From assembly GCA_965649225.1 (NCBI GenBank), contig CBFGJX010000002.1, positions 18,625 through 82,624 on the forward strand: a DNA stretch of 64,000 bases, written 5' to 3'. A program made the position numbers and the translations under genes. Source of the stretch: a candidate division WOR-3 bacterium (lineage in GTDB: Bacteria; Hydrothermota; Tepidihabitantia; Tepidihabitantales; Tepidihabitantaceae). Positions 1 to 64,000 of this stretch are shown here, in pieces; within the stretch, counting starts at the first letter, position 1; each line of letters starts with the position of its first letter. The notes below the pieces were generated by a model. That model was not told where the DNA came from. It searched no databases and saw only the letters and a list, made by a program, of their open reading frames with translations.

Positions 1-821
1 TCGGCGACCCGCTGGGCATTTGCGCAGTGACGTTGCATTCGCAGGGCGAGCGTCTTGAGCCCCCGGTGAACCAGAAAGGCCTCGAAGGGAGCGAGCGTGC
101 AGCCAAGGTGGTTGAGTGTCTGACGGAGTTGCCGGTAAGTACCCGGGTCGCGGACGACAATCGCCCCGGCGACGACGTCAGCATGACCATTGAGGAACTT
201 GGTCATCGAGTGGACAACGTAGTCGGCTCCCAGGGCCAGCGGACGCTGGAGCGCAGGACTCATGAATGTGTTGTCGACGGCGAAAGCAATCCTTTTGTTC
301 CGGCAGATTTCTGCGATTGCCGCTATGTCGGTGACGGCGAGGGTGGGGTTTCCCGGCGTCTCGACAAAGACCAGTCTGGTCCGCCGGTTGATTGCTCTGC
401 GTACCGCCAGAGGGTTTGAGGTGTCGACCATGGTTGAGCTGATGCCCAGCCGTTTGAGCACGGTTGAAAAAAGGGTGGCAGTTGCACCATAGACGGACTC
501 GGAGCAGACGACGTGGCCGCCGGCGTCAACAAGTGCGGCGATAAGCGTGCTGATTGCCGCCATGCCCGACGAGCATGCCAGTGCGCTGGTGCCGCCTTCG
601 AGTTCGGCGAGGGCGTCTTCCAGAGCAGCGACAGTTGGATTGCCGAGTCGAGTGTAAATGAAACCTTCCTCGGCGCCGGCAAACAATGCCGCGCCGTGGG
701 CAGCGTTGCGAAACCTGAAGGTGGATGTGGAGTAGATCGGGGTTACTACCGGCTCGCCACCGGCCTGCGGCGAGCCGGAGTGGACACAGCTGGTTTCAAG
801 GGAGTGCGTTGATTTGGCCAT
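1..821 (-). CDS. PLP-dependent Cys/Met metabolism enzyme (methionine gamma-lyase / cystathionine gamma-synthase family), 3' end outside window
   Basis: Not in the ORF track. Manual translation from ATG 821 (SD GGAGG upstream) gives MAKSTHSLETSCVH...YTRLGNPT...SSGMAAI...ETPGNPT...DNTF...HSMTKFLNGHADV (PLP lysine motif). Confidence 0.9.
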   Translation of the reverse strand, partial: MAKSTHSLETSCVHSGSPQAGGEPVVTPIYSTSTFRFRNAAHGAALFAGAEEGFIYTRLGNPTVAALEDALAELEGGTSALACSSGMAAISTLIAALVDAGGHVVCSESVYGATATLFSTVLKRLGISSTMVDTSNPLAVRRAINRRTRLVFVETPGNPTLAVTDIAAIAEICRNKRIAFAVDNTFMSPALQRPLALGADYVVHSMTKFLNGHADVVAGAIVVRDPGTYRQLRQTLNHLGCTLAPFEAFLVHRGLKTLALRMQRHCANAQRVA

Positions 822-964
822 TGCGTTTCCTCCACGTTGGTTCTGGTCGTGACGGACACGGCTGGCGTTGGTACAAACGGTCAAACCGTAGCGGGGAGCC
901 GATTGACGACGCTCTGACCAATCGACCGTCCGCCCGGCCGCGGGCAGAACATTCCAGCGGAAGA

Positions 965-1036
965 CTGGGGGACAGGGATTCGAACCCCGACTGGCTGATC
1001 CAGAGTCAGCTGTCCTGCCAGTTAGACGATCCCCCA
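965..1036 (-). tRNA. tRNA-Gln(CTG)
   Basis: Cloverleaf TGGGGGA...TCCCCCA, anticodon arm GCTGA-CTCTGGA-TCAGC, T-loop GGTTCGAATCC. CCA not encoded. Confidence 0.95.
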
Positions 1037-1130
1037 GTACAGTCTGGCTGTCAGCATATCCATCATTCAGCGCGAGTCAACACGGACGCAGTAACAGCAG
1101 AAGGTTGAGCAAAACAGGAGTCAGCGCCGG

Positions 1131-1158
1131 TTGACGACTGTTCGGCCAAAACTATATT
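1131..1158 (+). promoter_or_regulatory. sigma70-type promoter of the PTS operon
   Basis: TTGACG-N16-TATATT, 7 nt before GTG 1166. Confidence 0.7.
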
Positions 1159-1165
1159 GGACTGC

Positions 1166-1636
1166 GTGAGCAGGCTTCTGTTGCGAATTGACGATCGAAT
1201 GTTGCATGGACAGGTCCTTGCCGGATGGGTTCAGCCTTTGGGTATCAGACACGTTGTGATTGCCAACGATACTGTTGCGGAAGACAAGCTTCAGGTTGAG
1301 CTTTACCGTGCCGTGGTGCCGGCCGGGCTCAAGCTGGACGTGTTGCCGCTGAACAAAGCCACGGAACTGCGGACCGGTGGCGAGAAGACGATGATTCTGG
1401 TCAGTTCGCCGGCCGATGCGCGGCGACTGGTGGAGGCCGGGGTGACTCCCGATGTTGTCAACATTGGTGGACTCCACCAAAGCCCTGGTCGCACAGAGAT
1501 TTTTCCTTTTGTATGGGTTTCGGCAGACGACAGACGGGATATTCGTTTTCTGCTCGATGCCGGGTTAAGGGTTGAAGTGAGGATGCTGCCTGACGACCCG
1601 CTGCAAAGTCTGGCAAGACTTGTCGAGGGCAGTTGA
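1166..1636 (+). CDS. PTS mannose/fructose/sorbose family IIB component
   Basis: RIDDRMLHGQV phospho-His motif and VNIGG motif. Start moved to GTG 1166 because TTG 1157 lies inside the -10 box. Confidence 0.9.
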   Translation: MSRLLLRIDDRMLHGQVLAGWVQPLGIRHVVIANDTVAEDKLQVELYRAVVPAGLKLDVLPLNKATELRTGGEKTMILVSSPADARRLVEAGVTPDVVNIGGLHQSPGRTEIFPFVWVSADDRRDIRFLLDAGLRVEVRMLPDDPLQSLARLVEGS

Positions 1637-2325
1637 TGATTCAGGAGTTTGCGGTTGCGGTTCTTTTGGCGGCGGTCATTTTGCTGGATAAGTGGACGGT
1701 TGGAGAGTTTGGTATCTCCCAGCCGATAGTGGCATGCCCGGTACTGGGCTGGGCATTTGGCTCCTGGACCGCCGGGCTGCAGCTTGGTCTTGCCCTGCAA
1801 CTGGGGTGGCTGGCGGCGCTGCCGCTCGGCAGCAGCCGGCAGATAGATTACCAGTCGGCGGGCGTTGCCGCCGTTCTTGGCTACCGGGTCTTCAGCCGCC
1901 TGCTGCCGGCCGCTGGCGAAGGTCAGCTGCTGCTCGGGGCAATTCTTCTTGGCACCGTGTGTGGTTTGATTGGCGAGTTTCTCGACTTCTGGCACAAGCG
2001 GCTGAATGGCCGTTTGTTTCTGGCCGGTGTTGCCGCCAGGTCAATGGCGGCCGCGTTTGGCTGGCACTTCGCAGGGCTGGGCACTGGATTGCTGCGGGGA
2101 GCGATGGCTGCGGTCTTGTACATCGGTCTGGCACTGCTGGTGAAACCGCTGGTGTCGCTGCTGCCGGCTGTGCAGCCGGCAAAAGTGGTTGCCGCGGCGT
2201 TGATGGTGGGAGCGGCGGCCGCGGCGCGGCTGCTCGTTGACCGGGCGCGGGTTGGCTGGTTTGCCTGCGGCGGTGCAGCAGGGGCGGCGCTCTGGCTGCT
2301 GCTGGCAGGCAGAGGCGGTGGATGA
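1633..2325 (+). CDS. PTS mannose-family IIC component
   Basis: Hydrophobic protein with ISQPIVACPVLG motif. Overlaps the IIB stop. Confidence 0.85.
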   Translation: MMIQEFAVAVLLAAVILLDKWTVGEFGISQPIVACPVLGWAFGSWTAGLQLGLALQLGWLAALPLGSSRQIDYQSAGVAAVLGYRVFSRLLPAAGEGQLLLGAILLGTVCGLIGEFLDFWHKRLNGRLFLAGVAARSMAAAFGWHFAGLGTGLLRGAMAAVLYIGLALLVKPLVSLLPAVQPAKVVAAALMVGAAAAARLLVDRARVGWFACGGAAGAALWLLLAGRGGG

Positions 2326-2996
2326 TGATGGCACTGCTGGGATGGCTGCTGCTGCTGTTCGTCCAGACTTCCTGGTCTTATGCCGGTTCGCAGGGACTCG
2401 GGCTGCTCGCCGTTCTGATTGCTCTGGCAAAAAACAGCGAATTGCGGCGCAGAATCTGGGACAAGTATCGGTCACCGGCAAATACCAATCCGTATCTTGC
2501 CGGTGTGATTGCCGGGGCGATTCTTCATCACGAAAGCGACCAGAGCAGCGACCCGGCTCAGTTCCGTGGGCCGGCCGAGGCGGCTCTGGCGGCGACTGGT
2601 GACCTTTTCTTCTGGCGGACGCTGCGACCAGGGCTGTCAGTCGTGGCTGCCGCTGTCGGTACCGTCGCCACGGCGCTGGCGCCGGTCGTGTTTCTTTTGC
2701 CCTTTCTTGTGACCAGCCAGGTATTCCGGGTTTTCGGGCTGGTGCGCGGTCTTGCCAGGGGCAGGGCGGCTGCGCTTGAGATTGCGACGCTGTTGCGGGC
2801 TATGAATAACCGGGCCGCACCGTTTTTTGCCGGTTGCTGCGGGTTATTGCTTGTCAGGGTCGTTGGCCGTGGCCCAGTGCTGCCGTTGGTGGCGCTAGGA
2901 CTGACCGCTTACCTCTTGAGCGGTATCAAGTGGTTGGCAGTCTGGCTGCTGCCGCTTGGACTGCTGGGACTGGCATTCGCCGGGGTGCTGGCGTGA
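2322..2996 (+). CDS. PTS mannose-family IID component (divergent, short)
   Basis: QTSWSY..SQGLG, NTNPY and LAATGDLFFW..LRP motifs of IID. Confidence 0.85.
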   Translation: MMMALLGWLLLLFVQTSWSYAGSQGLGLLAVLIALAKNSELRRRIWDKYRSPANTNPYLAGVIAGAILHHESDQSSDPAQFRGPAEAALAATGDLFFWRTLRPGLSVVAAAVGTVATALAPVVFLLPFLVTSQVFRVFGLVRGLARGRAAALEIATLLRAMNNRAAPFFAGCCGLLLVRVVGRGPVLPLVALGLTAYLLSGIKWLAVWLLPLGLLGLAFAGVLA

Positions 2997-3259
2997 AGCG
3001 GGCGGTGGTGATTGTCGGCGGACCGGTCGGGTTGCATGCCCGGCCGGCGGCCGAGTTTGTGCGGATTGCTGAGCGATTCCGCTCTGATGTGCGTCTGACA
3101 AAGGAAGGCATCAAGGTCAACGCCAAGAGCATCCTCGCAATTCTGACACTTGCGGCCGAAGCGGGCAGTGAAGTGGTACTGGAGGTCAACGGCCCGGACG
3201 AGAACGAGGCATTCGAGCAACTTAAAAGAAAGCTGGAGAACTGTGAAACCCAAACGTGA
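2993..3259 (+). CDS. ptsH: Phosphocarrier protein HPr
   Basis: GLHARPA (His15) and NAKSIL (Ser46). GTG start overlaps the IID stop. Confidence 0.95.
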   Translation: MKRAVVIVGGPVGLHARPAAEFVRIAERFRSDVRLTKEGIKVNAKSILAILTLAAEAGSEVVLEVNGPDENEAFEQLKRKLENCETQT

Positions 3260-5033
3260 GCGCATCCTGCGGGGCATCCCTGTCTCGCCCGGTTTTGCAC
3301 AGGGACGGTTGCTGGTATATCGGCCCTATTCGCCCCGTTATGAAGAGGTTGTCCTTCCGCCTGAGGCCGTTCCGGCAGAGCAGGCCCGATTCCGGCAGGC
3401 AGTACGTGCGGCCCGGCGCGAGCTGACCCAGCTGGCCGAGCAGGTTAGTCGAGACATGGGCCGCGATTTTGCCGATTTCGTGCTTGTGCAGTCGGCAATT
3501 CTTGATGACCCCGAGGTTCTACGGCGGGCGGAAGAATACATCGCCAGCAAGCGCCGTAATGCCGAGTTTGCCTTTGTCGAGGTGTTGAAACAACTGATGG
3601 AGCCAATGGCCGGCTCGACACCTCTGTTCCGTGAGCGCATGCTGGACGTCGGTGATGTTACCAATCGCGTGCTGCGCAATCTGCTGGGAGATCAGGCACG
3701 CACACTGCTGGAAGTTGCTCGCGGCAGTGTCATTTTTGCCCATGACTTGCCGCCGTCGGACTCGGCACTGCTCGACCCCGAGCGGGTTGTCGGATTGGTT
3801 CTTGAAATCGGTGGCAAGACTTCGCACACGGCGATTATGGCCAAGGCAAAAGGCATTCCGGCAGTCGCCGGGATTCAAAACGCTGTCGGGGCTGGCACTG
3901 ATGGTGAGGACGTCTTCGTTGATGGTTTTCGGGGAATTGCGGTGGTTACCCCGTCCCGCAACCGCCTGCGGGCTTACGAAGTTGAGGTCCGACGGCGGCG
4001 ACGTCACCTCCAGTCGCTTTCGCGGCTGGCGGATGCCCCGCCGGTTACGCTCAACAAGAAGACAATCGACCTTTCCGCGAACATCGAGTTTCTGGCTGAG
4101 GCCAAGGCAGCTCGTGCCAACGGCGCGATGGGAGTCGGCCTCTTTCGTACCGAATATATGTATCTGGCCCGGCGGCGACCGCCGACAGAGGAGGAACAGT
4201 ATCAGGTTTATGCCGAGGTGGCCCGGCTTTTCGACCCACACCCGGTAATCGTCCGGACCTTCGACCTCGGCGGCGACAAAGTCCTGCCGGGCTATTCGGA
4301 ACACAACCCTTTTCTTGGTTACCGTGCCATTCGGCTTTCCCTCGACAACCTGCCGGTGTTCCGGGCACAGCTCCGAGCCGCACTGCGCGCGTCAGTTCAC
4401 GGCAACGTCAAGGTCATGTTTCCAATGATTGCCACTGTCGAGGAATTGCGCCGGGCGAAACTGGAGGTGGAGCGAGCGAAGGAATCCCTGCGTGCCGATG
4501 GTCACCGATTCAATGACGATTTCGAGGTAGGGGTGATGGTCGAAATACCCTCGGCGGCTCTGATCGCGGACCGGCTGGCACGGGAATGTTCGTTTCTCTC
4601 GATCGGTTCGAATGACCTGACCCAGTACACCTTGGCGGTCGACCGCGGCAACGAACGGGTTGCGCGGCTGTTTGATCCGTTCCATCCGGCGGTGCTGGCT
4701 CTGATGAAGCAGACGATCGACGCAGCACACCGCCAGGGAATCTGGTCCGGAATCTGCGGCGAGCTTGGTGCTGACCCACTGGGCATCTTTGTGTTGTTGG
4801 GAATGGGCATCGATGAGATATCGGCTGCCGCCGGGTTCATACCGGAGGCAAAAAACATCATCATGGCAATCGACACCGACGAGGCGGCAGAGGTTGTGGA
4901 ACTGGCGATGAAGAACGCCGGTACCGCACTGGAAGTCGAGAGGATCATTCAGCGTGAGATTGGGCGGCGTTTTCCGGAACTGGCAAAGCTTATCGCAATA
5001 GCAGGAGGAGTCGGTGCAAAACACCGTCGCTGA
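3243..5033 (+). CDS. ptsI: PEP-protein phosphotransferase (PTS enzyme I)
   Basis: GGKTSHTAI phospho-His, GLFRTE, RTFDLGGDK, NPFLGYRAIR, SIGSNDLTQY, GICGE. Confidence 0.97.
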   Translation: MKPKRERILRGIPVSPGFAQGRLLVYRPYSPRYEEVVLPPEAVPAEQARFRQAVRAARRELTQLAEQVSRDMGRDFADFVLVQSAILDDPEVLRRAEEYIASKRRNAEFAFVEVLKQLMEPMAGSTPLFRERMLDVGDVTNRVLRNLLGDQARTLLEVARGSVIFAHDLPPSDSALLDPERVVGLVLEIGGKTSHTAIMAKAKGIPAVAGIQNAVGAGTDGEDVFVDGFRGIAVVTPSRNRLRAYEVEVRRRRRHLQSLSRLADAPPVTLNKKTIDLSANIEFLAEAKAARANGAMGVGLFRTEYMYLARRRPPTEEEQYQVYAEVARLFDPHPVIVRTFDLGGDKVLPGYSEHNPFLGYRAIRLSLDNLPVFRAQLRAALRASVHGNVKVMFPMIATVEELRRAKLEVERAKESLRADGHRFNDDFEVGVMVEIPSAALIADRLARECSFLSIGSNDLTQYTLAVDRGNERVARLFDPFHPAVLALMKQTIDAAHRQGIWSGICGELGADPLGIFVLLGMGIDEISAAAGFIPEAKNIIMAIDTDEAAEVVELAMKNAGTALEVERIIQREIGRRFPELAKLIAIAGGVGAKHRR

Positions 5034-6030
5034 TTCGAAACTGATGCGGCGCTGGACGCTTGCTCTGCCCGACCAGCTCGAACAGGGATTTGCGGCGGCA
5101 GCCGTCTTGCCCCGGCGCGCGGTCAAGTGTGCCAGTGTTGTAGTGTGCGGTATGGGCGGCTCCGGGATAAGTGGTGCTCTTGCCGCATCGCTGCTTTGGG
5201 ACCGGCTGGGAATACCGATAGTTGCTTGGCACGACTATGACCTGCCTGCCTGGGTGGTTGAGAGCAGTCTTGTGATCGGAATCAGCTATTCGGGTGGCAC
5301 CGAGGAGACGATTTCGGCGCTGAAGCAGGCTGACCGTCGTCGTTGCCGAGTTGTGGTGATTGCCGCCGGCGGTCCACTGGCGGAGGCAGCGGTCAAGAAG
5401 AACTGGTCGCTGTTGAGGGTACCGGCCGGCCCGCCGCCCCGGGCAGCACTGGGCTACCTGCTCGGTGCTTGTTTGGGTGTGTTCGACCGTACCGGACTTG
5501 CCCCGCGACTCGCCAGTGAGGTCAAGTCAGCGGTCGCGATACTCCACGCTCGCCGGCGGCAACTGGAGCGGCGGGCGGTTACGGTAGCACGCTTTCTGCA
5601 TCCGGCGTTGCCGGTAGTCTATTCGGCGTCTCGCTCACTGGATGCGGTTGCCGATCGCTGGCGTGCTCAGTTGAACGAGAATTCCAAGCTGCTGTGCCAT
5701 ACCAATCAGTTGCCCGAGCTCGATCACAACGAAATCGTCGGGCTGGGTGCGCCGCCGGCCGTCGCCGCGGCGCGAGTGGTTGTGCTGGTCGATTCCGAGA
5801 CTCATCCGAGAACTCTCAGACGGGTGCGCGAAACGCTGGACGTGGTCAAAAATGCTTGCGGCGGGTTTCGGGTTGTTAGCGCGACGGAGAGGCTGCGACT
5901 GGGACGCATGCTCGAACTGGTGATGGTTGGCGATCTGGCCAGCCTTAAGCTGGCGGCGATGCGTGGGGTAAATCCCAGATCGATCGACCGGATAGATGAA
6001 CTCAAGCGGCGGCTGGAGTCGGTACGATGA
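5014..6030 (+). CDS. Bifunctional phosphoglucose/phosphomannose isomerase (SIS fold)
   Basis: GMGGSG, SYSGGTEET, PRAALG, QLNENSK, PELDHNEIVG motifs. Confidence 0.88.
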   Translation: MQNTVADSKLMRRWTLALPDQLEQGFAAAAVLPRRAVKCASVVVCGMGGSGISGALAASLLWDRLGIPIVAWHDYDLPAWVVESSLVIGISYSGGTEETISALKQADRRRCRVVVIAAGGPLAEAAVKKNWSLLRVPAGPPPRAALGYLLGACLGVFDRTGLAPRLASEVKSAVAILHARRRQLERRAVTVARFLHPALPVVYSASRSLDAVADRWRAQLNENSKLLCHTNQLPELDHNEIVGLGAPPAVAAARVVVLVDSETHPRTLRRVRETLDVVKNACGGFRVVSATERLRLGRMLELVMVGDLASLKLAAMRGVNPRSIDRIDELKRRLESVR

Positions 6031-6076
6031 ATCGCCGGCCCCACTTCTGTCTGGCCGCGGCCGACACACCAGTCCG

Positions 6077-7198
6077 ATGATGACGTTTGTCCTTCTGCCG
6101 GCGCCAGCAGGCGGCCGCGCCCGCCGCGGCAGGCTGCTGCTGCCGCACGGCGAAGTTGACACCCCGTGTTTCATGCCCGTAGGGACCCAGGGAACGGTCA
6201 AGACACTCACGCCAGCCGAGGTCGTCGAGACCGGTGCCCAGATGATGGTCTGCAATACCTATCATCTGTACCTGCGGCCAGGACACCGGCGAATCCGACA
6301 GCTGGGTGGTTTGACTGCTTTCACCGGCTGGCACCGGCCGATACTGACCGACTCCGGAGGCTATCAGGTTTACTCGCTGGCCGCCTTGAGCCGAATCAGC
6401 GACGACGGCGTCGAGTTTCAGTCGCATGTTGATGGCAGCCGCCATACCTTTACGCCAGAACTGGTCGTCGAGATTCAGCAGGATCTCGGCTCCGATATCG
6501 CGATGTGTCTGGATCAGTGTCCGCCTTATCCGGTCGCGCGCGACCTGGCCGAGGAAGCAGTAATCAGGACGACCCGATGGGCCGAACGGTGTCGGACTGC
6601 CTGTCAGCCTGAGACGAATCTGTTTGGAATAGTGCAGGGTGCCACTTATCACGACCTGCGGCGCCGGAGTTGCCAGGAGCTTGTCGAACTGGACCTGGCC
6701 GGGTACGCTTTGGGCGGACTTTGTCTGGGAGAGCCCTCGAGCCTGACCTATGAAATCATTGAGGGTTGTACTGGTCTCCTGCCGGCGGATAAGCCGCGCT
6801 ACCTGATGGGAGCAGGCTATCCCGAGGACATCATCGCCGCAGTGGCCCGCGGCATCGACATGTTTGATTGTGTTCTGCCGACCCGTAATGGCCGCACCGG
6901 CGCGGCATTTACCAGTTGCGGGACAGTTGTTATCAAGCAAGCACGGTATGCCGAAGACCCAAATCCACTCGATCCGGCATGTGAGTGCTATACCTGCCGT
7001 AACTTCAATCGGGCATTCCTGCGCCACCTGTTCGTTGCCGGCGAGGCGCTGGGGCCGAAGCTGCTTACGTACCACAACGTCTGGTTCTACCAGCGGTTGA
7101 TGAAGGAAATCCGACAGGCAATCGAGCGAGGGGAGTTTGGCGTGTGGTCGGAACGGTTTCTGGACCGGTTTCGGTCAGGGTGTCCGGTTGGAGTTTGA
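6077..7198 (+). CDS. tgt: tRNA-guanine transglycosylase
   Basis: TPCFMPVGT, NTYHL, TDSGGYQ, GIVQG, DMFDCVLPTRNGR and the CxCxxC...H zinc site. Confidence 0.96.
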   Translation: MMTFVLLPAPAGGRARRGRLLLPHGEVDTPCFMPVGTQGTVKTLTPAEVVETGAQMMVCNTYHLYLRPGHRRIRQLGGLTAFTGWHRPILTDSGGYQVYSLAALSRISDDGVEFQSHVDGSRHTFTPELVVEIQQDLGSDIAMCLDQCPPYPVARDLAEEAVIRTTRWAERCRTACQPETNLFGIVQGATYHDLRRRSCQELVELDLAGYALGGLCLGEPSSLTYEIIEGCTGLLPADKPRYLMGAGYPEDIIAAVARGIDMFDCVLPTRNGRTGAAFTSCGTVVIKQARYAEDPNPLDPACECYTCRNFNRAFLRHLFVAGEALGPKLLTYHNVWFYQRLMKEIRQAIERGEFGVWSERFLDRFRSGCPVGV

Positions 7199-7237
7199 TT
7201 AGCCTGAGGCGTGATTGTGAACCACAAGGAGGCGAAC

Positions 7238-8362
7238 ATGACGAAGACTCTGAGAATGGTCTTTGTGCTGCTTCTGGCTTGCGGCGGCGAGTCGGGGATA
7301 AAAATCGGACTGATGGCTCCCCTGACCGGCAACGTCAAGACCTTTGGCGAGTCGACGAGAAACGGTGTCATGCTGGCGGTTGAAGAAGTCAATGCCAGGG
7401 GAGGAATCGCCGGCAAAAAGCTGCAGGTGGTGATCGTTGATGATAAGGCTGACCCGACCGAAGCCAGTAACGCTGGAGCCAAGCTGATTGATATGGACAA
7501 GGTTGTGGCAATCATCGGATCGGTTACCTCGAATTGTTCGGCGCCACTGTCTGATCGCGCGCAGTCGGCAGGCATACCGATGATCACGCCCACCTCGACA
7601 GCCACGAAGGTCACAGTGGGTGAGGACGGTCGGCGCAAGGACTATGTCTTTCGCGCCTGCTTCACCGATTCCTTTCAGGGTGCGGTCGCTGCCAGATTCG
7701 CACTGGAAAGCCTGCAGGCCAAAACCGCAGCGGTAATGTTTGACAACAGCAACGATTACTCACGCGGGCTGGCTGAACATTTCCGAAGCGCTTTCAGCCG
7801 CGCCGGAAAGGTTGTGGCCTTCATATCCTATGGCAAGGATGATCCCGACTATCTGCCGGCGCTGACCGCTGTCCGTCAGCAGGACCCGGACGTGCTCTTC
7901 CTGCCTGATTATTACAACAAGGTTGCTCTGATTGTCAGGCAGGCGCGACAACTGGGAATCAGACGCACCAAACTGCTGGGTGGTGACGGCTGGGATTCTC
8001 CCAGAATGCTGGAGAATGCCGGCGAGGACATCGTCGGCGGCTACTTCACCAATCACTACTCACCGGCTGACCCGCGACCTGAAGTGCAGGAATGGGTCGG
8101 CAAGTACGAGAAGCGTTATGGCGAGAAGCCCGATGCGCTGGCCACGCTCGGTTATGATGCAGCCTTGCTACTGATAAACGCACTGACGCAGGCGGGTGAG
8201 GTCAGGCCGGAAGCAATCCGCGATGCCCTGGCCGCGACAAGAGATTTTCCGTGCGTCTCCGGTCGCATAACCTTTGACCAGAACGGCAACCCGATAAAGA
8301 CCGTCAGCGTGCTTCAGTACACAGCCGACGGCCAGCGGTTCGTCTGTAACTTGCAGCCCTGA
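7238..8362 (+). CDS. Branched-chain amino acid ABC transporter substrate-binding lipoprotein (LivJ-like)
   Basis: Lipobox LLAC, IKIG..APLTG, FRACFTDSFQG, GGDGWDS. No permease genes adjacent. Confidence 0.9.
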   Translation: MTKTLRMVFVLLLACGGESGIKIGLMAPLTGNVKTFGESTRNGVMLAVEEVNARGGIAGKKLQVVIVDDKADPTEASNAGAKLIDMDKVVAIIGSVTSNCSAPLSDRAQSAGIPMITPTSTATKVTVGEDGRRKDYVFRACFTDSFQGAVAARFALESLQAKTAAVMFDNSNDYSRGLAEHFRSAFSRAGKVVAFISYGKDDPDYLPALTAVRQQDPDVLFLPDYYNKVALIVRQARQLGIRRTKLLGGDGWDSPRMLENAGEDIVGGYFTNHYSPADPRPEVQEWVGKYEKRYGEKPDALATLGYDAALLLINALTQAGEVRPEAIRDALAATRDFPCVSGRITFDQNGNPIKTVSVLQYTADGQRFVCNLQP

Positions 8363-8379
8363 GAGAACCCGGTGCCTGA

Positions 8380-8772
8380 CTATCGGCCGAGCCGCTCGCG
8401 TCGGGCGATCAGTTCGGCGGCGGTGCTGAGTATGACTTGGTTGTCGCCGGGCTTGACGATGAAGGCATCTGCGCCCTCGGCGATTGTCTGATGGCGTTCG
8501 GATTCCGACGAGCTGGAGGTGAATACGAGAATCGGCGGTGAAGACTTCGGGTCACGTTTGAATGATCTCAGAACTTTATGGCCGTCGATTCCCGGCATGC
8601 GGAGGTCGAGGATTACGAGGTCATAGTGGGCGGTTGGGTCCAGGCTGAAGACTTGCAGGGCATTTGCCGCTTCACTCACTCTGTAACCCGCATGTTCAAA
8701 CAGCTTCCTGAGCAAGAGGCGTATGCTCGCCTCATCGTCAATTATCAGTACGTGTTTCTTGCTGTCCTGCAT
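8380..8772 (-). CDS. Single-domain response regulator (CheY-like receiver)
   Basis: LIIDDE, DLRMPGIDG phospho-Asp, FIVKP. Confidence 0.92.
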   Translation of the reverse strand: MQDSKKHVLIIDDEASIRLLLRKLFEHAGYRVSEAANALQVFSLDPTAHYDLVILDLRMPGIDGHKVLRSFKRDPKSSPPILVFTSSSSESERHQTIAEGADAFIVKPGDNQVILSTAAELIARRERLGR

Positions 8773-8862
8773 CGTATCAGTCTAGGACGTGGATTCAGCC
8801 AGTCAAGTTAGTCCTGAAAGTCACGGGCGCCGGTTCTGGATCGTGCGCCGGAGGGAGCCTAG

Positions 8863-11739
8863 ATGTCGCTGCTGATTGCTGTCATTTGTACGGCGGCATT
8901 GCAGGGTGGTGCTGACCGGTCGGTTGGAACCGGTCTGGATACCGTCGCAATGCGCGCGCTTCACGACGGCCTTGCTGTTCAGGGTATTTCCCCTGATGAG
9001 CTTGGTTTCTACAAACAGTGGGCAGCCGATTCCTGGTATCGTCTTGCAGCGGTCGACAGCCTGTTGAATGCACCTTTGCGGTCGGTTGACTATGTCAGAC
9101 TCAGGGCGGATCGGGCAGTTCGTTACGGCCCGGGCCGGCTGGCCGTGAATCTGTGGTCCGAACTGGACGCCCGAATTGAGCCTGCGAATGTGGCGGCGGT
9201 CGAGCGGGCGCTGGCGGCCGAAAGGGTCGTGCTGAATGACACTGCAGGAGTCCCGATCGGTATTGTGTCGGCGCTGAGGAGAATAATCGCAGGATTCGCG
9301 GTTGGTGAAAGGTCGCTGCAGCGGGCGATTTCGCGGCTGGCACCATATCAGTTTGAGCGTCTACTGGCACAGTCGGTGGCCATGTGGCAGGATTCAGACG
9401 ACACCATTGGCCCGAAGCTGTCCGGGGTTCTGCAGCGGGAATTCGGGCGCGAGTGGGATACGGCCACCGAGATAAAATCAGAAACTCTGCTGGTTGACAT
9501 GCGTAGCATCGACCGGCACGAGCTGGCGGTCGGAGGGGCGGCGGTGGTGATGGCGGTGATGGCTGCCGAGCGGCTGATTGTCGAAACCTTCGATCAGGAC
9601 TTTTGGGACCGGCGACCGGGAACGGTATCAGGCGTTGATGGCGACGTGCTGTATTCGTTCGAGACTCGTTGGGGATTGGTAGTGGTGGGAGGGCGCGGAC
9701 CGAATACCTACCGGACCGACTGTGCTGTAATCATAGACCTTGGCGGCGATGATTTGTACCTGAATCGGGCTGGTGGCGCAGTCGGAATCGACGGCCCTGC
9801 CTTTGCGGTGGTTATTGATATGGAGGGTGATGACCGGTACCGCTGCGACCGTCCTTTTGCTCAGGGAGCGGCAGTGTTCGGATGCGGCGTGCTCGTCGAC
9901 CGCAAGGGGCGGGACACGTATCAAGCGCAGCACTGTGCTCAGGGGGCAGCAATGTTCGGTACTGCCTGTTTGATCGACCGCACTGGTGATGATCTATTCG
10001 ACGCCGGCTTCTTCGCCCAAGGGAGCGGTTATTGCGGGATAGGGATGCTGGTGGAAGATGCTGGTAACGATGACTATCGGACGTGGTGCTATGGCCAGGG
10101 ATTCGGCGGAACCTGGGGCTACGGGCTGCTGACTGACCGCGCCGGCAACGACTGCTACTACGCTGGCGGCAGGTACAAACATGTTCCTCTGTTGCCGTTC
10201 GAGTATCGTTCTTTTGCTCAGGGTTTTGCAATTGGTTCGCGCCCGGATGCCGCCGGCGGGATCGGCTTTCTTTGTGATGGTGCCGGCAACGACTGCTACA
10301 ATGCCGAGGTATATGCGCAGGGAACCAGTTACTGGTACTCGCTGGGAATGCTTTGGGATGGTGAGGGGTACGACCGCTACAATGCCGCACAATACAGCCA
10401 GGGTGCGGGAATTCACCTGGCGGTCGGTTTGCTGGTTGATGAGAAGGGTTGTGATGCTTACGTTTCCCGGCTTGGTCCTGCCCAGGGAGAAGGACATGAC
10501 CTTTCAGTCGGACTGTTGCATGACGGCGGTGGCGACGATTGCTACGCCTGTTCCGGTGGTCAGGGGGTCGGGCTTACCAACTCCGTGGGGTTGTTCTTTG
10601 ACGTGGATGGTAATGACCTCTATGTCACACACGATTCATTGCTGGGCCAGGGCAGTGCCAATGTTGCACGTGGTTTCGGCGGCTTTGGGTTTTTCGCCGA
10701 TTTGGCCGGAATCGACCGGTACAGCCGGGTGTCAGGGGCTGCCGATGCGGCCGCATGGAGCAAGGGCAGCTACGGAGTCGGTCTTGACCTGAATCGGCCG
10801 GCAACTGTCATTGACCTGGAACCTGATGTCGACACGACCTCGACCGAAGCTGACTCGTTAAATCTGCCGGTAGATTCAGTTTTTCGGGTCGCTGCGACCT
10901 GGGAGGTCGGCAACGCGGTAAAGCGGGTCAGGCGGGCACGCCGGCAGCTAATCCAGTATGGTACGGCCGCACTCAGTTATGTTTTCCAATACAAGATTGA
11001 TACCAAGGATGGCCTTGAGCTAAGGGCGATAGAAGAACTGGTCAGGGCGCTGCCGGACTCGGCGCTGCCACTCTTGTTACGCACACTGCGCGACACCAGG
11101 CTGCTGGCACGGTCCAATGCAGCCTACCTGTTGGGGAAACTGGGCAGCAAGGCCGGTGAGAGCGTTGATTCAATCCTGCTGGCCATGCGTGACAAACGGA
11201 TAACGGCACGACGAGCCGCCGCGACGCTTGGAGACATTGGCGAGGCACGGGTTGTTCCACAGCTTCTGCCACTGCTTCGTGACAGATTCGAACCCACCCG
11301 GATAGCCGCCGCGGAAGCCTGCGCCAAACTCAAGAACCCGGTTGCGGTACCGGCGCTGATTGGCTGTTTGTCTGACCAGCTGTTCACCGTTCGTTCTGCT
11401 GCCGAACTGGCGCTGGTTGCTATCGATTCGGCGGCAGCCGGACCGTTGCTGGCGGCGTTGCCGGGTCTTTCGGATATTGCGCTGGGCCATGCGCTGCGCG
11501 GACTGGGATCAATCGCTGCCTGTCGTGACAGTGCTGCGCCGGGTGAACGCTGTCGACAGGCCGGTGCGAGCATTGTCGGGTTTCTCGACCATCGGTCGGC
11601 TTTTGTCCGTCTCTGCGCCGTTGAGGCTTGTCGTCGTCTGGGCGATCCCGGACTGCGCGACCGTCTCGTGACCGCGATGGCTGCCGAAACCGACGGGTTC
11701 GTTCTAAATCAATACCGGCTGGCGCTCAACCAGCGTTGA
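8863..11739 (+). CDS. Secreted protein with about 12 DxxGxDxY Gly-rich repeats and C-terminal HEAT repeats
   Basis: Signal peptide, tandem G.G.L.D..G.D.Y units, then PBS/HEAT-like units (RSNAAYLLG, RIAAAEAC, VRSAAELAL). Confidence 0.8.
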   Translation: MSLLIAVICTAALQGGADRSVGTGLDTVAMRALHDGLAVQGISPDELGFYKQWAADSWYRLAAVDSLLNAPLRSVDYVRLRADRAVRYGPGRLAVNLWSELDARIEPANVAAVERALAAERVVLNDTAGVPIGIVSALRRIIAGFAVGERSLQRAISRLAPYQFERLLAQSVAMWQDSDDTIGPKLSGVLQREFGREWDTATEIKSETLLVDMRSIDRHELAVGGAAVVMAVMAAERLIVETFDQDFWDRRPGTVSGVDGDVLYSFETRWGLVVVGGRGPNTYRTDCAVIIDLGGDDLYLNRAGGAVGIDGPAFAVVIDMEGDDRYRCDRPFAQGAAVFGCGVLVDRKGRDTYQAQHCAQGAAMFGTACLIDRTGDDLFDAGFFAQGSGYCGIGMLVEDAGNDDYRTWCYGQGFGGTWGYGLLTDRAGNDCYYAGGRYKHVPLLPFEYRSFAQGFAIGSRPDAAGGIGFLCDGAGNDCYNAEVYAQGTSYWYSLGMLWDGEGYDRYNAAQYSQGAGIHLAVGLLVDEKGCDAYVSRLGPAQGEGHDLSVGLLHDGGGDDCYACSGGQGVGLTNSVGLFFDVDGNDLYVTHDSLLGQGSANVARGFGGFGFFADLAGIDRYSRVSGAADAAAWSKGSYGVGLDLNRPATVIDLEPDVDTTSTEADSLNLPVDSVFRVAATWEVGNAVKRVRRARRQLIQYGTAALSYVFQYKIDTKDGLELRAIEELVRALPDSALPLLLRTLRDTRLLARSNAAYLLGKLGSKAGESVDSILLAMRDKRITARRAAATLGDIGEARVVPQLLPLLRDRFEPTRIAAAEACAKLKNPVAVPALIGCLSDQLFTVRSAAELALVAIDSAAAGPLLAALPGLSDIALGHALRGLGSIAACRDSAAPGERCRQAGASIVGFLDHRSAFVRLCAVEACRRLGDPGLRDRLVTAMAAETDGFVLNQYRLALNQR

Positions 11740-11792
11740 AACGGGATGGCAGTTTCCTTGACTGGCACTGTGCCGGCGGGTAGATTGATGCC

Positions 11793-13100
11793 ATGCATCG
11801 TACGTTGGCTGCGGAGATAACTCAGCACATCGGCAAGCGGGTACGGCTTGTCGGCTGGCTTCACCACGTTCGTGAGCTGGGGACGATTTCGTTCGTCATT
11901 GTCCGTGACAGGACCGGACTGGCACAGGCGGTTACTGACGCTCCGGCACGGTTCGGACTCGACCGCCTGAAGCGGGAGAGCATTGTCGCGGTCACCGGCA
12001 CGGTGAAGCCGGAACCCCAGGCCCGGCGCGGTGCGGAACTGATACTGGAGTCGATTGATGTTATCTCTGAACCGGTTGCAGCGTTGCCTTTTGAGGTCAA
12101 CCGATCCAAAAAGAAGCTGAATCTCAAAATCGACACGATACTTGACCATCGGGCCTTTGGTCTGCGTAATCCTGAATTCGGCTGGGTTTTTCGTGTGCAG
12201 GCCGAAATCGTCCGGACGTTTCGAGAATACCTGCGCAGTCAGGGATTTCTTGAGGTACATACCTCAAAAATCGTTGCCGCTGGTACCGAGGGCGGTACAT
12301 CGCTGTTTCGGCTGAAGTATTTCGAGCAGGATGCCTACCTTGCTCAAAGCCCGCAGTTCTACAAGCAGATGCTGGTTGGCGCCGGTTTTGAACGGGTGTG
12401 CGAAGTCGGATTTGTCTATCGGGCTGAGGACCACGCTACTTCCCGGCACATCAACGAGTATCTATCACTGGATTTCGAGATGGGTTTCATTGACTCGTAT
12501 CGTGATGTCACTGCGATGGAGACCGGTTTTTTGCGCCAGCTGATGCAGAATCTCAATGATAACTGTGCTGAGGAACTGGAACTGTTTGGTGTAAGTCTGC
12601 CCGAAGTGCCGGCCGAGATACCCGACATACCGCTCAAGGAAGCGCTGGCGATACTGGCGAAGGATTTTGGCCGTGACACCAGCGGCATCGAAGACCTTGA
12701 TCCCGAGGGAGAAAGGCAGATCTGCGAGTACGCCCGCAAGAGTCTGGGCAGTGAGTTTGTTTTTGTCAGTCACTATCCGGCCAGCGCCCGACCATTTTAC
12801 ACGATGCCCGACCCGACAGACCCGGCGTACACGCTCGGATTCGACCTGCTGTTCCGGGGGCTGGAGGTGACAACCGGAAGCCAGCGTATCCACGACTACC
12901 AGATGCTCTGCAACAATATTCGCTCACGCGGTATGAATCCGGACGACTTCAAGTTCTATCTTGAGATTTTCCAGTATTCGATGCCGCCGCACGGAGGTTT
13001 GGCAATCGGTGCCGAACGACTGACCCAGCAGTTGCTTGGACTGGCGAACATTCGCGAGGCGAGCCTGTTTCCCCGCGACCGGTATCGACTTACGCCGTAG
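11793..13100 (+). CDS. aspS: Aspartate--tRNA ligase, short archaeal/AspRS2 type
   Basis: 435 aa, GWLH.VRELG OB fold, YLAQSPQFYKQ, YRAE...SRHINE, RPFYT, GSQRIH, PPHGG.AIG.ER, LFPRD. Lacks the bacterial GAD insert. Confidence 0.93.
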   Translation: MHRTLAAEITQHIGKRVRLVGWLHHVRELGTISFVIVRDRTGLAQAVTDAPARFGLDRLKRESIVAVTGTVKPEPQARRGAELILESIDVISEPVAALPFEVNRSKKKLNLKIDTILDHRAFGLRNPEFGWVFRVQAEIVRTFREYLRSQGFLEVHTSKIVAAGTEGGTSLFRLKYFEQDAYLAQSPQFYKQMLVGAGFERVCEVGFVYRAEDHATSRHINEYLSLDFEMGFIDSYRDVTAMETGFLRQLMQNLNDNCAEELELFGVSLPEVPAEIPDIPLKEALAILAKDFGRDTSGIEDLDPEGERQICEYARKSLGSEFVFVSHYPASARPFYTMPDPTDPAYTLGFDLLFRGLEVTTGSQRIHDYQMLCNNIRSRGMNPDDFKFYLEIFQYSMPPHGGLAIGAERLTQQLLGLANIREASLFPRDRYRLTP

Positions 13101-13175
13101 ACAGTTTTGACGAACATTATCCGGCAGTTTCTGTCTGGTAGAAAGGTCAGTTAGTTCCGGAAAGTGGAGACACTT

Positions 13176-15329
13176 ATGAGAAGATTTGCAGTTATTTTGC
13201 TTGCGGTGGGGTTCGTCCCGGCTTTGCCCTTGCCCGAGAACGGCGTAAGGCCACCGTTCGCGGTTGACCCGTCGGTAGCCCGGGCTGTGGCCCTGCGCAA
13301 GGCTGCGGCCGAGTACCCCGGCGCAAGACTCGGGGTGGAACTGCCCTATGTCGACCAGACCGGAACGACAGTTGCCTACAGCTTCGTGTTCCGCGTTGAC
13401 GGCGGTGAGATGGGCGGCTACGACGATGTCCGTGCCGACATTCTTGCCGAACGCGCCCAGCTCGGCCCTGACGTCGACCTGACCCGCTGGCGTTCGAAGT
13501 ATGCCCACGTAACCGTATCGGCCCGCCGCGACCGCAGACCGATACTGCGCTATGGTTATGGCGCGGGCGAATACTGGGCTGTCGGCGCCGTGGCGCTGGA
13601 GCGTGCCCGGCTGGCACTGGGGAGTGAAGCTCGGTTCACCCGGTTGTACTTCATTCATCCGGTGGTCTACTTCGAGTTTGAGGACCCCGCTGGTCGACGG
13701 GTGATTTACAGCGAGCACTTCGAGCGTTCCTGGGACAGCCGGGAGGCCTTTGTCGCCGAGGTTGAACAGAACATCGATGAAATGAGGTCGAGGCACGGTT
13801 TCGATGCCGCTGCTGCCGCCGCAGTTCACTTTGCGGAGTGGGAGACAGCACTTGCAGCCGATTTCCGTGACTACACCGAGGTTTTCGTGCCCAGCGTCGG
13901 TCGGGCCCCGTTCTACGACTGGAGCTACGGTTGTACTCCGACGTCGGGCGCAATGGTGCTGGGCTACATCGATCGCACGCAGGACTACGGTAAACTCATC
14001 AAGTGGTTCGCTCAGCGCTACGACATGGTCGAAGGCGAACCCGACTGGCAGATTCCCAATGCCCAGCGTGAGTGCGCAATCGCGATGGGCACCGACACGA
14101 CCCGCGGCGGCACGTCGATATACGGCATCGCCGGCGGCCTGCAGTCGGTAGGGATGGCCAACGGCTACGTGTTCACGATGCTCGATGCACTGGGCGCGTC
14201 ATGGAACGACTGGTGCTGGGATACGATCAAGATGGAGATCGATGCCGGCCGTGCCCACGTCTGGTCTGCTTTGTGGGCGATTCATTCGCTGGCTGCGTTC
14301 GGCTACCGCGAGCCACAGAAGGATGTTTATGTCCACAACACGTGGTGGGCTCCGGCTGAGTGGTGGGGACATTCGGGCAACGATTTTGCCCACGTTGCGT
14401 CGCCCGATCCCTGGGGCGGCGATCCCCGGCGGCTGGAGCTCGTCTACCCGAAGGGAGACACCAACTACAACAGCAATGGTCGCGGGCAGCAGTTCTATGT
14501 CGGCGACACTGTCCGTGTTGTCTGGGCAAATTTCGGACCGTCCGGCTCACGCGTTGGCATTGATCTGTCCCTTAACGGAGGCAAGGACTGGACGGTGCTT
14601 GATGACAACGTACCTGATACCGGCGCGTGGAATTGGGTTGTTTCGACCGAACTTCGCCGTAATGACTCAACACGGCTGCGTCTGCGGCAGTACAGCGGTA
14701 CCGCCATGACCTCCGCGGACGGGAGTTTTGGCAACTTTCTCATACTGCGTGAGCCGTTGCCACCACCACAAATTGCTCCGCCGAACGGGCTGCCGGTCTT
14801 TGACCCGCCGGTAGTGGTGGAGGTTGATTCAAGCCGCGCCAGAGCCGATAGTTTCGATTTCAAGCTGATACTCGGAACCGACACGCTCCTGCGGCACACC
14901 GGAACGAGTCCGCGCTGGTCGCTTGACGGCTATCCGTTCATTTACGGTCGTATCTACAAGTGGGTTGTGCGCGGGCGCAACAACTACGGCTGGAGCGAAT
15001 GGTCGGCGCCGTGGTCGTTTCGCATCCTTTTCCAGGGCATTGAGGAGACCGTCGGTCGCCCGGTGTCCGGTTCGGCTGCGCTACCAGTTACGATTGCCCG
15101 GCTTAGTGCCGGACAACTGGAATTCGGCAGCCGAAAACCGAATCCCAGCAGGGTCATGACAATCTTCGATGCCGCGGGCCGGGTGGTAGTGTCGATTTCG
15201 CCATCACGGCGTGACGGGACATTGTCGTGGAATATGTGCGATAACTCCGGTAAGACTGTCGGGCCGGGCTGCTACATCGCCTTACTCGAGCCGGGTCGGG
15301 TTATGTGCAAGCTTGTGCTGATGCGCTGA
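13176..15329 (+). CDS. Secreted papain-like cysteine peptidase (C10/C39-like) with Ig-like domains and T9SS/FlgD-like CTD
   Basis: Signal peptide, YGCTPTSGAMVLGY (Cys), HSLAAFGY (His), VHNTW (Asn), C-terminal IFDAAGRVV...GCY...KLVLMR. Confidence 0.7.
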   Translation: MRRFAVILLAVGFVPALPLPENGVRPPFAVDPSVARAVALRKAAAEYPGARLGVELPYVDQTGTTVAYSFVFRVDGGEMGGYDDVRADILAERAQLGPDVDLTRWRSKYAHVTVSARRDRRPILRYGYGAGEYWAVGAVALERARLALGSEARFTRLYFIHPVVYFEFEDPAGRRVIYSEHFERSWDSREAFVAEVEQNIDEMRSRHGFDAAAAAAVHFAEWETALAADFRDYTEVFVPSVGRAPFYDWSYGCTPTSGAMVLGYIDRTQDYGKLIKWFAQRYDMVEGEPDWQIPNAQRECAIAMGTDTTRGGTSIYGIAGGLQSVGMANGYVFTMLDALGASWNDWCWDTIKMEIDAGRAHVWSALWAIHSLAAFGYREPQKDVYVHNTWWAPAEWWGHSGNDFAHVASPDPWGGDPRRLELVYPKGDTNYNSNGRGQQFYVGDTVRVVWANFGPSGSRVGIDLSLNGGKDWTVLDDNVPDTGAWNWVVSTELRRNDSTRLRLRQYSGTAMTSADGSFGNFLILREPLPPPQIAPPNGLPVFDPPVVVEVDSSRARADSFDFKLILGTDTLLRHTGTSPRWSLDGYPFIYGRIYKWVVRGRNNYGWSEWSAPWSFRILFQGIEETVGRPVSGSAALPVTIARLSAGQLEFGSRKPNPSRVMTIFDAAGRVVVSISPSRRDGTLSWNMCDNSGKTVGPGCYIALLEPGRVMCKLVLMR

Positions 15330-15361
15330 GCTGTTACGAGCCATCCGGGCGACACTGGCCG

Positions 15362-16330
15362 CTAGATGTGAAATTCTACAACGTCGCGGTCTTGCAGGAT
15401 CTGGTTGCGCTCAACCCGCTGCCCGTTGAATCCGCTCGCGTTCCAGAGCCGGGCATAGCTCAGGTTTCGGGCAATGTCCTTATGCAGGTTGTAAGCGGCA
15501 TCAATTATGGTAGCACCGCGTTTGAGAATAACCGGGTCATGCATTTCTGGCGGTTTCCCCGGTTTTTTCGTGTAGACGCGAATCACCTCGAGCGTTTCGA
15601 AAACGCGCCGGCGCAGGTCTTCGAGCCCGGTGCCGTGCTCGGCTGAAACAAGCAGCATCGGCACGTCCCCGAGCATCTCGCGCAGGACTGCCAGTCGGTC
15701 GAGGGCGGCCGGGTCGTCGCATTTGGTACCCAGCCGGATCAGCTTCTTCGGAGTAACCCCTTCGGTCGGATTGAGCGCAATGCGGGCTTGAGCAAGCAGG
15801 CTGTGCAGCAGTTCGGTATTCTCGAGCAGGGCGTCGTCGGCGAGGTCGTAGAGCAGGGCGAGTACATCGGTCGTGCGCATTATGTGGTAAAGCCAGGGCG
15901 GTGCATCCGGCGCAACCGGCGGCATGTCCACAAGCTGAATCTGGATGTCCTCGAATTCCATCATACCGGCCTGCGGTATCGTTGTCGTAAACGGGTAGGC
16001 CGCTACCTCCGTCGCGAGTCCGGTCAATGCGCGTACCAGAGCTGATTTGCCCGAGTTGGGCACGCCGACGGTCACGACCTGGCCCGCGCCCTGTTTCTCG
16101 ACGTGGAACCAGTCGCCGCGCCGGCCACCAGCAGACTTGCTCGATGCTGAGAGTTCCTTCTTCAGCTTGGCGATGCGTGTCTTGAGATCGGCCTGCATCT
16201 TCTCAGTGCCCTTGTGCTTGGGGATGGTCTGCAGCATCTCCTCAAGGCAGACCAGCTTTTCCTCAGGCGAAGCGGCGAGGCGGTATCGCTCTTCGGCCTT
16301 CTTAAACTCGGGAGAGAGGTTCGCCGGCAC
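15362..16330 (-). CDS. DRG/Obg-family GTPase with TGS domain
   Basis: PKHKGTEK, GVPNSGKS, YPFTT, TKCD, IRVYTKKPG, LQDRDVVEFH. Confidence 0.9.
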   Translation of the reverse strand: MPANLSPEFKKAEERYRLAASPEEKLVCLEEMLQTIPKHKGTEKMQADLKTRIAKLKKELSASSKSAGGRRGDWFHVEKQGAGQVVTVGVPNSGKSALVRALTGLATEVAAYPFTTTIPQAGMMEFEDIQIQLVDMPPVAPDAPPWLYHIMRTTDVLALLYDLADDALLENTELLHSLLAQARIALNPTEGVTPKKLIRLGTKCDDPAALDRLAVLREMLGDVPMLLVSAEHGTGLEDLRRRVFETLEVIRVYTKKPGKPPEMHDPVILKRGATIIDAAYNLHKDIARNLSYARLWNASGFNGQRVERNQILQDRDVVEFHI

Positions 16331-16358
16331 GCCTATTTATAGCCGAAACTGCTCACAG

Positions 16359-16388
16359 CGCAAGAACCCCGCAGACGGGGTCCTTGCG
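16359..16388 (-). terminator. GC hairpin, probable terminator of the alpha/beta-hydrolase gene
   Basis: CGCAAGAACCCCG-caga-CGGGGTCCTTGCG inverted repeat just after the stop. No clear U tract. Confidence 0.5.
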
Positions 16389-16401
16389 AAACAGACGCAG
16401 G

Positions 16402-17832
16402 CTAATCGCCAGTTGCAAAGCGCTGCAGAATCCAGTCGCCAAACAGAGCAAGGGCCTTGGGAGCGATCGTTTCCTCAATTCGCGCGTATTCGGTGACCGC
16501 GCCAGTCGTCGCAGTCTGTAACAAGTGATTCAGTCCGGGCAGTTCCTTGACCGTCCAGTCAGGGTTACCGCCGGCCCTGAGTACAGTTTTGATGGCGGCG
16601 AGGTTTTCGCGCGGGGAAACCTGAACATCTTTTTCGCCGATAACCGCCAGTACCGGGACCTTGAGTCGACGCAGTTCAGGGGCCGGGTCGTAGGCGACGA
16701 ACTGGCGGAACCAAGGGGTGAGCGCCGTCCTGGCCTGGGCCGCGATGGCCTCGGCCGATTGAAGCGCACCGGGTTGTGAATCGGGCAGTGCCTCGGCTGC
16801 CTGAGACAGCAGTTGGCGCAGGCTGGCGCCAGCTACGGCGGTGTCAGTCGCGCTCAAGACAATATCCAGTACCTGACGCTGAAGTGCGGCCGCCGCGTCT
16901 GCAGCCGAATCGGACTCGCCGGCTGATCTGGCAATGAGACGGGATTGAAGCACGAGCAGTGAGTCGCCGCGCAGGCCGGTGCCGGCCATCAGGATGACAA
17001 ACGCGACCCCACCGCGATTGGCGACAATCGGGGCGATAATCCCGCCTTCACTGTGTCCGAGCAGGCCGATGCGGCCAGGGTCAATTTCAGGGCGAGTTTT
17101 CAGGTAGGCAACGGCCGCAGCGGCATCGGATGCCATGTCTGTGGTGGTGGCAGTCGAGAAGTCACCGGTCGACTTGGCCACGCCCCGGTCGTCATAGCGA
17201 AGCACCGCGATGCCGCGTCGGGTCAGGTAATCAGCTATCACAAGGAACGGCCTGTGGCCGAACACCAACTCATCGCGGTCTTGGGGGCCGGAACCGGAGA
17301 TGAGTACCAGGGCGGGGAATCGGTCACCCGAGTCAGGCAAAGTGAGGGTGCCAGCGAGTGTGATTCCGGCAGCCGGGTTCACAAATTCCACTTCCTCAAC
17401 CCGATAGGGGAATGGTTCCTTTGGTTCCTGGGGGCGGACAGGGGCGGCAAGCCCGGTATTGCGGCGCAACGTCAGCGGCAGACTGAGCGGGCCTTGTTTC
17501 CAGACGCCGGACAGCACGCTGTCACCAGGCTGGAGCACGGCTTCAAACGAGCCGAAAGCCGACGGTATCTTCAGGGTCAGTCTGCGTTTGGCAAAGGACA
17601 CGTCGGCGGCTTCGAGTCCGAAGGCGCCCTGGTCCGGGCTGTCCATTGTGGCCGCCAGCTTGCCGTCACCGGTGCGGGCCACGTGCAGCACAATTGTCAG
17701 TTCGCCGCCGGGAACCGCAAGCTTGCCCTGCCAGTCGCCTTCCGGATTGCCGACCCTGCCGCGGCAGCCCGAGCAGAGCGCAAGGACCGCGGCAAGAAAG
17801 ATAGTCGTTATGAGAGTCCGATGTACAGTCAT
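16402..17832 (-). CDS. Lipoprotein alpha/beta-fold serine hydrolase (S9/S15-like)
   Basis: Signal peptide with Cys, SGSGPQDRDE, DDRGV, GHSEGG nucleophile, GEKD.QV, LNHL. Confidence 0.88.
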   Translation of the reverse strand: MTVHRTLITTIFLAAVLALCSGCRGRVGNPEGDWQGKLAVPGGELTIVLHVARTGDGKLAATMDSPDQGAFGLEAADVSFAKRRLTLKIPSAFGSFEAVLQPGDSVLSGVWKQGPLSLPLTLRRNTGLAAPVRPQEPKEPFPYRVEEVEFVNPAAGITLAGTLTLPDSGDRFPALVLISGSGPQDRDELVFGHRPFLVIADYLTRRGIAVLRYDDRGVAKSTGDFSTATTTDMASDAAAAVAYLKTRPEIDPGRIGLLGHSEGGIIAPIVANRGGVAFVILMAGTGLRGDSLLVLQSRLIARSAGESDSAADAAAALQRQVLDIVLSATDTAVAGASLRQLLSQAAEALPDSQPGALQSAEAIAAQARTALTPWFRQFVAYDPAPELRRLKVPVLAVIGEKDVQVSPRENLAAIKTVLRAGGNPDWTVKELPGLNHLLQTATTGAVTEYARIEETIAPKALALFGDWILQRFATGD

Positions 17833-18296
17833 TGGTTACCTCCGGCGCGTTCACGCGCCAGTGCTGTCAGCAGCCGTGTTCGGACCGGTTCTGGCTACAG
17901 TCCTTCTTTGCAGCCTGAATTGTCCGGTGAAGCAGCTACCCGGGTGAGCAGGTTGCTCGCAGGTCTGGGTGGGCTCGCTAGTTCCGATTCTTGTTGTCAT
18001 CGGCGTCACCGTCAGCCTTGCGCGGTCCTGACGATGGACCTTAACCTCGACCTTTCGGCCACGTTCGACGCTGCCTATCATCTCCTTGAGGTAAGGGCCT
18101 GAGTCGTCCATCTGCGAGTCGCCGTATGCATTTACACCAGAGAATCTGACCGAACCAGCCGGAAGTGCCACTCGATTTGCCACCCTTGCTTCGCGTCTCT
18201 ACACTTCGTGCCAGCAACGAGGGGCGATGAGCGCAAGCCCGTCCAGAACGGTAAGAGCCGCTTCTCAATTACTGCTACTTCGTCGGCCGGGTAGCG

Positions 18297-19577
18297 CTAG
18301 ACGCGTTCTCCGGCCGCCACGTCAAAGAACACCAGTCCCGACACCAGCTTGGGATAGAAATCGGTTGACTTCTGAGGCATGCGTTCGCCCTGTTCAGCAA
18401 CACGATTTACCTGTTCGGCCCGGGTAGGATTCAGAAGAAGAGCGACCTGGCATTTTGAGGAATCGACCTTGGCCATTGCTGCTTCGATGCCGCGTTCGTA
18501 GGCGACGTGATCCTCAACCCCTTCGGCTGGTACGCCAAATACCCGGTCAATGATTAGAGTATGTAACACCGCCACGTCCAGTTCGCGGTAGTCGTCCGAT
18601 CGGTCAGGCAAGGCTGCCTGCATCGCCGCTTTGTTTTTCAGGCGCAGGAGGAAAGTTTTGCCCTTGCCCGCGTAGAGTCCGAATGCATGCTCGCCCGGAC
18701 TGGCTGCACAGAATAGTTCGGATTCGACTTGGACAGCATCGATTGGAGTCACCGCAAACTGGTCGGCCAGTTTTGCAAGTGCCCGGTCAAGATTGAAGTC
18801 AGCCAGTCCGTGCAAAAGTCGGTGGGTAGGCAGAATTACCAAGCCCGGGTCATTGATGTTGATGAACGCCGTGGTCTTGAAGCGCAGAGCCGCATCTTCG
18901 GGTACGGTGATAGCGGCTTCGCGTTCCTTGCGGTAATTGAGCGCGGTTTCGTATCGGTGATGGCCGTCGGCAATCAACATCTTCTTGTCGGCGAGAAAGT
19001 CACGTACCGCACGCAGCTTTGCCGGGTCGGTCACAGCCCAGACTTTCTGGGTTACACCGTAGTCATCAGTTGCTTGCATCAAGGGCGGGCCGGAGGGCTC
19101 AAGGGTGCGGTCGACAATGCCGTCCGGGTCAGGATAGAGCAGAAAGATCTGCTCGAAGTCCTTTTCGGTCGCACGCAACAGGTTGAGCCGGTCGGCCTTG
19201 GGTTTGGACAGTGTACGTTCGTGGGGTAGTACCGACCCCGAACCGAATTCCTCAACCCTCACAACGCCGATGAAACCGCGGCGCAGATACTGCTTCTGGT
19301 TGAGTTCAAACAGCTGGTGGATAACATAGAAAGCCGGCTGCTCGTCTCGAATCAGTGTGCCGTCAGCTAGCCAGTGTTGCAGTGTCTTCTTCGATTCGGC
19401 GTAAGGATCACTAGCCCGGGCAAGAATCAGCCGCACAAAGGACAGCGGATCCCGGTCGTAGTAAGCAGCCTGCATTTCCGGCGTTATCTTGTCATAGGGC
19501 TGGGTGATGACGCGCGACAGGTCAGAGACCTTCAGCGGGTTATAACGGATTCCTCGAAACGGTCTTACATCAGCCAT
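18297..19577 (-). CDS. DUF1015 family protein
   Basis: VRPFRG.RY, PYDKI, PHE.TL..PKADR, IADGHHRY, PTHR, MPQKSTDFYPK. Confidence 0.88.
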   Translation of the reverse strand: MADVRPFRGIRYNPLKVSDLSRVITQPYDKITPEMQAAYYDRDPLSFVRLILARASDPYAESKKTLQHWLADGTLIRDEQPAFYVIHQLFELNQKQYLRRGFIGVVRVEEFGSGSVLPHERTLSKPKADRLNLLRATEKDFEQIFLLYPDPDGIVDRTLEPSGPPLMQATDDYGVTQKVWAVTDPAKLRAVRDFLADKKMLIADGHHRYETALNYRKEREAAITVPEDAALRFKTTAFININDPGLVILPTHRLLHGLADFNLDRALAKLADQFAVTPIDAVQVESELFCAASPGEHAFGLYAGKGKTFLLRLKNKAAMQAALPDRSDDYRELDVAVLHTLIIDRVFGVPAEGVEDHVAYERGIEAAMAKVDSSKCQVALLLNPTRAEQVNRVAEQGERMPQKSTDFYPKLVSGLVFFDVAAGERV

Positions 19578-19583
19578 CTCGCC

Positions 19584-20486
19584 CTACCTCCCGAGCAGCG
19601 CTTTGCGGACTTCTTCGGCGATTGCGATGCCGGCACGCTCTTGTCCCTCTCGGGTCTGAGCACCGATGTGGGGGGTGCCAATGACATTAGGCAGCTCGTA
19701 CAGCCGGAAGTCCTGCAGGGGTTCGGTCTCATATACGTCAAGCGCCGCCATCGCTACGTGGCCCGACTTGAGCGCTTCGTAGAGTGCGGCCTCGTCGATG
19801 ATTCCACCGCGGGCGCAATTGATGATGATGACGCCTCGTTTCATTTGGGCGATTGTTTCCGCATTGATCATGTGGGTTGTTTCCGGCGTCTTGGGGACGT
19901 GCAGCGAGATGTAATCCGCCTGCTTAAGCAGTTCCGGCAACTGGCAGAGCTGGCCGAACTGGCATTCTTTGATATATGGATCAAGCACCATCACGCTCAT
20001 GCCCATGGCGACGGCCCGCTTGGCGAGCTCGGAGCCAATCCGACCGGAACCAATCAGTCCCAGCGTCTTGCCGTAGAGCTCGGTTCCCTTGAAGGCTTTC
20101 TTTTCCCACTTCTTCTCGCGCAGACTCTGGGTCGCCTGAGGGATTGAACGCGCGCAGCACAGCATCAGGCCGAGTGCCAGCTCGGCGACCGAGATTGAGG
20201 TAGCGGTCGGCGTGTTGACAACCTTGATTCCGCGTGCATCCGCGGCCTTCTTGTCGACGTTATCCAGACCGACGCCGGCGCGGCCGATTACCTTCAGGTT
20301 TGTGCCGGCATTGATGACATCGGCGGTCACCTTGGTGGCGCTGCGGACGATTATCGCGTCATAGGCCGGGATGGCCTTGATCAGCTCTTCGGCAGGCAGG
20401 CCGGGACGCTCATCAACCTCGATGCCCGCTTCACGCAACATTTGAACACCACTTGGTGCAATCGGGTCAGTTACTATGACTTTCAA
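19584..20486 (-). CDS. serA: D-3-phosphoglycerate dehydrogenase-like D-2-hydroxyacid dehydrogenase (no ACT domain)
   Basis: VRSATKV, GRAGVGLDNVD, G.G.IG, INCARG, ALDVY..EP, TPHIGAQT. TTG start with SD GGAGG. Confidence 0.8.
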   Translation of the reverse strand: MKVIVTDPIAPSGVQMLREAGIEVDERPGLPAEELIKAIPAYDAIIVRSATKVTADVINAGTNLKVIGRAGVGLDNVDKKAADARGIKVVNTPTATSISVAELALGLMLCCARSIPQATQSLREKKWEKKAFKGTELYGKTLGLIGSGRIGSELAKRAVAMGMSVMVLDPYIKECQFGQLCQLPELLKQADYISLHVPKTPETTHMINAETIAQMKRGVIIINCARGGIIDEAALYEALKSGHVAMAALDVYETEPLQDFRLYELPNVIGTPHIGAQTREGQERAGIAIAEEVRKALLGR

Positions 20487-20586
20487 GGTATCCTCCGAGG
20501 GTTGTTTTCTTACGGCTGTGGCAATGGTAGTTGATTGGCAGGGCAAGTCAACCCGATTGTCCGAACTGATGGGTTACTTGACAGAA

Positions 20587-20614
20587 CGCCGGGGGCGATT
20601 CTCGCGCCCCCGGC
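20587..20614 (-). terminator. Rho-independent terminator-like hairpin after the lipoprotein gene
   Basis: CGCCGGGGGCG-attctcg-CGCCCCCGGCG, followed by TTCTGT on the minus strand. Confidence 0.6.
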
Positions 20615-20630
20615 GCCCGTGACGATTCAA

Positions 20631-21344
20631 TTAGTTCACGTTTACCGAAACCGAGATGTCGAAGGTTCCTCCGTCCCACGTTCCTTGGAAGCGCAGGATG
20701 TGGTTGCCGGCAGGCATTGGCAAGCCGCCCATGTTCCAGCCGTCAGAGGTGTAAGTCTGACCGCCGGTTTTGGGCCCAACCTGCCGGCTGTCTTCGTATT
20801 CGACTCCGGGCTCGTCGGGGAAGACAACGGAGAAGCGGGTAATCGTCATGTCATAGTTGGGAGTGTAGGAGAAGTTGGTTATGGTTCCGCCCTGGGTGCG
20901 TGACCCGGATGCCGTTATCTTGAGTTCTCGGTAGATGAGCATCACGATTTCGCCAACATCGGTGGTCTTGCCATCAATGACTGTAACCTGGCTGCCACCA
21001 TAACCTGGACGGTAGGTGCCGCCGTGGATACCGACGATGTCACGGTCACTGATCACGCCGTCCCCGTTGAGGTCTTTCCATGCCAGCAGGTAGTAGTAGC
21101 CAGGCAGAACATCTTCGAACTCGAACGGTGACCTGACCGTGTTGCCGGGTTGTGATGCTACTTCCTTGACGGGGTTGCCGGTTAGGTCTGAGGAGACAAA
21201 GAGCTGCACCCGGCAGTTTGTTACATCACCGGTCTGACCGGTTTGCAGGATCAGGGTCCCGGTCAGCTTTGTCGGTCGGTCGCAGCTGAACAGCAGCACA
21301 ATCGCCGCAGCAGCGGTCGCGAGCCGGTAGAACGTCCTCATCAC
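20631..21344 (-). CDS. Hypothetical lipoprotein with beta-sandwich domains
   Basis: Lipobox LLFSC, PGYYYLLAWKDLNGDG (Ca-loop-like), SD AAAGGAG, own promoter and terminator. Confidence 0.8.
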   Translation of the reverse strand: MMRTFYRLATAAAAIVLLFSCDRPTKLTGTLILQTGQTGDVTNCRVQLFVSSDLTGNPVKEVASQPGNTVRSPFEFEDVLPGYYYLLAWKDLNGDGVISDRDIVGIHGGTYRPGYGGSQVTVIDGKTTDVGEIVMLIYRELKITASGSRTQGGTITNFSYTPNYDMTITRFSVVFPDEPGVEYEDSRQVGPKTGGQTYTSDGWNMGGLPMPAGNHILRFQGTWDGGTFDISVSVNVN

Positions 21345-21516
21345 GTTTTCTCCTTTCGGTCTGCCTCGTTCAATGGCCCAACTGACAGCCTGTAACAGCT
21401 ATCGAGACTGGCTGTCAGATGGATATTATTCTAAGCCGTTCATCCGTCAAGGGGCGCGTCGTTCAAAACAGCGCTGGCGCTTGACTTGATGAATGTTTGC
21501 CGTAGGCTTGCTTCTA

Positions 21517-21579
21517 ATGGAGAGATGTCCGCATAACCGCAATTCCGAGTCTGACCTGCTCCATTTCCCTGGAATCTGA
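21517..21579 (+). CDS. Putative leaderless 20-aa upstream ORF (MERCPHNRNSESDLLHFPGI)
   Basis: ATG lies 8 nt after the -10 box TAGGCT, and its TGA overlaps the ATG of the TPR gene (TGATG). Confidence 0.35.
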   Translation: MERCPHNRNSESDLLHFPGI

Positions 21580-23552
21580 TGCTTCTGGCCCTTGCCACTG
21601 TCTTTCTCCTCGTCGGAGCTGTTACAGTGTCGTTCTGGCTTGGGCGCCGTTCGCTGAAAAAGACCGTCAGGCTGCTGGAGGCCAGAGTATGGCGGCTGCA
21701 GTCGGAGGTCAACCGGCGCTACCTCGAACGACTGGCTCCGATGCAGCGACGACTCGGTTGTCTGTATCTGAACGGACTGCCTGCCGCCAGTTCTGCCAGC
21801 ATCACCGAGGGCTTTGAAGCCGGCGTCCGTTATGCGGCTCAGGCGGCTTGGGACAGGGCGCTGACCCGCTGGAGCACACTGTTGCCAAAAGCTGAGAAAT
21901 CCGAGGGCATTGCGTTGCAGTTTCTTTGCGCCGGCTGCGAGGTTCTGCTCGGACGGCTCGAAGCTGCCGCCGGTAGGCTGGCAGCAGCGTTTGAACTGGC
22001 GTCGGGTGATTCTCGTGGTGCGGCGGCGTGCGCATTTGCGCTCGGCAAAATAAAGCTGGAACTCCACCAGAAGGATGAGGCCCGGGAGCGCCTTGCAACC
22101 GCCCTCGCGCTGGCCGAGACTGCTGGCGACAAGGCGCTGCTGGCCGAGTCTTCGACACTGCTGGCGGAGCTAGAGGCGGAGAGGGGGTTGGCCGATCGGG
22201 CGACCGAGCTGCACCGCCGGGCGCTGAGAATCCGTGAGGAGCTGCGTGATACTGCCGGGGCCGGTAGACAATACGGGGCAATCGGTCGATTGCTTGCGGC
22301 GCGTGGTCAACTTGTCGCAGCCCGTGCTGCCTACGAGGATGGCCTTGAGCTTGCAAGGCGGGCCCGGGACCGTCTCGGAGAGGCCAACCAGCTCGTAGCA
22401 ATCGGTGTTCTGCTTTCGCAACAAAATGAGAGGCGCCGGGCGCTTGAGGTTCTGGATCGCGCCTTCGCTCTCTACGAGGAAATCCGAAACTGGCACGGTG
22501 CGGCTGCCGCGGCCTATGAGATCGGCCGAGTGCGCGAATCGATTGGTGATGACGATTCGGCGATTGAGTACTTTGAGCGCTCGCTGCAGTTTGCCCGTCA
22601 GATACATGACGAAGGACTGATTGCTTTGGCCGAGTCGGCGATTGCACGCGGCTGTGCCCGTCACGGGGCGTATGACCGTGCACTTGAGCTGCTTTACGAT
22701 TCGTCACGACTGCATCGGCTTGGGGGACGGACCTCTGCTGCTGCCAGTGATCTGGCGGTGATCGCCCGGATTCGGGGTCAGCTGCACGACGTCACTGAGG
22801 CGTTGAACTGTCTTGGACAGGCGCGCCAGCTTTTTGATGAAGCCGGCGACAGACCCGGAGCGATTCAATGTCTGATTGATGAAGGTGAACTGGTCATGCG
22901 ATCAGAACCGGAACGGGCGCTGCGGTGCACAGAAGAAGCCCTACGGCTGGCGCATGAGCTTGGACGGCGTGATCTGGAGGCCGGTGCGTTGTCTGTGCAG
23001 GCCCGTATTCAGACGGCTCTGGGTGAGCTTCGGGCAGCGGCCGCGTCGTATCGGGCGGCAATCGCAATCCGTGCTCAGTTGGGCGATGAGCGCAGTCTCG
23101 TTGAAGATGAGGTCGCTTATGCGTCGGTCAGTCGACAACTGGGTGACCTGACGGAGGCTGAACGCTGTCTGGGGCACGCCTTGGGCCGTGCTCAAGCCGC
23201 GGGCGACGAGCTCGCTCAGGCGGAGGTCCTGCTGGCGACGGGTGAGGTCCACTTGGCCGCGGATCGCGCCGCCGCCGCCAGAGATGTCTTTCGCCAGGCG
23301 TTGCATTTACTTATGGGCACCAGCCGGACCGATCTTGAAGCCTCGGCACTGCATTGCCTTGGCCGGGCGTTGTTCGAAACCGGCGAGACTCAGGAGGCCC
23401 GGCGATGTTTAGAACTAGCGCTCAAGGCTTACGGACGGCTTGGCTCCCGCGAGGCGATGGAAGAAGTTTCCCGCACGTTGAGCCTTATGCCAGCTCCGGA
23501 AAAGGGCACGGTTCAGATTGTCGACCGGGAGGCTGACCCGGGCCGCAATTGA
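21579..23552 (+). CDS. Membrane-anchored tetratricopeptide repeat protein
   Basis: N-terminal TM helix followed by many Ala/Leu-rich TPR-like helical repeats (e.g. AIEYFERSLQFAR). Confidence 0.85.
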   Translation: MLLALATVFLLVGAVTVSFWLGRRSLKKTVRLLEARVWRLQSEVNRRYLERLAPMQRRLGCLYLNGLPAASSASITEGFEAGVRYAAQAAWDRALTRWSTLLPKAEKSEGIALQFLCAGCEVLLGRLEAAAGRLAAAFELASGDSRGAAACAFALGKIKLELHQKDEARERLATALALAETAGDKALLAESSTLLAELEAERGLADRATELHRRALRIREELRDTAGAGRQYGAIGRLLAARGQLVAARAAYEDGLELARRARDRLGEANQLVAIGVLLSQQNERRRALEVLDRAFALYEEIRNWHGAAAAAYEIGRVRESIGDDDSAIEYFERSLQFARQIHDEGLIALAESAIARGCARHGAYDRALELLYDSSRLHRLGGRTSAAASDLAVIARIRGQLHDVTEALNCLGQARQLFDEAGDRPGAIQCLIDEGELVMRSEPERALRCTEEALRLAHELGRRDLEAGALSVQARIQTALGELRAAAASYRAAIAIRAQLGDERSLVEDEVAYASVSRQLGDLTEAERCLGHALGRAQAAGDELAQAEVLLATGEVHLAADRAAAARDVFRQALHLLMGTSRTDLEASALHCLGRALFETGETQEARRCLELALKAYGRLGSREAMEEVSRTLSLMPAPEKGTVQIVDREADPGRN

Positions 23553-23584
23553 CAGATTGCTTCTGGTTACTAGAATGCGGTCGA

Positions 23585-23658
23585 GGGCGATTAGCTCAGT
23601 TGGTTAGAGCGCTGGTCTCACATACCAGAGGTCACAAGTTCAACTCTTGTATCGCCCA
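23585..23658 (+). tRNA. tRNA-Val(CAC)
   Basis: GGGCGAT...ATCGCCC acceptor stem, anticodon arm CTGGT-CTCACAT-ACCAG, promoter TTGACA-N16-TAGAAT. Confidence 0.95.
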
Positions 23659-23684
23659 TAGAAACTGCGGGGCGGTTGCCTGTT

Positions 23685-24173
23685 CTACCCGCGTCGCTTG
23701 ATGGGTACGGTGCGGTTGCCCTGCCAGCTGTAACCCATTTGACGTCGATAGCGACGACGCTGCAAATCACTGAACTTGAGCCGGTCGCAGGCCTCCTCGA
23801 AGGAAACGCCTTTCTTCAAAAGCTCCCGTAGCGCCTGCTGACGCATCATCCGTTGCACCCTGCCGGCCGGTTCGAGTTTCGGTCTCACCCGCCTGATCGC
23901 CTCGCGAACATGATAGTCGCTGACCCCGTACTTGGCGCCGATAGCGGTCAATGACATGCCGCGATCGTGCAATCTGGCCATTGCTTCACAGACGCCGACA
24001 GAAATCGTTCGGTGCCAGGCACGGATGCGCTTGCCGGGTTTCAGTTTCAGTCGGGGCATGAGCTGTCTGATTCTTTCCCGTGACACTCCTACTGCCCGGG
24101 CCAGATCAGCCTGCGTCATGTTGTGAACAGCCTTGCCGAGTTTGTTGATCTTTTCAATTGCGGTCAAAGGCAT
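23685..24173 (-). CDS. Small basic multi-helix-turn-helix DNA-binding protein
   Basis: TQADLARAVGVSRERIRQL and SLTAIGAKYGVSDYHVREAI HTH motifs. SD AAAGGA before ATG 24173. Confidence 0.75.
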   Translation of the reverse strand: MPLTAIEKINKLGKAVHNMTQADLARAVGVSRERIRQLMPRLKLKPGKRIRAWHRTISVGVCEAMARLHDRGMSLTAIGAKYGVSDYHVREAIRRVRPKLEPAGRVQRMMRQQALRELLKKGVSFEEACDRLKFSDLQRRRYRRQMGYSWQGNRTVPIKRRG

Positions 24174-24227
24174 GGGATATCCTTTCATTTGAAGGACTAT
24201 CAGTGTTCCTGTACGAGTTGCTGTTCA

Positions 24228-25802
24228 TTATCTGGGGAGCTGTGCCTTGAGGACGGTCATCCGGTTGCCGCTGCGGCACGATAGAAAGACCGTACCTTGT
24301 GCCTGGACCAGCTTGGCCAGAGCGACAGATTCGCCTGCTCTCATGACAACTGCTGAGCAAAGCCGGCCAGCAGCGTCGTAGCTCCTTACCGAAAGTTGGC
24401 CGGTGAGATTCGGGTCGGCAAATAGCCGGGCGGAACGGATGGTTGCCAACGGACGGGCGCCGAGGCCCGTGGGGGAGGGCTCGCACGCCCAGACTCTCGG
24501 GGCTGAGAGACAATAGACATGGTCGGTCATCCGTCCCTGGTCCTGCAGCCCAACGAGCACCTCCGGGCGTCCATCGCCATCAAGATCGCAGGCCCCCGTT
24601 ACGTCGTAAACGCGTTCCGAGAAGTCGTAATACCAGAGTGCCTGGCCATTGCTGCCACTGAAAACCCGCACCGAGCCGTTGCCGTTGCCAAGGCAGCCTG
24701 CGACTACCTCAGGAAGTCCATCACCAGATATGTCAGCCAGCGTGTCAACCGCCCAGACGTCGGCACCGACAGCGCCGGACCACAGCGTTGCCCCGGTGGC
24801 GCCGGATAACACGTGAACATTGCTGTCCCAGGAGCCGACGACAACGTCGTCGATACTGTCACCGTTGACGTCGCGGATCGGCACCACTTCCATGACGACT
24901 CGGTTGCCAGCGGGTTGGACCTGCCAGACTTGGGCGCCGCTGGCTCCTTCCAGGCAGTACACCTTGTAGTCCCAGCCACCCCCAATGCAGTCGTCGATTC
25001 CGGAACGATTGACATCCCGGATGCGTTCGACGTCGGACACCGAACCGCCGCGCTGGGATGACCAGAGCTGGGCGCCGTTGAGACCGCTTACGCAGTAAAC
25101 GTTGTTGTCGAGGCTGTTGCCGCCGGCGGCGACGAGGACATCAGGAACAAGATCGCGGTTGATGTCGACGAAGGGTGCAACGCTCTGGCAGCCGTCAAGC
25201 GGGACGCGAAAAGTCCAGATCGTTGCTCCCCGGCGGCCGGAAATCAGCACGACGTGGCCAGACCGGTCTTCGACGATACCGCCCGTGCCGCCGAGTGCTT
25301 CCGGCACCGAGTCGCGGTCAATATCAACAAAGCTGCGTACCGTATAGACCCAGCCCCAGGTGTCGCCCGGGTATGGCGAGTTGACCCAGATGTTGGTGCC
25401 ATCAAGACCGCTGACCGCAACGATCGACCGGCCAGGCGGAATGTAGGTGCCGGCGGTGCCGAGGAGAACGTCGCCGCGACCGTCGCCATTGAGGTCAGGC
25501 GAGGCATCGAGACCTTTGTTGCCCCAGGTGCCGTAGGCACTCCGACTGACCCAGATGGTATCGCCGTCAGCGCCTGAAAGACAGTACAGTTTGCGCGGAT
25601 CAGAAGGGTAGGCGCCATAGTAGGTGGCGGCGACGACCTCGGGTCGGTTATCGCCGTTGATGTCCGGTATCGTTACCAGCGAGTAGATGCCGTCGTTGCC
25701 TTCAAATGACCACAGCACCTCTCCCTGCGGCTGAGCGCTGACAAAGCAAAAGCAAAACAGGATGCCGCCAAGGACAGCGGCGGGCTTCATTGCAGTATCC
25801 AT
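24228..25802 (-). CDS. Secreted FG-GAP/PQQ-like beta-propeller protein with degenerate CTD
   Basis: Repeated DxNGDxxxDV loops and CLSGxxGxxxW blades, ending ...YDAAGRL.... Confidence 0.85.
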   Translation of the reverse strand: MDTAMKPAAVLGGILFCFCFVSAQPQGEVLWSFEGNDGIYSLVTIPDINGDNRPEVVAATYYGAYPSDPRKLYCLSGADGDTIWVSRSAYGTWGNKGLDASPDLNGDGRGDVLLGTAGTYIPPGRSIVAVSGLDGTNIWVNSPYPGDTWGWVYTVRSFVDIDRDSVPEALGGTGGIVEDRSGHVVLISGRRGATIWTFRVPLDGCQSVAPFVDINRDLVPDVLVAAGGNSLDNNVYCVSGLNGAQLWSSQRGGSVSDVERIRDVNRSGIDDCIGGGWDYKVYCLEGASGAQVWQVQPAGNRVVMEVVPIRDVNGDSIDDVVVGSWDSNVHVLSGATGATLWSGAVGADVWAVDTLADISGDGLPEVVAGCLGNGNGSVRVFSGSNGQALWYYDFSERVYDVTGACDLDGDGRPEVLVGLQDQGRMTDHVYCLSAPRVWACEPSPTGLGARPLATIRSARLFADPNLTGQLSVRSYDAAGRLCSAVVMRAGESVALAKLVQAQGTVFLSCRSGNRMTVLKAQLPR

Positions 25803-25806
25803 CTTG

Positions 25807-26637
25807 TCATTGCGGGGTGATGGTGATCGGAGAGATGGCGCTGCCGTTCACAGTTCGCAGCAGCGCGAAGTACAGCCCGACCGGCAGCCGTCGGCCCGTC
25901 TGGTCGGTGCAGTCCCAGGTCAGACTACCGGAAGAACCAGCCAGTCGCCAGCTCCGGCGGACAGTTCCGGACGGGTCGTATATTGTCAATGACGCCGGCC
26001 GGTTGGCCAACGGTCCAAAAACCAGGGTGGCATAGCGATGAACTGGAACAGGCGCTATTCTTAGGACAGGTTGAATGCTGTGAGTCGGCGTCTCGGTCAC
26101 GGCCCCGGCCCCGGGGGAGAAGTCGGCATCGTCGATGTAGACCACCCCGCCGGCCGGCCCCCCGGTGAAGCCATAGATCCGTAGCAGGACGTTGGCAACT
26201 GCGGCATTGGCCGGTGCCGTGTCGGTCTTGCTGAGTAGCTGCCAGGTGTGAATCGCCGAATCAGTGTAAACCGTGCCGCTGTTTTCGATGAAAGTATCAC
26301 CAGCGGTACGCCAAGTGATGCTTAGCCCACCTCGCGCGTTGGGGTCGTCGTCATAATACCACGCCTGCAGGGTATAAACCTGACCGGGCGTGACGGCAAC
26401 ATTCTGCCGCAGACCATAGTTGTTACCCGTGCCGGTAACGAGCCGGGTAATTTTCGCCGAGAAGGACGGAGACCGGACCGGGTCACCGCATTGTTCGACT
26501 CTGGCCTTGGTTGTGTCTTCTGCCAGCCAACCAACCGGCTGGTATGGGCCGCTCCACTGGGACAGGTCGCCGTTTACCAGCAGATTCGCCACCGCAAGAC
26601 CGGACACCAGGGTTGCCGCTAACAAGATTCTGCGCAT
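25807..26637 (-). CDS. Secreted carbohydrate-binding-module-like protein with T9SS/FlgD-like CTD
   Basis: Signal peptide, NLLVNGD...GW, PGQVYTLQAW, VYIDD (galactose-binding-like jelly roll), C-terminal IYDPSG...WDCTDQTGRRLPVGLYF. Confidence 0.75.
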   Translation of the reverse strand: MRRILLAATLVSGLAVANLLVNGDLSQWSGPYQPVGWLAEDTTKARVEQCGDPVRSPSFSAKITRLVTGTGNNYGLRQNVAVTPGQVYTLQAWYYDDDPNARGGLSITWRTAGDTFIENSGTVYTDSAIHTWQLLSKTDTAPANAAVANVLLRIYGFTGGPAGGVVYIDDADFSPGAGAVTETPTHSIQPVLRIAPVPVHRYATLVFGPLANRPASLTIYDPSGTVRRSWRLAGSSGSLTWDCTDQTGRRLPVGLYFALLRTVNGSAISPITITPQ

Positions 26638-26676
26638 TAGGCTCCTCATTTCTCCGGCAAGACTCGCCGGCGAGCA

Positions 26677-26991
26677 TCAACCCGCGTGGATTTTGGAAAC
26701 AGCGATGCGGGTCAACGGCTGTCGATGACCTTTCTTGCGTCGATAGTTTTCTCGACGGATAAACTTGAAGCTTGTAACCTTGTCAGCACGCAGGTGATCG
26801 ACCACCTTCGCCTCAACGTATGCTGAACCCACGTGGGGGCGACCGAGTTTGAGTTCGGTATCGGTCTTGACCAGTAGAACCTTCTCGATTCGCAGATCGG
26901 TACCCGGTTCACCGGACAGACGCGGTACCACCAGCGTTTCACCTTCGTGGACAAGATATTGAAAACCCGATATTTCAACAACAGCGTACAT
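26677..26991 (-). CDS. rplU: 50S ribosomal protein L21
   Basis: MYAVVEISGFQY.V.EG...YRRKKGHRQPLT. Confidence 0.97.
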   Translation of the reverse strand: MYAVVEISGFQYLVHEGETLVVPRLSGEPGTDLRIEKVLLVKTDTELKLGRPHVGSAYVEAKVVDHLRADKVTSFKFIRRENYRRKKGHRQPLTRIAVSKIHAG

Positions 26992-26993
26992 GG

Positions 26994-27302
26994 CTATTCT
27001 CCTGTCGGTGTCGGTGTCACGGGCGACGAGCCGGATTGTTCGGCAGGCGCCGGGCGGCCGACGGTCCGCGGACGATTCTGGCGGGCAGAAAGCAGGACGA
27101 GCGTCAACGAAGTAATCATGAAAAGGATTGCAGCGCCGGCGGTGAGTTTGGTCATGAATGGAGCAGCACCGCCACCGCCAAAGACGCTTTCACCACCGCC
27201 GATGATTGATGCCATGCCGCCTTTCTGGGGCTGCTGGATCAGCACAATGAGTATCAGCAGAACAGCGACAAGCATGTGCAGAAAGATTACCACTCCGTAC
27301 AC
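26994..27302 (-). CDS. secG: Preprotein translocase subunit SecG
   Basis: VLIQ..QKGG.....GGG..VFG......FMTKLT. GTG start with SD AAAGGAG. Confidence 0.92.
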   Translation of the reverse strand: MYGVVIFLHMLVAVLLILIVLIQQPQKGGMASIIGGGESVFGGGGAAPFMTKLTAGAAILFMITSLTLVLLSARQNRPRTVGRPAPAEQSGSSPVTPTPTGE

Positions 27303-27348
27303 AGTTATTCTCCTTTGGTTGTCAAGACTAACACTGTAACTGGTGATG

Positions 27349-28128
27349 TCAAGACAAGCGACGATTCTCCAGAAAAGAAGCCGACCCCACTTCTGCGATT
27401 CTGAAAAAAGATTCGGGCTGGAGGCTCGCCCCACCGACCAGCAGGCCGTCGACTTCCGGCAGTGCCAGCAGTTCAGCGGCAACAGCCGGAGTGACGCTAC
27501 CGCCGTAGAGCAGCCGTGTCCGCTCAGCGGTATCAGCTCCGAAGCGCACGGTGAGCCAGTGACGCAGCCACTGGTGTACGTTGACAATCTGGTTAGCCGT
27601 GGCGGTATTGCCGGTACCGATTGCCCAGACCGGTTCGTAGGCGATGACCGTTTCGCCGCCAAAATCAGCAGGGGCAACTACCGACAGTTGCCGTTCCAGG
27701 ACGCCGAAGGTGCTGCCCTGACTTCGTTCTGTGGCGGTTTCGCCGCAGCAGAACACCGGCGTCAGGCCCGTCGCGCGGGCGGCGGCGAGTTTACGGGCAC
27801 AGATGCTGTCGGTTTCGCCAAAGACATTCCGTCGTTCCGAGTGGCCGACTATCACATAGCTGCAACCAAGTTCGGCGAGGAACTGGCCCGAAACTGCCCC
27901 GGTGAATGGCCCGGAAAGCTCCCAGTGCAGGTCCTGTCCGCCCCAGCGTACCGTTGTGCCAGTCAAGTTTTCGGCGACGGCTGGAAGCGCCGTATAGGGT
28001 GGAAAGACCACCAGCTCTGCCGGGAGGCGGTCCGGCTCAAGTTTCTTCAGAGCTCGACAGTAATCGCCTGCCTGAGCAGCCGTCTTGTTCATTTTCCAGT
28101 TTCCAGCGATCAGCGGTATGCGGCTCAT
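27349..28128 (-). CDS. tpiA: Triosephosphate isomerase
   Basis: AGNWKMN, GHSERR, AYEPVWAIGTG, YGGSV, LVGGASL. Confidence 0.98.
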   Translation of the reverse strand: MSRIPLIAGNWKMNKTAAQAGDYCRALKKLEPDRLPAELVVFPPYTALPAVAENLTGTTVRWGGQDLHWELSGPFTGAVSGQFLAELGCSYVIVGHSERRNVFGETDSICARKLAAARATGLTPVFCCGETATERSQGSTFGVLERQLSVVAPADFGGETVIAYEPVWAIGTGNTATANQIVNVHQWLRHWLTVRFGADTAERTRLLYGGSVTPAVAAELLALPEVDGLLVGGASLQPESFFRIAEVGSASFLENRRLS

Positions 28129-29309
28129 GGACAGCGGTCGGCCAAAGCAGCGACGCCGGGTAGGATGCTGCCTTCAAGGAACTTCAGGCAGGCCCCGCCA
28201 CCGGTTGAGACATGGCTTACCCGATTCAGGTAGCCGAACTGATCGAGCGCGGCCGCAGTATCGCCGCCAGCGACAACCGTTGTCGCGCCGTTCGCAGTTG
28301 CGGCGGCAACTGCCTTTGCGATAGCCAGTGTTCCATGGGCGAACCGGGGCTGTTCAAAGACGCCCATCGGACCGGCCCAGACTATTGTCCGGGCATTAGC
28401 GATGATTTCAGCGAAGATGCGTTGTGTCACGGGACCAATGTCCAGTCCCATCAGTTCTGCTGGCATTCGGTCGACCGACGCGGCATTGCCGGTGGAGGCG
28501 TCGGGAGAGGCGGCGACAACTACATCGGCCGGCAGCACCACACGCTGGCTGGCCGCAGCTGCCAGAACCTCCTCCGGCAAACCCGGCTCCCACACCGACC
28601 GGCCGATGTTCAGCCCGCGACGCTTGAGAAAACTGAAGGCCGCACCGCCGCCGATCAGCAGTCGGTCAACTAGGGTCAGCAGGTTGGCAATCACACCTGC
28701 CTTATCCGCCACCTTCGACCCGCCGATGATGGCAACGAAGGGCCGCGCCGGCGATTCAATCACCCGTCCGAGGTATTCGAGCTCCCTCGCCATCAACAGT
28801 CCGGCAGCGGGGCGCGGAAACTGTCTGGGCAGTGCATCAACTGAGGCGTGGGGGCGATGAGCGACACCGAAAGCGTCATTGACGTAATCGTCGGCGAGCG
28901 AGGCCAGCCCCCGGGCAAAGTCCGGGTCGTTGGCAGTCTCGCCGGGGTGGAAACGCAGGTTCTCCAACAGCGCAACGACACCCGGTTTCAGCCGGCTGGC
29001 AAGTTCAGCGGCCTCCGGCCCGGAATAGACCGGCCAGAATTCCACTGGGTTCGTCAGCAGCTGTCGCAACCGTTCGGCGACCGGCAGGAGTGTCAGCGCC
29101 GGGTCGGGCTTTCCCTTGGGCTTGCCGAGGTGGGAACCGCAGATAACTGCGGCGCCTGATTCGATCAGCAGTTTCAGTGTGGGCAGCGCCGCCTTGATTC
29201 GTGCATCAGAGCGGACAGAACCATCCGGGCTAAGGGGGACATTGAAGTCGACGCGCAGAAAGACCCGTCGGCCCTTGACGTCCAGATCACGGACTGAGAG
29301 CTTCTGCAT
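28125..29309 (-). CDS. pgk: Phosphoglycerate kinase
   Basis: RVDFNVP, SHLG.P, LENLRF, NDAFG.AHR, STGGGA. Confidence 0.98.
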   Translation of the reverse strand: MQKLSVRDLDVKGRRVFLRVDFNVPLSPDGSVRSDARIKAALPTLKLLIESGAAVICGSHLGKPKGKPDPALTLLPVAERLRQLLTNPVEFWPVYSGPEAAELASRLKPGVVALLENLRFHPGETANDPDFARGLASLADDYVNDAFGVAHRPHASVDALPRQFPRPAAGLLMARELEYLGRVIESPARPFVAIIGGSKVADKAGVIANLLTLVDRLLIGGGAAFSFLKRRGLNIGRSVWEPGLPEEVLAAAASQRVVLPADVVVAASPDASTGNAASVDRMPAELMGLDIGPVTQRIFAEIIANARTIVWAGPMGVFEQPRFAHGTLAIAKAVAAATANGATTVVAGGDTAAALDQFGYLNRVSHVSTGGGACLKFLEGSILPGVAALADRCP

Positions 29310-30325
29310 CACTGTCTCTGCCAGCGCTCGGCGATGTAACAGGCAAGGTCCACCAGTCGGCACGAGTAACCGTATTCATTATCGTACCAGGCGAACACCT
29401 TGACCAGTCGCTCATCAACAACCGCAGTCAGGCGGGCGTCAACGATCGCCGAATGGGGGTTGCCGACCAGGTCGACCGACACCAGTGGTTCTTCACTGTA
29501 TTGCAGAATTCCCTTCAGCGGGCCTTCGGCTGCTGCCCGCAGAGCATCATTCACGGTTGCAGCTGTCGCCGGCTCCTTTACAGCACAGGCCAGGTCAACG
29601 ATTGAGACGTCCGGCGTGGGCACGCGGATGGCGATGCCGTCAATCTTGCCCTTCAATTCCGGAAAAACGACACCCAGCATTCGGGCAGCCCCGGTTGATG
29701 TTGGTATCATTGACAGCGCTCCTGCCCGTGCCCGACGCAGGTCTTTGTGCGGCTGGTCGAGCAATGCCTGGTCGTTGGTATAGGCATGAACGGTTGTCAT
29801 GAATGCACGCTCAATCTTGAATCGTTCGTGGATGACCTTCGCCACCGGGACAATGCAGTTGGTTGTACAGGAAGCGTTGGAAACCACCTTGTCCACAGCC
29901 GGGTCATAGGTCGCCTGATTGACACCCATCACGAGCGATTTGACGGGTTTGTCGCCCTTTGGCGGTGCCGATATGACAACCTGACGCGCTCCGGCAGTGA
30001 GGTGCCCGGCTGCCTTGTCGTAGGATGTGAAAAGGCCGGTGGACTCAATAACGATGTCGACACCAAGTTGTCCCCATGGCAATTCGGCCGGGTTGCGCAC
30101 TGCGGAAACGCGGGCCCGACGCCCGGCAATCACCAGGGTGTCGCCGTCTAGTTCGACTTCGTTGAAACGTCCATGGACCGAGTCGTATTTCAGAAGATGC
30201 GCCAGCGTTGCCGCATCGGTAATGTCGTTGATGCCTACCAGTTCGAGCATCGGATGCCGGGCGGTCAACCTGGCAACAAGCCGTCCAATGCGTCCGAATC
30301 CATTTATCGCAAGTCGCACGGGCAT
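29309..30325 (-). CDS. gap: Glyceraldehyde-3-phosphate dehydrogenase, type I
   Basis: INGFGRIGR, SNASCTTNC, WYDNEYGYS. Confidence 0.98.
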   Translation of the reverse strand: MPVRLAINGFGRIGRLVARLTARHPMLELVGINDITDAATLAHLLKYDSVHGRFNEVELDGDTLVIAGRRARVSAVRNPAELPWGQLGVDIVIESTGLFTSYDKAAGHLTAGARQVVISAPPKGDKPVKSLVMGVNQATYDPAVDKVVSNASCTTNCIVPVAKVIHERFKIERAFMTTVHAYTNDQALLDQPHKDLRRARAGALSMIPTSTGAARMLGVVFPELKGKIDGIAIRVPTPDVSIVDLACAVKEPATAATVNDALRAAAEGPLKGILQYSEEPLVSVDLVGNPHSAIVDARLTAVVDERLVKVFAWYDNEYGYSCRLVDLACYIAERWQRQ

Positions 30326-30448
30326 TATGCCTCCTTAAGTAGCAAGACCCAGAAGGGAAGATAACGGGGAACAGATGCCTGTCAACACTCGGACCGGGGC
30401 AAGAAACGACATTGACAGCTGCGGGTGAAGCCGTAGCCTGTGGGTGCT

Positions 30449-31858
30449 GTGTCCCGTGGCGATGTTGTTACTGTCAATGGCTGGCTGGCCATCGTTTCCT
30501 GCTGTCTGGCCGCACTTGCTGCCGGCTGTCAGAGTTCTGTACCGCCAGTTCCGGTGATTTCCGCCCCAATGCACGGTCAGCCGGGAGAAACGCTCTGGTT
30601 CGGGGTTTGGGCCGCGGGGAGGCAACCGTTGTCTTATCAGTTTGACTGGGGCGATGGGTCCATGAGCGACTGGAGTCCGCTGGCGATGCCGGAGGATACA
30701 TTTGACTTGTGGCATGTCTATCGTCAGGAGGGCAGTTTTGCCGCGTCGGCAAGGACGCGCTACCGGCATGAACAGCCGAGTGACTGGTCAGCACCACAAA
30801 CGATAGTCGTGTCAGTTGCCGGCCCCCTTGTTCCGATTCCGCTGGCCTTTCCTGACACCGCTCATCTCGAATCGACTTACACCTTTCGGGCAATCGTCAC
30901 TCACGCTTCAGGAGAAAGTACAGCCTGTGAGTTCCACTGGAGTGATTCGATCATCCAGCAGACTGACTACGTATCGTCGGGCGATACCGCCATTGTCAGA
31001 CGCCGTTTCAGCAAGCTGGGGCCGATTGAAGTTCGATTCCGGGGCGTGGACGCGACAGGAAACCGTGGCCCCTGGGCGCCCGCTGATACTATCACAGTTG
31101 CGGCGCGGCCGCTCGTTCCGCCGCGCAGACTGCGCCTGTTTTCTTACGGTGGAGTGTTTGTCCAGCTGGCCTGGGACGGCATGCGGCCGGTGGATTCGGC
31201 CCAGTATCGGGTCTGGTTCCGCGCCACAAACTCGGCCGGCTTCGCGCTGGTCGGCGTGCTGAATCGCACGGCGTTCATCCACGACCCTGGTGGGGTAACC
31301 GGAGACTATACCGTTTCGTCATTGCGTGACGGCGAGGAGATTTTCGCCCAGGAAACGGTTTCGACGCGGCCGGTTCTGACAGACACGCTGGTTCTGGGCG
31401 AATTGAACAGCGGTCTGACTGCCGGCTACGGGTGGGACAGGGTGACCGGTCGCGCGGCGCTGTATCCAATGACTGACAGCGCGTCGGCGGATCTGGTTGA
31501 TATCTATTTCACTGACTTCACCAGCGGCTATCTGGGGCCGGGTTACTACCTTGCCAGTGCCAGTCTGGCACCGACTGACCCTGGCGGTGGCGTGCCGGCA
31601 GGGGCGTGGCGACGTACCCGTCTGCTCGGCCTGCCGTCGGGTGGCGGTGACCCACTGCCGGAATACGACTCGCTGCTGTACTTGGACAGGCTTGACGTCA
31701 ATACCTTCGTCTCCTATGCTGCATTGCACACCCCGGAGGGACATTACGCCCTCGTTACGGCTATATCGCCAAGCAGTGTCGATGGCACGGTGAGGATCGT
31801 CGGACTCTTTCAGCGCATTCCGGGACTAAGACTGATCCAGTATGCTGGACATCGATAG
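30449..31858 (+). CDS. Lipoprotein with PKD-like and FnIII-like domains
   Basis: Lipobox LAAGC and YQFDWGDGS PKD motif. Start uncertain: GTG 30440 abuts the -10 box, so GTG 30449 is preferred. Confidence 0.7.
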   Translation: MSRGDVVTVNGWLAIVSCCLAALAAGCQSSVPPVPVISAPMHGQPGETLWFGVWAAGRQPLSYQFDWGDGSMSDWSPLAMPEDTFDLWHVYRQEGSFAASARTRYRHEQPSDWSAPQTIVVSVAGPLVPIPLAFPDTAHLESTYTFRAIVTHASGESTACEFHWSDSIIQQTDYVSSGDTAIVRRRFSKLGPIEVRFRGVDATGNRGPWAPADTITVAARPLVPPRRLRLFSYGGVFVQLAWDGMRPVDSAQYRVWFRATNSAGFALVGVLNRTAFIHDPGGVTGDYTVSSLRDGEEIFAQETVSTRPVLTDTLVLGELNSGLTAGYGWDRVTGRAALYPMTDSASADLVDIYFTDFTSGYLGPGYYLASASLAPTDPGGGVPAGAWRRTRLLGLPSGGGDPLPEYDSLLYLDRLDVNTFVSYAALHTPEGHYALVTAISPSSVDGTVRIVGLFQRIPGLRLIQYAGHR

Positions 31859-31951
31859 TGCCGCTCGAACAGAGGCGCCCTGCCTGCTGCCCTCCTGTTC
31901 TGTGCATCTCAGCCTCTCCTCAGTAGCCGGCGGGACGCCTCGTCGGGCGGC

Positions 31952-32428
31952 GTGATGCCTCATCGCAAGCTGCTGCCCACACGGGTCGTCGGTCGGCTGG
32001 TTTTGGCTCTATCCTGCACGGTGCTGTTCAGCTGTGATGACGACGGTGCAGTCGGAAACCGCCGGCCGCTGGCGGCCATCGTTGAGTGGCCGGTGGAACT
32101 GAGGGTTGGCGAACTGGCCGTGGTCAAGGCCGAGGGCTACGATCCTGACGGCGACCGAATCAGAATCTTTGTCGCCTGGGGCGATGGCGACACCAGCGAC
32201 CACGGTGAGTTTGTCCTGTCGGGACAGACGGTCGTGTTTGAGCATCGGTACCGGTATGCCGACACATTCGTGGTCACAGCAAGGTGTCACGACCTTGCCC
32301 CGCTTTTTTCAGACTGGTCGTCGCCCCGAGTAGTGCGAGTGACGGGCGTCTATTCTTCCGTCGCGTCCCTAGACAGAGACAGGTCCCAAAGCAGTACGTC
32401 GGCGAGCAAGGCGTCGAAAAGCCGGTAG
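31952..32428 (+). CDS. Small PKD-domain lipoprotein
   Basis: LFSC lipobox and DPDGD...WGDG...H.Y motif. Confidence 0.65.
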   Translation: MMPHRKLLPTRVVGRLVLALSCTVLFSCDDDGAVGNRRPLAAIVEWPVELRVGELAVVKAEGYDPDGDRIRIFVAWGDGDTSDHGEFVLSGQTVVFEHRYRYADTFVVTARCHDLAPLFSDWSSPRVVRVTGVYSSVASLDRDRSQSSTSASKASKSR

Positions 32429-33267
32429 GCAAGAGTCCCACTTTCACATCCGTTAACCAGGAAAGAAAAAACATACTCGCGGTTGGGCGCCAACAGGTAG
32501 CCGGAAAGACAGAACACGCCGCGGATATATCCGGTCTTTGCCCGCAGCGTTTGGGGGTAGAGAAAGCGACGTCTAAGCAGGGTGCCGATTCCACCGGGTT
32601 GTGCCAGGCTGTGGCTGAAAGCATCTCCGAAGGGCAGCCGGCGTACCGCAGCAAGTGTCGCTGCAATGGTCCTGGCACTGACACGGTTTCGGGATGAAAG
32701 CCCTGAGCCATCGATGACTTGCAGTCCTGTAACCGGAACGTCAAGGGCACGCAGCCCGCGTTCGACGGCCAACTGGCGGGTTGTGCGTCGGCGGCTGGCA
32801 ACGGCATCAATCAGCCAGTTGGCGACATTGTTGTCACTCTTGCGGTTCAGCAGAAGCAGATAACGGAAACCCGGCAGGTTGGGCATCACGCCGACTCCGA
32901 GCGATTCGGCAAAGGCCGAGTCGCCGACTAGGCGCAGATGCAAGGGTTCCTTCGACTGCAAAAGTCGCGCGTCGAGCTGTTTTACGAGCAGAGTGTCCCA
33001 TTCCTGCAACGCAATGGCGGCGACCAGCAGTTTCATGTTTGAAGCAGGGACCAATGCCGAATCCGGATTGAGCGCAAAAAGCAGGGTGTCGTCGTCAAGC
33101 GGCCGGACGACGATACCGGCGCGCCATGCCGGTTGCGCCAGCGCCTGGTAGTCGCGCGCCATCACCGTTGCCAGCGGTTCGGGAACGATGCCGCACTCGG
33201 CCGGCGGCAGCCCGGGCAGTCCGGCGGAAGTTACTGCCGGGAGCAACAGTCGGGCAAGCAGGGTCAG
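32350..33267 (-). CDS. dacB: Compact D-Ala-D-Ala carboxypeptidase/endopeptidase (PBP4/DacB, S13)
   Basis: PASNMK (SxxK), SDN, DGSGLS..N, KTGY. Start uncertain, near the trxB stop. Confidence 0.75.
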   Translation of the reverse strand: MTLLARLLLPAVTSAGLPGLPPAECGIVPEPLATVMARDYQALAQPAWRAGIVVRPLDDDTLLFALNPDSALVPASNMKLLVAAIALQEWDTLLVKQLDARLLQSKEPLHLRLVGDSAFAESLGVGVMPNLPGFRYLLLLNRKSDNNVANWLIDAVASRRRTTRQLAVERGLRALDVPVTGLQVIDGSGLSSRNRVSARTIAATLAAVRRLPFGDAFSHSLAQPGGIGTLLRRRFLYPQTLRAKTGYIRGVFCLSGYLLAPNREYVFSFLVNGCESGTLAYRLFDALLADVLLWDLSLSRDATEE

Positions 33268-34184
33268 GATAGGCCAGTAATATACTCGTGAGCGGACATA
33301 GCCGCAAGCGCGCCATCGGCGACGGCGGTTGCGATCTGACGCAGCGGGGTTACCCGAACGTCGCCTGCGGCAAACACACCCGGAACGTTGGTCCGCAGGT
33401 GGCCATCGGTTGGTATGAATCCGTTCGGGTCGAGCTGGATTGTCTCCTGACACCAGGTTGTGTTGGGTACCGAGCCGACATAAATGAACAGACCAGCGAC
33501 TGGCAGCTCCCGAGTGCTGCCGTCCTTGCGCGATTCCAGAATGATTGACTCGAGACGGTTAGTCCCGTTCAGCCCGGTAACGATAGTGGACAGATGCAGA
33601 GTGATGTTTTGACAGGCACGGACCTTGTCCTGAGTGTGCCTGGCGCCGCGGAACTCGTCACGGCGGTGTACAAGGTGCACCCGCGAGCAGATATTGGCCA
33701 GGTAGAGCGCTTCGTCTAGGGCCGAATCGCCGCCACCGACCACGGCGACTTCACGGCCGCGGAATAGCGGACCGTCGCAGACTGCGCAGTAGGACACGCC
33801 CCGGCCGCGCAGTTCGTTTTCGCGTTCGAGCCCGAGCTGTTTGGACATCACGCCTGAGGCAATGATCGCGGCGCGGGGGCGGTACTCCCCGGCGGTGGTG
33901 ATAACCGCGATGCCTTCGGGGCCGACGCTGATAGCGGTTGCTTCGGCCGTATCCAGCGCACAACCAAAGCGGCGGGCCTGCGCCTCCATCGCCTGCGTCA
34001 GGGCAGTTCCCTCGATCGGTTCGGGAAAACCGGGGTAGTTTTCGACGACAGAAGTCAACGCGACCTGGCCGCCGGGCAGAGCCCGTTCAAGCACGACTGT
34101 GGCGTGACCCGAGCGCGCACCGTAAAGCCCGGCAGTCAGTCCAGCCGGCCCGGCACCAATGACGAGTATCTCCGGTGTGTTCAT
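33264..34184 (-). CDS. trxB: Thioredoxin-disulfide reductase
   Basis: GAGPAG, ENYPGF, GVSYCAVCDG, GGGDSA, GVFAAGD. Confidence 0.96.
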   Translation of the reverse strand: MNTPEILVIGAGPAGLTAGLYGARSGHATVVLERALPGGQVALTSVVENYPGFPEPIEGTALTQAMEAQARRFGCALDTAEATAISVGPEGIAVITTAGEYRPRAAIIASGVMSKQLGLERENELRGRGVSYCAVCDGPLFRGREVAVVGGGDSALDEALYLANICSRVHLVHRRDEFRGARHTQDKVRACQNITLHLSTIVTGLNGTNRLESIILESRKDGSTRELPVAGLFIYVGSVPNTTWCQETIQLDPNGFIPTDGHLRTNVPGVFAAGDVRVTPLRQIATAVADGALAAMSAHEYITGLS

Positions 34185-34200
34185 CGCCTGCATTGTAGAC

Positions 34201-34238
34201 AAAAAGAACCGGAGGGCAAGCTGACGCCGCCCTCCGGT
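34201..34238 (-). terminator. Rho-independent terminator of the argF / beta-propeller unit
   Basis: CCGGAGGGC...GCCCTCCGG hairpin followed by TTCTTTTT on the minus strand. Confidence 0.8.
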
Positions 34239-34253
34239 CCAGTCGCTCGCAGG

Positions 34254-36974
34254 CTAATATGTCACAACGAACTTGCGTCCGACCGCGGCGGAACGGCCGT
34301 GGTCAACGAGCCGGGCGAAGTACACGCCGGGCGGCAGAGTCCGGCCCTCGTCGTCAGCAGGGGACCAGGCGACCTGATGGACTCCGGTGTCGCGGTTGGC
34401 GTCCAGCGGCCGGGCTACGAGCCGGCCGGAATTGTCGTACACCAGCAGCTCATAGCGGCCTGGGCCGGGCACGCTGATGGTGAAGCGGCACTGGCCGCGT
34501 ACCGGGTTGGGAGTGATGCGCTCGAACGCCAGCCGGCGCACTAAGGTCACCGGCTCGGCGGTACCAACGGTCGGCGATTGCATCACTCGCATCATCCAGT
34601 CGTGCGTGGTCCACTGCCGGAAGGGATCCTGGTTAGACGAGAAGTACGAACGCATTTCGACGGGAGGTGTGCCGTCGGCACCGATGCCCATGCCGGGTGA
34701 GTTGTCAGGCCAGCGCGCGATGAGCCAGAAATCTTCAGCCGTCCTGCGCGTTACGTCGAACGCGAACTCGGCCCAGCCGGGTGCGACCGGCGCGGTGACG
34801 TTGTAGGCGATGTCAAGGAGGTTGGCGGTGTCAGGCACGCCGGCGCGGTCTGGACAGAGCGCCACATACTCAAACGGGGTGTTGGCAAGATTAACAAAGA
34901 TGCGGCCACCGGTAACCGCAAAAGGCGGGTTGAGCGTAGGCGAGCAGCGCAGGTAGAACTTGTCGTTGTCGCGCCGTCCCACCCAGTAATAGGCCTCGGC
35001 CGAACCGTCGTCGTAGATGAGTTCATACGTCACCGTGAAACTACGGCGCAGGGAGTCATTGTCGGGCAGGAGGTCATCATCGGTGCTTGCGGTCAAAATC
35101 GCGCTGTAAGGTCCGACTGCGCCCGGTGACCAGGCCGTAAACTCGACCGCGGTGCTGTCGTCCGGGGCGAGGTTGCCTGACTGTGTCGAGTCGCGGTACA
35201 CAACAGCGCCGATCGAATCGGTAATCGTCAGGCGGCAGCGGATGGCGTCGGTGTAGGAGCCGCTGTTGGTGACAATCGCGCGGGGCGTGAATGAGCGGTT
35301 GATGCTCATTTCGGTATAGGGAGGGCTCAGCAGCACCGGCTGGCCATCGTGGAAACAGCGCGATGCCATCGCCAGTGTGTCATCGCCGGCGTAACCGTCG
35401 CCGGGCAGGCGGGTGAACACGAGGCAGTTGTACAGCGACCATGCATCCGGAGTCCACTGCCGGAAGCTCACCGCTGCCGCGGCACCCGGTGCCACGTCAG
35501 GCGCGACTGTGCTGTCACGATAGACGACACTGTCGGCTGAGTTGCGAATGGTGATACCAACCGGGATTGAGACGGTGTTGTCACCGTAGTTTTGAACCTC
35601 GGCGCTCGGCGTGACCGGAACGCCGGTCTGGAGGTAGCGGCCGGGGGCGGTGATGGCGCGGGTGCCGGCGTTGACCGAGTCTGATGCACCAATGAGCACG
35701 GCGTAGACCTGGCCGCCGTTGCCCATCTGACCGGCATGCACCGCTTTGCCCGAGGCGCAGGCGAACTGGCCGTCGTCAGAGATGTCGCAAGAGAACAGCG
35801 AACCGGGTTCGTCGTTGCGGGTGATGGCCACCAGCGGTGCGGTGTCGCCAACGTTGTGAACCGTGAAGACCCGGAAATCACCCGACGGTGCGATATCGCC
35901 CCACGATGCGGCCGCCACTCGACTGCCGTCAGCCGAGAGTGCAACGCAGGCAACATAAGCGCCATTCGAACCATAGTTCTGATAGGTCATCACCGGTATT
36001 GCAGAACTGGAGTCGAAGACGCAGAGCTTGCCGTTGGCATAGCCGGTGCCACACGCGACCCGTGATCCGTCTCGCGACACGGCGACGCCCGCAACCCAGG
36101 GGGTACCGACCTGAGCACTCCAGCGGAGGCTGTACGTCGAGCCGTCCCAGCGGTAGAGCTTCAGCATCCCGTAGTAGTCACCGGTTACAAGGATGGAACC
36201 GTCACCGGAAATGGCGGCGGCGTACTGAGTGCCGGTGTTTGATGTGCCAATCGGGATTGCGCCTCGCCGGAGACTGTCCTCGAAGACAATGCAGGAATCA
36301 TAGACCGTCACGGCAACAATCCGACCGTTGTCCGACAGGTCAATGCCCTGCAGCCGGGTTGGCTCGGGGACAGGCACCGACCACAGCACCCGGCCGTCCT
36401 GTGCACGGATCGCTGTCAGTATCCCGTTCTGGCACGCCACGACCCGGTTGCCGTTGCGGCTGGTTTTGCTGTAACCGGTGGCGCTGGTGGGGTACTGGTA
36501 CAGCCACTGCGGAAAGCGGCTCTGGCTGGACCATTTATAGGCCGCTGTCAGCGATGATAGTGTCATCGTGCCGCCGTCGCGTGAGACGCCAATCTGATTG
36601 CCGGCCCAGCCCCAGGTGAAATCACCCGGGCTTTCCCAGACCGGCGACGCAGTTCCAAGCGTACGATAGTACGAGGCACGCTGGGCGTTCAGATACCAGT
36701 TGGCAAGGATGTGGTAACCGTCATTGGAGATGGCCACCGACTGGGCGATACCGTAACGGTGATTGCGGTCCACCCAGAGCACCCCGGTGTCGGAGCGCAG
36801 CGCCGGAACCTCCGGTCGTTCTATCGGCCGGTCGAACAGAGGCCCATTCTCGGTGTTGATGCGGTACCAGGTCCGCTCAAGACCGTCGCCGCCGGTTTCG
36901 GTCACCGCCTCGATGCCGAGCGGTGTCGCGGGGGCGACGACCCAGAACAGCAACAGGACTGCGAGCCTTCTCAT
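34254..36974 (-). CDS. Large secreted WD40-like beta-propeller protein with Ig/CARDB-like domains and T9SS/FlgD-like CTD
   Basis: Repeated V.IS.DG blades, two V.N.G...N/DDT Ig units, YDDG, C-terminal PNP...VYDNSGRLV...GVYF...KFVVTY. Confidence 0.82.
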   Translation of the reverse strand: MRRLAVLLLFWVVAPATPLGIEAVTETGGDGLERTWYRINTENGPLFDRPIERPEVPALRSDTGVLWVDRNHRYGIAQSVAISNDGYHILANWYLNAQRASYYRTLGTASPVWESPGDFTWGWAGNQIGVSRDGGTMTLSSLTAAYKWSSQSRFPQWLYQYPTSATGYSKTSRNGNRVVACQNGILTAIRAQDGRVLWSVPVPEPTRLQGIDLSDNGRIVAVTVYDSCIVFEDSLRRGAIPIGTSNTGTQYAAAISGDGSILVTGDYYGMLKLYRWDGSTYSLRWSAQVGTPWVAGVAVSRDGSRVACGTGYANGKLCVFDSSSAIPVMTYQNYGSNGAYVACVALSADGSRVAAASWGDIAPSGDFRVFTVHNVGDTAPLVAITRNDEPGSLFSCDISDDGQFACASGKAVHAGQMGNGGQVYAVLIGASDSVNAGTRAITAPGRYLQTGVPVTPSAEVQNYGDNTVSIPVGITIRNSADSVVYRDSTVAPDVAPGAAAAVSFRQWTPDAWSLYNCLVFTRLPGDGYAGDDTLAMASRCFHDGQPVLLSPPYTEMSINRSFTPRAIVTNSGSYTDAIRCRLTITDSIGAVVYRDSTQSGNLAPDDSTAVEFTAWSPGAVGPYSAILTASTDDDLLPDNDSLRRSFTVTYELIYDDGSAEAYYWVGRRDNDKFYLRCSPTLNPPFAVTGGRIFVNLANTPFEYVALCPDRAGVPDTANLLDIAYNVTAPVAPGWAEFAFDVTRRTAEDFWLIARWPDNSPGMGIGADGTPPVEMRSYFSSNQDPFRQWTTHDWMMRVMQSPTVGTAEPVTLVRRLAFERITPNPVRGQCRFTISVPGPGRYELLVYDNSGRLVARPLDANRDTGVHQVAWSPADDEGRTLPPGVYFARLVDHGRSAAVGRKFVVTY

Positions 36975-36992
36975 AATGCCTCCTCGGACTGG

Positions 36993-37919
36993 TTAGGCCT
37001 TGCCGAGCAAACGGTGCAGCAGTGCCCGCTGGGCATGCAGGCGATTCTCGGCCTGGTCGAGAACTACCGATGCCGGCCCATCGAGCACTTCGGCGGTAAT
37101 TTCCTCGCCGCGGTGCGCCGGCAGACAATGCAGCACTCGCGCACCGGGCGCGGCTGCATCCAGCAGTGCCTTGTTGAGCTGGAAGGGCCGGAAGATCTGT
37201 GCTCGCTGGGCGGCTTCATTTTCCTGACCCATCGAGGCCCAGACATCGGTGTAGACAAACTCGGCGCCGCGGACTGCCTCGTAGGGGTCATAGGTCAGAA
37301 GCAGCCGGCTGCCTGACTGGCCGGCGTACTCGCGGGCTTTGGCGACGACAGCCGCCGGTGGCTCAAATCCGCGCGGAGTGGCAATCCGGATGTGGATTCC
37401 AAGCATCGTGCAGGCAAGCATCAGTGAGTTGCAGACGTTGTTGCCGTCGCCGGTCCAGGCCAGCGTTGCGTCTTTAAGTGTGCCCCGCAGGTCGCGTACC
37501 GTCAGCAGGTCGGCGAGTGTCTGGCAAGGGTGTTCGAGGTCACAGAGAGCGTTGATTACCGGTACCGTTGCGTTGTGCGCCAGATCGACAATCGTCTGAT
37601 GGGCAAACACCCGGGCGATAATGCAGTTAACCCAGCGGGAAAGATTCTTCGCGACGTCCTCGACCGTTTCCCGCTTGCCCATGCCGATATCAGCAGGGCC
37701 GAGGTAGACGCTTGAGCCACCGAGGTTGCGCATCGCTACCTCAAAAGTCACGCGGGTGCGCAACGATGGTTTTTCGAATATCAGTGCGGCCACAGTGCCG
37801 GGTGCTGAGTCGATGCGGGGTCTTGTCTTGAGCTGCTGTTTGAGCTCGGTTGCCAGATCCAGCAGGCCGAGCAGTTCGGCCCGCGACAGGTCATTGATTG
37901 AAGTCAGGTCTTTGTTCAT
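36993..37919 (-). CDS. argF: Ornithine carbamoyltransferase
   Basis: FEKPSLRTR, HPCQ, GDGNN, TDVWASMG, HCLPAHRG, QAENR. Confidence 0.93.
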   Translation of the reverse strand: MNKDLTSINDLSRAELLGLLDLATELKQQLKTRPRIDSAPGTVAALIFEKPSLRTRVTFEVAMRNLGGSSVYLGPADIGMGKRETVEDVAKNLSRWVNCIIARVFAHQTIVDLAHNATVPVINALCDLEHPCQTLADLLTVRDLRGTLKDATLAWTGDGNNVCNSLMLACTMLGIHIRIATPRGFEPPAAVVAKAREYAGQSGSRLLLTYDPYEAVRGAEFVYTDVWASMGQENEAAQRAQIFRPFQLNKALLDAAAPGARVLHCLPAHRGEEITAEVLDGPASVVLDQAENRLHAQRALLHRLLGKA

Positions 37920-38074
37920 CTTTTCTCCGGTTAGTATACCTATGTTGGCGCCACAGAATAGACCGCGATTGCATGCAGTCAAGGAGGAGGGGAAAGGAAG
38001 TCTAAAAACTGCCGGGAGCGCGAGGAATCAATCGGTTTGATCGCGGAGAGCAGATTGTCTTTCCTAACCGGACA

Positions 38075-38092
38075 CTATAACCCAGGTTATAG
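38075..38092. promoter_or_regulatory. Palindromic candidate transcription-factor site between divergent argF and sucC
   Basis: CTATAACC-ca-GGTTATAG, perfect 8-bp inverted repeat. Confidence 0.4.
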
Positions 38093-38360
38093 CTGGTGCT
38101 TTCGAACAACAGCAGGAAAGTTCCTAAAACAGCGTTCGTTGCCAGTGCCGGGCTTTTTTGACTCCCGCACCGGGTAGAGGCCTTTGGTTCGAACGAGCCA
38201 CGACCGGGTTGTGCGAAAGCGCAGCAAGCGGCCGCAGGCGGAAGCGTCGCAAGGTCATGGTTCGGAGCGACGTAATGCCGGTTCTTCGGCTGTGAGCTGT
38301 GGCGAACGGCACGCGGCCAGGGATTTGACTTGTCGTCCGGTTTCGCTACATTAGGCCGCA

Positions 38361-39500
38361 ATGAAGATTCACGAGTTCCAGGCCAAAGAGATTTTCTCCA
38401 GACACGGCATTCCGGTTCCGCGCGAGCGCGTTGCCGCAAGTTCCGACGAGGCAGCGACCATCGCTGCGGAAATCGGCCTGCCGGTGGTTGTCAAGGCGCA
38501 GGTTCTGGTCGGCGGCCGGGGCAAGGCTGGCGGCGTGAAGCGGGCCGGCTCCATTGAGGAGGTTCGCTCGGCCGCGGGCGGGATAATTGGAATGGATATC
38601 AAGGGGCTGAAGGTTCACCGGGTGCTGGTTTCGGCGTGCGCCGATATCAAGGGCGAGTTCTATGTCGGCATCATTGTCGACCGTGCGGCGCGCGTGCCAG
38701 TACTGATGGCCTCGGCCGCTGGTGGGGTGGAAATCGAAGAGGTTGCCCGCACGAGTCCGGAAAAAATCCTGAAGATACCGATCGATCCGCTGATGGGGCT
38801 TTTGTCGTTTCAGGCACGCAACGCCGGAATGGCACTTTTCGGTGACGCGAAGCTGGCGCGCGACTTCACCAGCATCGCCCAGAAGCTGTACCGGATCTTC
38901 GTCGAGCAGGACTGTTCGCTCATCGAAATCAACCCGCTCGTGAAGCTGGCCGATGGTTCGCTTCTGGCCCTGGATGCGAAGATCAACTTCGACGACAACG
39001 CCGACTTCCGACACAAGGAATGGGAGGCGATGCGCGACCTGTCGGCCGAGGAGCCAAAGGAACTGGAGGCCAAGGCGGCCGGGCTTTCCTACATCAAGCT
39101 CTCCGGCAACGTCGGCTGCGTCGTCAACGGCGCCGGACTGGCGATGGCAACGATGGACCTGATAAAACGCTATGGTGGTGAGCCGGCCAACTTCCTTGAT
39201 GTCGGTGGTTCGTCGTCGCCGGAGAAGATGGTCACGGCAATGAAGATAGTCCTCTCCGATCCGAACGTGAAAGCTATTCTCGTGAACATTTTTGGCGGTA
39301 TCACCCGCTGCGACGACATCGCCAACGGACTGATCCAGGCGCGGCAGATGGCCGACATCAGGGTGCCGATTGTGGCGCGATTGACCGGCACCAACGCCGA
39401 GCAGGCACGCGCAATACTACAGAACAGTCCGGTGACCAGTGCGGCAACGATGGCTGAAGCGGTGCAGAAAGCGGTTGTACTTGCCGGAGGCAACAGATGA
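38361..39500 (+). CDS. sucC: Succinyl-CoA synthetase beta subunit
   Basis: [58 protein letters not shown]. Confidence 0.97.
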
Positions 39501-39543
39501 GGTGGCGGTTGCCGCCCTGCCGAAACGGACAGGAGTCAGCCCA

Positions 39544-40404
39544 ATGAGCATTCTTGTAGGCAAAGAGAACCGAGTTATTGTCCAGGGTATCACCGGTCGG
39601 GACGGCGCTTTCCATGCCCGGGCGATGCGCGACTATGGCACCAACGTGGTCGGTGGTGTAACGCCGGGCAAGGGCGGGCAGCAGGTCGAAGGCATGCCGG
39701 TCTTTGATTCGGTCGATGAGGCGGTCCGACAGACCGGCGCCGACACATCGATTATCTTTGTGCCGGCCGCGTTCGCTTCCGACGCGATGCTGGAATGTAT
39801 CGCCGCCGGCCTGAAGCTGGTGGTCTGCGTGTCCGAGGGCGTACCGACAATGGATATGGTCAGGGTGCTGGCTTATGCCCGCAGCAGGGGGACGCGCATC
39901 CTCGGCCCCAACTGCCCGGGCGTGATTTCACCGGGCAAGGCCAAAGTCGGAATCATGCCGGCGGCCAGCTTCAGTCCGGGTTGTATCGGTGTGGTATCGC
40001 GTTCCGGTACGTTGACCTATGAAATCGCAGCCAACACCGGTGAGTTCGGCCAGTCGACCGTGGTCGGGATTGGCGGGGACCCGGTCATCGGCACGACCTT
40101 TCTGGACTGTCTGGAGATGTTCAATGCCGACCCGGAAACCAAGGCGATAGTGCTTGTCGGTGAAATCGGCGGGACCGATGAAGAACGGGCAGCCGAATAC
40201 GTGAAGACCAACGTGGGCAAGCCGGTAGTCGGCTTCATCGCCGGACAGACCGCACCGCCGGGCAAACGCATGGGTCACGCCGGTGCGATTATCGCTGGTG
40301 GTGCCGGTACCGCGACAGAAAAACTCGCCGCTTTTCAGTCCGCCGGCATCGGGGTCTTCCATGAACCCCAGGAATTGCCGGAACTGCTGCGTCGGCTGAT
40401 TTAG
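39544..40404 (+). CDS. sucD: Succinyl-CoA synthetase alpha subunit
   Basis: [39 protein letters not shown]. Confidence 0.97.
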
Positions 40405-40477
40405 GCTTTTGAGCTGAGACCCACTGCCGGGCGAAAGTTCGGCAGTGGGTCTTGCTGTTGTCCTGAGATGTTGCCTG

Positions 40478-41020
40478 TCAGCTCTTGCCGAGCTGACGTT
40501 TGCCTTCGGCAAAGCCCTGTTCGAATGCCTCGATGTTCTTTTTCAGCAGCCGGTCTGGAACCGTTCCGGGCAGCGCGTCAAGCAGCGCCTGTTTGCTGAC
40601 GACCTCTGTAATCGCGACGATGAAACCGAGCATAACAAGATTGGCATAGAGCCGGTTGCCCAGTTTTTCGGCCATCCGTGTCGCCGGTATTGCGAACTGG
40701 CGGATAGCGGCGCGAGGTTCGTGGGGCCGGACCAGGTCGCTTTCAATCAGCAGAATGCCGTCTTCCTTCAGTTCCGGCTCGAACTTGTCGTAGGCTTCTT
40801 GTGACATCGCAATCAGGATATCTGGTTTGACCAGATAGGGGTACAATATCGTGTCTTCCCGGACAACCAGTTGCGCCGCGCATGCACCCCCGCGGGCTTC
40901 CGGCCCAAAGCTCTGGGTCAGGGTGGCATTCTTGTTGCCGTAAAGCGCCGCCGCCTTGCCCAGAATCATCCCGATGCGGATGATGCCCTGACCGCCGAAA
41001 CCGGCCACCTTGATATCCAT
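40478..41020 (-). CDS. 2-oxoacid:ferredoxin oxidoreductase gamma subunit
   Basis: GFGGQG, SFGPEARGG, ANLVMLG. Confidence 0.92.
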   Translation of the reverse strand: MDIKVAGFGGQGIIRIGMILGKAAALYGNKNATLTQSFGPEARGGACAAQLVVREDTILYPYLVKPDILIAMSQEAYDKFEPELKEDGILLIESDLVRPHEPRAAIRQFAIPATRMAEKLGNRLYANLVMLGFIVAITEVVSKQALLDALPGTVPDRLLKKNIEAFEQGFAEGKRQLGKS

Positions 41021-41925
41021 CAGTCGCTCCCGGATGAAGGCGTCATGGGACCACTGTAGGGAACGTAGCGTTTGCCCAGTACCCGGCCGAGGTGTTCGTT
41101 CATCATATCCAGCCAGGTTGGGACCTGACGGTGGACAAACTTGCCGACGATGATGTCCTGCTGGTAGCGAATATCGCATTCCCGTGTATCGGCAAAGTTG
41201 CGGGTTATGGAGTGGTCGTGGTAGAATTTCATCAGGTCGAGGCCCGAGCCAAGCCGGTTTCGCCGGCCGTACACGGTCGGACAGGGTGAAATCACCTCGA
41301 TAAAAGAGAATCCGCGGTGCGCCAGCGCTTCCTTGATGGAGACGGTCAACTGCCGGACGTGCAGAGCCGTCCAGCGTGCAACATAGGTGGCACCACAGGA
41401 CTCGACCAGGAAAGGCAGGTTGAACGTCCGTTCGAAATTGCCGTAGGGGGCGGTGGTGGTTGTTGCCGTCTCCGGCGTGGTCGGGCCGGACTGGCCGCCG
41501 GTCATTGCATAGTTGAAGTTGTTGACGCAGATGACCGTCATGTCGATATTGCGGCGGGCAGCGTGAATCAGGTGATTGCCGCCGATTGCCACGATGTCGC
41601 CGTCGCCCGAGATTACCACCACCTTCAGGCGCGGGTTGCCCAGCTTCAACCCGGTAGCGTAGGGCAACGCCCGGCCGTGGGTCGTGTGAAATGAATCAAA
41701 CTTGAGGTAGCCGGCAGCGCGACCAGTGCAGCCGATTCCGGATACAACCGCGATATCGGAACGGGGGATTGATCCCTCTTTGACTGCAGCGATGAAAGCA
41801 GTCAGACAGGTGCCGAGTCCACAGGTCGAACACCAGATATGGGGCATGCGGTCCATCCGGAGGTAATCTTCCATCGGATGGTGCTCGGGAGTGCCGCGCT
41901 CAATCAGGAGTTGTTCAGGATTCAC
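41020..41925 (-). CDS. 2-oxoacid:ferredoxin oxidoreductase beta subunit (TPP-binding)
   Basis: WCSTCG, SGIGC, HGRA, GDGD...IGGNH, NN.NYAMTGGQ, SPCPT. Confidence 0.93.
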   Translation of the reverse strand: MNPEQLLIERGTPEHHPMEDYLRMDRMPHIWCSTCGLGTCLTAFIAAVKEGSIPRSDIAVVSGIGCTGRAAGYLKFDSFHTTHGRALPYATGLKLGNPRLKVVVISGDGDIVAIGGNHLIHAARRNIDMTVICVNNFNYAMTGGQSGPTTPETATTTTAPYGNFERTFNLPFLVESCGATYVARWTALHVRQLTVSIKEALAHRGFSFIEVISPCPTVYGRRNRLGSGLDLMKFYHDHSITRNFADTRECDIRYQQDIIVGKFVHRQVPTWLDMMNEHLGRVLGKRYVPYSGPMTPSSGSD

Positions 41926-43079
41926 CTGACACCACCTACTATTGCTTTGAGGATATCATCGGGGTCGTGCACCCAGCCACCGCAGTGCGGGACAAGAATC
42001 GTTTTGCAGCGTCCCGACGCGGCACGCTGAACCTCGCGATAAATCTGCCCCAGATTCAGCTCGGGAACGACCAGAGCTTTGACCCGCTCGGCCAGCCGGG
42101 CGATATGCTTCTCCGGAAACGGCCAGACGGTTATCAGCCGCAGCATGCCGACCTTGATGCCCAGCCGGCGGGCATCATCAATCGCCTTTGTTGCGACACG
42201 GGACGAAATCCCGTAGGCCACGACAACGACCTCGGCATCGTCGGTCTGGTCTTCCTTGACGATGATGATGTCGTCGGCGTTTCGTCTGATTTTTTCCGCA
42301 AGCCGTGACACGCAGAGCTGCTGACATTCGGCATTGATCACCGGATAGCCGCGTTCGTCGTGGGTCAATCCGGTAATGTGAAAACGATAATCGTCGCCTG
42401 CCCGTACCATCGGTGGTACCAGATCGGCATCAGGCTTGTAAGGGAGGTAGGACTCCTTCGGCCCGGTATACCAGCGCCGCGGCCAGACCTCGATGCTCTC
42501 CGCTTTGGGGATAACCACCCGCTCGGTCATGTGACCGACGCATTCGTCCATCATGAAGAGTACCGGCAGACGGTAACGTTCCGAGAGGTTGAAACAGGTA
42601 ATCGCCAGGTCAAAGCACTCCTGCGGCGATGCAGGGGAGATGGCGATGATTTCGTAATCGCCGTGGCTGCCCCAGCGGGCCTGCATCATGTCCTGCTGGC
42701 CGGTCAAGGTAGGCAGACCGGTCGACGGACCGCCACGTTGAACATTGACGATTACGCAGGGAGTCTCGGTCATGATGCCCAGACCGAGATTCTCCATCAT
42801 CAGTGAAAAGCCGGGGCCGGAAGTGATGGTAATTGCCTTTGCGCCCGCCCAGGAAGCCCCGAGCACTGCGGCGATTGAGGCCAGCTCGTCCTCCATCTGA
42901 ATGAAGGTTCCGCCGATCTGGGGAAAGCGTTCCGCCAGCCGTTCTGCTACTTCGGTCGACGGAGTGATCGGGTAGCCGGCACAGAACCGACAGCCGGCGG
43001 CAATGGCGCCTTCGGCGCAGGCATGGTCGCCGTCGAGATAATGCGCACCGGTGAGTACCACGCTGCTGTCGGACTTCAC
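41922..43079 (-). CDS. 2-oxoacid:ferredoxin oxidoreductase alpha subunit
   Basis: GYPITPSTE, QMEDE, TSGPGFSLM, QRGGPSTGLPT, ELNLGQ. GTG start at 43079. Confidence 0.93.
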   Translation of the reverse strand: MKSDSSVVLTGAHYLDGDHACAEGAIAAGCRFCAGYPITPSTEVAERLAERFPQIGGTFIQMEDELASIAAVLGASWAGAKAITITSGPGFSLMMENLGLGIMTETPCVIVNVQRGGPSTGLPTLTGQQDMMQARWGSHGDYEIIAISPASPQECFDLAITCFNLSERYRLPVLFMMDECVGHMTERVVIPKAESIEVWPRRWYTGPKESYLPYKPDADLVPPMVRAGDDYRFHITGLTHDERGYPVINAECQQLCVSRLAEKIRRNADDIIIVKEDQTDDAEVVVVAYGISSRVATKAIDDARRLGIKVGMLRLITVWPFPEKHIARLAERVKALVVPELNLGQIYREVQRAASGRCKTILVPHCGGWVHDPDDILKAIVGGVR

Positions 43080-43354
43080 TGTTCTACCTCGCAGTTTTCC
43101 GGTTCCAGGGTGTTCCAGATAGCGAACTCCGGGCAAAGCGCCTCGCACAGTCGGCAATTGACGCAGGCTTCGGGGCGGACCACAACCGGCGGATGGTAAC
43201 TTCGGCGATTGAACTCCGGCGACTGCTCGAGCACCTTGCGTGGGCAGTAGGCGACGCAAAAGCCGCAACCCTTGCAGCGCTCCCAGATTATGTGGACCTT
43301 GCCACGGGGTGGTTTCTTCTTTTCAGCATCCAGCGGGCGGCGCCAGTACTTCAT
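43076..43354 (-). CDS. 2[4Fe-4S] ferredoxin, delta subunit of the oxidoreductase
   Basis: CKGCGFC...CP and CVNCRLC...CP. Confidence 0.93.
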   Translation of the reverse strand: MKYWRRPLDAEKKKPPRGKVHIIWERCKGCGFCVAYCPRKVLEQSPEFNRRSYHPPVVVRPEACVNCRLCEALCPEFAIWNTLEPENCEVEQ

Positions 43355-43450
43355 CGTCAGTCGGCGATTATATGCCCGCCAATTCGTGCGTCAAGTGTAT
43401 TGACTGATGAGGATTTGACACGTCCAATGCGCAGGTGCTATAATCGGCCG

Positions 43451-43912
43451 TTGCCGGACCAGAAGACACCAATAGCCGAGGCAGCGTCGCGACTCGTCGA
43501 CCTGCGCATCATTGAGGCGATAGCCTATTTGCCCGGGCTTTTCTTTCTGCCGTTGCTTGTCGCACCGCGCGAGAAGACAGCCGGGTTTCATTCGGCCCAG
43601 AGTCTGGTGCTGTTTGCCGGGCTTTGCGCAATCGGCCTTGCTTCTGCGCTGGCGGATTTGGTCTTTGGGGGCATCCTCGGCCGCATGGTAATCGCCGGGG
43701 TCTTTTTTCGAGTGATCGCCTGGATGGTCAGATACCCGGTGGCAATTGCGGCGTCGCTGTACTATCTGGCCTCGGTAATTGCCGGCGCTGCCGGCGCGCT
43801 CGCCGGTAACTGCACGACGTTGCCGCTGGCCGGGAGGTATGTTCCCGCCGTTCAGCAGTGGCTGTGGCGGTCGGGGTCCGGAGTAACCGCAGATTCGTCG
43901 GGTAAGGAATAG
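43451..43912 (+). CDS. DUF4870/Tic20-like membrane protein (copy 1)
   Basis: AIAYL...FH..QSL...G...LPL.G. TTG start 6 nt after TATAAT. Confidence 0.65.
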   Translation: MPDQKTPIAEAASRLVDLRIIEAIAYLPGLFFLPLLVAPREKTAGFHSAQSLVLFAGLCAIGLASALADLVFGGILGRMVIAGVFFRVIAWMVRYPVAIAASLYYLASVIAGAAGALAGNCTTLPLAGRYVPAVQQWLWRSGSGVTADSSGKE

Positions 43913-43931
43913 CGAACTATAAGGAGGAATC

Positions 43932-44318
43932 GTGAGTGGCGAAGAAACCAACCGTCCAGAGCCCGCAAACGTGACAACCCCGCAGCCCGCTGCCGGGTCG
44001 CAGGACGACGTCGAGAAAGCCAAGAGCACTGCTTGGCTTGCCTATGTCGGGATTCTGTGGCTGATTCCACTGTTGACAATGAAAGACAACACCTTTGCCA
44101 AGTTCCACGTCAAACAGGGCATCGTGCTGTCAATCTACGGCGTCGCGATCGGAATCCTGGGAGGGGCGATTCCCTTCCTCGGATGGTTTATCATCGCACC
44201 GTTGGGCTCCATTCTTCTGCTGGTTCTGGCAATAATTGGTATAGTGAATGCGGCCGGCGGCAAGTGGTGGAAGTGCCCACTCTGGGTCAGCACACTGGCA
44301 GAGAAGTTCACTTTCTAA
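43932..44318 (+). CDS. DUF4870/Tic20-like membrane protein (copy 2)
   Basis: LAYVGILWLIPL...FAKFHVKQG...IIGIVNA..G. SD AAGGAGG. Confidence 0.82.
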   Translation: MSGEETNRPEPANVTTPQPAAGSQDDVEKAKSTAWLAYVGILWLIPLLTMKDNTFAKFHVKQGIVLSIYGVAIGILGGAIPFLGWFIIAPLGSILLLVLAIIGIVNAAGGKWWKCPLWVSTLAEKFTF

Positions 44319-44357
44319 ACGGGTGTTGTTCTGATAATATAGATTATGTAAACTAGA

Positions 44358-44378
44358 CCGGGCTCGCGATTAGCCCGG
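44358..44378. terminator. Hairpin between convergent genes
   Basis: CCGGGCT-cgcgatt-AGCCCGG. Confidence 0.4.
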
Positions 44379-44396
44379 CGACAATGCTGTGCCTGG

Positions 44397-45422
44397 CTAT
44401 TTGAGTGACTGGTACGCGGCCAACAGCCTCTGCCCCGCATGACGCCAGAGGTAGTTGGAAAGAACGTGCTCGGACAAGCGGCGTGAAGCGGCTCGCCGCA
44501 GTGCTGCCCGCAGGGCGTTGCGGATTGACGCTACATCCGATGGCTCAAAATAGTCGGCCATGTCGCCGAAGTACTCGGTTGTGCCGCCGTAACGGGTGAT
44601 ACAGATTCGCGCGCCGGCAGCGGCGGCTTCAAGGGCTGCCAAGCCGGGTGTCTCGTAGTAGGAGGGCAGACAGAAAACCGCACAGGCGGCGTAGGCCGAT
44701 GCCAGCAGTCCAGAACTGGGCGGCAGCGCTGGAATGTGGATTATCCGGTCGGAGGCGGCCATGGCTTCCCGGCAGCTGCGCCCGTAGGGGGTGTCGATCA
44801 GTCGACCGATAAAGACCGCCGGCCGGTCAATCCCGGCCAGTGCCTGAATCAGCCTGAAAACGTTCTTCCTTTCCCAGCCGATGTGGCCGGCGTAGAGGAT
44901 GAAGTCACGGACGCCGTACTCCCGAACAAAGAGATCGGGTGTGGCCGACGCGAAGTGTTCATCCGTGCCGTTGGGCAGCAGCAGCATCCGGGCGCGGTCG
45001 ATTCCGAAGGCCTGATTAATCATCGTCATCTCGGCATTTGTGTTAGGTAGAACTAGCTGGGCCATGTCGCACAATTCCTTGCAGAACATGTGCTCGGTCC
45101 ACACTCCGCCGGCCCGACGCAATCGCCGGGCCAAGGCCAACCGGCGAGCAACTCCGGCCGCGCTGCGGCGGCTGTAAAACACGGGCGAAACGACCAGCCT
45201 TCTGCCCAGGGTCGAAATTGCCCGGCCAAGATGATAAGTTCCGACGTTGGCACCGAAAATGTGAAACAGGTCAACCTCGGTGTCAGAGTACCGCCGCCAG
45301 GGGTCGAACAGTTCCGCATCCACGCCCAGTGCGTTGAGTTCCCTTTGCAGTGACCGGACCTGAACCTCTACCCCGCCCCCCAGAAGCGAGACCGCTGAAA
45401 ATGTACCGAGAACGACTTTCAC
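44397..45422 (-). CDS. Glycosyltransferase family 4
   Basis: GGVE, PNG, RKN, PSYYETPGLAALEA. Confidence 0.9.
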   Translation of the reverse strand: MKVVLGTFSAVSLLGGGVEVQVRSLQRELNALGVDAELFDPWRRYSDTEVDLFHIFGANVGTYHLGRAISTLGRRLVVSPVFYSRRSAAGVARRLALARRLRRAGGVWTEHMFCKELCDMAQLVLPNTNAEMTMINQAFGIDRARMLLLPNGTDEHFASATPDLFVREYGVRDFILYAGHIGWERKNVFRLIQALAGIDRPAVFIGRLIDTPYGRSCREAMAASDRIIHIPALPPSSGLLASAYAACAVFCLPSYYETPGLAALEAAAAGARICITRYGGTTEYFGDMADYFEPSDVASIRNALRAALRRAASRRLSEHVLSNYLWRHAGQRLLAAYQSLK

Positions 45423-45429
45423 AAGACGA

Positions 45430-46998
45430 TTATCGGCCGGAACGCCTCTTTTGCAAGCAACGCTGTACGTCTAGACGTATCTCACGGCCGAGCTGAATCA
45501 ACGTTGCCCGACGTAGTGCCGGGTCGGACCTCGGTCCAGGAGCAATTTTCGGCTGCGGCTGCCAGTCCAGTTCAGCCAACCGAAAACTGTGAACAACGTT
45601 GTCAATCCACGCTTCCCTCCCGTCGAACTCCGCAATCAATCCTGGCAGCGGTTCATTGCCGCTGTTGTCAATCAACACTGAATCGGCGGCGACCTCGAAC
45701 CTGGTGCAGTACACCTCCCGCCTGCGCCACCAGCGGGCGTATTCGACAAATGTCCAAAACCTGCCGGCGGTGGCACGGGCCAGTTCCAGCAAGCGCCTGA
45801 AAACCGATTCCTGACCGGCGCCCTCTGGCGGATGGTCGTAAAGAAGACAGGGCTCGCGCCGGGCCAACCGGTGTTCGATGAGTCGGCGATAGTAGCCAAT
45901 GAGCGTTGACTCGTCGGCTCTGGACCGGCGCAGGGTACCAGTGCAGACCGGATGAATCGGCAGCTGCAGTGGTTGCTGCAAAGTTCCTACGACGGGATGA
46001 AACGGCAAACCGTCGTAGCTGCAGGCGAACTCTGACGAGTACTCAAACTTGGCATCCGCGACCGCTGTTTGCAGTTTCGCTGACCACTCGCCGAATGGGG
46101 CAGCATATCCCGGTGGACGGGCGCCGAGGCGGCTCAAATGGGCAACGCCAGCGTTGAGGTCACCTCGTATTGCCTCAGCGCCACGCGGAAGCCGGTGGCG
46201 GTGACAATGAAGCGAGACTTCGTGGCCGGCCCGCGTGAGCCGCTGCAGTGTCGCGCTGTCCAGCGGTGCAGCCGCAGTGTGAACAAAAAAGCTCAGTTTG
46301 ACGCCCAGTGCGTCAGCAATTTCTGTTGCCGTCAGAATTGAATCGAGGCCGGCCACGTCGGTGTCGATTCGCATTCCAAACAACGCCCGTGTGCCGGCCG
46401 GGAACGGCGACAGCCTTACATAAGGAAGGCCGAGTCTTGCCAGTACCACCCGCAGGCAGTTGGCAAGCAGCCGCTTGAGCTCAGCCTTGGCAACCGCTGA
46501 CACCCGTTCGAATGCCGGACGTCCGCCGGAAACACTGAAGCGACGATTGGCGCTCCGGGTATCACCGAGCAAAGTTGAAGGTTCGAAGCACAGTACGACG
46601 ATTGGAGCAGAACCAATCGAACCACTGTAAACTGCGCGGGCACCGGCGTTCGTCAGCCCGTGATTGGCGCTGCGCGGCAGTTCGAGAACGCAATCGGTAT
46701 CGATTATCCCGGTTCCCGTGAAAAGGGCTGAATCGTCAGGACAGATGTAGCGGACACGAACACGGACGGTCTGATTCGAACCAAGCAGCAGAGAGGCACA
46801 GCGCGAGCCCGCCAGCACACCCCCGCCGGCCTTGATGTGAGCGTCAAGCAGCCGCAGCTCGTCGTCATTCGGCGGCCGGTCAAGAATCAGCACGCCTTTG
46901 CTGGGCCAGGTGGGCATGTTGCCGACCAGCCGATAGGGCAGTCCCTCGCTCTGTAGAAAAGAAAGCCAGTGTGCTTCTCCCGAAAGCAGCCAAATCAC
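45430..46998 (-). CDS. Polysaccharide deacetylase-like (NodB-fold) protein
   Basis: RIDTD, HEVSLHCHRH, GYAAPFG, YSS, YDHP. Confidence 0.72.
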   Translation of the reverse strand: MIWLLSGEAHWLSFLQSEGLPYRLVGNMPTWPSKGVLILDRPPNDDELRLLDAHIKAGGGVLAGSRCASLLLGSNQTVRVRVRYICPDDSALFTGTGIIDTDCVLELPRSANHGLTNAGARAVYSGSIGSAPIVVLCFEPSTLLGDTRSANRRFSVSGGRPAFERVSAVAKAELKRLLANCLRVVLARLGLPYVRLSPFPAGTRALFGMRIDTDVAGLDSILTATEIADALGVKLSFFVHTAAAPLDSATLQRLTRAGHEVSLHCHRHRLPRGAEAIRGDLNAGVAHLSRLGARPPGYAAPFGEWSAKLQTAVADAKFEYSSEFACSYDGLPFHPVVGTLQQPLQLPIHPVCTGTLRRSRADESTLIGYYRRLIEHRLARREPCLLYDHPPEGAGQESVFRRLLELARATAGRFWTFVEYARWWRRREVYCTRFEVAADSVLIDNSGNEPLPGLIAEFDGREAWIDNVVHSFRLAELDWQPQPKIAPGPRSDPALRRATLIQLGREIRLDVQRCLQKRRSGR

Positions 46999-48398
46999 CT
47001 GCAATCACCCATGTTGCGAACAAGGAGGTCCTGACGCCTCACCCCTCCGGTTAGGACAAGGACGGTGACGTAAACCAGCAGTCCAACTGATACCTGCAGA
47101 AAGCGCTGGTGCCTGAACAGCAGGACGACGGCTACCATCAGCAAGGCCGCAACGAACGGGGCCGCCAGCCGGCGCTCAAATCGCACGGCGAAAGCACGCC
47201 AGCAGGACCTAATCATCAGGGCAACCATCAGCGCTTCGCCGGCAAGCAGCGCCAGCGCGGCCCCGACTACGCCGAACACTGCTGCCAGCACGACGGCTGC
47301 TGTGACTGATGCGGCTGCGCCAATTACGACGTTCTGAAGAAAGACACGCTCGCGTCCGTCGGCCATCAAGGCATAGCCGTAGACACTGTTGACGACCGTT
47401 AGCGGCAGGAAAGCGCTGAGCAAGGCCAGACTCTGCGCTGAGGCGAGGTAGCGTGCTCCAAGTATCTGAGTCACGACCCAGGGAGCCAGCGCAGTCAAAA
47501 GGACAGAAAACGGCAGTGTTACTGCAAGCGCCAGACGCGTTGCCAGGCTGATGATACTGACGACACGTTCACGGCTGGCCGAAACGGCTCGGGCAATTAC
47601 CGGAAAGTATACCGAATAGAAGACGCGGTCGATCGCCAGCAAGACCAATGCAATCCGGGCAGCGCCGGAGTAGACGCCAGTCTCGTAGTCACCGCGCAGC
47701 AGTCCAAGCGCAACTGGACCGCAGTTCATATGCAATTGGGCAGCGAATCCCGCCAGACCGATCGGCCAACTGGCGGTTAATATCGGGCGCCAACCCCTCA
47801 GTGTCGGGTGCAGCGGCTTGGCCTGACGAAAGGTTGCGCTCAGCCACAGAATCAGGCTGCCGGCGAGCATTGCCAGGACCAGGGCGACAGGGACAACGAG
47901 AACATCTGCCGGGCCCCGGACAAATAACCAGCAACCCGCGAGGTAGCCGACAGCAGTGACTGTCCGGGCCAGTGCTACGATCAGAGTCTGCTCGAGTCCC
48001 AAAAAGAACCATTCAAGGCTGAGTGTCTGAACAACCACAGCCAGTGCGTAGACCGCTACCAGCAGCCTGGCCGTCGGTGTTTTCGGCAGCAGCAACGCGG
48101 CAACAAGCGTGAGCAGCGCGGCGACCGCCCCGGCTGCCAGACGGGTACCGAAAACCGACCCGGCCGGTACGACTGGGTCAGAGCGATGCTGAGCCGTCAA
48201 CCGCGTACCGGTAGTCACAAGGCCGAAATCACTCAACGCAACGCCGTAGGCCATGACTGCGGTTGCAAACCCCAGCTGACCAAATGTGTCGATTCCGAGC
48301 CGACGCGCCAGCAGGACCGTCGCGAAGAAATTCAGCAGCCGTGTGGCGGCCTCGCCTCCAATCAGGTTCAGCGCATTGCGCAGTTGGGGTCTCAGCAC
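46995..48398 (-). CDS. Wzx-type oligosaccharide flippase
   Basis: Polytopic membrane protein, LARRLG...FG...FA, DFGL, WFFLGLE, GVYSGA.R. Confidence 0.88.
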   Translation of the reverse strand: MLRPQLRNALNLIGGEAATRLLNFFATVLLARRLGIDTFGQLGFATAVMAYGVALSDFGLVTTGTRLTAQHRSDPVVPAGSVFGTRLAAGAVAALLTLVAALLLPKTPTARLLVAVYALAVVVQTLSLEWFFLGLEQTLIVALARTVTAVGYLAGCWLFVRGPADVLVVPVALVLAMLAGSLILWLSATFRQAKPLHPTLRGWRPILTASWPIGLAGFAAQLHMNCGPVALGLLRGDYETGVYSGAARIALVLLAIDRVFYSVYFPVIARAVSASRERVVSIISLATRLALAVTLPFSVLLTALAPWVVTQILGARYLASAQSLALLSAFLPLTVVNSVYGYALMADGRERVFLQNVVIGAAASVTAAVVLAAVFGVVGAALALLAGEALMVALMIRSCWRAFAVRFERRLAAPFVAALLMVAVVLLFRHQRFLQVSVGLLVYVTVLVLTGGVRRQDLLVRNMGDCR

Positions 48399-49522
48399 GA
48401 TAGCCGTGAGTAAATTGCCAGGAGGCGGCCTTCAGCCACAGACCAATTGTATTTCTGGCGAACCGCTGCCTGCCCGCGGCGCCCCATCTCTGTGGCAACC
48501 TGCCGGTTCTTCAACAGTTCCCTGATCGCATCGGCAACGGCAGCAGGGTCCTGTTCGCCAACTACCAGACCGCACTTCTCCTCCTGCACGATTGGTGCGA
48601 TTTCGGGCAGGTCACTGGCAATGACCGCCAGTCCGCTGGCCATGAACTCAAACAGCTTGTTCGGTTGCCCAGTGCGGTCGTTTTCGCGGACCGGACTCAA
48701 AAGCACGAAACCGGCGATGCAGTTGCTCAACTCTTGAAACATTGCGCGGTAATCGCACGTGCCGAGAAAAACAACCGACTCGACAAGCCCGAGAGTTACA
48801 AGCAGGTGGTTGACTTCGGCTGCAATGTTATCAACTGGGTCGTAGGCGCCGATGACTTTGAGGCGAAACTCCGAAAACTCCCGCCTTACGATTGCCGCGG
48901 CTTCGAGAATCTTGAGGAACCCACGGTGTCGCGTTATCGGTCCGGTGTAGACAAAACTTGACCTGATTGCGACGGGTTCTGCAACCGGCAGGTCCAGCGG
49001 GGGGAAATTCCCGACAATTTCAACTGGCCGGCGACACACGCGGAACCGACGGGCGCGGGTGTGGTTGGTTTCAATTATCGCATCGGCAACCCGGCCGGCC
49101 AGGTGCTCGAGTGCCGTCACGAGTCCGGCAGTTATCCACGCCACAAAGCGGTTCAGGTCCTGGCGGTCACGGTAGTAAACCGGAAAATTTTCCACTGACT
49201 CGTAAATCAATCTGGTGCAGCCCCCGCTGAACCTGAGTAACAACCCCGCGATCAGTGCCCACGGATCGCAACAATGGCAGACATCGAACGACCCCCGTCT
49301 GACAATGCCGACAATCTCACCGATGGCTGCGAATTTACCCAGAAAGCGCCGCTGTCGGCGGAGTTGTTGCAGCCGCACTCCGGGCGGAGCCTGAACCATC
49401 GCTCCGGCAGGCAATCCCAGCAGTAGGACCTCGTGACCTGCCCGGGCAAGCGAAGCTGCCTCACGATGGAGGAAACGGCTGTAATCGACGGATTGTGAGG
49501 TAGTTGCGAGGCAGATTTTCAT
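48392..49522 (-). CDS. Glycosyltransferase family 4
   Basis: SR..HREA.SL, HCCD, PNKLFEFMASGL.VIASD, YNW. Confidence 0.9.
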   Translation of the reverse strand: MKICLATTSQSVDYSRFLHREAASLARAGHEVLLLGLPAGAMVQAPPGVRLQQLRRQRRFLGKFAAIGEIVGIVRRGSFDVCHCCDPWALIAGLLLRFSGGCTRLIYESVENFPVYYRDRQDLNRFVAWITAGLVTALEHLAGRVADAIIETNHTRARRFRVCRRPVEIVGNFPPLDLPVAEPVAIRSSFVYTGPITRHRGFLKILEAAAIVRREFSEFRLKVIGAYDPVDNIAAEVNHLLVTLGLVESVVFLGTCDYRAMFQELSNCIAGFVLLSPVRENDRTGQPNKLFEFMASGLAVIASDLPEIAPIVQEEKCGLVVGEQDPAAVADAIRELLKNRQVATEMGRRGQAAVRQKYNWSVAEGRLLAIYSRLSC

Positions 49523-50505
49523 CAGGGCTGTTGAGATTCGCCATCGGCTGGCTTGGAGTCAACAGCACTATCTGATGTCTTCTCCGACTCTGCTTCGCCG
49601 GTTCTCGGTTTCAGTTCCCCGACAGCCCGCAGGCACTCTCGAGCGGTATTGTAGTGAATCTCGGCTGTGTCCTTCGTATCCAACGCGTAACCGCCAGCCG
49701 TAACGACTGCAACCGGTATTCCACGCCGATGGCAGCCTTCGAGTACGATTCGGTCCCTGAGTGCCAAGCCTCGTTTTGTCAGCCGCAACGAGCCCAACTG
49801 GTCATATTTGAACGGGTCAGCCCCCGCCACATAGACGACCAGCTCGGGCTTGTGGCGTTCGAGTATAGTCGGAACCGCCTTCTGCATATGTTCGATATAG
49901 ACGTCGTCGCCGGTTTCGTCATCAAGGCCAATGTCCCAGTCCGACTGCTCTTTCATCGGGTACAGATGCTCCTGGTGTATTGAGAAAGTGAACACATCGG
50001 GGTCGCCGGCAAATATGCGGGCAGTTCCGTTACCCTGGTGAAGGTCGCAATCAATGACCGCCGCCCGAACGATGCGGCCGTCCTTTTGCATTCGCCGGAT
50101 ACCGACGGCGATGTCATTAATGTAACAAAAACCCTCGCCGTGATCAGCGAAAGCATGGTGAAAGCCGCCGCCAATGTGCATGCAAACGCCGTCTTCGAGC
50201 GCTCTGCCGCACGCGAGCACCGTACCGGATGCAAAAAGCATGAAGCCGCTGATTATCTCCCACGTCAACGGCAGCTCAGACCGAACGGTGCGCTGGCTCC
50301 AGCGGAGATTGAGCATGTCATCAACGTACTCTTTGGTATGAACGAGACGGATATCGTCCAGCTGCGGCTCAGGCGGCTCGAGCAGCTGTTCCTCGGTCAC
50401 CTGTCCTTCGGCAATCAGACGGTCCACGATCATCCCGTATTTCTCGGTCGGGAACACGTGGGCACCGATATTCAGGCGGTAACGTTTCGAATAGACAAAC
50501 TTCAT
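49522..50505 (-). CDS. Histone deacetylase family (Zn-dependent) amidohydrolase
   Basis: HVFPTEKY, GGGFHHA, GFCYIND, DCDLHQGNG, AGADP...DQLG, GGY. Confidence 0.92.
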   Translation of the reverse strand: MKFVYSKRYRLNIGAHVFPTEKYGMIVDRLIAEGQVTEEQLLEPPEPQLDDIRLVHTKEYVDDMLNLRWSQRTVRSELPLTWEIISGFMLFASGTVLACGRALEDGVCMHIGGGFHHAFADHGEGFCYINDIAVGIRRMQKDGRIVRAAVIDCDLHQGNGTARIFAGDPDVFTFSIHQEHLYPMKEQSDWDIGLDDETGDDVYIEHMQKAVPTILERHKPELVVYVAGADPFKYDQLGSLRLTKRGLALRDRIVLEGCHRRGIPVAVVTAGGYALDTKDTAEIHYNTARECLRAVGELKPRTGEAESEKTSDSAVDSKPADGESQQP

Positions 50506-50663
50506 TTGGCACACCTTTCCTGAACAGGCAAACGTAAGAACAAACCTGTCCCAGCTGAACAGGTCGCCCGATTATAGGTAGCAACTGGAGGGTGTCAAAC
50601 GACTAAGACTGGACATCGCCAGTCGGATTGACGCCCGGACGGAACGTCATATACTCCAGACAG

Positions 50664-52223
50664 TTGAAACCCCTTCCTGACTCCGACGAAATGCGGGCGA
50701 TTGACCGCCAGGCGCCTGCTCTCGGGATCCCCGGCGCCCAGCTGATGGAAAACGCCGGCAGTGCCGTTGCCCGGGTTGTGCTTGCCGAAAACTTGGTTCA
50801 TCGAGCTGGTAAAGTACTTGTATGCTGTGGGAAGGGCAATAACGGTGGCGACGGTTTCGTAGCTGCCCGCAAACTCAAAGCGGAGGGTGTTTCGGTCGTT
50901 TGCCTGCTCGCCGGCAAGGTCAAAGACATGAAAGGCGACGCCGCCGCAGCGGCTGCGGCCTGGCAGGCAGCCGGCGGCAAGACGATCGAGCTTGACGACG
51001 ATAAAGGAGCCGAGCGATTGCTGAGCGACAGCGCACTGATAGTCGATGCCTTGCTTGGCACCGGTATCTCCGGACCACCGGCTGGAGCTACCGGTCTGTT
51101 GATACGGGCGATCATGGCCTCCGGTCGTCCGGTAGTCAGTGTTGATGTGCCGTCCGGCATTGACGCAACCACCGGCCAGGTCTATCAACCGGCGATTGAG
51201 GCAAAGCTGACAGTAACCATGGGTGCGGAGAAGGCCGGACTGCGTCTTTACCCGGCGCGAAACCATGTCGGCCGGGTTGTTGTCGCCGACATCGGGTTTC
51301 CGACCGAGTTGATAGAAAGAAACACCACTAGTTTTCTCGTTGAGGTTACCGATGTCAGTAACTGGTTACCAAGACGTAGAGCTGACAGCCACAAAGGAAG
51401 TTACGGCACAGTTCTGGTTGTTGCCGGTTCTCGGGGACTGACTGGTGCTGCCATACTTTGTACGGCTGCTGCAGTTCGTTCCGGCGCGGGCCTGGTCCGG
51501 CTGGCTGCGCCTTCCTCACTAATGCCCGTACTCGAGGCCGCCCAGCTTGAGTCGGTGAAGCATTCCTTGCCCGACGATGGTCGCGGTATTCTGACACCGG
51601 CGGCTGTTGAGCCGGTTATTGCCTTGACCGCAACCGTTCAATGTCTTGCCGTAGGGCCTGGTATCGGCACCGCTGAGGAAACGGTCGAATTCGTGTCCAC
51701 GCTGCTGGCCAAAGCTCCTGTTCCGGTAGTAATCGACGCTGATGCCATCAATTGTCTTGCGCTGCGCGGCGGCCAAATCGCTGCCCGACCCGAGCGGCTG
51801 GTGTTGACCCCACATCCCGGTGAGTTCGCCCGTCTGACGGGAACTACTGCCAGGAGCGTGAACGCCGACCGGGTTCGAAATGCCCGCAGCTATGCGCGGG
51901 CGCACAATTGCGTATTGCTGCTGAAGGGCGCGCCAACAGTCACCGCCTGTCCCGATGGTGTTGTCTTTGTCAATTCAACCGGCAACAGCGGCCTCGCCAG
52001 TGGTGGAACCGGCGACGTTCTGACCGGCCTGCTCGCCGGGCTGATTGCTCAGGGAGCAGAGCCAGCCCGGGCAGCGGCGATGGCCGCGTTCCTGCACGGT
52101 CGTGCTGCTGATCTCTCTGTCAGGCGCGAAAGCGAGTACTCGCTCTGCGCTTCTGATGTGCTCAGGTCGCTGGGCGCGGCCTTTATGTCCGTGGTTGGAC
52201 CCAAACCACCCGTCGGCGAATGA
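50664..52223 (+). CDS. nnr: Bifunctional NAD(P)H-hydrate epimerase/dehydratase
   Basis: LMENAG, GKGNNGGDG, DALLGTG, DVPSG, HKG.YG, GPG, DADA, TPHPGE, GGTGDVL. TTG start 8 nt after TATACT. Confidence 0.95.
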   Translation: MKPLPDSDEMRAIDRQAPALGIPGAQLMENAGSAVARVVLAENLVHRAGKVLVCCGKGNNGGDGFVAARKLKAEGVSVVCLLAGKVKDMKGDAAAAAAAWQAAGGKTIELDDDKGAERLLSDSALIVDALLGTGISGPPAGATGLLIRAIMASGRPVVSVDVPSGIDATTGQVYQPAIEAKLTVTMGAEKAGLRLYPARNHVGRVVVADIGFPTELIERNTTSFLVEVTDVSNWLPRRRADSHKGSYGTVLVVAGSRGLTGAAILCTAAAVRSGAGLVRLAAPSSLMPVLEAAQLESVKHSLPDDGRGILTPAAVEPVIALTATVQCLAVGPGIGTAEETVEFVSTLLAKAPVPVVIDADAINCLALRGGQIAARPERLVLTPHPGEFARLTGTTARSVNADRVRNARSYARAHNCVLLLKGAPTVTACPDGVVFVNSTGNSGLASGGTGDVLTGLLAGLIAQGAEPARAAAMAAFLHGRAADLSVRRESEYSLCASDVLRSLGAAFMSVVGPKPPVGE

Positions 52224-53620
52224 CACTTTCTCTGCTGTCGATAATCGTCACACTCTACCGCCCGGAACTCTGGCAGTACTACCCGTCAATGAAGGAAATC
52301 CGGTCGATTGCTGTGTCCAGCAACGAAGTGTATGTCGCTGTCCCGGACGGAGTCTATGTTCTCGACAGCCGGTCGCTGCGTTATGCCCGCTGCCTCACCG
52401 CCGCAGATGGGCTGGGCGAGGAAGTACGTTTTTGTGCTTGGAGCCCGGTGCGGTCCGAGCTGCTGACGGTTACTTCTTCAAATCTCTATAGCTATCTGCC
52501 CCAGACCGGTCTCCTACGACAGCTAAGGTCACCGCCGGGATTGATTACCGCCATCGGCACCTCCCGTTCTGGAGTCTGGTTGGTTACCGAACGCGGGACA
52601 TATCTCAAGCACGCCACCCTGGACGAATACACTCAGGTTGATTCTGCTCCAGCCGGCCTCGAGTGGCAGGGAGCGATGGACCGCAACAGCGCCAGAGACT
52701 ATAACTTTCTCAGTCCTTACTTTTTCACCGATGAACAGCTTATCCATCGGTCATTCGGTCCGGTTCGCAAGGACCAGCGCCGCGGCTGGCTTTATGTAGC
52801 AATAAACGGCTATGGTCTGGGCCGATACGACCTGCGCTCCGGCCTGCTGGAAACGACGGTCAGACTGGGGCCGGTCGGACCGGTCACACGGATATTGCGG
52901 GTAGACAATTCGCTCTGGCTTATCGGTCCGGGTCGGGTTACCGTCGTCGACTCAAGCGATCAGTGGCTCACGTTGCTGCTCGCCCGTGGTCTGCCAATGC
53001 CATTGCGCTCCGGGAAGGCAATACTGGAGTTGGCAGGTTCGCTCAGCGGCATCAATGATTTCGTCAGTGACTCTGGACGGGTCATCTTTGCTACTCAACG
53101 TGGGCTTCATTCTGTTGCCAGCGGAAGTTTGCCTTCCACTTCACTTGAGACAGGACGCCCGGTGCTGAGCCTCCTCCGAACTGGCGACAGCCTGTTCGTC
53201 GGTACCGACCAAGGGCTCTATCTCCTGCAAGGCGACTCGCTGTCGCAAATTAGTGACCCCACCGGCCGGGCAGACTGGGGAGTTTACAGTATGCTCCGCA
53301 GCGCCGACGGGACAACCTGGTTTGCGACTCTGGGCGGCCTTGTCCGCCGTCTGAACAACGGTGCTTGGGAACGGCTTGCTCCTCCCGGCATCAACCCTTC
53401 CGCCCCGGTAACCACGGCGGCGGCAGCGGATACGCGGCTCTTTTTTGGCTACGACGGTGGCATCGGAGTTTACAACACCGACGTCGGCAACTGGGACTGG
53501 TGGGACAAAACCGATGGCGTGCCTTCCGGACCGATATCGGCGCTGTTCGCCGAGAACGGGAAATTGTGGATTGCCACCCTCGGCATCGTCGCTGTTTACC
53601 GCTACGAGAGCCTCCGCTGA
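52220..53620 (+). CDS. Secreted beta-propeller protein (Reg_prop/PorZ-like blades)
   Basis: Repeated W.AT..GL blades, LTAADGL, DGVPSGPI. Confidence 0.7.
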   Translation: MTLSLLSIIVTLYRPELWQYYPSMKEIRSIAVSSNEVYVAVPDGVYVLDSRSLRYARCLTAADGLGEEVRFCAWSPVRSELLTVTSSNLYSYLPQTGLLRQLRSPPGLITAIGTSRSGVWLVTERGTYLKHATLDEYTQVDSAPAGLEWQGAMDRNSARDYNFLSPYFFTDEQLIHRSFGPVRKDQRRGWLYVAINGYGLGRYDLRSGLLETTVRLGPVGPVTRILRVDNSLWLIGPGRVTVVDSSDQWLTLLLARGLPMPLRSGKAILELAGSLSGINDFVSDSGRVIFATQRGLHSVASGSLPSTSLETGRPVLSLLRTGDSLFVGTDQGLYLLQGDSLSQISDPTGRADWGVYSMLRSADGTTWFATLGGLVRRLNNGAWERLAPPGINPSAPVTTAAAADTRLFFGYDGGIGVYNTDVGNWDWWDKTDGVPSGPISALFAENGKLWIATLGIVAVYRYESLR

Positions 53621-53642
53621 CGTGATCTACCGTAACCCCATT

Positions 53643-56264
53643 ATGTCGCTGTTGCTGATTCTGATTTCCTCCGCCAGCGGCTCGGTCCAAGCCGAACGCC
53701 CCCTGGCCTTTTATCTTGCCCGGCGCGATTACACGCAAGCACTGGCGGTCCTGATGCAGCGTATTTCTGCCGATTCCAGCGACGCCGCAGCGTTTCGCGA
53801 CATTGCCCGAGTCTACGATCGTCAGCGTCTTTTTGACTCAAGCCTGGTCTGGTGGCAGCGTGCGCTCTCGGCAGAAGAACATGACGACTCGGCCGTAGTG
53901 GGTCTGTGGCGAGCGATGCTTAACCATGCCCGGCGCGACAGTACCATCCTTGCGGCAACTCGGGCCAGAATCGAGGCCGACGCCCGTGCCCGTTACGTCG
54001 ATAGCTCGGCTCAAAAGTTGTCAGTAGCCTTTGAAGGTTTCAATATGGCCGGTTCACCGGCGGCCGACACCGCAGCAATGTTGCTAATGATGCGTTTTCC
54101 CGATTCGCCCTACGGCTGCCGGCTGATTGGCGAAGCATTCTATGACTCGTTGTATCCGGTCTGGAACAACGACACAGCCAAAACAACAGTGGTTCGGCGG
54201 TTTCTGGAGCGATACACCAAAACCAGCTGGCGAACTACCTTCTTTCAGTTTCTGCTTTCTGCCCTGACCGGTCTCGGCGACACTACTGCCCTGTTGCAGA
54301 CGATCAATATTTCCGTGCGAAACGACCCCCGCGACCCGCTCCGATGCCGGTACGCGGCTGCGCTGCTCAACCGCCTGCGGCTTCAACCGCCGCTTGCTGA
54401 AAGCCTCGCCCGGGCAGCGATTGTTCTCGAACCATTCGCCGTGCGTCCGGCCAGCATGCCGGCCGAAGTCTGGGAGCTTGAATTTCGACCCCTGCGCTGG
54501 TCGGCACGGGTTGCGCTGGCCGAAGCTCTGCTGAATCAGGGACGCTTACAGGAAGCACGGTCGTGGTTAAGCGAAGCGCTGCAGCAGTTCGTACTGGACC
54601 CTCAGCAAGAGGCGACTCCCGCCCCGATTCACTGCCTGCTCGGCGAAACCGACCTCGCCAGTGGCGACACCACCGCAGCGTTTACACATCTCGCCGTGGC
54701 TCTGGTCTGGGGCGATTCACGCAACTGGTGGACGGCCCGGGCTGAAAGCACCTTACTCAGGGTGTGGCGCCTCTCCCCATCGGAACTGTACGATTCGCTC
54801 CGGCGGCGGCTCAAATATCACGGCCCGGTTTTTACCGATGTCACCGCTGCAGCCGGTCTGGCCGGCTTGAGACTCAGCCGCGTCGCCTGGGGCGACTACG
54901 ACAACGACGGCTTTGATGACCTTCTGCTCAACGGTTGTCAACTCATGCACAATGTCAAGGGCCGCGGTTTCCGCGATATCTCCAATCAGGTCGGACTTGC
55001 CGGCTGGCAGGGAAAGGGTCGGGGTGGAATCTGGGCCGATGTCAACAACGACGGCTGGCTGGACTTCTGGATGGCGGCCGCTGCCGGATACGACCAGCTC
55101 TGGCTTAATCGCCGCGGACACTTCCGGCCGGCCGGACCCGCCAGTTCCGCCCCGGCTGATACTTTTCCGACCGAAGGAGCGGCGTGGGCCGACTTTAACC
55201 TTGACGGCAAGGTTGACCTCTATTGTGCCAATTACGAAGCCGCCCAGGGCGAATACTGCCCGGACCGGCTCTGGCTCAATGTCGGGGCAGGGCATTTCCG
55301 TGACGTTACGGTGCAGTGCGGTATCATCCCGCCATTCGGCGAAAACCGGGCTGGTCGCGGTGTAGCCTGGGGTGATTTTGACGACGATGGTGACCCGGAC
55401 TGCTTTGTGGCCAATTACCGTCTCGGCGAAAACTTTCTCTGGGTCAACTCCGACCGTGACAGCTTCACAAACAGCGCTGCCGAGCTGGGAGTGGCTGGCG
55501 ATGAAACTGATGGCTGGTTCGGTCACACAATCGGTGCGGCATGGGGTGACTTTGATGCCGACGGCGACCTCGACCTTTTCACCGCTGACCTGGCTCACCC
55601 GCGTTACATCCACTTCTCCAACCGGTCCCGGCTGTACGAAAACCTCGGCCCGGATTCGATACCGCGTTTTGTTGACCGCCGCGCAGCCGTTGGGATACGC
55701 TACGAAGAAACCCACTCTGACCCGGCATGGGGCGATGTTGACAATGACGGTGACCTGGACCTTTACATCACCTCAATCTATGAAAACCGCCGGTCCTTTC
55801 TTTACGAGAACCTGCTGTCGAACCGGAACACCGAACCCGGCCGTCCCGAATTCCGCGACGTCGCCGGTCTGGCCGGCGCCCGCGTTTTCAATGGCTGGGG
55901 ATGTGCCTTCAGCGATTACGACAATGACGGTGACCTGGACCTGGTCGTCGGTTCAGGCTCCGGCCTGCGGCTGTTGCGCAATGACACGCCATACAACAAT
56001 CACTGGCTCAAGGTCAAGGTCATCGGCAGACATACCAACCGCGCCGGCATCGGTTGCCGCGTAACCGTGCGTCGGAAAGGGTATCTGCAGATAAGAGAGA
56101 TTGAAGGCGGCAGGGGTACGACCAGCCAGAACTCCCTCACTCAGCATTTCGGACTTGGTTCTGACGCAGACCCGGTCGAGGTCACCGTCCGTTTCAGGAC
56201 TGGTCGCAGCCTTACCCTGCGAAATGTCAAGCCAGACCAGCTGCTGGTTGTTCGGGAACGCTAG
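53643..56264 (+). CDS. TPR + FG-GAP + ASPIC/UnbV (CRTAC1-like) secreted protein
   Basis: Helical N-terminal half, seven WGD(Y/F)DxDGxxD-type repeats, N.AGIG.RV and HFGLG ASPIC/UnbV tail. Confidence 0.88.
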   Translation: MSLLLILISSASGSVQAERPLAFYLARRDYTQALAVLMQRISADSSDAAAFRDIARVYDRQRLFDSSLVWWQRALSAEEHDDSAVVGLWRAMLNHARRDSTILAATRARIEADARARYVDSSAQKLSVAFEGFNMAGSPAADTAAMLLMMRFPDSPYGCRLIGEAFYDSLYPVWNNDTAKTTVVRRFLERYTKTSWRTTFFQFLLSALTGLGDTTALLQTINISVRNDPRDPLRCRYAAALLNRLRLQPPLAESLARAAIVLEPFAVRPASMPAEVWELEFRPLRWSARVALAEALLNQGRLQEARSWLSEALQQFVLDPQQEATPAPIHCLLGETDLASGDTTAAFTHLAVALVWGDSRNWWTARAESTLLRVWRLSPSELYDSLRRRLKYHGPVFTDVTAAAGLAGLRLSRVAWGDYDNDGFDDLLLNGCQLMHNVKGRGFRDISNQVGLAGWQGKGRGGIWADVNNDGWLDFWMAAAAGYDQLWLNRRGHFRPAGPASSAPADTFPTEGAAWADFNLDGKVDLYCANYEAAQGEYCPDRLWLNVGAGHFRDVTVQCGIIPPFGENRAGRGVAWGDFDDDGDPDCFVANYRLGENFLWVNSDRDSFTNSAAELGVAGDETDGWFGHTIGAAWGDFDADGDLDLFTADLAHPRYIHFSNRSRLYENLGPDSIPRFVDRRAAVGIRYEETHSDPAWGDVDNDGDLDLYITSIYENRRSFLYENLLSNRNTEPGRPEFRDVAGLAGARVFNGWGCAFSDYDNDGDLDLVVGSGSGLRLLRNDTPYNNHWLKVKVIGRHTNRAGIGCRVTVRRKGYLQIREIEGGRGTTSQNSLTQHFGLGSDADPVEVTVRFRTGRSLTLRNVKPDQLLVVRER

Positions 56265-56965
56265 CGTGGCCGCAGGCGCGGCAGCAGAAACGGAGTCGTC
56301 GCAAAGTAACGGTCAGCCTCGTCCCTGAGCAGAGTCCGCAGGCCTTTTTCGTCGTGGCGTGCCTGAAGAACAACCAGCGGCAGTCCCAGCGACAAAGCCA
56401 GAACCAGACCGCCCCACGAGTTGAAAGTCAGCGCAATACCGACAAGCTGCAAGAGCGTACCAAGGTCACGCGGGTGACGGCAGACCCGAGCAACGGGCAG
56501 CGCGACATACTTCCTCTCCGGAATAGTGATGTTCCCGCGCCGGTCCGATGGCTTGATCGCCGTGATTCGCAGGACACCGAACAGCGTCGTGAGCCGGAGA
56601 ACGGCGCCGGCAGCGAAAACCACGATACCGAGTCCGCCGCCAATGAAAGCCGGCAGTGGCAACTGAGTTATGTGCCACCAGATGTGGTCACCGGCGCAGA
56701 AAGCTATGAATGGATAGACAAAAACCGCAAACATCACCCGGAGAGGATTTGAGTAGTCGACGAGACCAGACTGAAAGAACGGAGCGGCAAAATAGTACTC
56801 GACTCCCATCCAGAGCACGAGCATCACGGCAAGAACGCTGGGCAGCAGCCTGCCGACCGGCATAGCATCGGCAAGCAGGTTGGTGAAGAAGATGATAAAA
56901 TAGGCCACAACCAGCACCGTCCAAACCAGCCGGCCGAATCTCACCCGAAGCGCGTTACTGTTCAA
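56261..56965 (-). CDS. Isoprenylcysteine/phospholipid methyltransferase-like membrane protein (ICMT/PEMT family)
   Basis: Several TM helices, CRHPRDLG, DEKGL...RY...TP...P (divergent RHPxY/EE motifs). Confidence 0.65.
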   Translation of the reverse strand: MNSNALRVRFGRLVWTVLVVAYFIIFFTNLLADAMPVGRLLPSVLAVMLVLWMGVEYYFAAPFFQSGLVDYSNPLRVMFAVFVYPFIAFCAGDHIWWHITQLPLPAFIGGGLGIVVFAAGAVLRLTTLFGVLRITAIKPSDRRGNITIPERKYVALPVARVCRHPRDLGTLLQLVGIALTFNSWGGLVLALSLGLPLVVLQARHDEKGLRTLLRDEADRYFATTPFLLPRLRPR

Positions 56966-56969
56966 CAGG

Positions 56970-58202
56970 CTACCTCTGTCTCTCGACGCCGGTCAGGAGT
57001 TCTTCGGCAAGTTCCCAAAGACTGACCGCCGTCAGTTCATAATCCACTCCCGCCGCGGTAAGCCAGTCGGCAGCCGGGAGTGGCAACAATGTCGCCTCCG
57101 TTCCCCGCGCGCCTGGCGACATACCCGGACGTTCAATCACGGTCAAAGAATGCTGTGCGGCAAGCTGACGCCGCTGACGTGATGAAAGGTCGACTTTGAT
57201 CCAGCGCCCGGGAAAGGCAAGCTTCTCTGTCAGCAAGCGTCTGGGAAAAGCAGTCGGAATTGTCTCACCTGTCCACAACGGGCCGGCAGCAAGCAGATAA
57301 CGGGCGTTGGCGGCGTCAAGCAGGCGGCGAGCGAGCGCCGCTGCGAAAGCGGTGCCCGCCGGGGGTTTCGCTCGCGTTGCCAGCAATCTCTCTTCCACAG
57401 CCAAGTTCAGCTGGACAAGCCGGGCAGCCTGAGTCGAATCGATTTCCAACGTGTCAATTCGGGGCATCAGACGGCGGACACGAATTTCAGGACCCGGACG
57501 GCTGATTTCAAACAAGACAACGCTGTCAGTACCGCGGTCTGTCCGAAGGTCCCATCCGACTGCCGGCTCGAATGCGACTTCGGTCAGCAGAATCGTCAGG
57601 TCGCTGCGCTGCCGAAGAAGTGACAGTACTGCCGATGCCGAATACGCGGCTGCCACAGTGCGCACCCCCCGCTGGCGCAGCAACGGAGAAACCGTGTCGC
57701 TTGTCAGCCCGGCGATACCGATTGTCCCCAGCCGGGTCGGGCGGGTCATCAAGCCGTGGCCGAGTGGCTCACCCAAGGTATCAGTGATGGCACTGCCCAG
57801 GATGAAGCAACTGGAACCATCGACCAGTGCCTTTGCCCTGCCCGGCCCCCAGGCCAGCCAGTCCGGACCGAAGAGCACCGCATCGACCTGCAGCACTCCC
57901 AGGCGGTCAACCGCCGATTTACCATCCGTCAAGACCTCAGCCGGATTGTGCCGTACCCCGCTGGCGGCGACCAGCCAGAGACAATCGTCCCGCTTCCTGA
58001 ACTGCTGGACCAGTTTCGCACAGCGAAGCATTGCGCTGTCGCCGAGTGACCCGGTTACCAGCAGTCGAACAACCGGCGGCGCTGGTGACAATCGGCGGGG
58101 GGCGCAGCCAAGCTGTGCCATTACCGCCGCGACGATCCCGACGACAGCGAAGGCGAGAAGCGCGCTGCTAGACCAGCCGCGAGTCGTTAATGACCAGCTC
58201 AA
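56970..58202 (-). CDS. Degenerate 5'-nucleotidase/metallophosphoesterase-like lipoprotein
   Basis: Strand pattern of 5'-nucleotidases is kept (VDAVLFGPDW, ILGSAI, TIGIAGLT, DLTILLTE) but the metal ligands are replaced. Start uncertain. Confidence 0.55.
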   Translation of the reverse strand: MSWSLTTRGWSSSALLAFAVVGIVAAVMAQLGCAPRRLSPAPPVVRLLVTGSLGDSAMLRCAKLVQQFRKRDDCLWLVAASGVRHNPAEVLTDGKSAVDRLGVLQVDAVLFGPDWLAWGPGRAKALVDGSSCFILGSAITDTLGEPLGHGLMTRPTRLGTIGIAGLTSDTVSPLLRQRGVRTVAAAYSASAVLSLLRQRSDLTILLTEVAFEPAVGWDLRTDRGTDSVVLFEISRPGPEIRVRRLMPRIDTLEIDSTQAARLVQLNLAVEERLLATRAKPPAGTAFAAALARRLLDAANARYLLAAGPLWTGETIPTAFPRRLLTEKLAFPGRWIKVDLSSRQRRQLAAQHSLTVIERPGMSPGARGTEATLLPLPAADWLTAAGVDYELTAVSLWELAEELLTGVERQR

Positions 58203-58869
58203 AGCGACACCCGAGAAAATCGGCGGCCCGGCGGGAGATTATCATCCGCGACAGGAAGATTTCGAAGTAGTCCATCACCGGTGCAATGGTCGTGTCGACC
58301 GTGAGACGGAAAACAATCACCCGCTTGTCGCGGTCCACCTCGAGCCCGGATTTCTTTACCGCATAGTTGACCCGGTCGTGGATATCAAAACGGATCAGCT
58401 CGGGGTTGCGCACGCGACTGCGGTGAACATCGGCCTTGTCAGCAAGTATCAACGCGGACGAAACTGCCGAGACCGGGTTACCGCCCTCTTCGTGATGATT
58501 GCCGATCGCCGACATGACCAGTGCCGTTTCGTTCGGAGCCATACCGAGACGGCGGAGGACATCACGCGCCAGCAGAGCGCCCAGGCGCTCGTGCTCCAGC
58601 CGGTTGACAACGTTGCCGATGTCGTGCAGGTAACCGGCGATGGCCGCCAGTTCAACCATGCGTTCGTCCTGGCCCAGTGCCTGCAGAACTCCGGCGGCAT
58701 GCTTGGCGACAAGCCGGGCATGACGGAAGCCGTGTTCGGTATAACCAATCGCCTCAAGCTGGTGGTCAGCGTACTCAATCAGCGCGATGACCTCCGGGTC
58801 CTTGGCAACGGTCTTCAGGGTGACCGGCCGGGACCCGGAGTCACGCAGGCTGTCTGGTCCGACGGTCAT
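58168..58869 (-). CDS. HD-domain phosphohydrolase
   Basis: YTEHG.RH, YLHDIG, GNHHE, ILADKAD. Confidence 0.9.
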   Translation of the reverse strand: MTVGPDSLRDSGSRPVTLKTVAKDPEVIALIEYADHQLEAIGYTEHGFRHARLVAKHAAGVLQALGQDERMVELAAIAGYLHDIGNVVNRLEHERLGALLARDVLRRLGMAPNETALVMSAIGNHHEEGGNPVSAVSSALILADKADVHRSRVRNPELIRFDIHDRVNYAVKKSGLEVDRDKRVIVFRLTVDTTIAPVMDYFEIFLSRMIISRRAADFLGCRFELVINDSRLV

Positions 58870-58881
58870 TGGTTCACGAAA

Positions 58882-59358
58882 CTAGCTTTCGTCGGCCGGA
58901 ACTGCCCCCGAGGCCACCTGTTTGATGTACTGTTCGAAATCAGAGAGCAGCAGTTCATCGCCGACCAGCTGGTTCTTCCACCGGATGGCGATTTCGTTCG
59001 CTCCGAAGGTCTTGTCCAGAAACACCTGCAGCTTCGGGCCGGATGCATAGTTCCGGTCGGAGATGATGACTCCGGATGTGCTCGGATTATCGCCACAGAC
59101 CTCGAAGATTTCGGCCGCCTTTTCCGGGTCATAGTCCCACTGCTCCGGCCCGCGCGGCTGGCGCTTGTAGAGCAGAAACTCGATCAGCTCGTTAGCGACA
59201 GCCAGCATGATTGAATAGTCTTCGCCCGGTGCCGAGCCGGCGACGTAGTTCTTCAAAGGCAGATGCAAGCAGATGCCGATTTCGCCACGACCCTCGCCAA
59301 AGAAAATGCCTTCGGCGCGCAGTATCTGGCTGAGGTCCCGTTTCTCAAAGAACAACAT
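58882..59358 (-). CDS. Hypothetical protein
   Basis: 158-aa ORF with typical composition, inside a minus-strand operon. Confidence 0.75.
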   Translation of the reverse strand: MLFFEKRDLSQILRAEGIFFGEGRGEIGICLHLPLKNYVAGSAPGEDYSIMLAVANELIEFLLYKRQPRGPEQWDYDPEKAAEIFEVCGDNPSTSGVIISDRNYASGPKLQVFLDKTFGANEIAIRWKNQLVGDELLLSDFEQYIKQVASGAVPADES

Positions 59359-59395
59359 GGCACAACAACCCGTTTGCTGCGGTCGTGACGGTCAA

Positions 59396-60397
59396 TCAAT
59401 GCGCAGCCGGATAGTGCAACCGTCCGGCCTGCTTGCGTTCGCTCAGCACCCGTAACATGTCTTTGGTCATTGCTGCCAGGTCGTACTCAGGCCGCCAGCC
59501 CCATTCCTCGCGGGCAGCGGTGTCATCAAGCGATTGTGGCCACGAATCGGCAATCGCCTGACGGAAATCGGGTTCGTAGGTACAGACAAAATCAGGCAGG
59601 TGCTTGCGGATCTCGGCCGCCAGCTCGCCGGCCGAGAAGCTCATCGCGCCGACATTGAAATCACAATGGTGCTTCAACCTGCCGAAGTCGGCCTCAGCCA
59701 GGTCAATTGTCGCCTTGATGCAGTCCGGCATATACATCATCGGCAGGCGGGTGTCCTCGCGCACAAAACACTTGTACCGACCGAACAGCACCGCCTCGAA
59801 GTAAATGGCAACGGCAAAGTCAGTTGTACCGCCACCGGGCAGCGTCTCGTAGGAGATGATGCCGGGATAGCGCAGCCCGCGGACATCAAGGCCAAACCGG
59901 CGAACATAGTAATCACCGAGCAGCTCCCCGGCGACTTTGCTGACCCCGTACATGGTCCGAGGTTTCAGAATCGTGTCGTTGGGAGTGTTCACCCGCGGGG
60001 TTTCGGGACCAAAAACCGCGATCGAGCTGGGCACTATCACCCGCGCCATTTCATGCTCACGGGCAATCTCCAGTATGTTGTACAGGCCGTTGACATTGAC
60101 GTCCCAGCACAGGGCCGGATTCTTCTCGCCGACGGCGGAAAGTATCGCGGCCATGTGGTAAATCGTGTCAATATTGTGCCGCCGCACAACTTCCTCAACC
60201 GACGCGCGGTCGTTGACATTGATGAAATAAAACGGGCCGGAGTTCTTCAGTTCTTCGCTGGGCTGCGTCTTGCGACCGGTCGCAACCACGTTGTCGGCGC
60301 CGTAACGCTTGCGCAGGGCCATGGTCAGTTCCGAACCGATCTGTCCGACCGAACCGGTGACGAGGATCTTCTTCATCTCTTTCTTGTACGCCATCAT
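59396..60397 (-). CDS. L-threonine 3-dehydrogenase (SDR/epimerase type)
   Basis: TGSVGQIGSEL, AAILSA.GE, PSSIA.FG, MYGVSK, RYPG.IS, PGGGTTD.AV, LPMMYMPD, RQAIADSWP. Confidence 0.88.
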   Translation of the reverse strand: MMAYKKEMKKILVTGSVGQIGSELTMALRKRYGADNVVATGRKTQPSEELKNSGPFYFINVNDRASVEEVVRRHNIDTIYHMAAILSAVGEKNPALCWDVNVNGLYNILEIAREHEMARVIVPSSIAVFGPETPRVNTPNDTILKPRTMYGVSKVAGELLGDYYVRRFGLDVRGLRYPGIISYETLPGGGTTDFAVAIYFEAVLFGRYKCFVREDTRLPMMYMPDCIKATIDLAEADFGRLKHHCDFNVGAMSFSAGELAAEIRKHLPDFVCTYEPDFRQAIADSWPQSLDDTAAREEWGWRPEYDLAAMTKDMLRVLSERKQAGRLHYPAAH

Positions 60398-60519
60398 TCA
60401 GCTCCTTATGCCTGCAACTTGCAGAATGGTAGTCTAACGGCGTGTCCCGACAAGTCAAAGAGAAAATAGCAACTGCCAAGCTGGACAGCTTTTGACTCAG
60501 AGTTATACTGTCGCCGTAC

Positions 60520-60594
60520 GGTGAGTGTAGCTCAATTGGTTAGAGTACCTGACTGTGGCTCAGGATGTTGGGGGTTCAAGTCCCCTCACTCACC
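60520..60594 (+). tRNA. tRNA-His(GTG)
   Basis: G-1 then GTGAGTG...CACTCAC-C, anticodon arm CCTGA-CTGTGGC-TCAGG. Confidence 0.95.
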
Positions 60595-60665
60595 CTGGCG
60601 GCCGGCAAGCCCGCAGCGTCGGGCTTGCCAACCGCCTGGCGCCGAGTACACTGCCCGCGGCAGTT

Positions 60666-60739
60666 GCGCCCGTAGCTCAACTGGACAGAGCGTCGGGCTT
60701 CGAACCCGCAGGCTGCGCGTTCGAGTCGCGCCGGGCGCA
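60666..60739 (+). tRNA. tRNA-Arg(TCG)
   Basis: GCGCCCG...CGGGCGC acceptor stem, loop CTTCGAA. Confidence 0.92.
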
Positions 60740-60796
60740 GTTTTTCGAAAATTGGAATTTCCGCCGGCGGGTAAGACCAGCCGGCGCGGATTCAAT

Positions 60797-60870
60797 GCCC
60801 CGCTAGCTCAACTTGGCAGAGCAACGGATTCTTAATCCGTGGGTTGCAGGTTCAATTCCTGCGCGGGGTA
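60797..60870 (+). tRNA. tRNA-Lys(CTT)
   Basis: GCCCCGC...GCGGGGT acceptor stem, anticodon arm ACGGA-TTCTTAA-TCCGT. Confidence 0.93.
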
Positions 60871-60975
60871 TTCTGTTTATGGGCTCGCGAAAACCGTGAC
60901 CGGTACGCAGACAGCCGTTGTCGCCCGGACCCGACATCAGTGCATCTGCTTGCCGGCAGTCTCCTGGGGATATAA

Positions 60976-63825
60976 ATGACTACCGTCATACTGCTTGTTT
61001 CTCTGCTGACCGGCGTTGACGCCGGACCCGGTGCTGCGAATCTGACCGCGGCAAGGCGTTACTGGGTATTCTTCACCGACAAGGCGGTCCGCTCCAGCCA
61101 GCAGTATCAGGCAGCCCTGGACGCTGCGGCGCTCCTGGCCAGCCCGGCATCAGTTCAACGCCGCGCTGCCGCCCCGGTTCGCGGGTTTGACTACGACGAC
61201 CTGCCGGTCAGCGAGCAATACCTGCGGGCGATCGAGCAACTCGGTGGCAGACTGCACATGGTTTCTCGCTGGCTCAATGCCGCGAGTTTCACGCTCTCCC
61301 CCACAGCGGCCGATGCCGTCAGCCTGCTGCCCTTTGTTCGCAAAGTGACGCCGGTGGCGAAGCGAACGCTGACCACAGACGCCTTTCCGATACAGGCTTT
61401 TCCGGTCGACGACCGGCACCGGGCAACGGATACTGCCAAGGACCGCCGGTTTTATGGACCCTCTTATGAGCAAGCCCGGATGATGGGCGTCCCTGAGGTT
61501 GCTGCCCGTGGCTACACCGGTTCGGGCGTTCGACTGGCCATGTTTGATTCCGGCCTGCGGCTTTACAACCGTGCAGTCGCCCGGATTCGGCTCGGCCCCC
61601 AGCGCGATTTCCTCTCCGGCGACAATTACTATCAGGCACAGTCCGTCCGGAGCTGGGCTGCGACGCCGATCGACCAGCTGCGCTATCTGGGACTGGTCGC
61701 CGCTCCGTCGCTGGTCGAGGCCGATACCCTGCTGACCGGAGCCAGACCACTGCTGGCGGTGTTCTGCGCCGATTCATTCGCCTACGGCTACAACCCGCCG
61801 CGCCGCATGCTTTTTGCCACCCACTCAAGCGACCATGGGACAACCTGGAGCACTGCCCGTCCGATTTACGCCTGTCGCCCGTACGACCAGACGGTAGAGA
61901 ACACTGCGCTCGCTGTCCGGCGTGCAGTCAGCTATCTGGCGTTCAACGACCTGACCGAGACCTCAGGCCGGGCAACAAGCAACCTTTATCTCGGCTGGTT
62001 TGTCGGAACCGACTGGGGCGGCGCGCCGCGCTTTCTCGGCGCCGGCCGCTGGCCCAGTCTCGCCATCGCCGGTGATACGCTGTATATCGCATTCGTCCGG
62101 TCCGACTCTGCGCTTGGATTTGCCAAATACCTTGTCTCCGACATCAACCCGGTTTTGCTGACGAATGTAACCGTCACGCTTGACCAGCGGGTCAGTCAGC
62201 CGCAGGTCGCGGTAGGAAGCGACAATTCGATTGACATCGTCTGCGTTGCCGGCGATGCGCTGCGTTACTACCGCTCCCGCGATGGCGGTGAGACCTTCAG
62301 TCTCGTCAGCGAACCGGTTGCTGCTGCCGCTCACCAGCCGCAGCTTCTCCGTTTCGGTGATACCTGTCTGCTCTTCTGGCGTAACGAAGCCACTCTTCCC
62401 TGCGCCCGACTGTCGCTGCTGCGTTCAACCGACGGCGGCCAGTCATGGTTCGGGCCAGTCAGCATCTCCGACACCCTGCTGCCGGCCGGCGGGTTCTCGG
62501 CGGCACTGTCGCCCGACGGCCTTGACGTCGCCTGGCTTTCGGCCGGACGGCTGTATCGCAGCCGCTCAACCAACTTGGGTGCAGACTGGCAGCCGCCGGC
62601 TCTGCTTGACAGCAGCGGCTTTGCTACCTTGCCCAGACTTGTCAGTACCGAGCAGGGTCCGATGACGACCTGGCTTCAGCGTGGTGACGCCACTGCGGTC
62701 TGGGAACCCGCCGACACGCTGCGCTTCTCGCGGGAACAGCCGCATCATGGCACGCGAATGGCATCAATCATCGCCGGCTACCAGCCCGGTGGTGTTGTGG
62801 GAGTCGCTCCCGGTGTTGAACTGCTCGTCGCCCGCACCGAGCTGTTCAAGGTACGTTCCGGCCGCTACTACGAATACAACTTGGAGGAAGATACCTACAT
62901 CGAGGCACTGGAATGGGCTGAGCGCGTCGGGGCCGACATTGTCTCGACATCGCTGGGCTACCGAAGCTGGTACGACGACAGCCAGTTTGACGGCCACACC
63001 GCCCCGGTCTCGATTGCCGCTGACCGCGCCGCGCGACGCGGCATGCTCATCGTTACTGCGATGGGCAACCGTGATACGACAATCTACCCATGGCCGCGTC
63101 CCTACATCGTTGCACCGGGCGATGCCGAGAACGTCGTCACAGCCGGCGGGGTCCAGAAATCACTAGTCCCGTGGCGCGGCACTGGAACCGGCCCGACTGC
63201 CGACGGCCGCATCAAACCTGACCTCGTTGCGCTCTCTGATACAGTCGCGGTAGCTTCACCAGACTCGCTCGACTGGCTTGACGGCTCGGTTGGAACATCC
63301 TGCGCCACCGCACTGATTGCCGGTGCTGCCGCGCTGCTGAAAGAGGCACACCCGAACTGGACTGCTGAGTCCATCAAAGTTGCCCTCTACTCCACTGCGA
63401 CGCTCAGCGTCAAGAGCTGCACCTTCGGTTTTGGCGTTCCGCGGATCGATTCGGCTTTCAAACGTTACCCGCCGGCACCGGACAACCAGCCGATCACGCG
63501 CGACGCAATCGCCACAGTTTTTCCTAACCCATTCATCACCGGCGAGCACGACCGCGTCTGGTTTGGACTCAACATCCGTCAACCCCAGACCGAGGCAGAA
63601 ATCGCTGTCTACACCGCCTCAGGTTCACTGGTGCGCGTCATCCCGCTGGACGCCGGCCGACTGCCCCGCCCGGGAAGATACACCAGCCGGGACGAACTCG
63701 AGCCGATCGGCGCCTACTGGGATGGCAAAAACTCTGCCGGCCAGCCTTGTGCCGCCGGCCTGTACATGGCAGTGCTGCGGACAACATTCGGCAACCACAC
63801 GACCCGCTTCGCCCTTGTCCGCTGA
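60976..63825 (+). CDS. Secreted S8 subtilase with inserted BNR (Asp-box) propeller and T9SS/FlgD-like CTD
   Basis: Prodomain SRWLNA, FDSG, HHGT, AMGN, KPDLVA, GTSCA, four S.D.G.TW-type boxes, C-terminal FPNPF...WDGKN...GLY. Confidence 0.88.
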   Translation: MTTVILLVSLLTGVDAGPGAANLTAARRYWVFFTDKAVRSSQQYQAALDAAALLASPASVQRRAAAPVRGFDYDDLPVSEQYLRAIEQLGGRLHMVSRWLNAASFTLSPTAADAVSLLPFVRKVTPVAKRTLTTDAFPIQAFPVDDRHRATDTAKDRRFYGPSYEQARMMGVPEVAARGYTGSGVRLAMFDSGLRLYNRAVARIRLGPQRDFLSGDNYYQAQSVRSWAATPIDQLRYLGLVAAPSLVEADTLLTGARPLLAVFCADSFAYGYNPPRRMLFATHSSDHGTTWSTARPIYACRPYDQTVENTALAVRRAVSYLAFNDLTETSGRATSNLYLGWFVGTDWGGAPRFLGAGRWPSLAIAGDTLYIAFVRSDSALGFAKYLVSDINPVLLTNVTVTLDQRVSQPQVAVGSDNSIDIVCVAGDALRYYRSRDGGETFSLVSEPVAAAAHQPQLLRFGDTCLLFWRNEATLPCARLSLLRSTDGGQSWFGPVSISDTLLPAGGFSAALSPDGLDVAWLSAGRLYRSRSTNLGADWQPPALLDSSGFATLPRLVSTEQGPMTTWLQRGDATAVWEPADTLRFSREQPHHGTRMASIIAGYQPGGVVGVAPGVELLVARTELFKVRSGRYYEYNLEEDTYIEALEWAERVGADIVSTSLGYRSWYDDSQFDGHTAPVSIAADRAARRGMLIVTAMGNRDTTIYPWPRPYIVAPGDAENVVTAGGVQKSLVPWRGTGTGPTADGRIKPDLVALSDTVAVASPDSLDWLDGSVGTSCATALIAGAAALLKEAHPNWTAESIKVALYSTATLSVKSCTFGFGVPRIDSAFKRYPPAPDNQPITRDAIATVFPNPFITGEHDRVWFGLNIRQPQTEAEIAVYTASGSLVRVIPLDAGRLPRPGRYTSRDELEPIGAYWDGKNSAGQPCAAGLYMAVLRTTFGNHTTRFALVR

Positions 63826-63870
63826 GCTTGACTGCCAGCCCGGAAAACAGTAAATTGACCTGCAAGGCAT

Positions 63871-63943
63871 TCCAGCGTAGCTCAATTGGTAGAGCATCCG
63901 GCTGTTAACCGGAGGGTCACAGGTTCGAGCCCTGTCGCTGGAG
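63871..63943 (+). tRNA. tRNA-Asn(GTT)
   Basis: TCCAGCG...CGCTGGA acceptor stem, anticodon arm TCCGG-CTGTTAA-CCGGA. Confidence 0.95.
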
Positions 63944-64000
63944 CTCAACCCGACAACCCATTGCCGGCGACAACGCGCTGCGGCCAGTCCTGACCGGCGT

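Follow-up and report, generated by a model that had tools for sequence, protein, structure and literature searches.

Does a bacterium of candidate division WOR-3 space its housekeeping promoters at 16 bp instead of 17 bp, and if so, why? The question arises from a 64,000-nucleotide stretch of contig CBFGJX010000002.1 (the window), in which a sequence-only reading had picked out 22 promoters by eye, 19 of them with -35 and -10 boxes set 16 bp apart. According to the classic compilation, spacers of 17, 16 and 18 bp make up 50%, 20% and 20%, and in surveys 17 bp is the commonest spacer in every species with TSS data and the median in all 49 genomes, with 17 bp under the baseline in none of 67 phyla. 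All 19 sites proved to have exactly 16 bases between their hexamers, at the positions given below. They had been described as TTGNNN/TANNNT promoters, which is true of the 16 that fit TTGACN/TANNNT and of the trxB site (TTGCCC/TACAAT), but not of the DRG (TATAAA) and tRNA-His (TGGACA) sites.

Several of the 16-bp sites precede tRNA genes. TTGACT-16-TATGCT (1053–1080, minus strand) lies 15 nt upstream of tRNA-Gln and back to back with TTGACG-16-TATATT (1131–1158, plus strand), which the earlier reading gave to a PTS operon; the protein gene names below are also its assignments. On the plus strand, TTGACA-16-TAGAAT (23549–23576) is 8 nt upstream of tRNA-Val, and TGGACA-16-TATACT (60482–60509) is 11 nt upstream of tRNA-His. 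At other sites a start codon follows closely: the ATG of a 130-aa open reading frame comes 6 nt after TTGACT-16-TAGACT (response regulator, 8779–8806, minus strand), a leaderless layout, and an ATG comes 7 nt after TTGCCC-16-TACAAT (trxB, 34192–34219, minus strand) and 8 nt after TTGACT-16-TACATT (sucC, 38325–38352, plus strand). There are divergent pairs at 21423–21450 (TTGACG-16-TAATAT, minus strand, lipoprotein) and 21481–21508 (TTGACT-16-TAGGCT, plus strand, TPR), and at 30358–30385 (TTGACA-16-TATCTT, minus strand, gap) and 30412–30439 (TTGACA-16-TAGCCT, plus strand). On the minus strand are also TTGACT-16-TACCAT (serA, 20524–20551), TTGACA-16-TAGTCT (secG, 27325–27352), TTGACT-16-TATTCT (argF, 37955–37982), TTGACG-16-TATAAT (ferredoxin, 43367–43394), TTGACT-16-TAGACT (tdh, 60431–60458) and the full consensus TTGACA-16-TATAAT (HDAC, 50571–50598); on the plus strand is TTGACG-16-TATACT (nnr, 50628–50655). 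The remaining site, TTGCGC-16-TATAAA (DRG, 16336–16363, minus strand), is a weak and doubtful candidate whose -10 box violates TANNNT.

The three exceptions on the list, all on the plus strand, were also correct: TTGACT-17-TAGATT (aspS, 11758–11786, with an ATG 6 nt on), TTGACT-17-TAAATT (63828–63856, 14 nt upstream of tRNA-Asn) and TTGACA-18-TATAAT (DUF4870, 43415–43444), whose hexamers are perfect and whose spacing is long. The list was not complete, however. Scanning the window for TTGACN-k-TANNNT (where k is the spacer length) gave 16 sites at 16 bp, four at 17, two at 18 and two at 19, and the eye had missed two 17-bp sites and one 18-bp site, all in called genes, as well as one 16-bp site. 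Among them are TTGACG-17-TATGCT (31692–31720, plus strand), an uncertain site that falls within a called gene, towards its 3' side, and TTGCCA-16-TACACT, 12 nt upstream of tRNA-Arg (60625–60652 as placed from that distance, plus strand).

The same scan of the whole source genome (G000) found 20, 380, 157, 66 and 43 sites at k = 15, 16, 17, 18 and 19, and 13–42 sites at each of the other spacings from 8 to 30 bp (background approximately 27). With background subtracted, the difference between 16 and 17 bp has P ~ 8 x 10−25, and the 1,045 upstream intergenic regions contain 3, 285, 109, 39 and 12 sites at k = 15–19. The excess over background is limited to spacings of 16–19 bp, inside the 15–19 bp range of sigma70. 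Spacers of 16 bp make up about 65%, those of 17 bp about 25% and those of 18 bp less than 10%. The 16-bp mode in this genome is therefore confirmed as real and not the product of selection bias, and 17 bp is a genuine second promoter class. A genome-wide mode of 17 bp was one outcome named in advance as fatal to the sequence-only reading, and the mode is 16 bp, a departure from the 17 bp that surveys treat as universal; its phrase "almost throughout" is too strong, the share being about two-thirds rather than 86%.

A mode that merely reflects eye-picking, reading frame or base composition is largely refuted, and we regard it as almost certainly the wrong account. Its one point of support is E. 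coli K-12, in which the same count has no peak and falsely favors 16 bp (90 sites at 16 and 42 at 17, with a mean of approximately 64 per spacing, and both counts under their reversed-pattern controls), so a spacer count is meaningful only where its peak exceeds background. The peak in G000, by contrast, exceeds background about 14-fold, the spacings in the same frame (13, 19 and 22 bp) have only 28, 43 and 34 sites, and the identical pattern gives more sites at 17 than at 16 bp in 28 of 32 genomes from outside the phylum and in 39 genomes within it. Moreover, 355 of the 380 16-bp sites (93%) are intergenic, although intergenic DNA makes up just 10% of the genome.

The sites share further sequence properties with ordinary promoters. 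In G000, 318 of the 380 16-bp sites are intergenic with a gene in the sense direction within 300 nt, and start codons peak 6–9 nt past the -10 box, with an in-frame ATG there in 74 of 333 cases. Of the 48 tRNA and tmRNA genes examined, 30 have a TTGAC site and 22 of these have a 16-bp spacer. The peak needs TTGAC in the -35 box, as TTGC gives no genome-wide peak, and the free positions of TANNNT favor T, A and A (42, 45 and 47%), the top hexamers being TATAAT and TAGAAT. We saw no conserved spacer sequence in the base-frequency table of the 16-bp sites. Closeness to the consensus is alike at 16 and 17 bp (means 1.70 and 1.63, P = 0.47), which indicates that a 16-bp spacer requires no compensation.

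We found that the spacing is a trait of the class, but not of the phylum. All 35 genomes of the same class peak at 16 bp, and in the 123 phylum genomes that give a signal the peak falls at 16 bp in 80, at 17 in 39, at 15 in three and at 18 in one. On a tree of RpoB and RpoC the state switches approximately eight times, including between sister families; opposite states are seen in f14 and f28, in f20 and its sister clade, and in this class and its sister clade. Some families are strict: f5, f6 and f8 have 338–740 sites per genome at 16 bp and a 17-bp count no higher than the reversed-pattern control, f10 and f20 show the reverse, and in f10, f13 and f20 the 16-bp count is at or below control level. 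Others are mixed (f4, f18 and f23, with ratios near 1.0–1.2), and f9 and f15 have a 15-bp mode. Perfect TTGACA/TATAAT pairs upstream of genes, in samples of about 400 kb, number 21 at 16 bp and none at 17 in f5/f7, and one at 16 and seven at 17 in f10/f12/f20. The promoter of a single gene, tRNA-Thr in the rpoB region, has a 16-bp spacer in G000, G051, G039 and G012 and a 17-bp spacer in G060 and G070, and in G024, G138 and G061 there are 17-bp sites beside 16-bp ones. GC content was rejected as a cause, because both states cover approximately 35–63% GC (measured in rpoB regions).

In E. coli, rRNA and tRNA promoters form a regulatory minority class with 16-bp spacers, in which near-perfect boxes set at 16 bp avoid over-tight binding. 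The WOR-3 genome is similar in having near-consensus boxes at 16 bp, but here 16 bp is the default for protein genes too, and sister clades use 17 bp at the same kind of gene. Repeated TTGACT-16-TA(A/T)TAT sites are visible in our scan of E. coli K-12. If such attenuation operated genome-wide, 17 bp would remain the optimum and near-perfect boxes would be set at 16 bp against over-tight binding; consensus promoters are described in one source as binding too tightly, and strong sites in G000 do lean further to 16 bp (285:109) than sites without T at -12 (38:38; P = 0.0002). We nevertheless judge this very improbable. Sister clades hold equally perfect hexamers, with TG, at 17 bp; 16-bp sites are no more consensus-like than 17-bp sites; and sites with one mismatch in the -35 box still peak at 16 bp, by 41:25 in G000 and 10:2 in the f5/f7 sample. 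This rejection is tempered by the sample of 17-bp types, where one-mismatch sites number 16 at 16 bp and seven at 17, against a background of 3–11.

The reduced lean to 16 bp of the weaker promoters in G000, both those with one -35 mismatch (41:25) and those without T at -12 (38:38), is unexpected under a sharp 16-bp optimum. The even split of the latter would suit a permissive polymerase that reads 16 and 17 bp about equally, as any sigma70 might where the boxes are near consensus, so that once the extended -10 TG was dropped, deletion bias or drift lowered the mode. A report on a synthetic E. coli library puts 16 and 17 bp at similar mean strength, and the mixed families would fit. So would the depletion of in-gene sites in G000 at 16 and 17 bp alike, but for this very reason depletion is uninformative as a read-out of the optimum, and the 400-kb samples are underpowered for it. 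TG at -15/-14 is frequent at the 17-bp sites of f20 (49%), f12 (29%), f10 (24%) and f19 (23%), compared to 4–15% at the 16-bp sites of 16-mode families, and it is not enriched in G000 (21 of 380 16-bp sites, approximately 5.6%, and seven of 157 17-bp sites). However, f13, f26 and f27 keep a 17-bp mode without TG (4–5%), so loss of TG does not free the spacing. The strict clades, with an excess at 16 bp alone (f5, f6 and f8) or at 17 bp alone (f10 and f20), are not expected from near-neutrality. The 15-bp mode of f9 and f15 also speaks against drift, which we consider rather unlikely.

We also looked at the transcription machinery. G000 encodes one RpoD-like protein of 596 aa, whose best matches are to RpoD models, just below their curated cut-offs, and five ECF-like sigmas of 198–262 aa. 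Judged from these sequences RpoD is the only group-1/2 sigma, and by elimination it would be the factor that reads the 16-bp promoters. A second primary-like sigma was rejected as the cause, since such proteins occur in families of both states and none was found in G000. The earlier reading had suggested a shifted RpoD geometry arising in the sigma3-sigma4 linker or the beta-flap. Neither lesion was found: an alignment of regions 2–4 of the G000 protein with solved SigA chains needs no gaps, the same regions are equal in length to those of a 613-residue RpoD, no linker indel separates the groups among the sequences listed, and no indel in the beta-flap or the beta' zipper/zinc-binding domain tracks 16-mode against 17-mode genomes. 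No alignment column has disjoint residue sets in five 16-mode and five 17-mode clades; this search covered RpoD, RpoB from about residue 241 to its end and RpoC from about residue 1 to about 500. The best correlate is in sigma region 3.0, the reader of the extended -10, where the equivalent of E458 is D439 in G000. All 46 genomes with an altered region 3.0 are short-spaced, although ten 16-mode genomes retain the canonical form and an independent-pairs test was not significant (four pairs the same, none opposite, two tied; P = 0.125). CarD was rejected as a candidate, as no stand-alone form was found in either group: among the matches to PF02559 that were listed (150, spread over 134 of the 141 genomes), every one is in a frame of at least 430 aa.

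The failure to find such a determinant in the polymerase would be accounted for if the difference lay in the DNA. Topoisomerases, salt or a nucleoid protein that coats the DNA could leave it more overwound or relaxed in vivo, such that 16 bp sets the two boxes at the usual angle for an unchanged polymerase, and an E. coli promoter-library paper describes a link of spacer length to supercoiling response at single promoters. The different twist regime proposed in the sequence-only reading is, however, unsupported by topoisomerase content. Loss of gyrase was rejected because 135 of the 141 genomes, from both groups, carry gyrA, and those in which it was missed are of both kinds (four 17-mode, two 16-mode). 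For reverse gyrase, G000 gave no match that reached the cut-off, the only one below it being of topoisomerase I type. The paper that describes the link at single promoters also has a section whose title states that supercoiling sensitivity depends only slightly on spacer length, and the 2-bp shift of the 15-mode families would be hard to obtain from twist alone. A cause on the DNA side seems to us improbable.

We think it probable that the RpoD holoenzyme of this lineage prefers a spacing about 1 base shorter at promoters that are otherwise ordinary. This preserves the earlier idea of a shifted holoenzyme, for a lineage trait with a single RpoD, without the indels. The TTGAC/TANNNT sites would be transcribed with a standard -10-to-start distance, by a holoenzyme that takes 16 bp best or equally well and 17 bp also. 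The cause would sit in the holoenzyme itself: a review locates the spacing ruler in sigma regions 2–4 and the beta-flap, and several small clade-specific substitutions may change where sigma4 sits on the beta-flap with respect to sigma2/3. With 16-bp spacing the extended -10 contact may be little used, allowing region 3.0 to drift; such drift probably followed from the new spacing or helped to make it possible, and was not its only cause.

Compared to the canonical sigma70/SigA promoter (TTGACA-17-TATAAT) of E. coli, B. subtilis and the majority of phyla for which TSS data exist, G000 has the same hexamers, probably the same -10-to-start gap (as judged from leaderless ATGs) and a full-length RpoD; it differs in its 16-bp mode, the lack of TG enrichment and D439 in place of E458. 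MerR-type promoters also combine good sigma70 boxes with a spacing other than 17 bp, but theirs is 19–20 bp with a dyad operator, regulon-specific and dependent on a DNA-distorting activator, whereas WOR-3 spacing is short and genome-wide. Firmicutes resemble G000 in their near-perfect TTGAC promoters, which number in the hundreds in each genome, yet all the Bacillota genomes scanned that had a clear signal, clostridia included, have more sites at 17 than at 16 bp (for example, 82 and 306, 87 and 269, and 217 and 389 sites at 16 and 17 bp).

Our search of the literature, mostly outside the subscription journals and apart from the per-phylum spacers of ProFinder Table S47, which may have a WOR-3 row, turned up no published 16-bp mode for housekeeping promoters and nothing on promoters of WOR-3 or Stahlbacteria. 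A class with a 16-bp mode and near relatives at 17 and 15 bp contradicts a universal 17 bp at the sub-phylum level, at which statistics pooled by phylum would blur the differences. Promoter spacing looks like an evolvable trait rather than a fixed rule. We see the evidence as evenly balanced on the wider proposition that the sigma70 spacing ruler, which has been described as constant throughout the bacteria, is an evolvable property of the holoenzyme, moved repeatedly among 17, 16 and 15 bp within one phylum, with hundreds of promoters re-spaced each time and no indel in sigma 2–4 or the beta-flap for the 16-bp state. Which structural features determine the best spacing has long been asked, and sister clades that have the same hexamers at different spacings make the question testable. 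If the ruler is evolvable, sister families of opposite state would allow the residues, or an unknown accessory factor, to be mapped, and these lineages would be a source of polymerases with a shifted spacing preference. The finding also bears on promoter prediction and genetic tools for such lineages, because a 17-bp spacer is built into models trained on E. coli.

The sequence-only reading had placed 19 promoters with a 16-bp spacer in the window, and we found all 19 where it had put them, each with 16 bases between its −35 and −10 boxes; the three exceptions that it allowed (aspS and tRNA-Asn at 17 bp, DUF4870 at 18 bp) were also right. Sixteen of the 19 fit TTGACN/TANNNT, but those of DRG (TATAAA) and tRNA-His (TGGACA) break even the TTGNNN/TANNNT form that the reading had set itself. 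A blind scan of the window for TTGAC sites returned 16, 4, 2 and 2 sites at spacers of 16, 17, 18 and 19. Four stretches have a leaderless layout, with an ATG shortly after the −10 box (8772–8806, 11758–11793, 34184–34219 and 38325–38361), and four hold back-to-back divergent promoter pairs (21423–21508, 30358–30439, 50571–50655 and 60431–60509).

Across the whole genome (G000; 2.34 Mb, 62% GC, 98.7% complete), the pattern TTGACN-k-TANNNT occurs 20, 380, 157, 66 and 43 times at k = 15–19, over a background of 13–42 sites at each remaining k between 8 and 30. The commonest spacer is therefore 16 bp, not 17 (380 versus 157), as had been proposed, but "almost throughout" was too strong: the 16-bp share is about two thirds, and 17 bp is a real second class. 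Intergenic sequence makes up only 10% of the genome and contains 355 of the 380 k = 16 sites, 318 of which have a gene in their direction within 300 nt (1,938 genes were called with a hexamer model of our own; starts are approximate). Restricting the count to 1,045 upstream regions gives 3, 285, 109, 39 and 12 sites at spacers 15–19. Of the 48 tRNA/tmRNA genes, 30 carry a TTGAC site no more than 90 nt away (22 at 16, 7 at 17 and 1 at 18).

Among 333 k = 16 cases, an in-frame ATG lies 6, 7, 8 or 9 nt past the −10 box in 25, 17, 20 and 12, respectively, and almost never nearer than 6 nt. This offset is equal in the 17-bp class and absent at control spacings. It therefore indicates that the −10 box sits where the sequence-only reading placed it, and that the spacer is short without a compensating longer gap to the start. 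The leaderless layout is common in this genome (74 of 333 16-bp sites), present in families f5 and f7 too, and rare in a 17-type sample (f10/f12/f20). Divergent promoters form 74 intergenic pairs with −35 boxes less than 80 nt apart, some merely 7–12 nt. TTGAC is directly preceded by a C in 47% of cases in G000 and in 82% of the 34 sites sampled from f10/f12/f20, and the −10 box is directly preceded by a C in 52% of cases in G000.

The phylum, which we take to be WOR-3, is divided in its spacing (families carry the codes f1–f34). By RpoD, the closest named relatives of G000 are Candidatus Stahlbacteria, whose region 2.4–3.0 is identical to that of f7, a family of the same class. Counting the pattern at 15, 16, 17 and 18 bp in 141 phylum genomes gave raw modes of 16 in 85, 17 in 46, 15 in 6 and 18 in 4. 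After 18 genomes with no clear peak were dropped (top count less than 2× the lowest or less than 1.3× a reversed-pattern control), the mode is 16 in 80 of the remaining 123, 17 in 39, 15 in 3 and 18 in 1. All 35 genomes of G000's class peak at 16. In f5, f6 and f8 sites at k = 17 are no commoner than in the control, and in f10, f13 and f20 the same holds for k = 16; the two counts are nearly even in f4, f18 and f23. Families f22, f24, f29, f31 and f32 have little or no TTGAC/TANNNT peak at spacers 15 to 18 (one f31 genome peaks at 18), and may use another −35, or none. A repeat unit with a 66-nt period at G044:C1:90580-90805, probably a CRISPR repeat, fits the promoter pattern and is a minor source of false counts; G007:C1 and G039:C1 were noted alongside it. 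Sites in G039 and G084 include long runs on one strand.

Outside the phylum, 17 exceeds 16 in 28 of 32 genomes drawn from 80 loci, an uneven, Bacillota-rich sample counted at 16 and 17 only. The other four have 16/17 counts of 43/39, 93/91, 44/44 and 32/15; the second of these, G161 (locus L041, titled Hydrogenobaculum), is about 2× control at each spacing and is possibly an even state. E. coli K-12 (record W01) was unusable as a control (90 sites at 16, 42 at 17, mean about 64, no peak), so the count is valid only where a peak exists. The E. coli deficit of TTGAC-17-TANNNT relative to the mean spacing may reflect the removal of strong spurious promoters, or a frame effect. In published work, 17 bp is the commonest spacer in every species with TSS data (PMC8407463), the median in 49 of 49 genomes, enriched in 60 of 67 phyla and below baseline in none (bioRxiv 10.64898/2026.09.23.753901), and predominant in 49 species by a model trained on E. 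coli (PMC12641261); 17, 16 and 18 bp account for 50, 20 and 20% (PMC2613000), and MerR-type promoters have 19–20 bp spacers (PMC13494017). Our literature search found no description of a 16-bp modal housekeeping spacer.

For 90 of the 141 phylum genomes we joined RpoB (from about residue 241 onward) and RpoC (about 1–500) into 1,509 columns and built a FastTree phylogeny. It was rooted at the midpoint with no outgroup, does not include f29 and has RpoB alone in two f9 rows. The 16-mode f14 and 17-mode f28 are sisters (support 1.0), 17-mode f20 pairs with a clade of 15-mode, 16-mode and mixed members (1.0), and the sister clade of G000's class is 17-mode or without signal (1.0). Parsimony gives 9 changes for mode (83 tips) and 8 for short versus 17 (77 tips), some resting on weak nodes or near-even families, with gain and loss indistinguishable. 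In samples of about 400 kb, upstream counts at 15/16/17/18 are 0/64/10/14 in f5/f7 and 2/5/34/3 in f10/f12/f20, and perfect TTGACA/TATAAT sites are 21:0 and 1:7 (16:17). The tRNA-Thr promoter was compared in G000 and 40 rpoB regions, 16 of which had no site. Its spacer is 16 bp in G000, G051, G039 and G012 and 17 bp in G060 and G070; G024, G138 and G061 have sites of both lengths.

G000 has six sigma70-family proteins. Five of them (198–262 aa) resemble ECF sigmas, so by elimination the 596-aa RpoD presumably reads the 16-bp promoters. The spacing ruler is set by sigma 2–4 and the beta-flap, according to PMC2613000. The sequence-only reading had suggested a shifted geometry of the sigma3–sigma4 linker or the beta-flap. 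RpoD regions 2–4 show no gap against three solved SigA chains and span equal lengths in the 613-residue RpoD, and neither the beta-flap nor the beta' zipper/zinc domain has an indel that follows the trait. No alignment column of RpoD, RpoB (about 241 to end) or RpoC (about 1–500) sets the five 16-mode clades compared apart from the five 17-mode ones. A different DNA twist regime, also suggested, is improbable. Gyrase loss was rejected as a cause, as gyrase occurs in both spacing groups, and reverse gyrase was not found in G000. CarD was likewise rejected: a search of the 141 phylum genomes found none that stands alone, and PF02559 matches only Mfd-sized and ~690-aa frames. In f20, gyrA matches (G100:C148, G085:C350, G065:C116) are split past model position 66 by an in-frame insertion, probably an intein, in frames of 1,120–1,264 aa. 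RpoD of f16 (L130–L135) is unusually divergent in regions 2.3–3.0, with normally conserved positions changed, and TTGAC-16-TANNNT sites are nonetheless abundant in these genomes.

The best molecular correlate of short spacing appears to be an altered sigma region 3.0, where E458 and H455 read the extended −10 TG (PMC2613000). Their G000 equivalents are D439 and H436, adjoined by A435 and I437. With the canonical motif defined, after viewing the alignment, as P[VI]HM[IVLT]E, all 46 genomes with an altered motif and a signal are 16- or 15-mode, whereas 24 of 34 canonical genomes are 17/18-mode and 10 are 16-mode; independent pairs give 4 in the same direction, 0 opposite and 2 tied (p = 0.125). 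The glutamate is missing in 3 of 18 outgroup RpoDs, whose genomes have 17 > 16. Together with the 10 canonical 16-mode genomes, these show that a 16-bp mode can exist without the change, and that outside the phylum the change is not enough to produce one. The share of 17-bp sites with TG is 49% in f20, 29% in f12, 24% in f10 and 23% in f19; TG occurs at 5.5% of 16-bp sites in G000, and at merely 4–5% in 17-mode f13, f26 and f27. We read the region 3.0 change as either relaxed constraint after the shift or an enabling step for it.

Peaks at 15 bp occur in f9 (two genomes) and f15 (one genome). G008 has 524/138/168/102 sites at 15/16/17/18 and retains a 582-aa RpoD-like protein (L177), divergent in region 2.4–3.0, in which sigma3 is one residue short and single residues are inserted at two points near region 3.2. 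In its sister family f9 (G001 and G075; 205/113/77/46 and 189/101/65/39) we found no RpoD match at 1e-40. The 15-bp state is thus possible without RpoD loss.

The preferred spacing of the holoenzyme would most likely have shifted downward via distributed substitutions. The main argument for this comes from strict clades, in which one spacing has hundreds of sites and the other no excess. Against it, the 16:17 ratio in G000 is 38:38 where −12 is not T (p = 0.0002 versus strong sites) and 41:25 where the −35 box has one mismatch (p = 0.11); both spacings are depleted within genes, and in one library E. coli polymerase made no distinction between 16 and 17 (PMC8695583). These weak-site ratios, the depletion and the library suggest that the G000 enzyme probably has a 16–17 window. 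Permissive drift is a doubtful alternative to a shifted holoenzyme preference, and attenuation a very improbable one. New here are the repeated switches of spacing from one sister clade to another, the 15-mode genome with a long RpoD, the region 3.0/TG correlate and the excluded causes. The 16-bp spacing is a real variant of the sigma70 promoter, shared across the lineage, and it offers a clean experimental handle on its cause.
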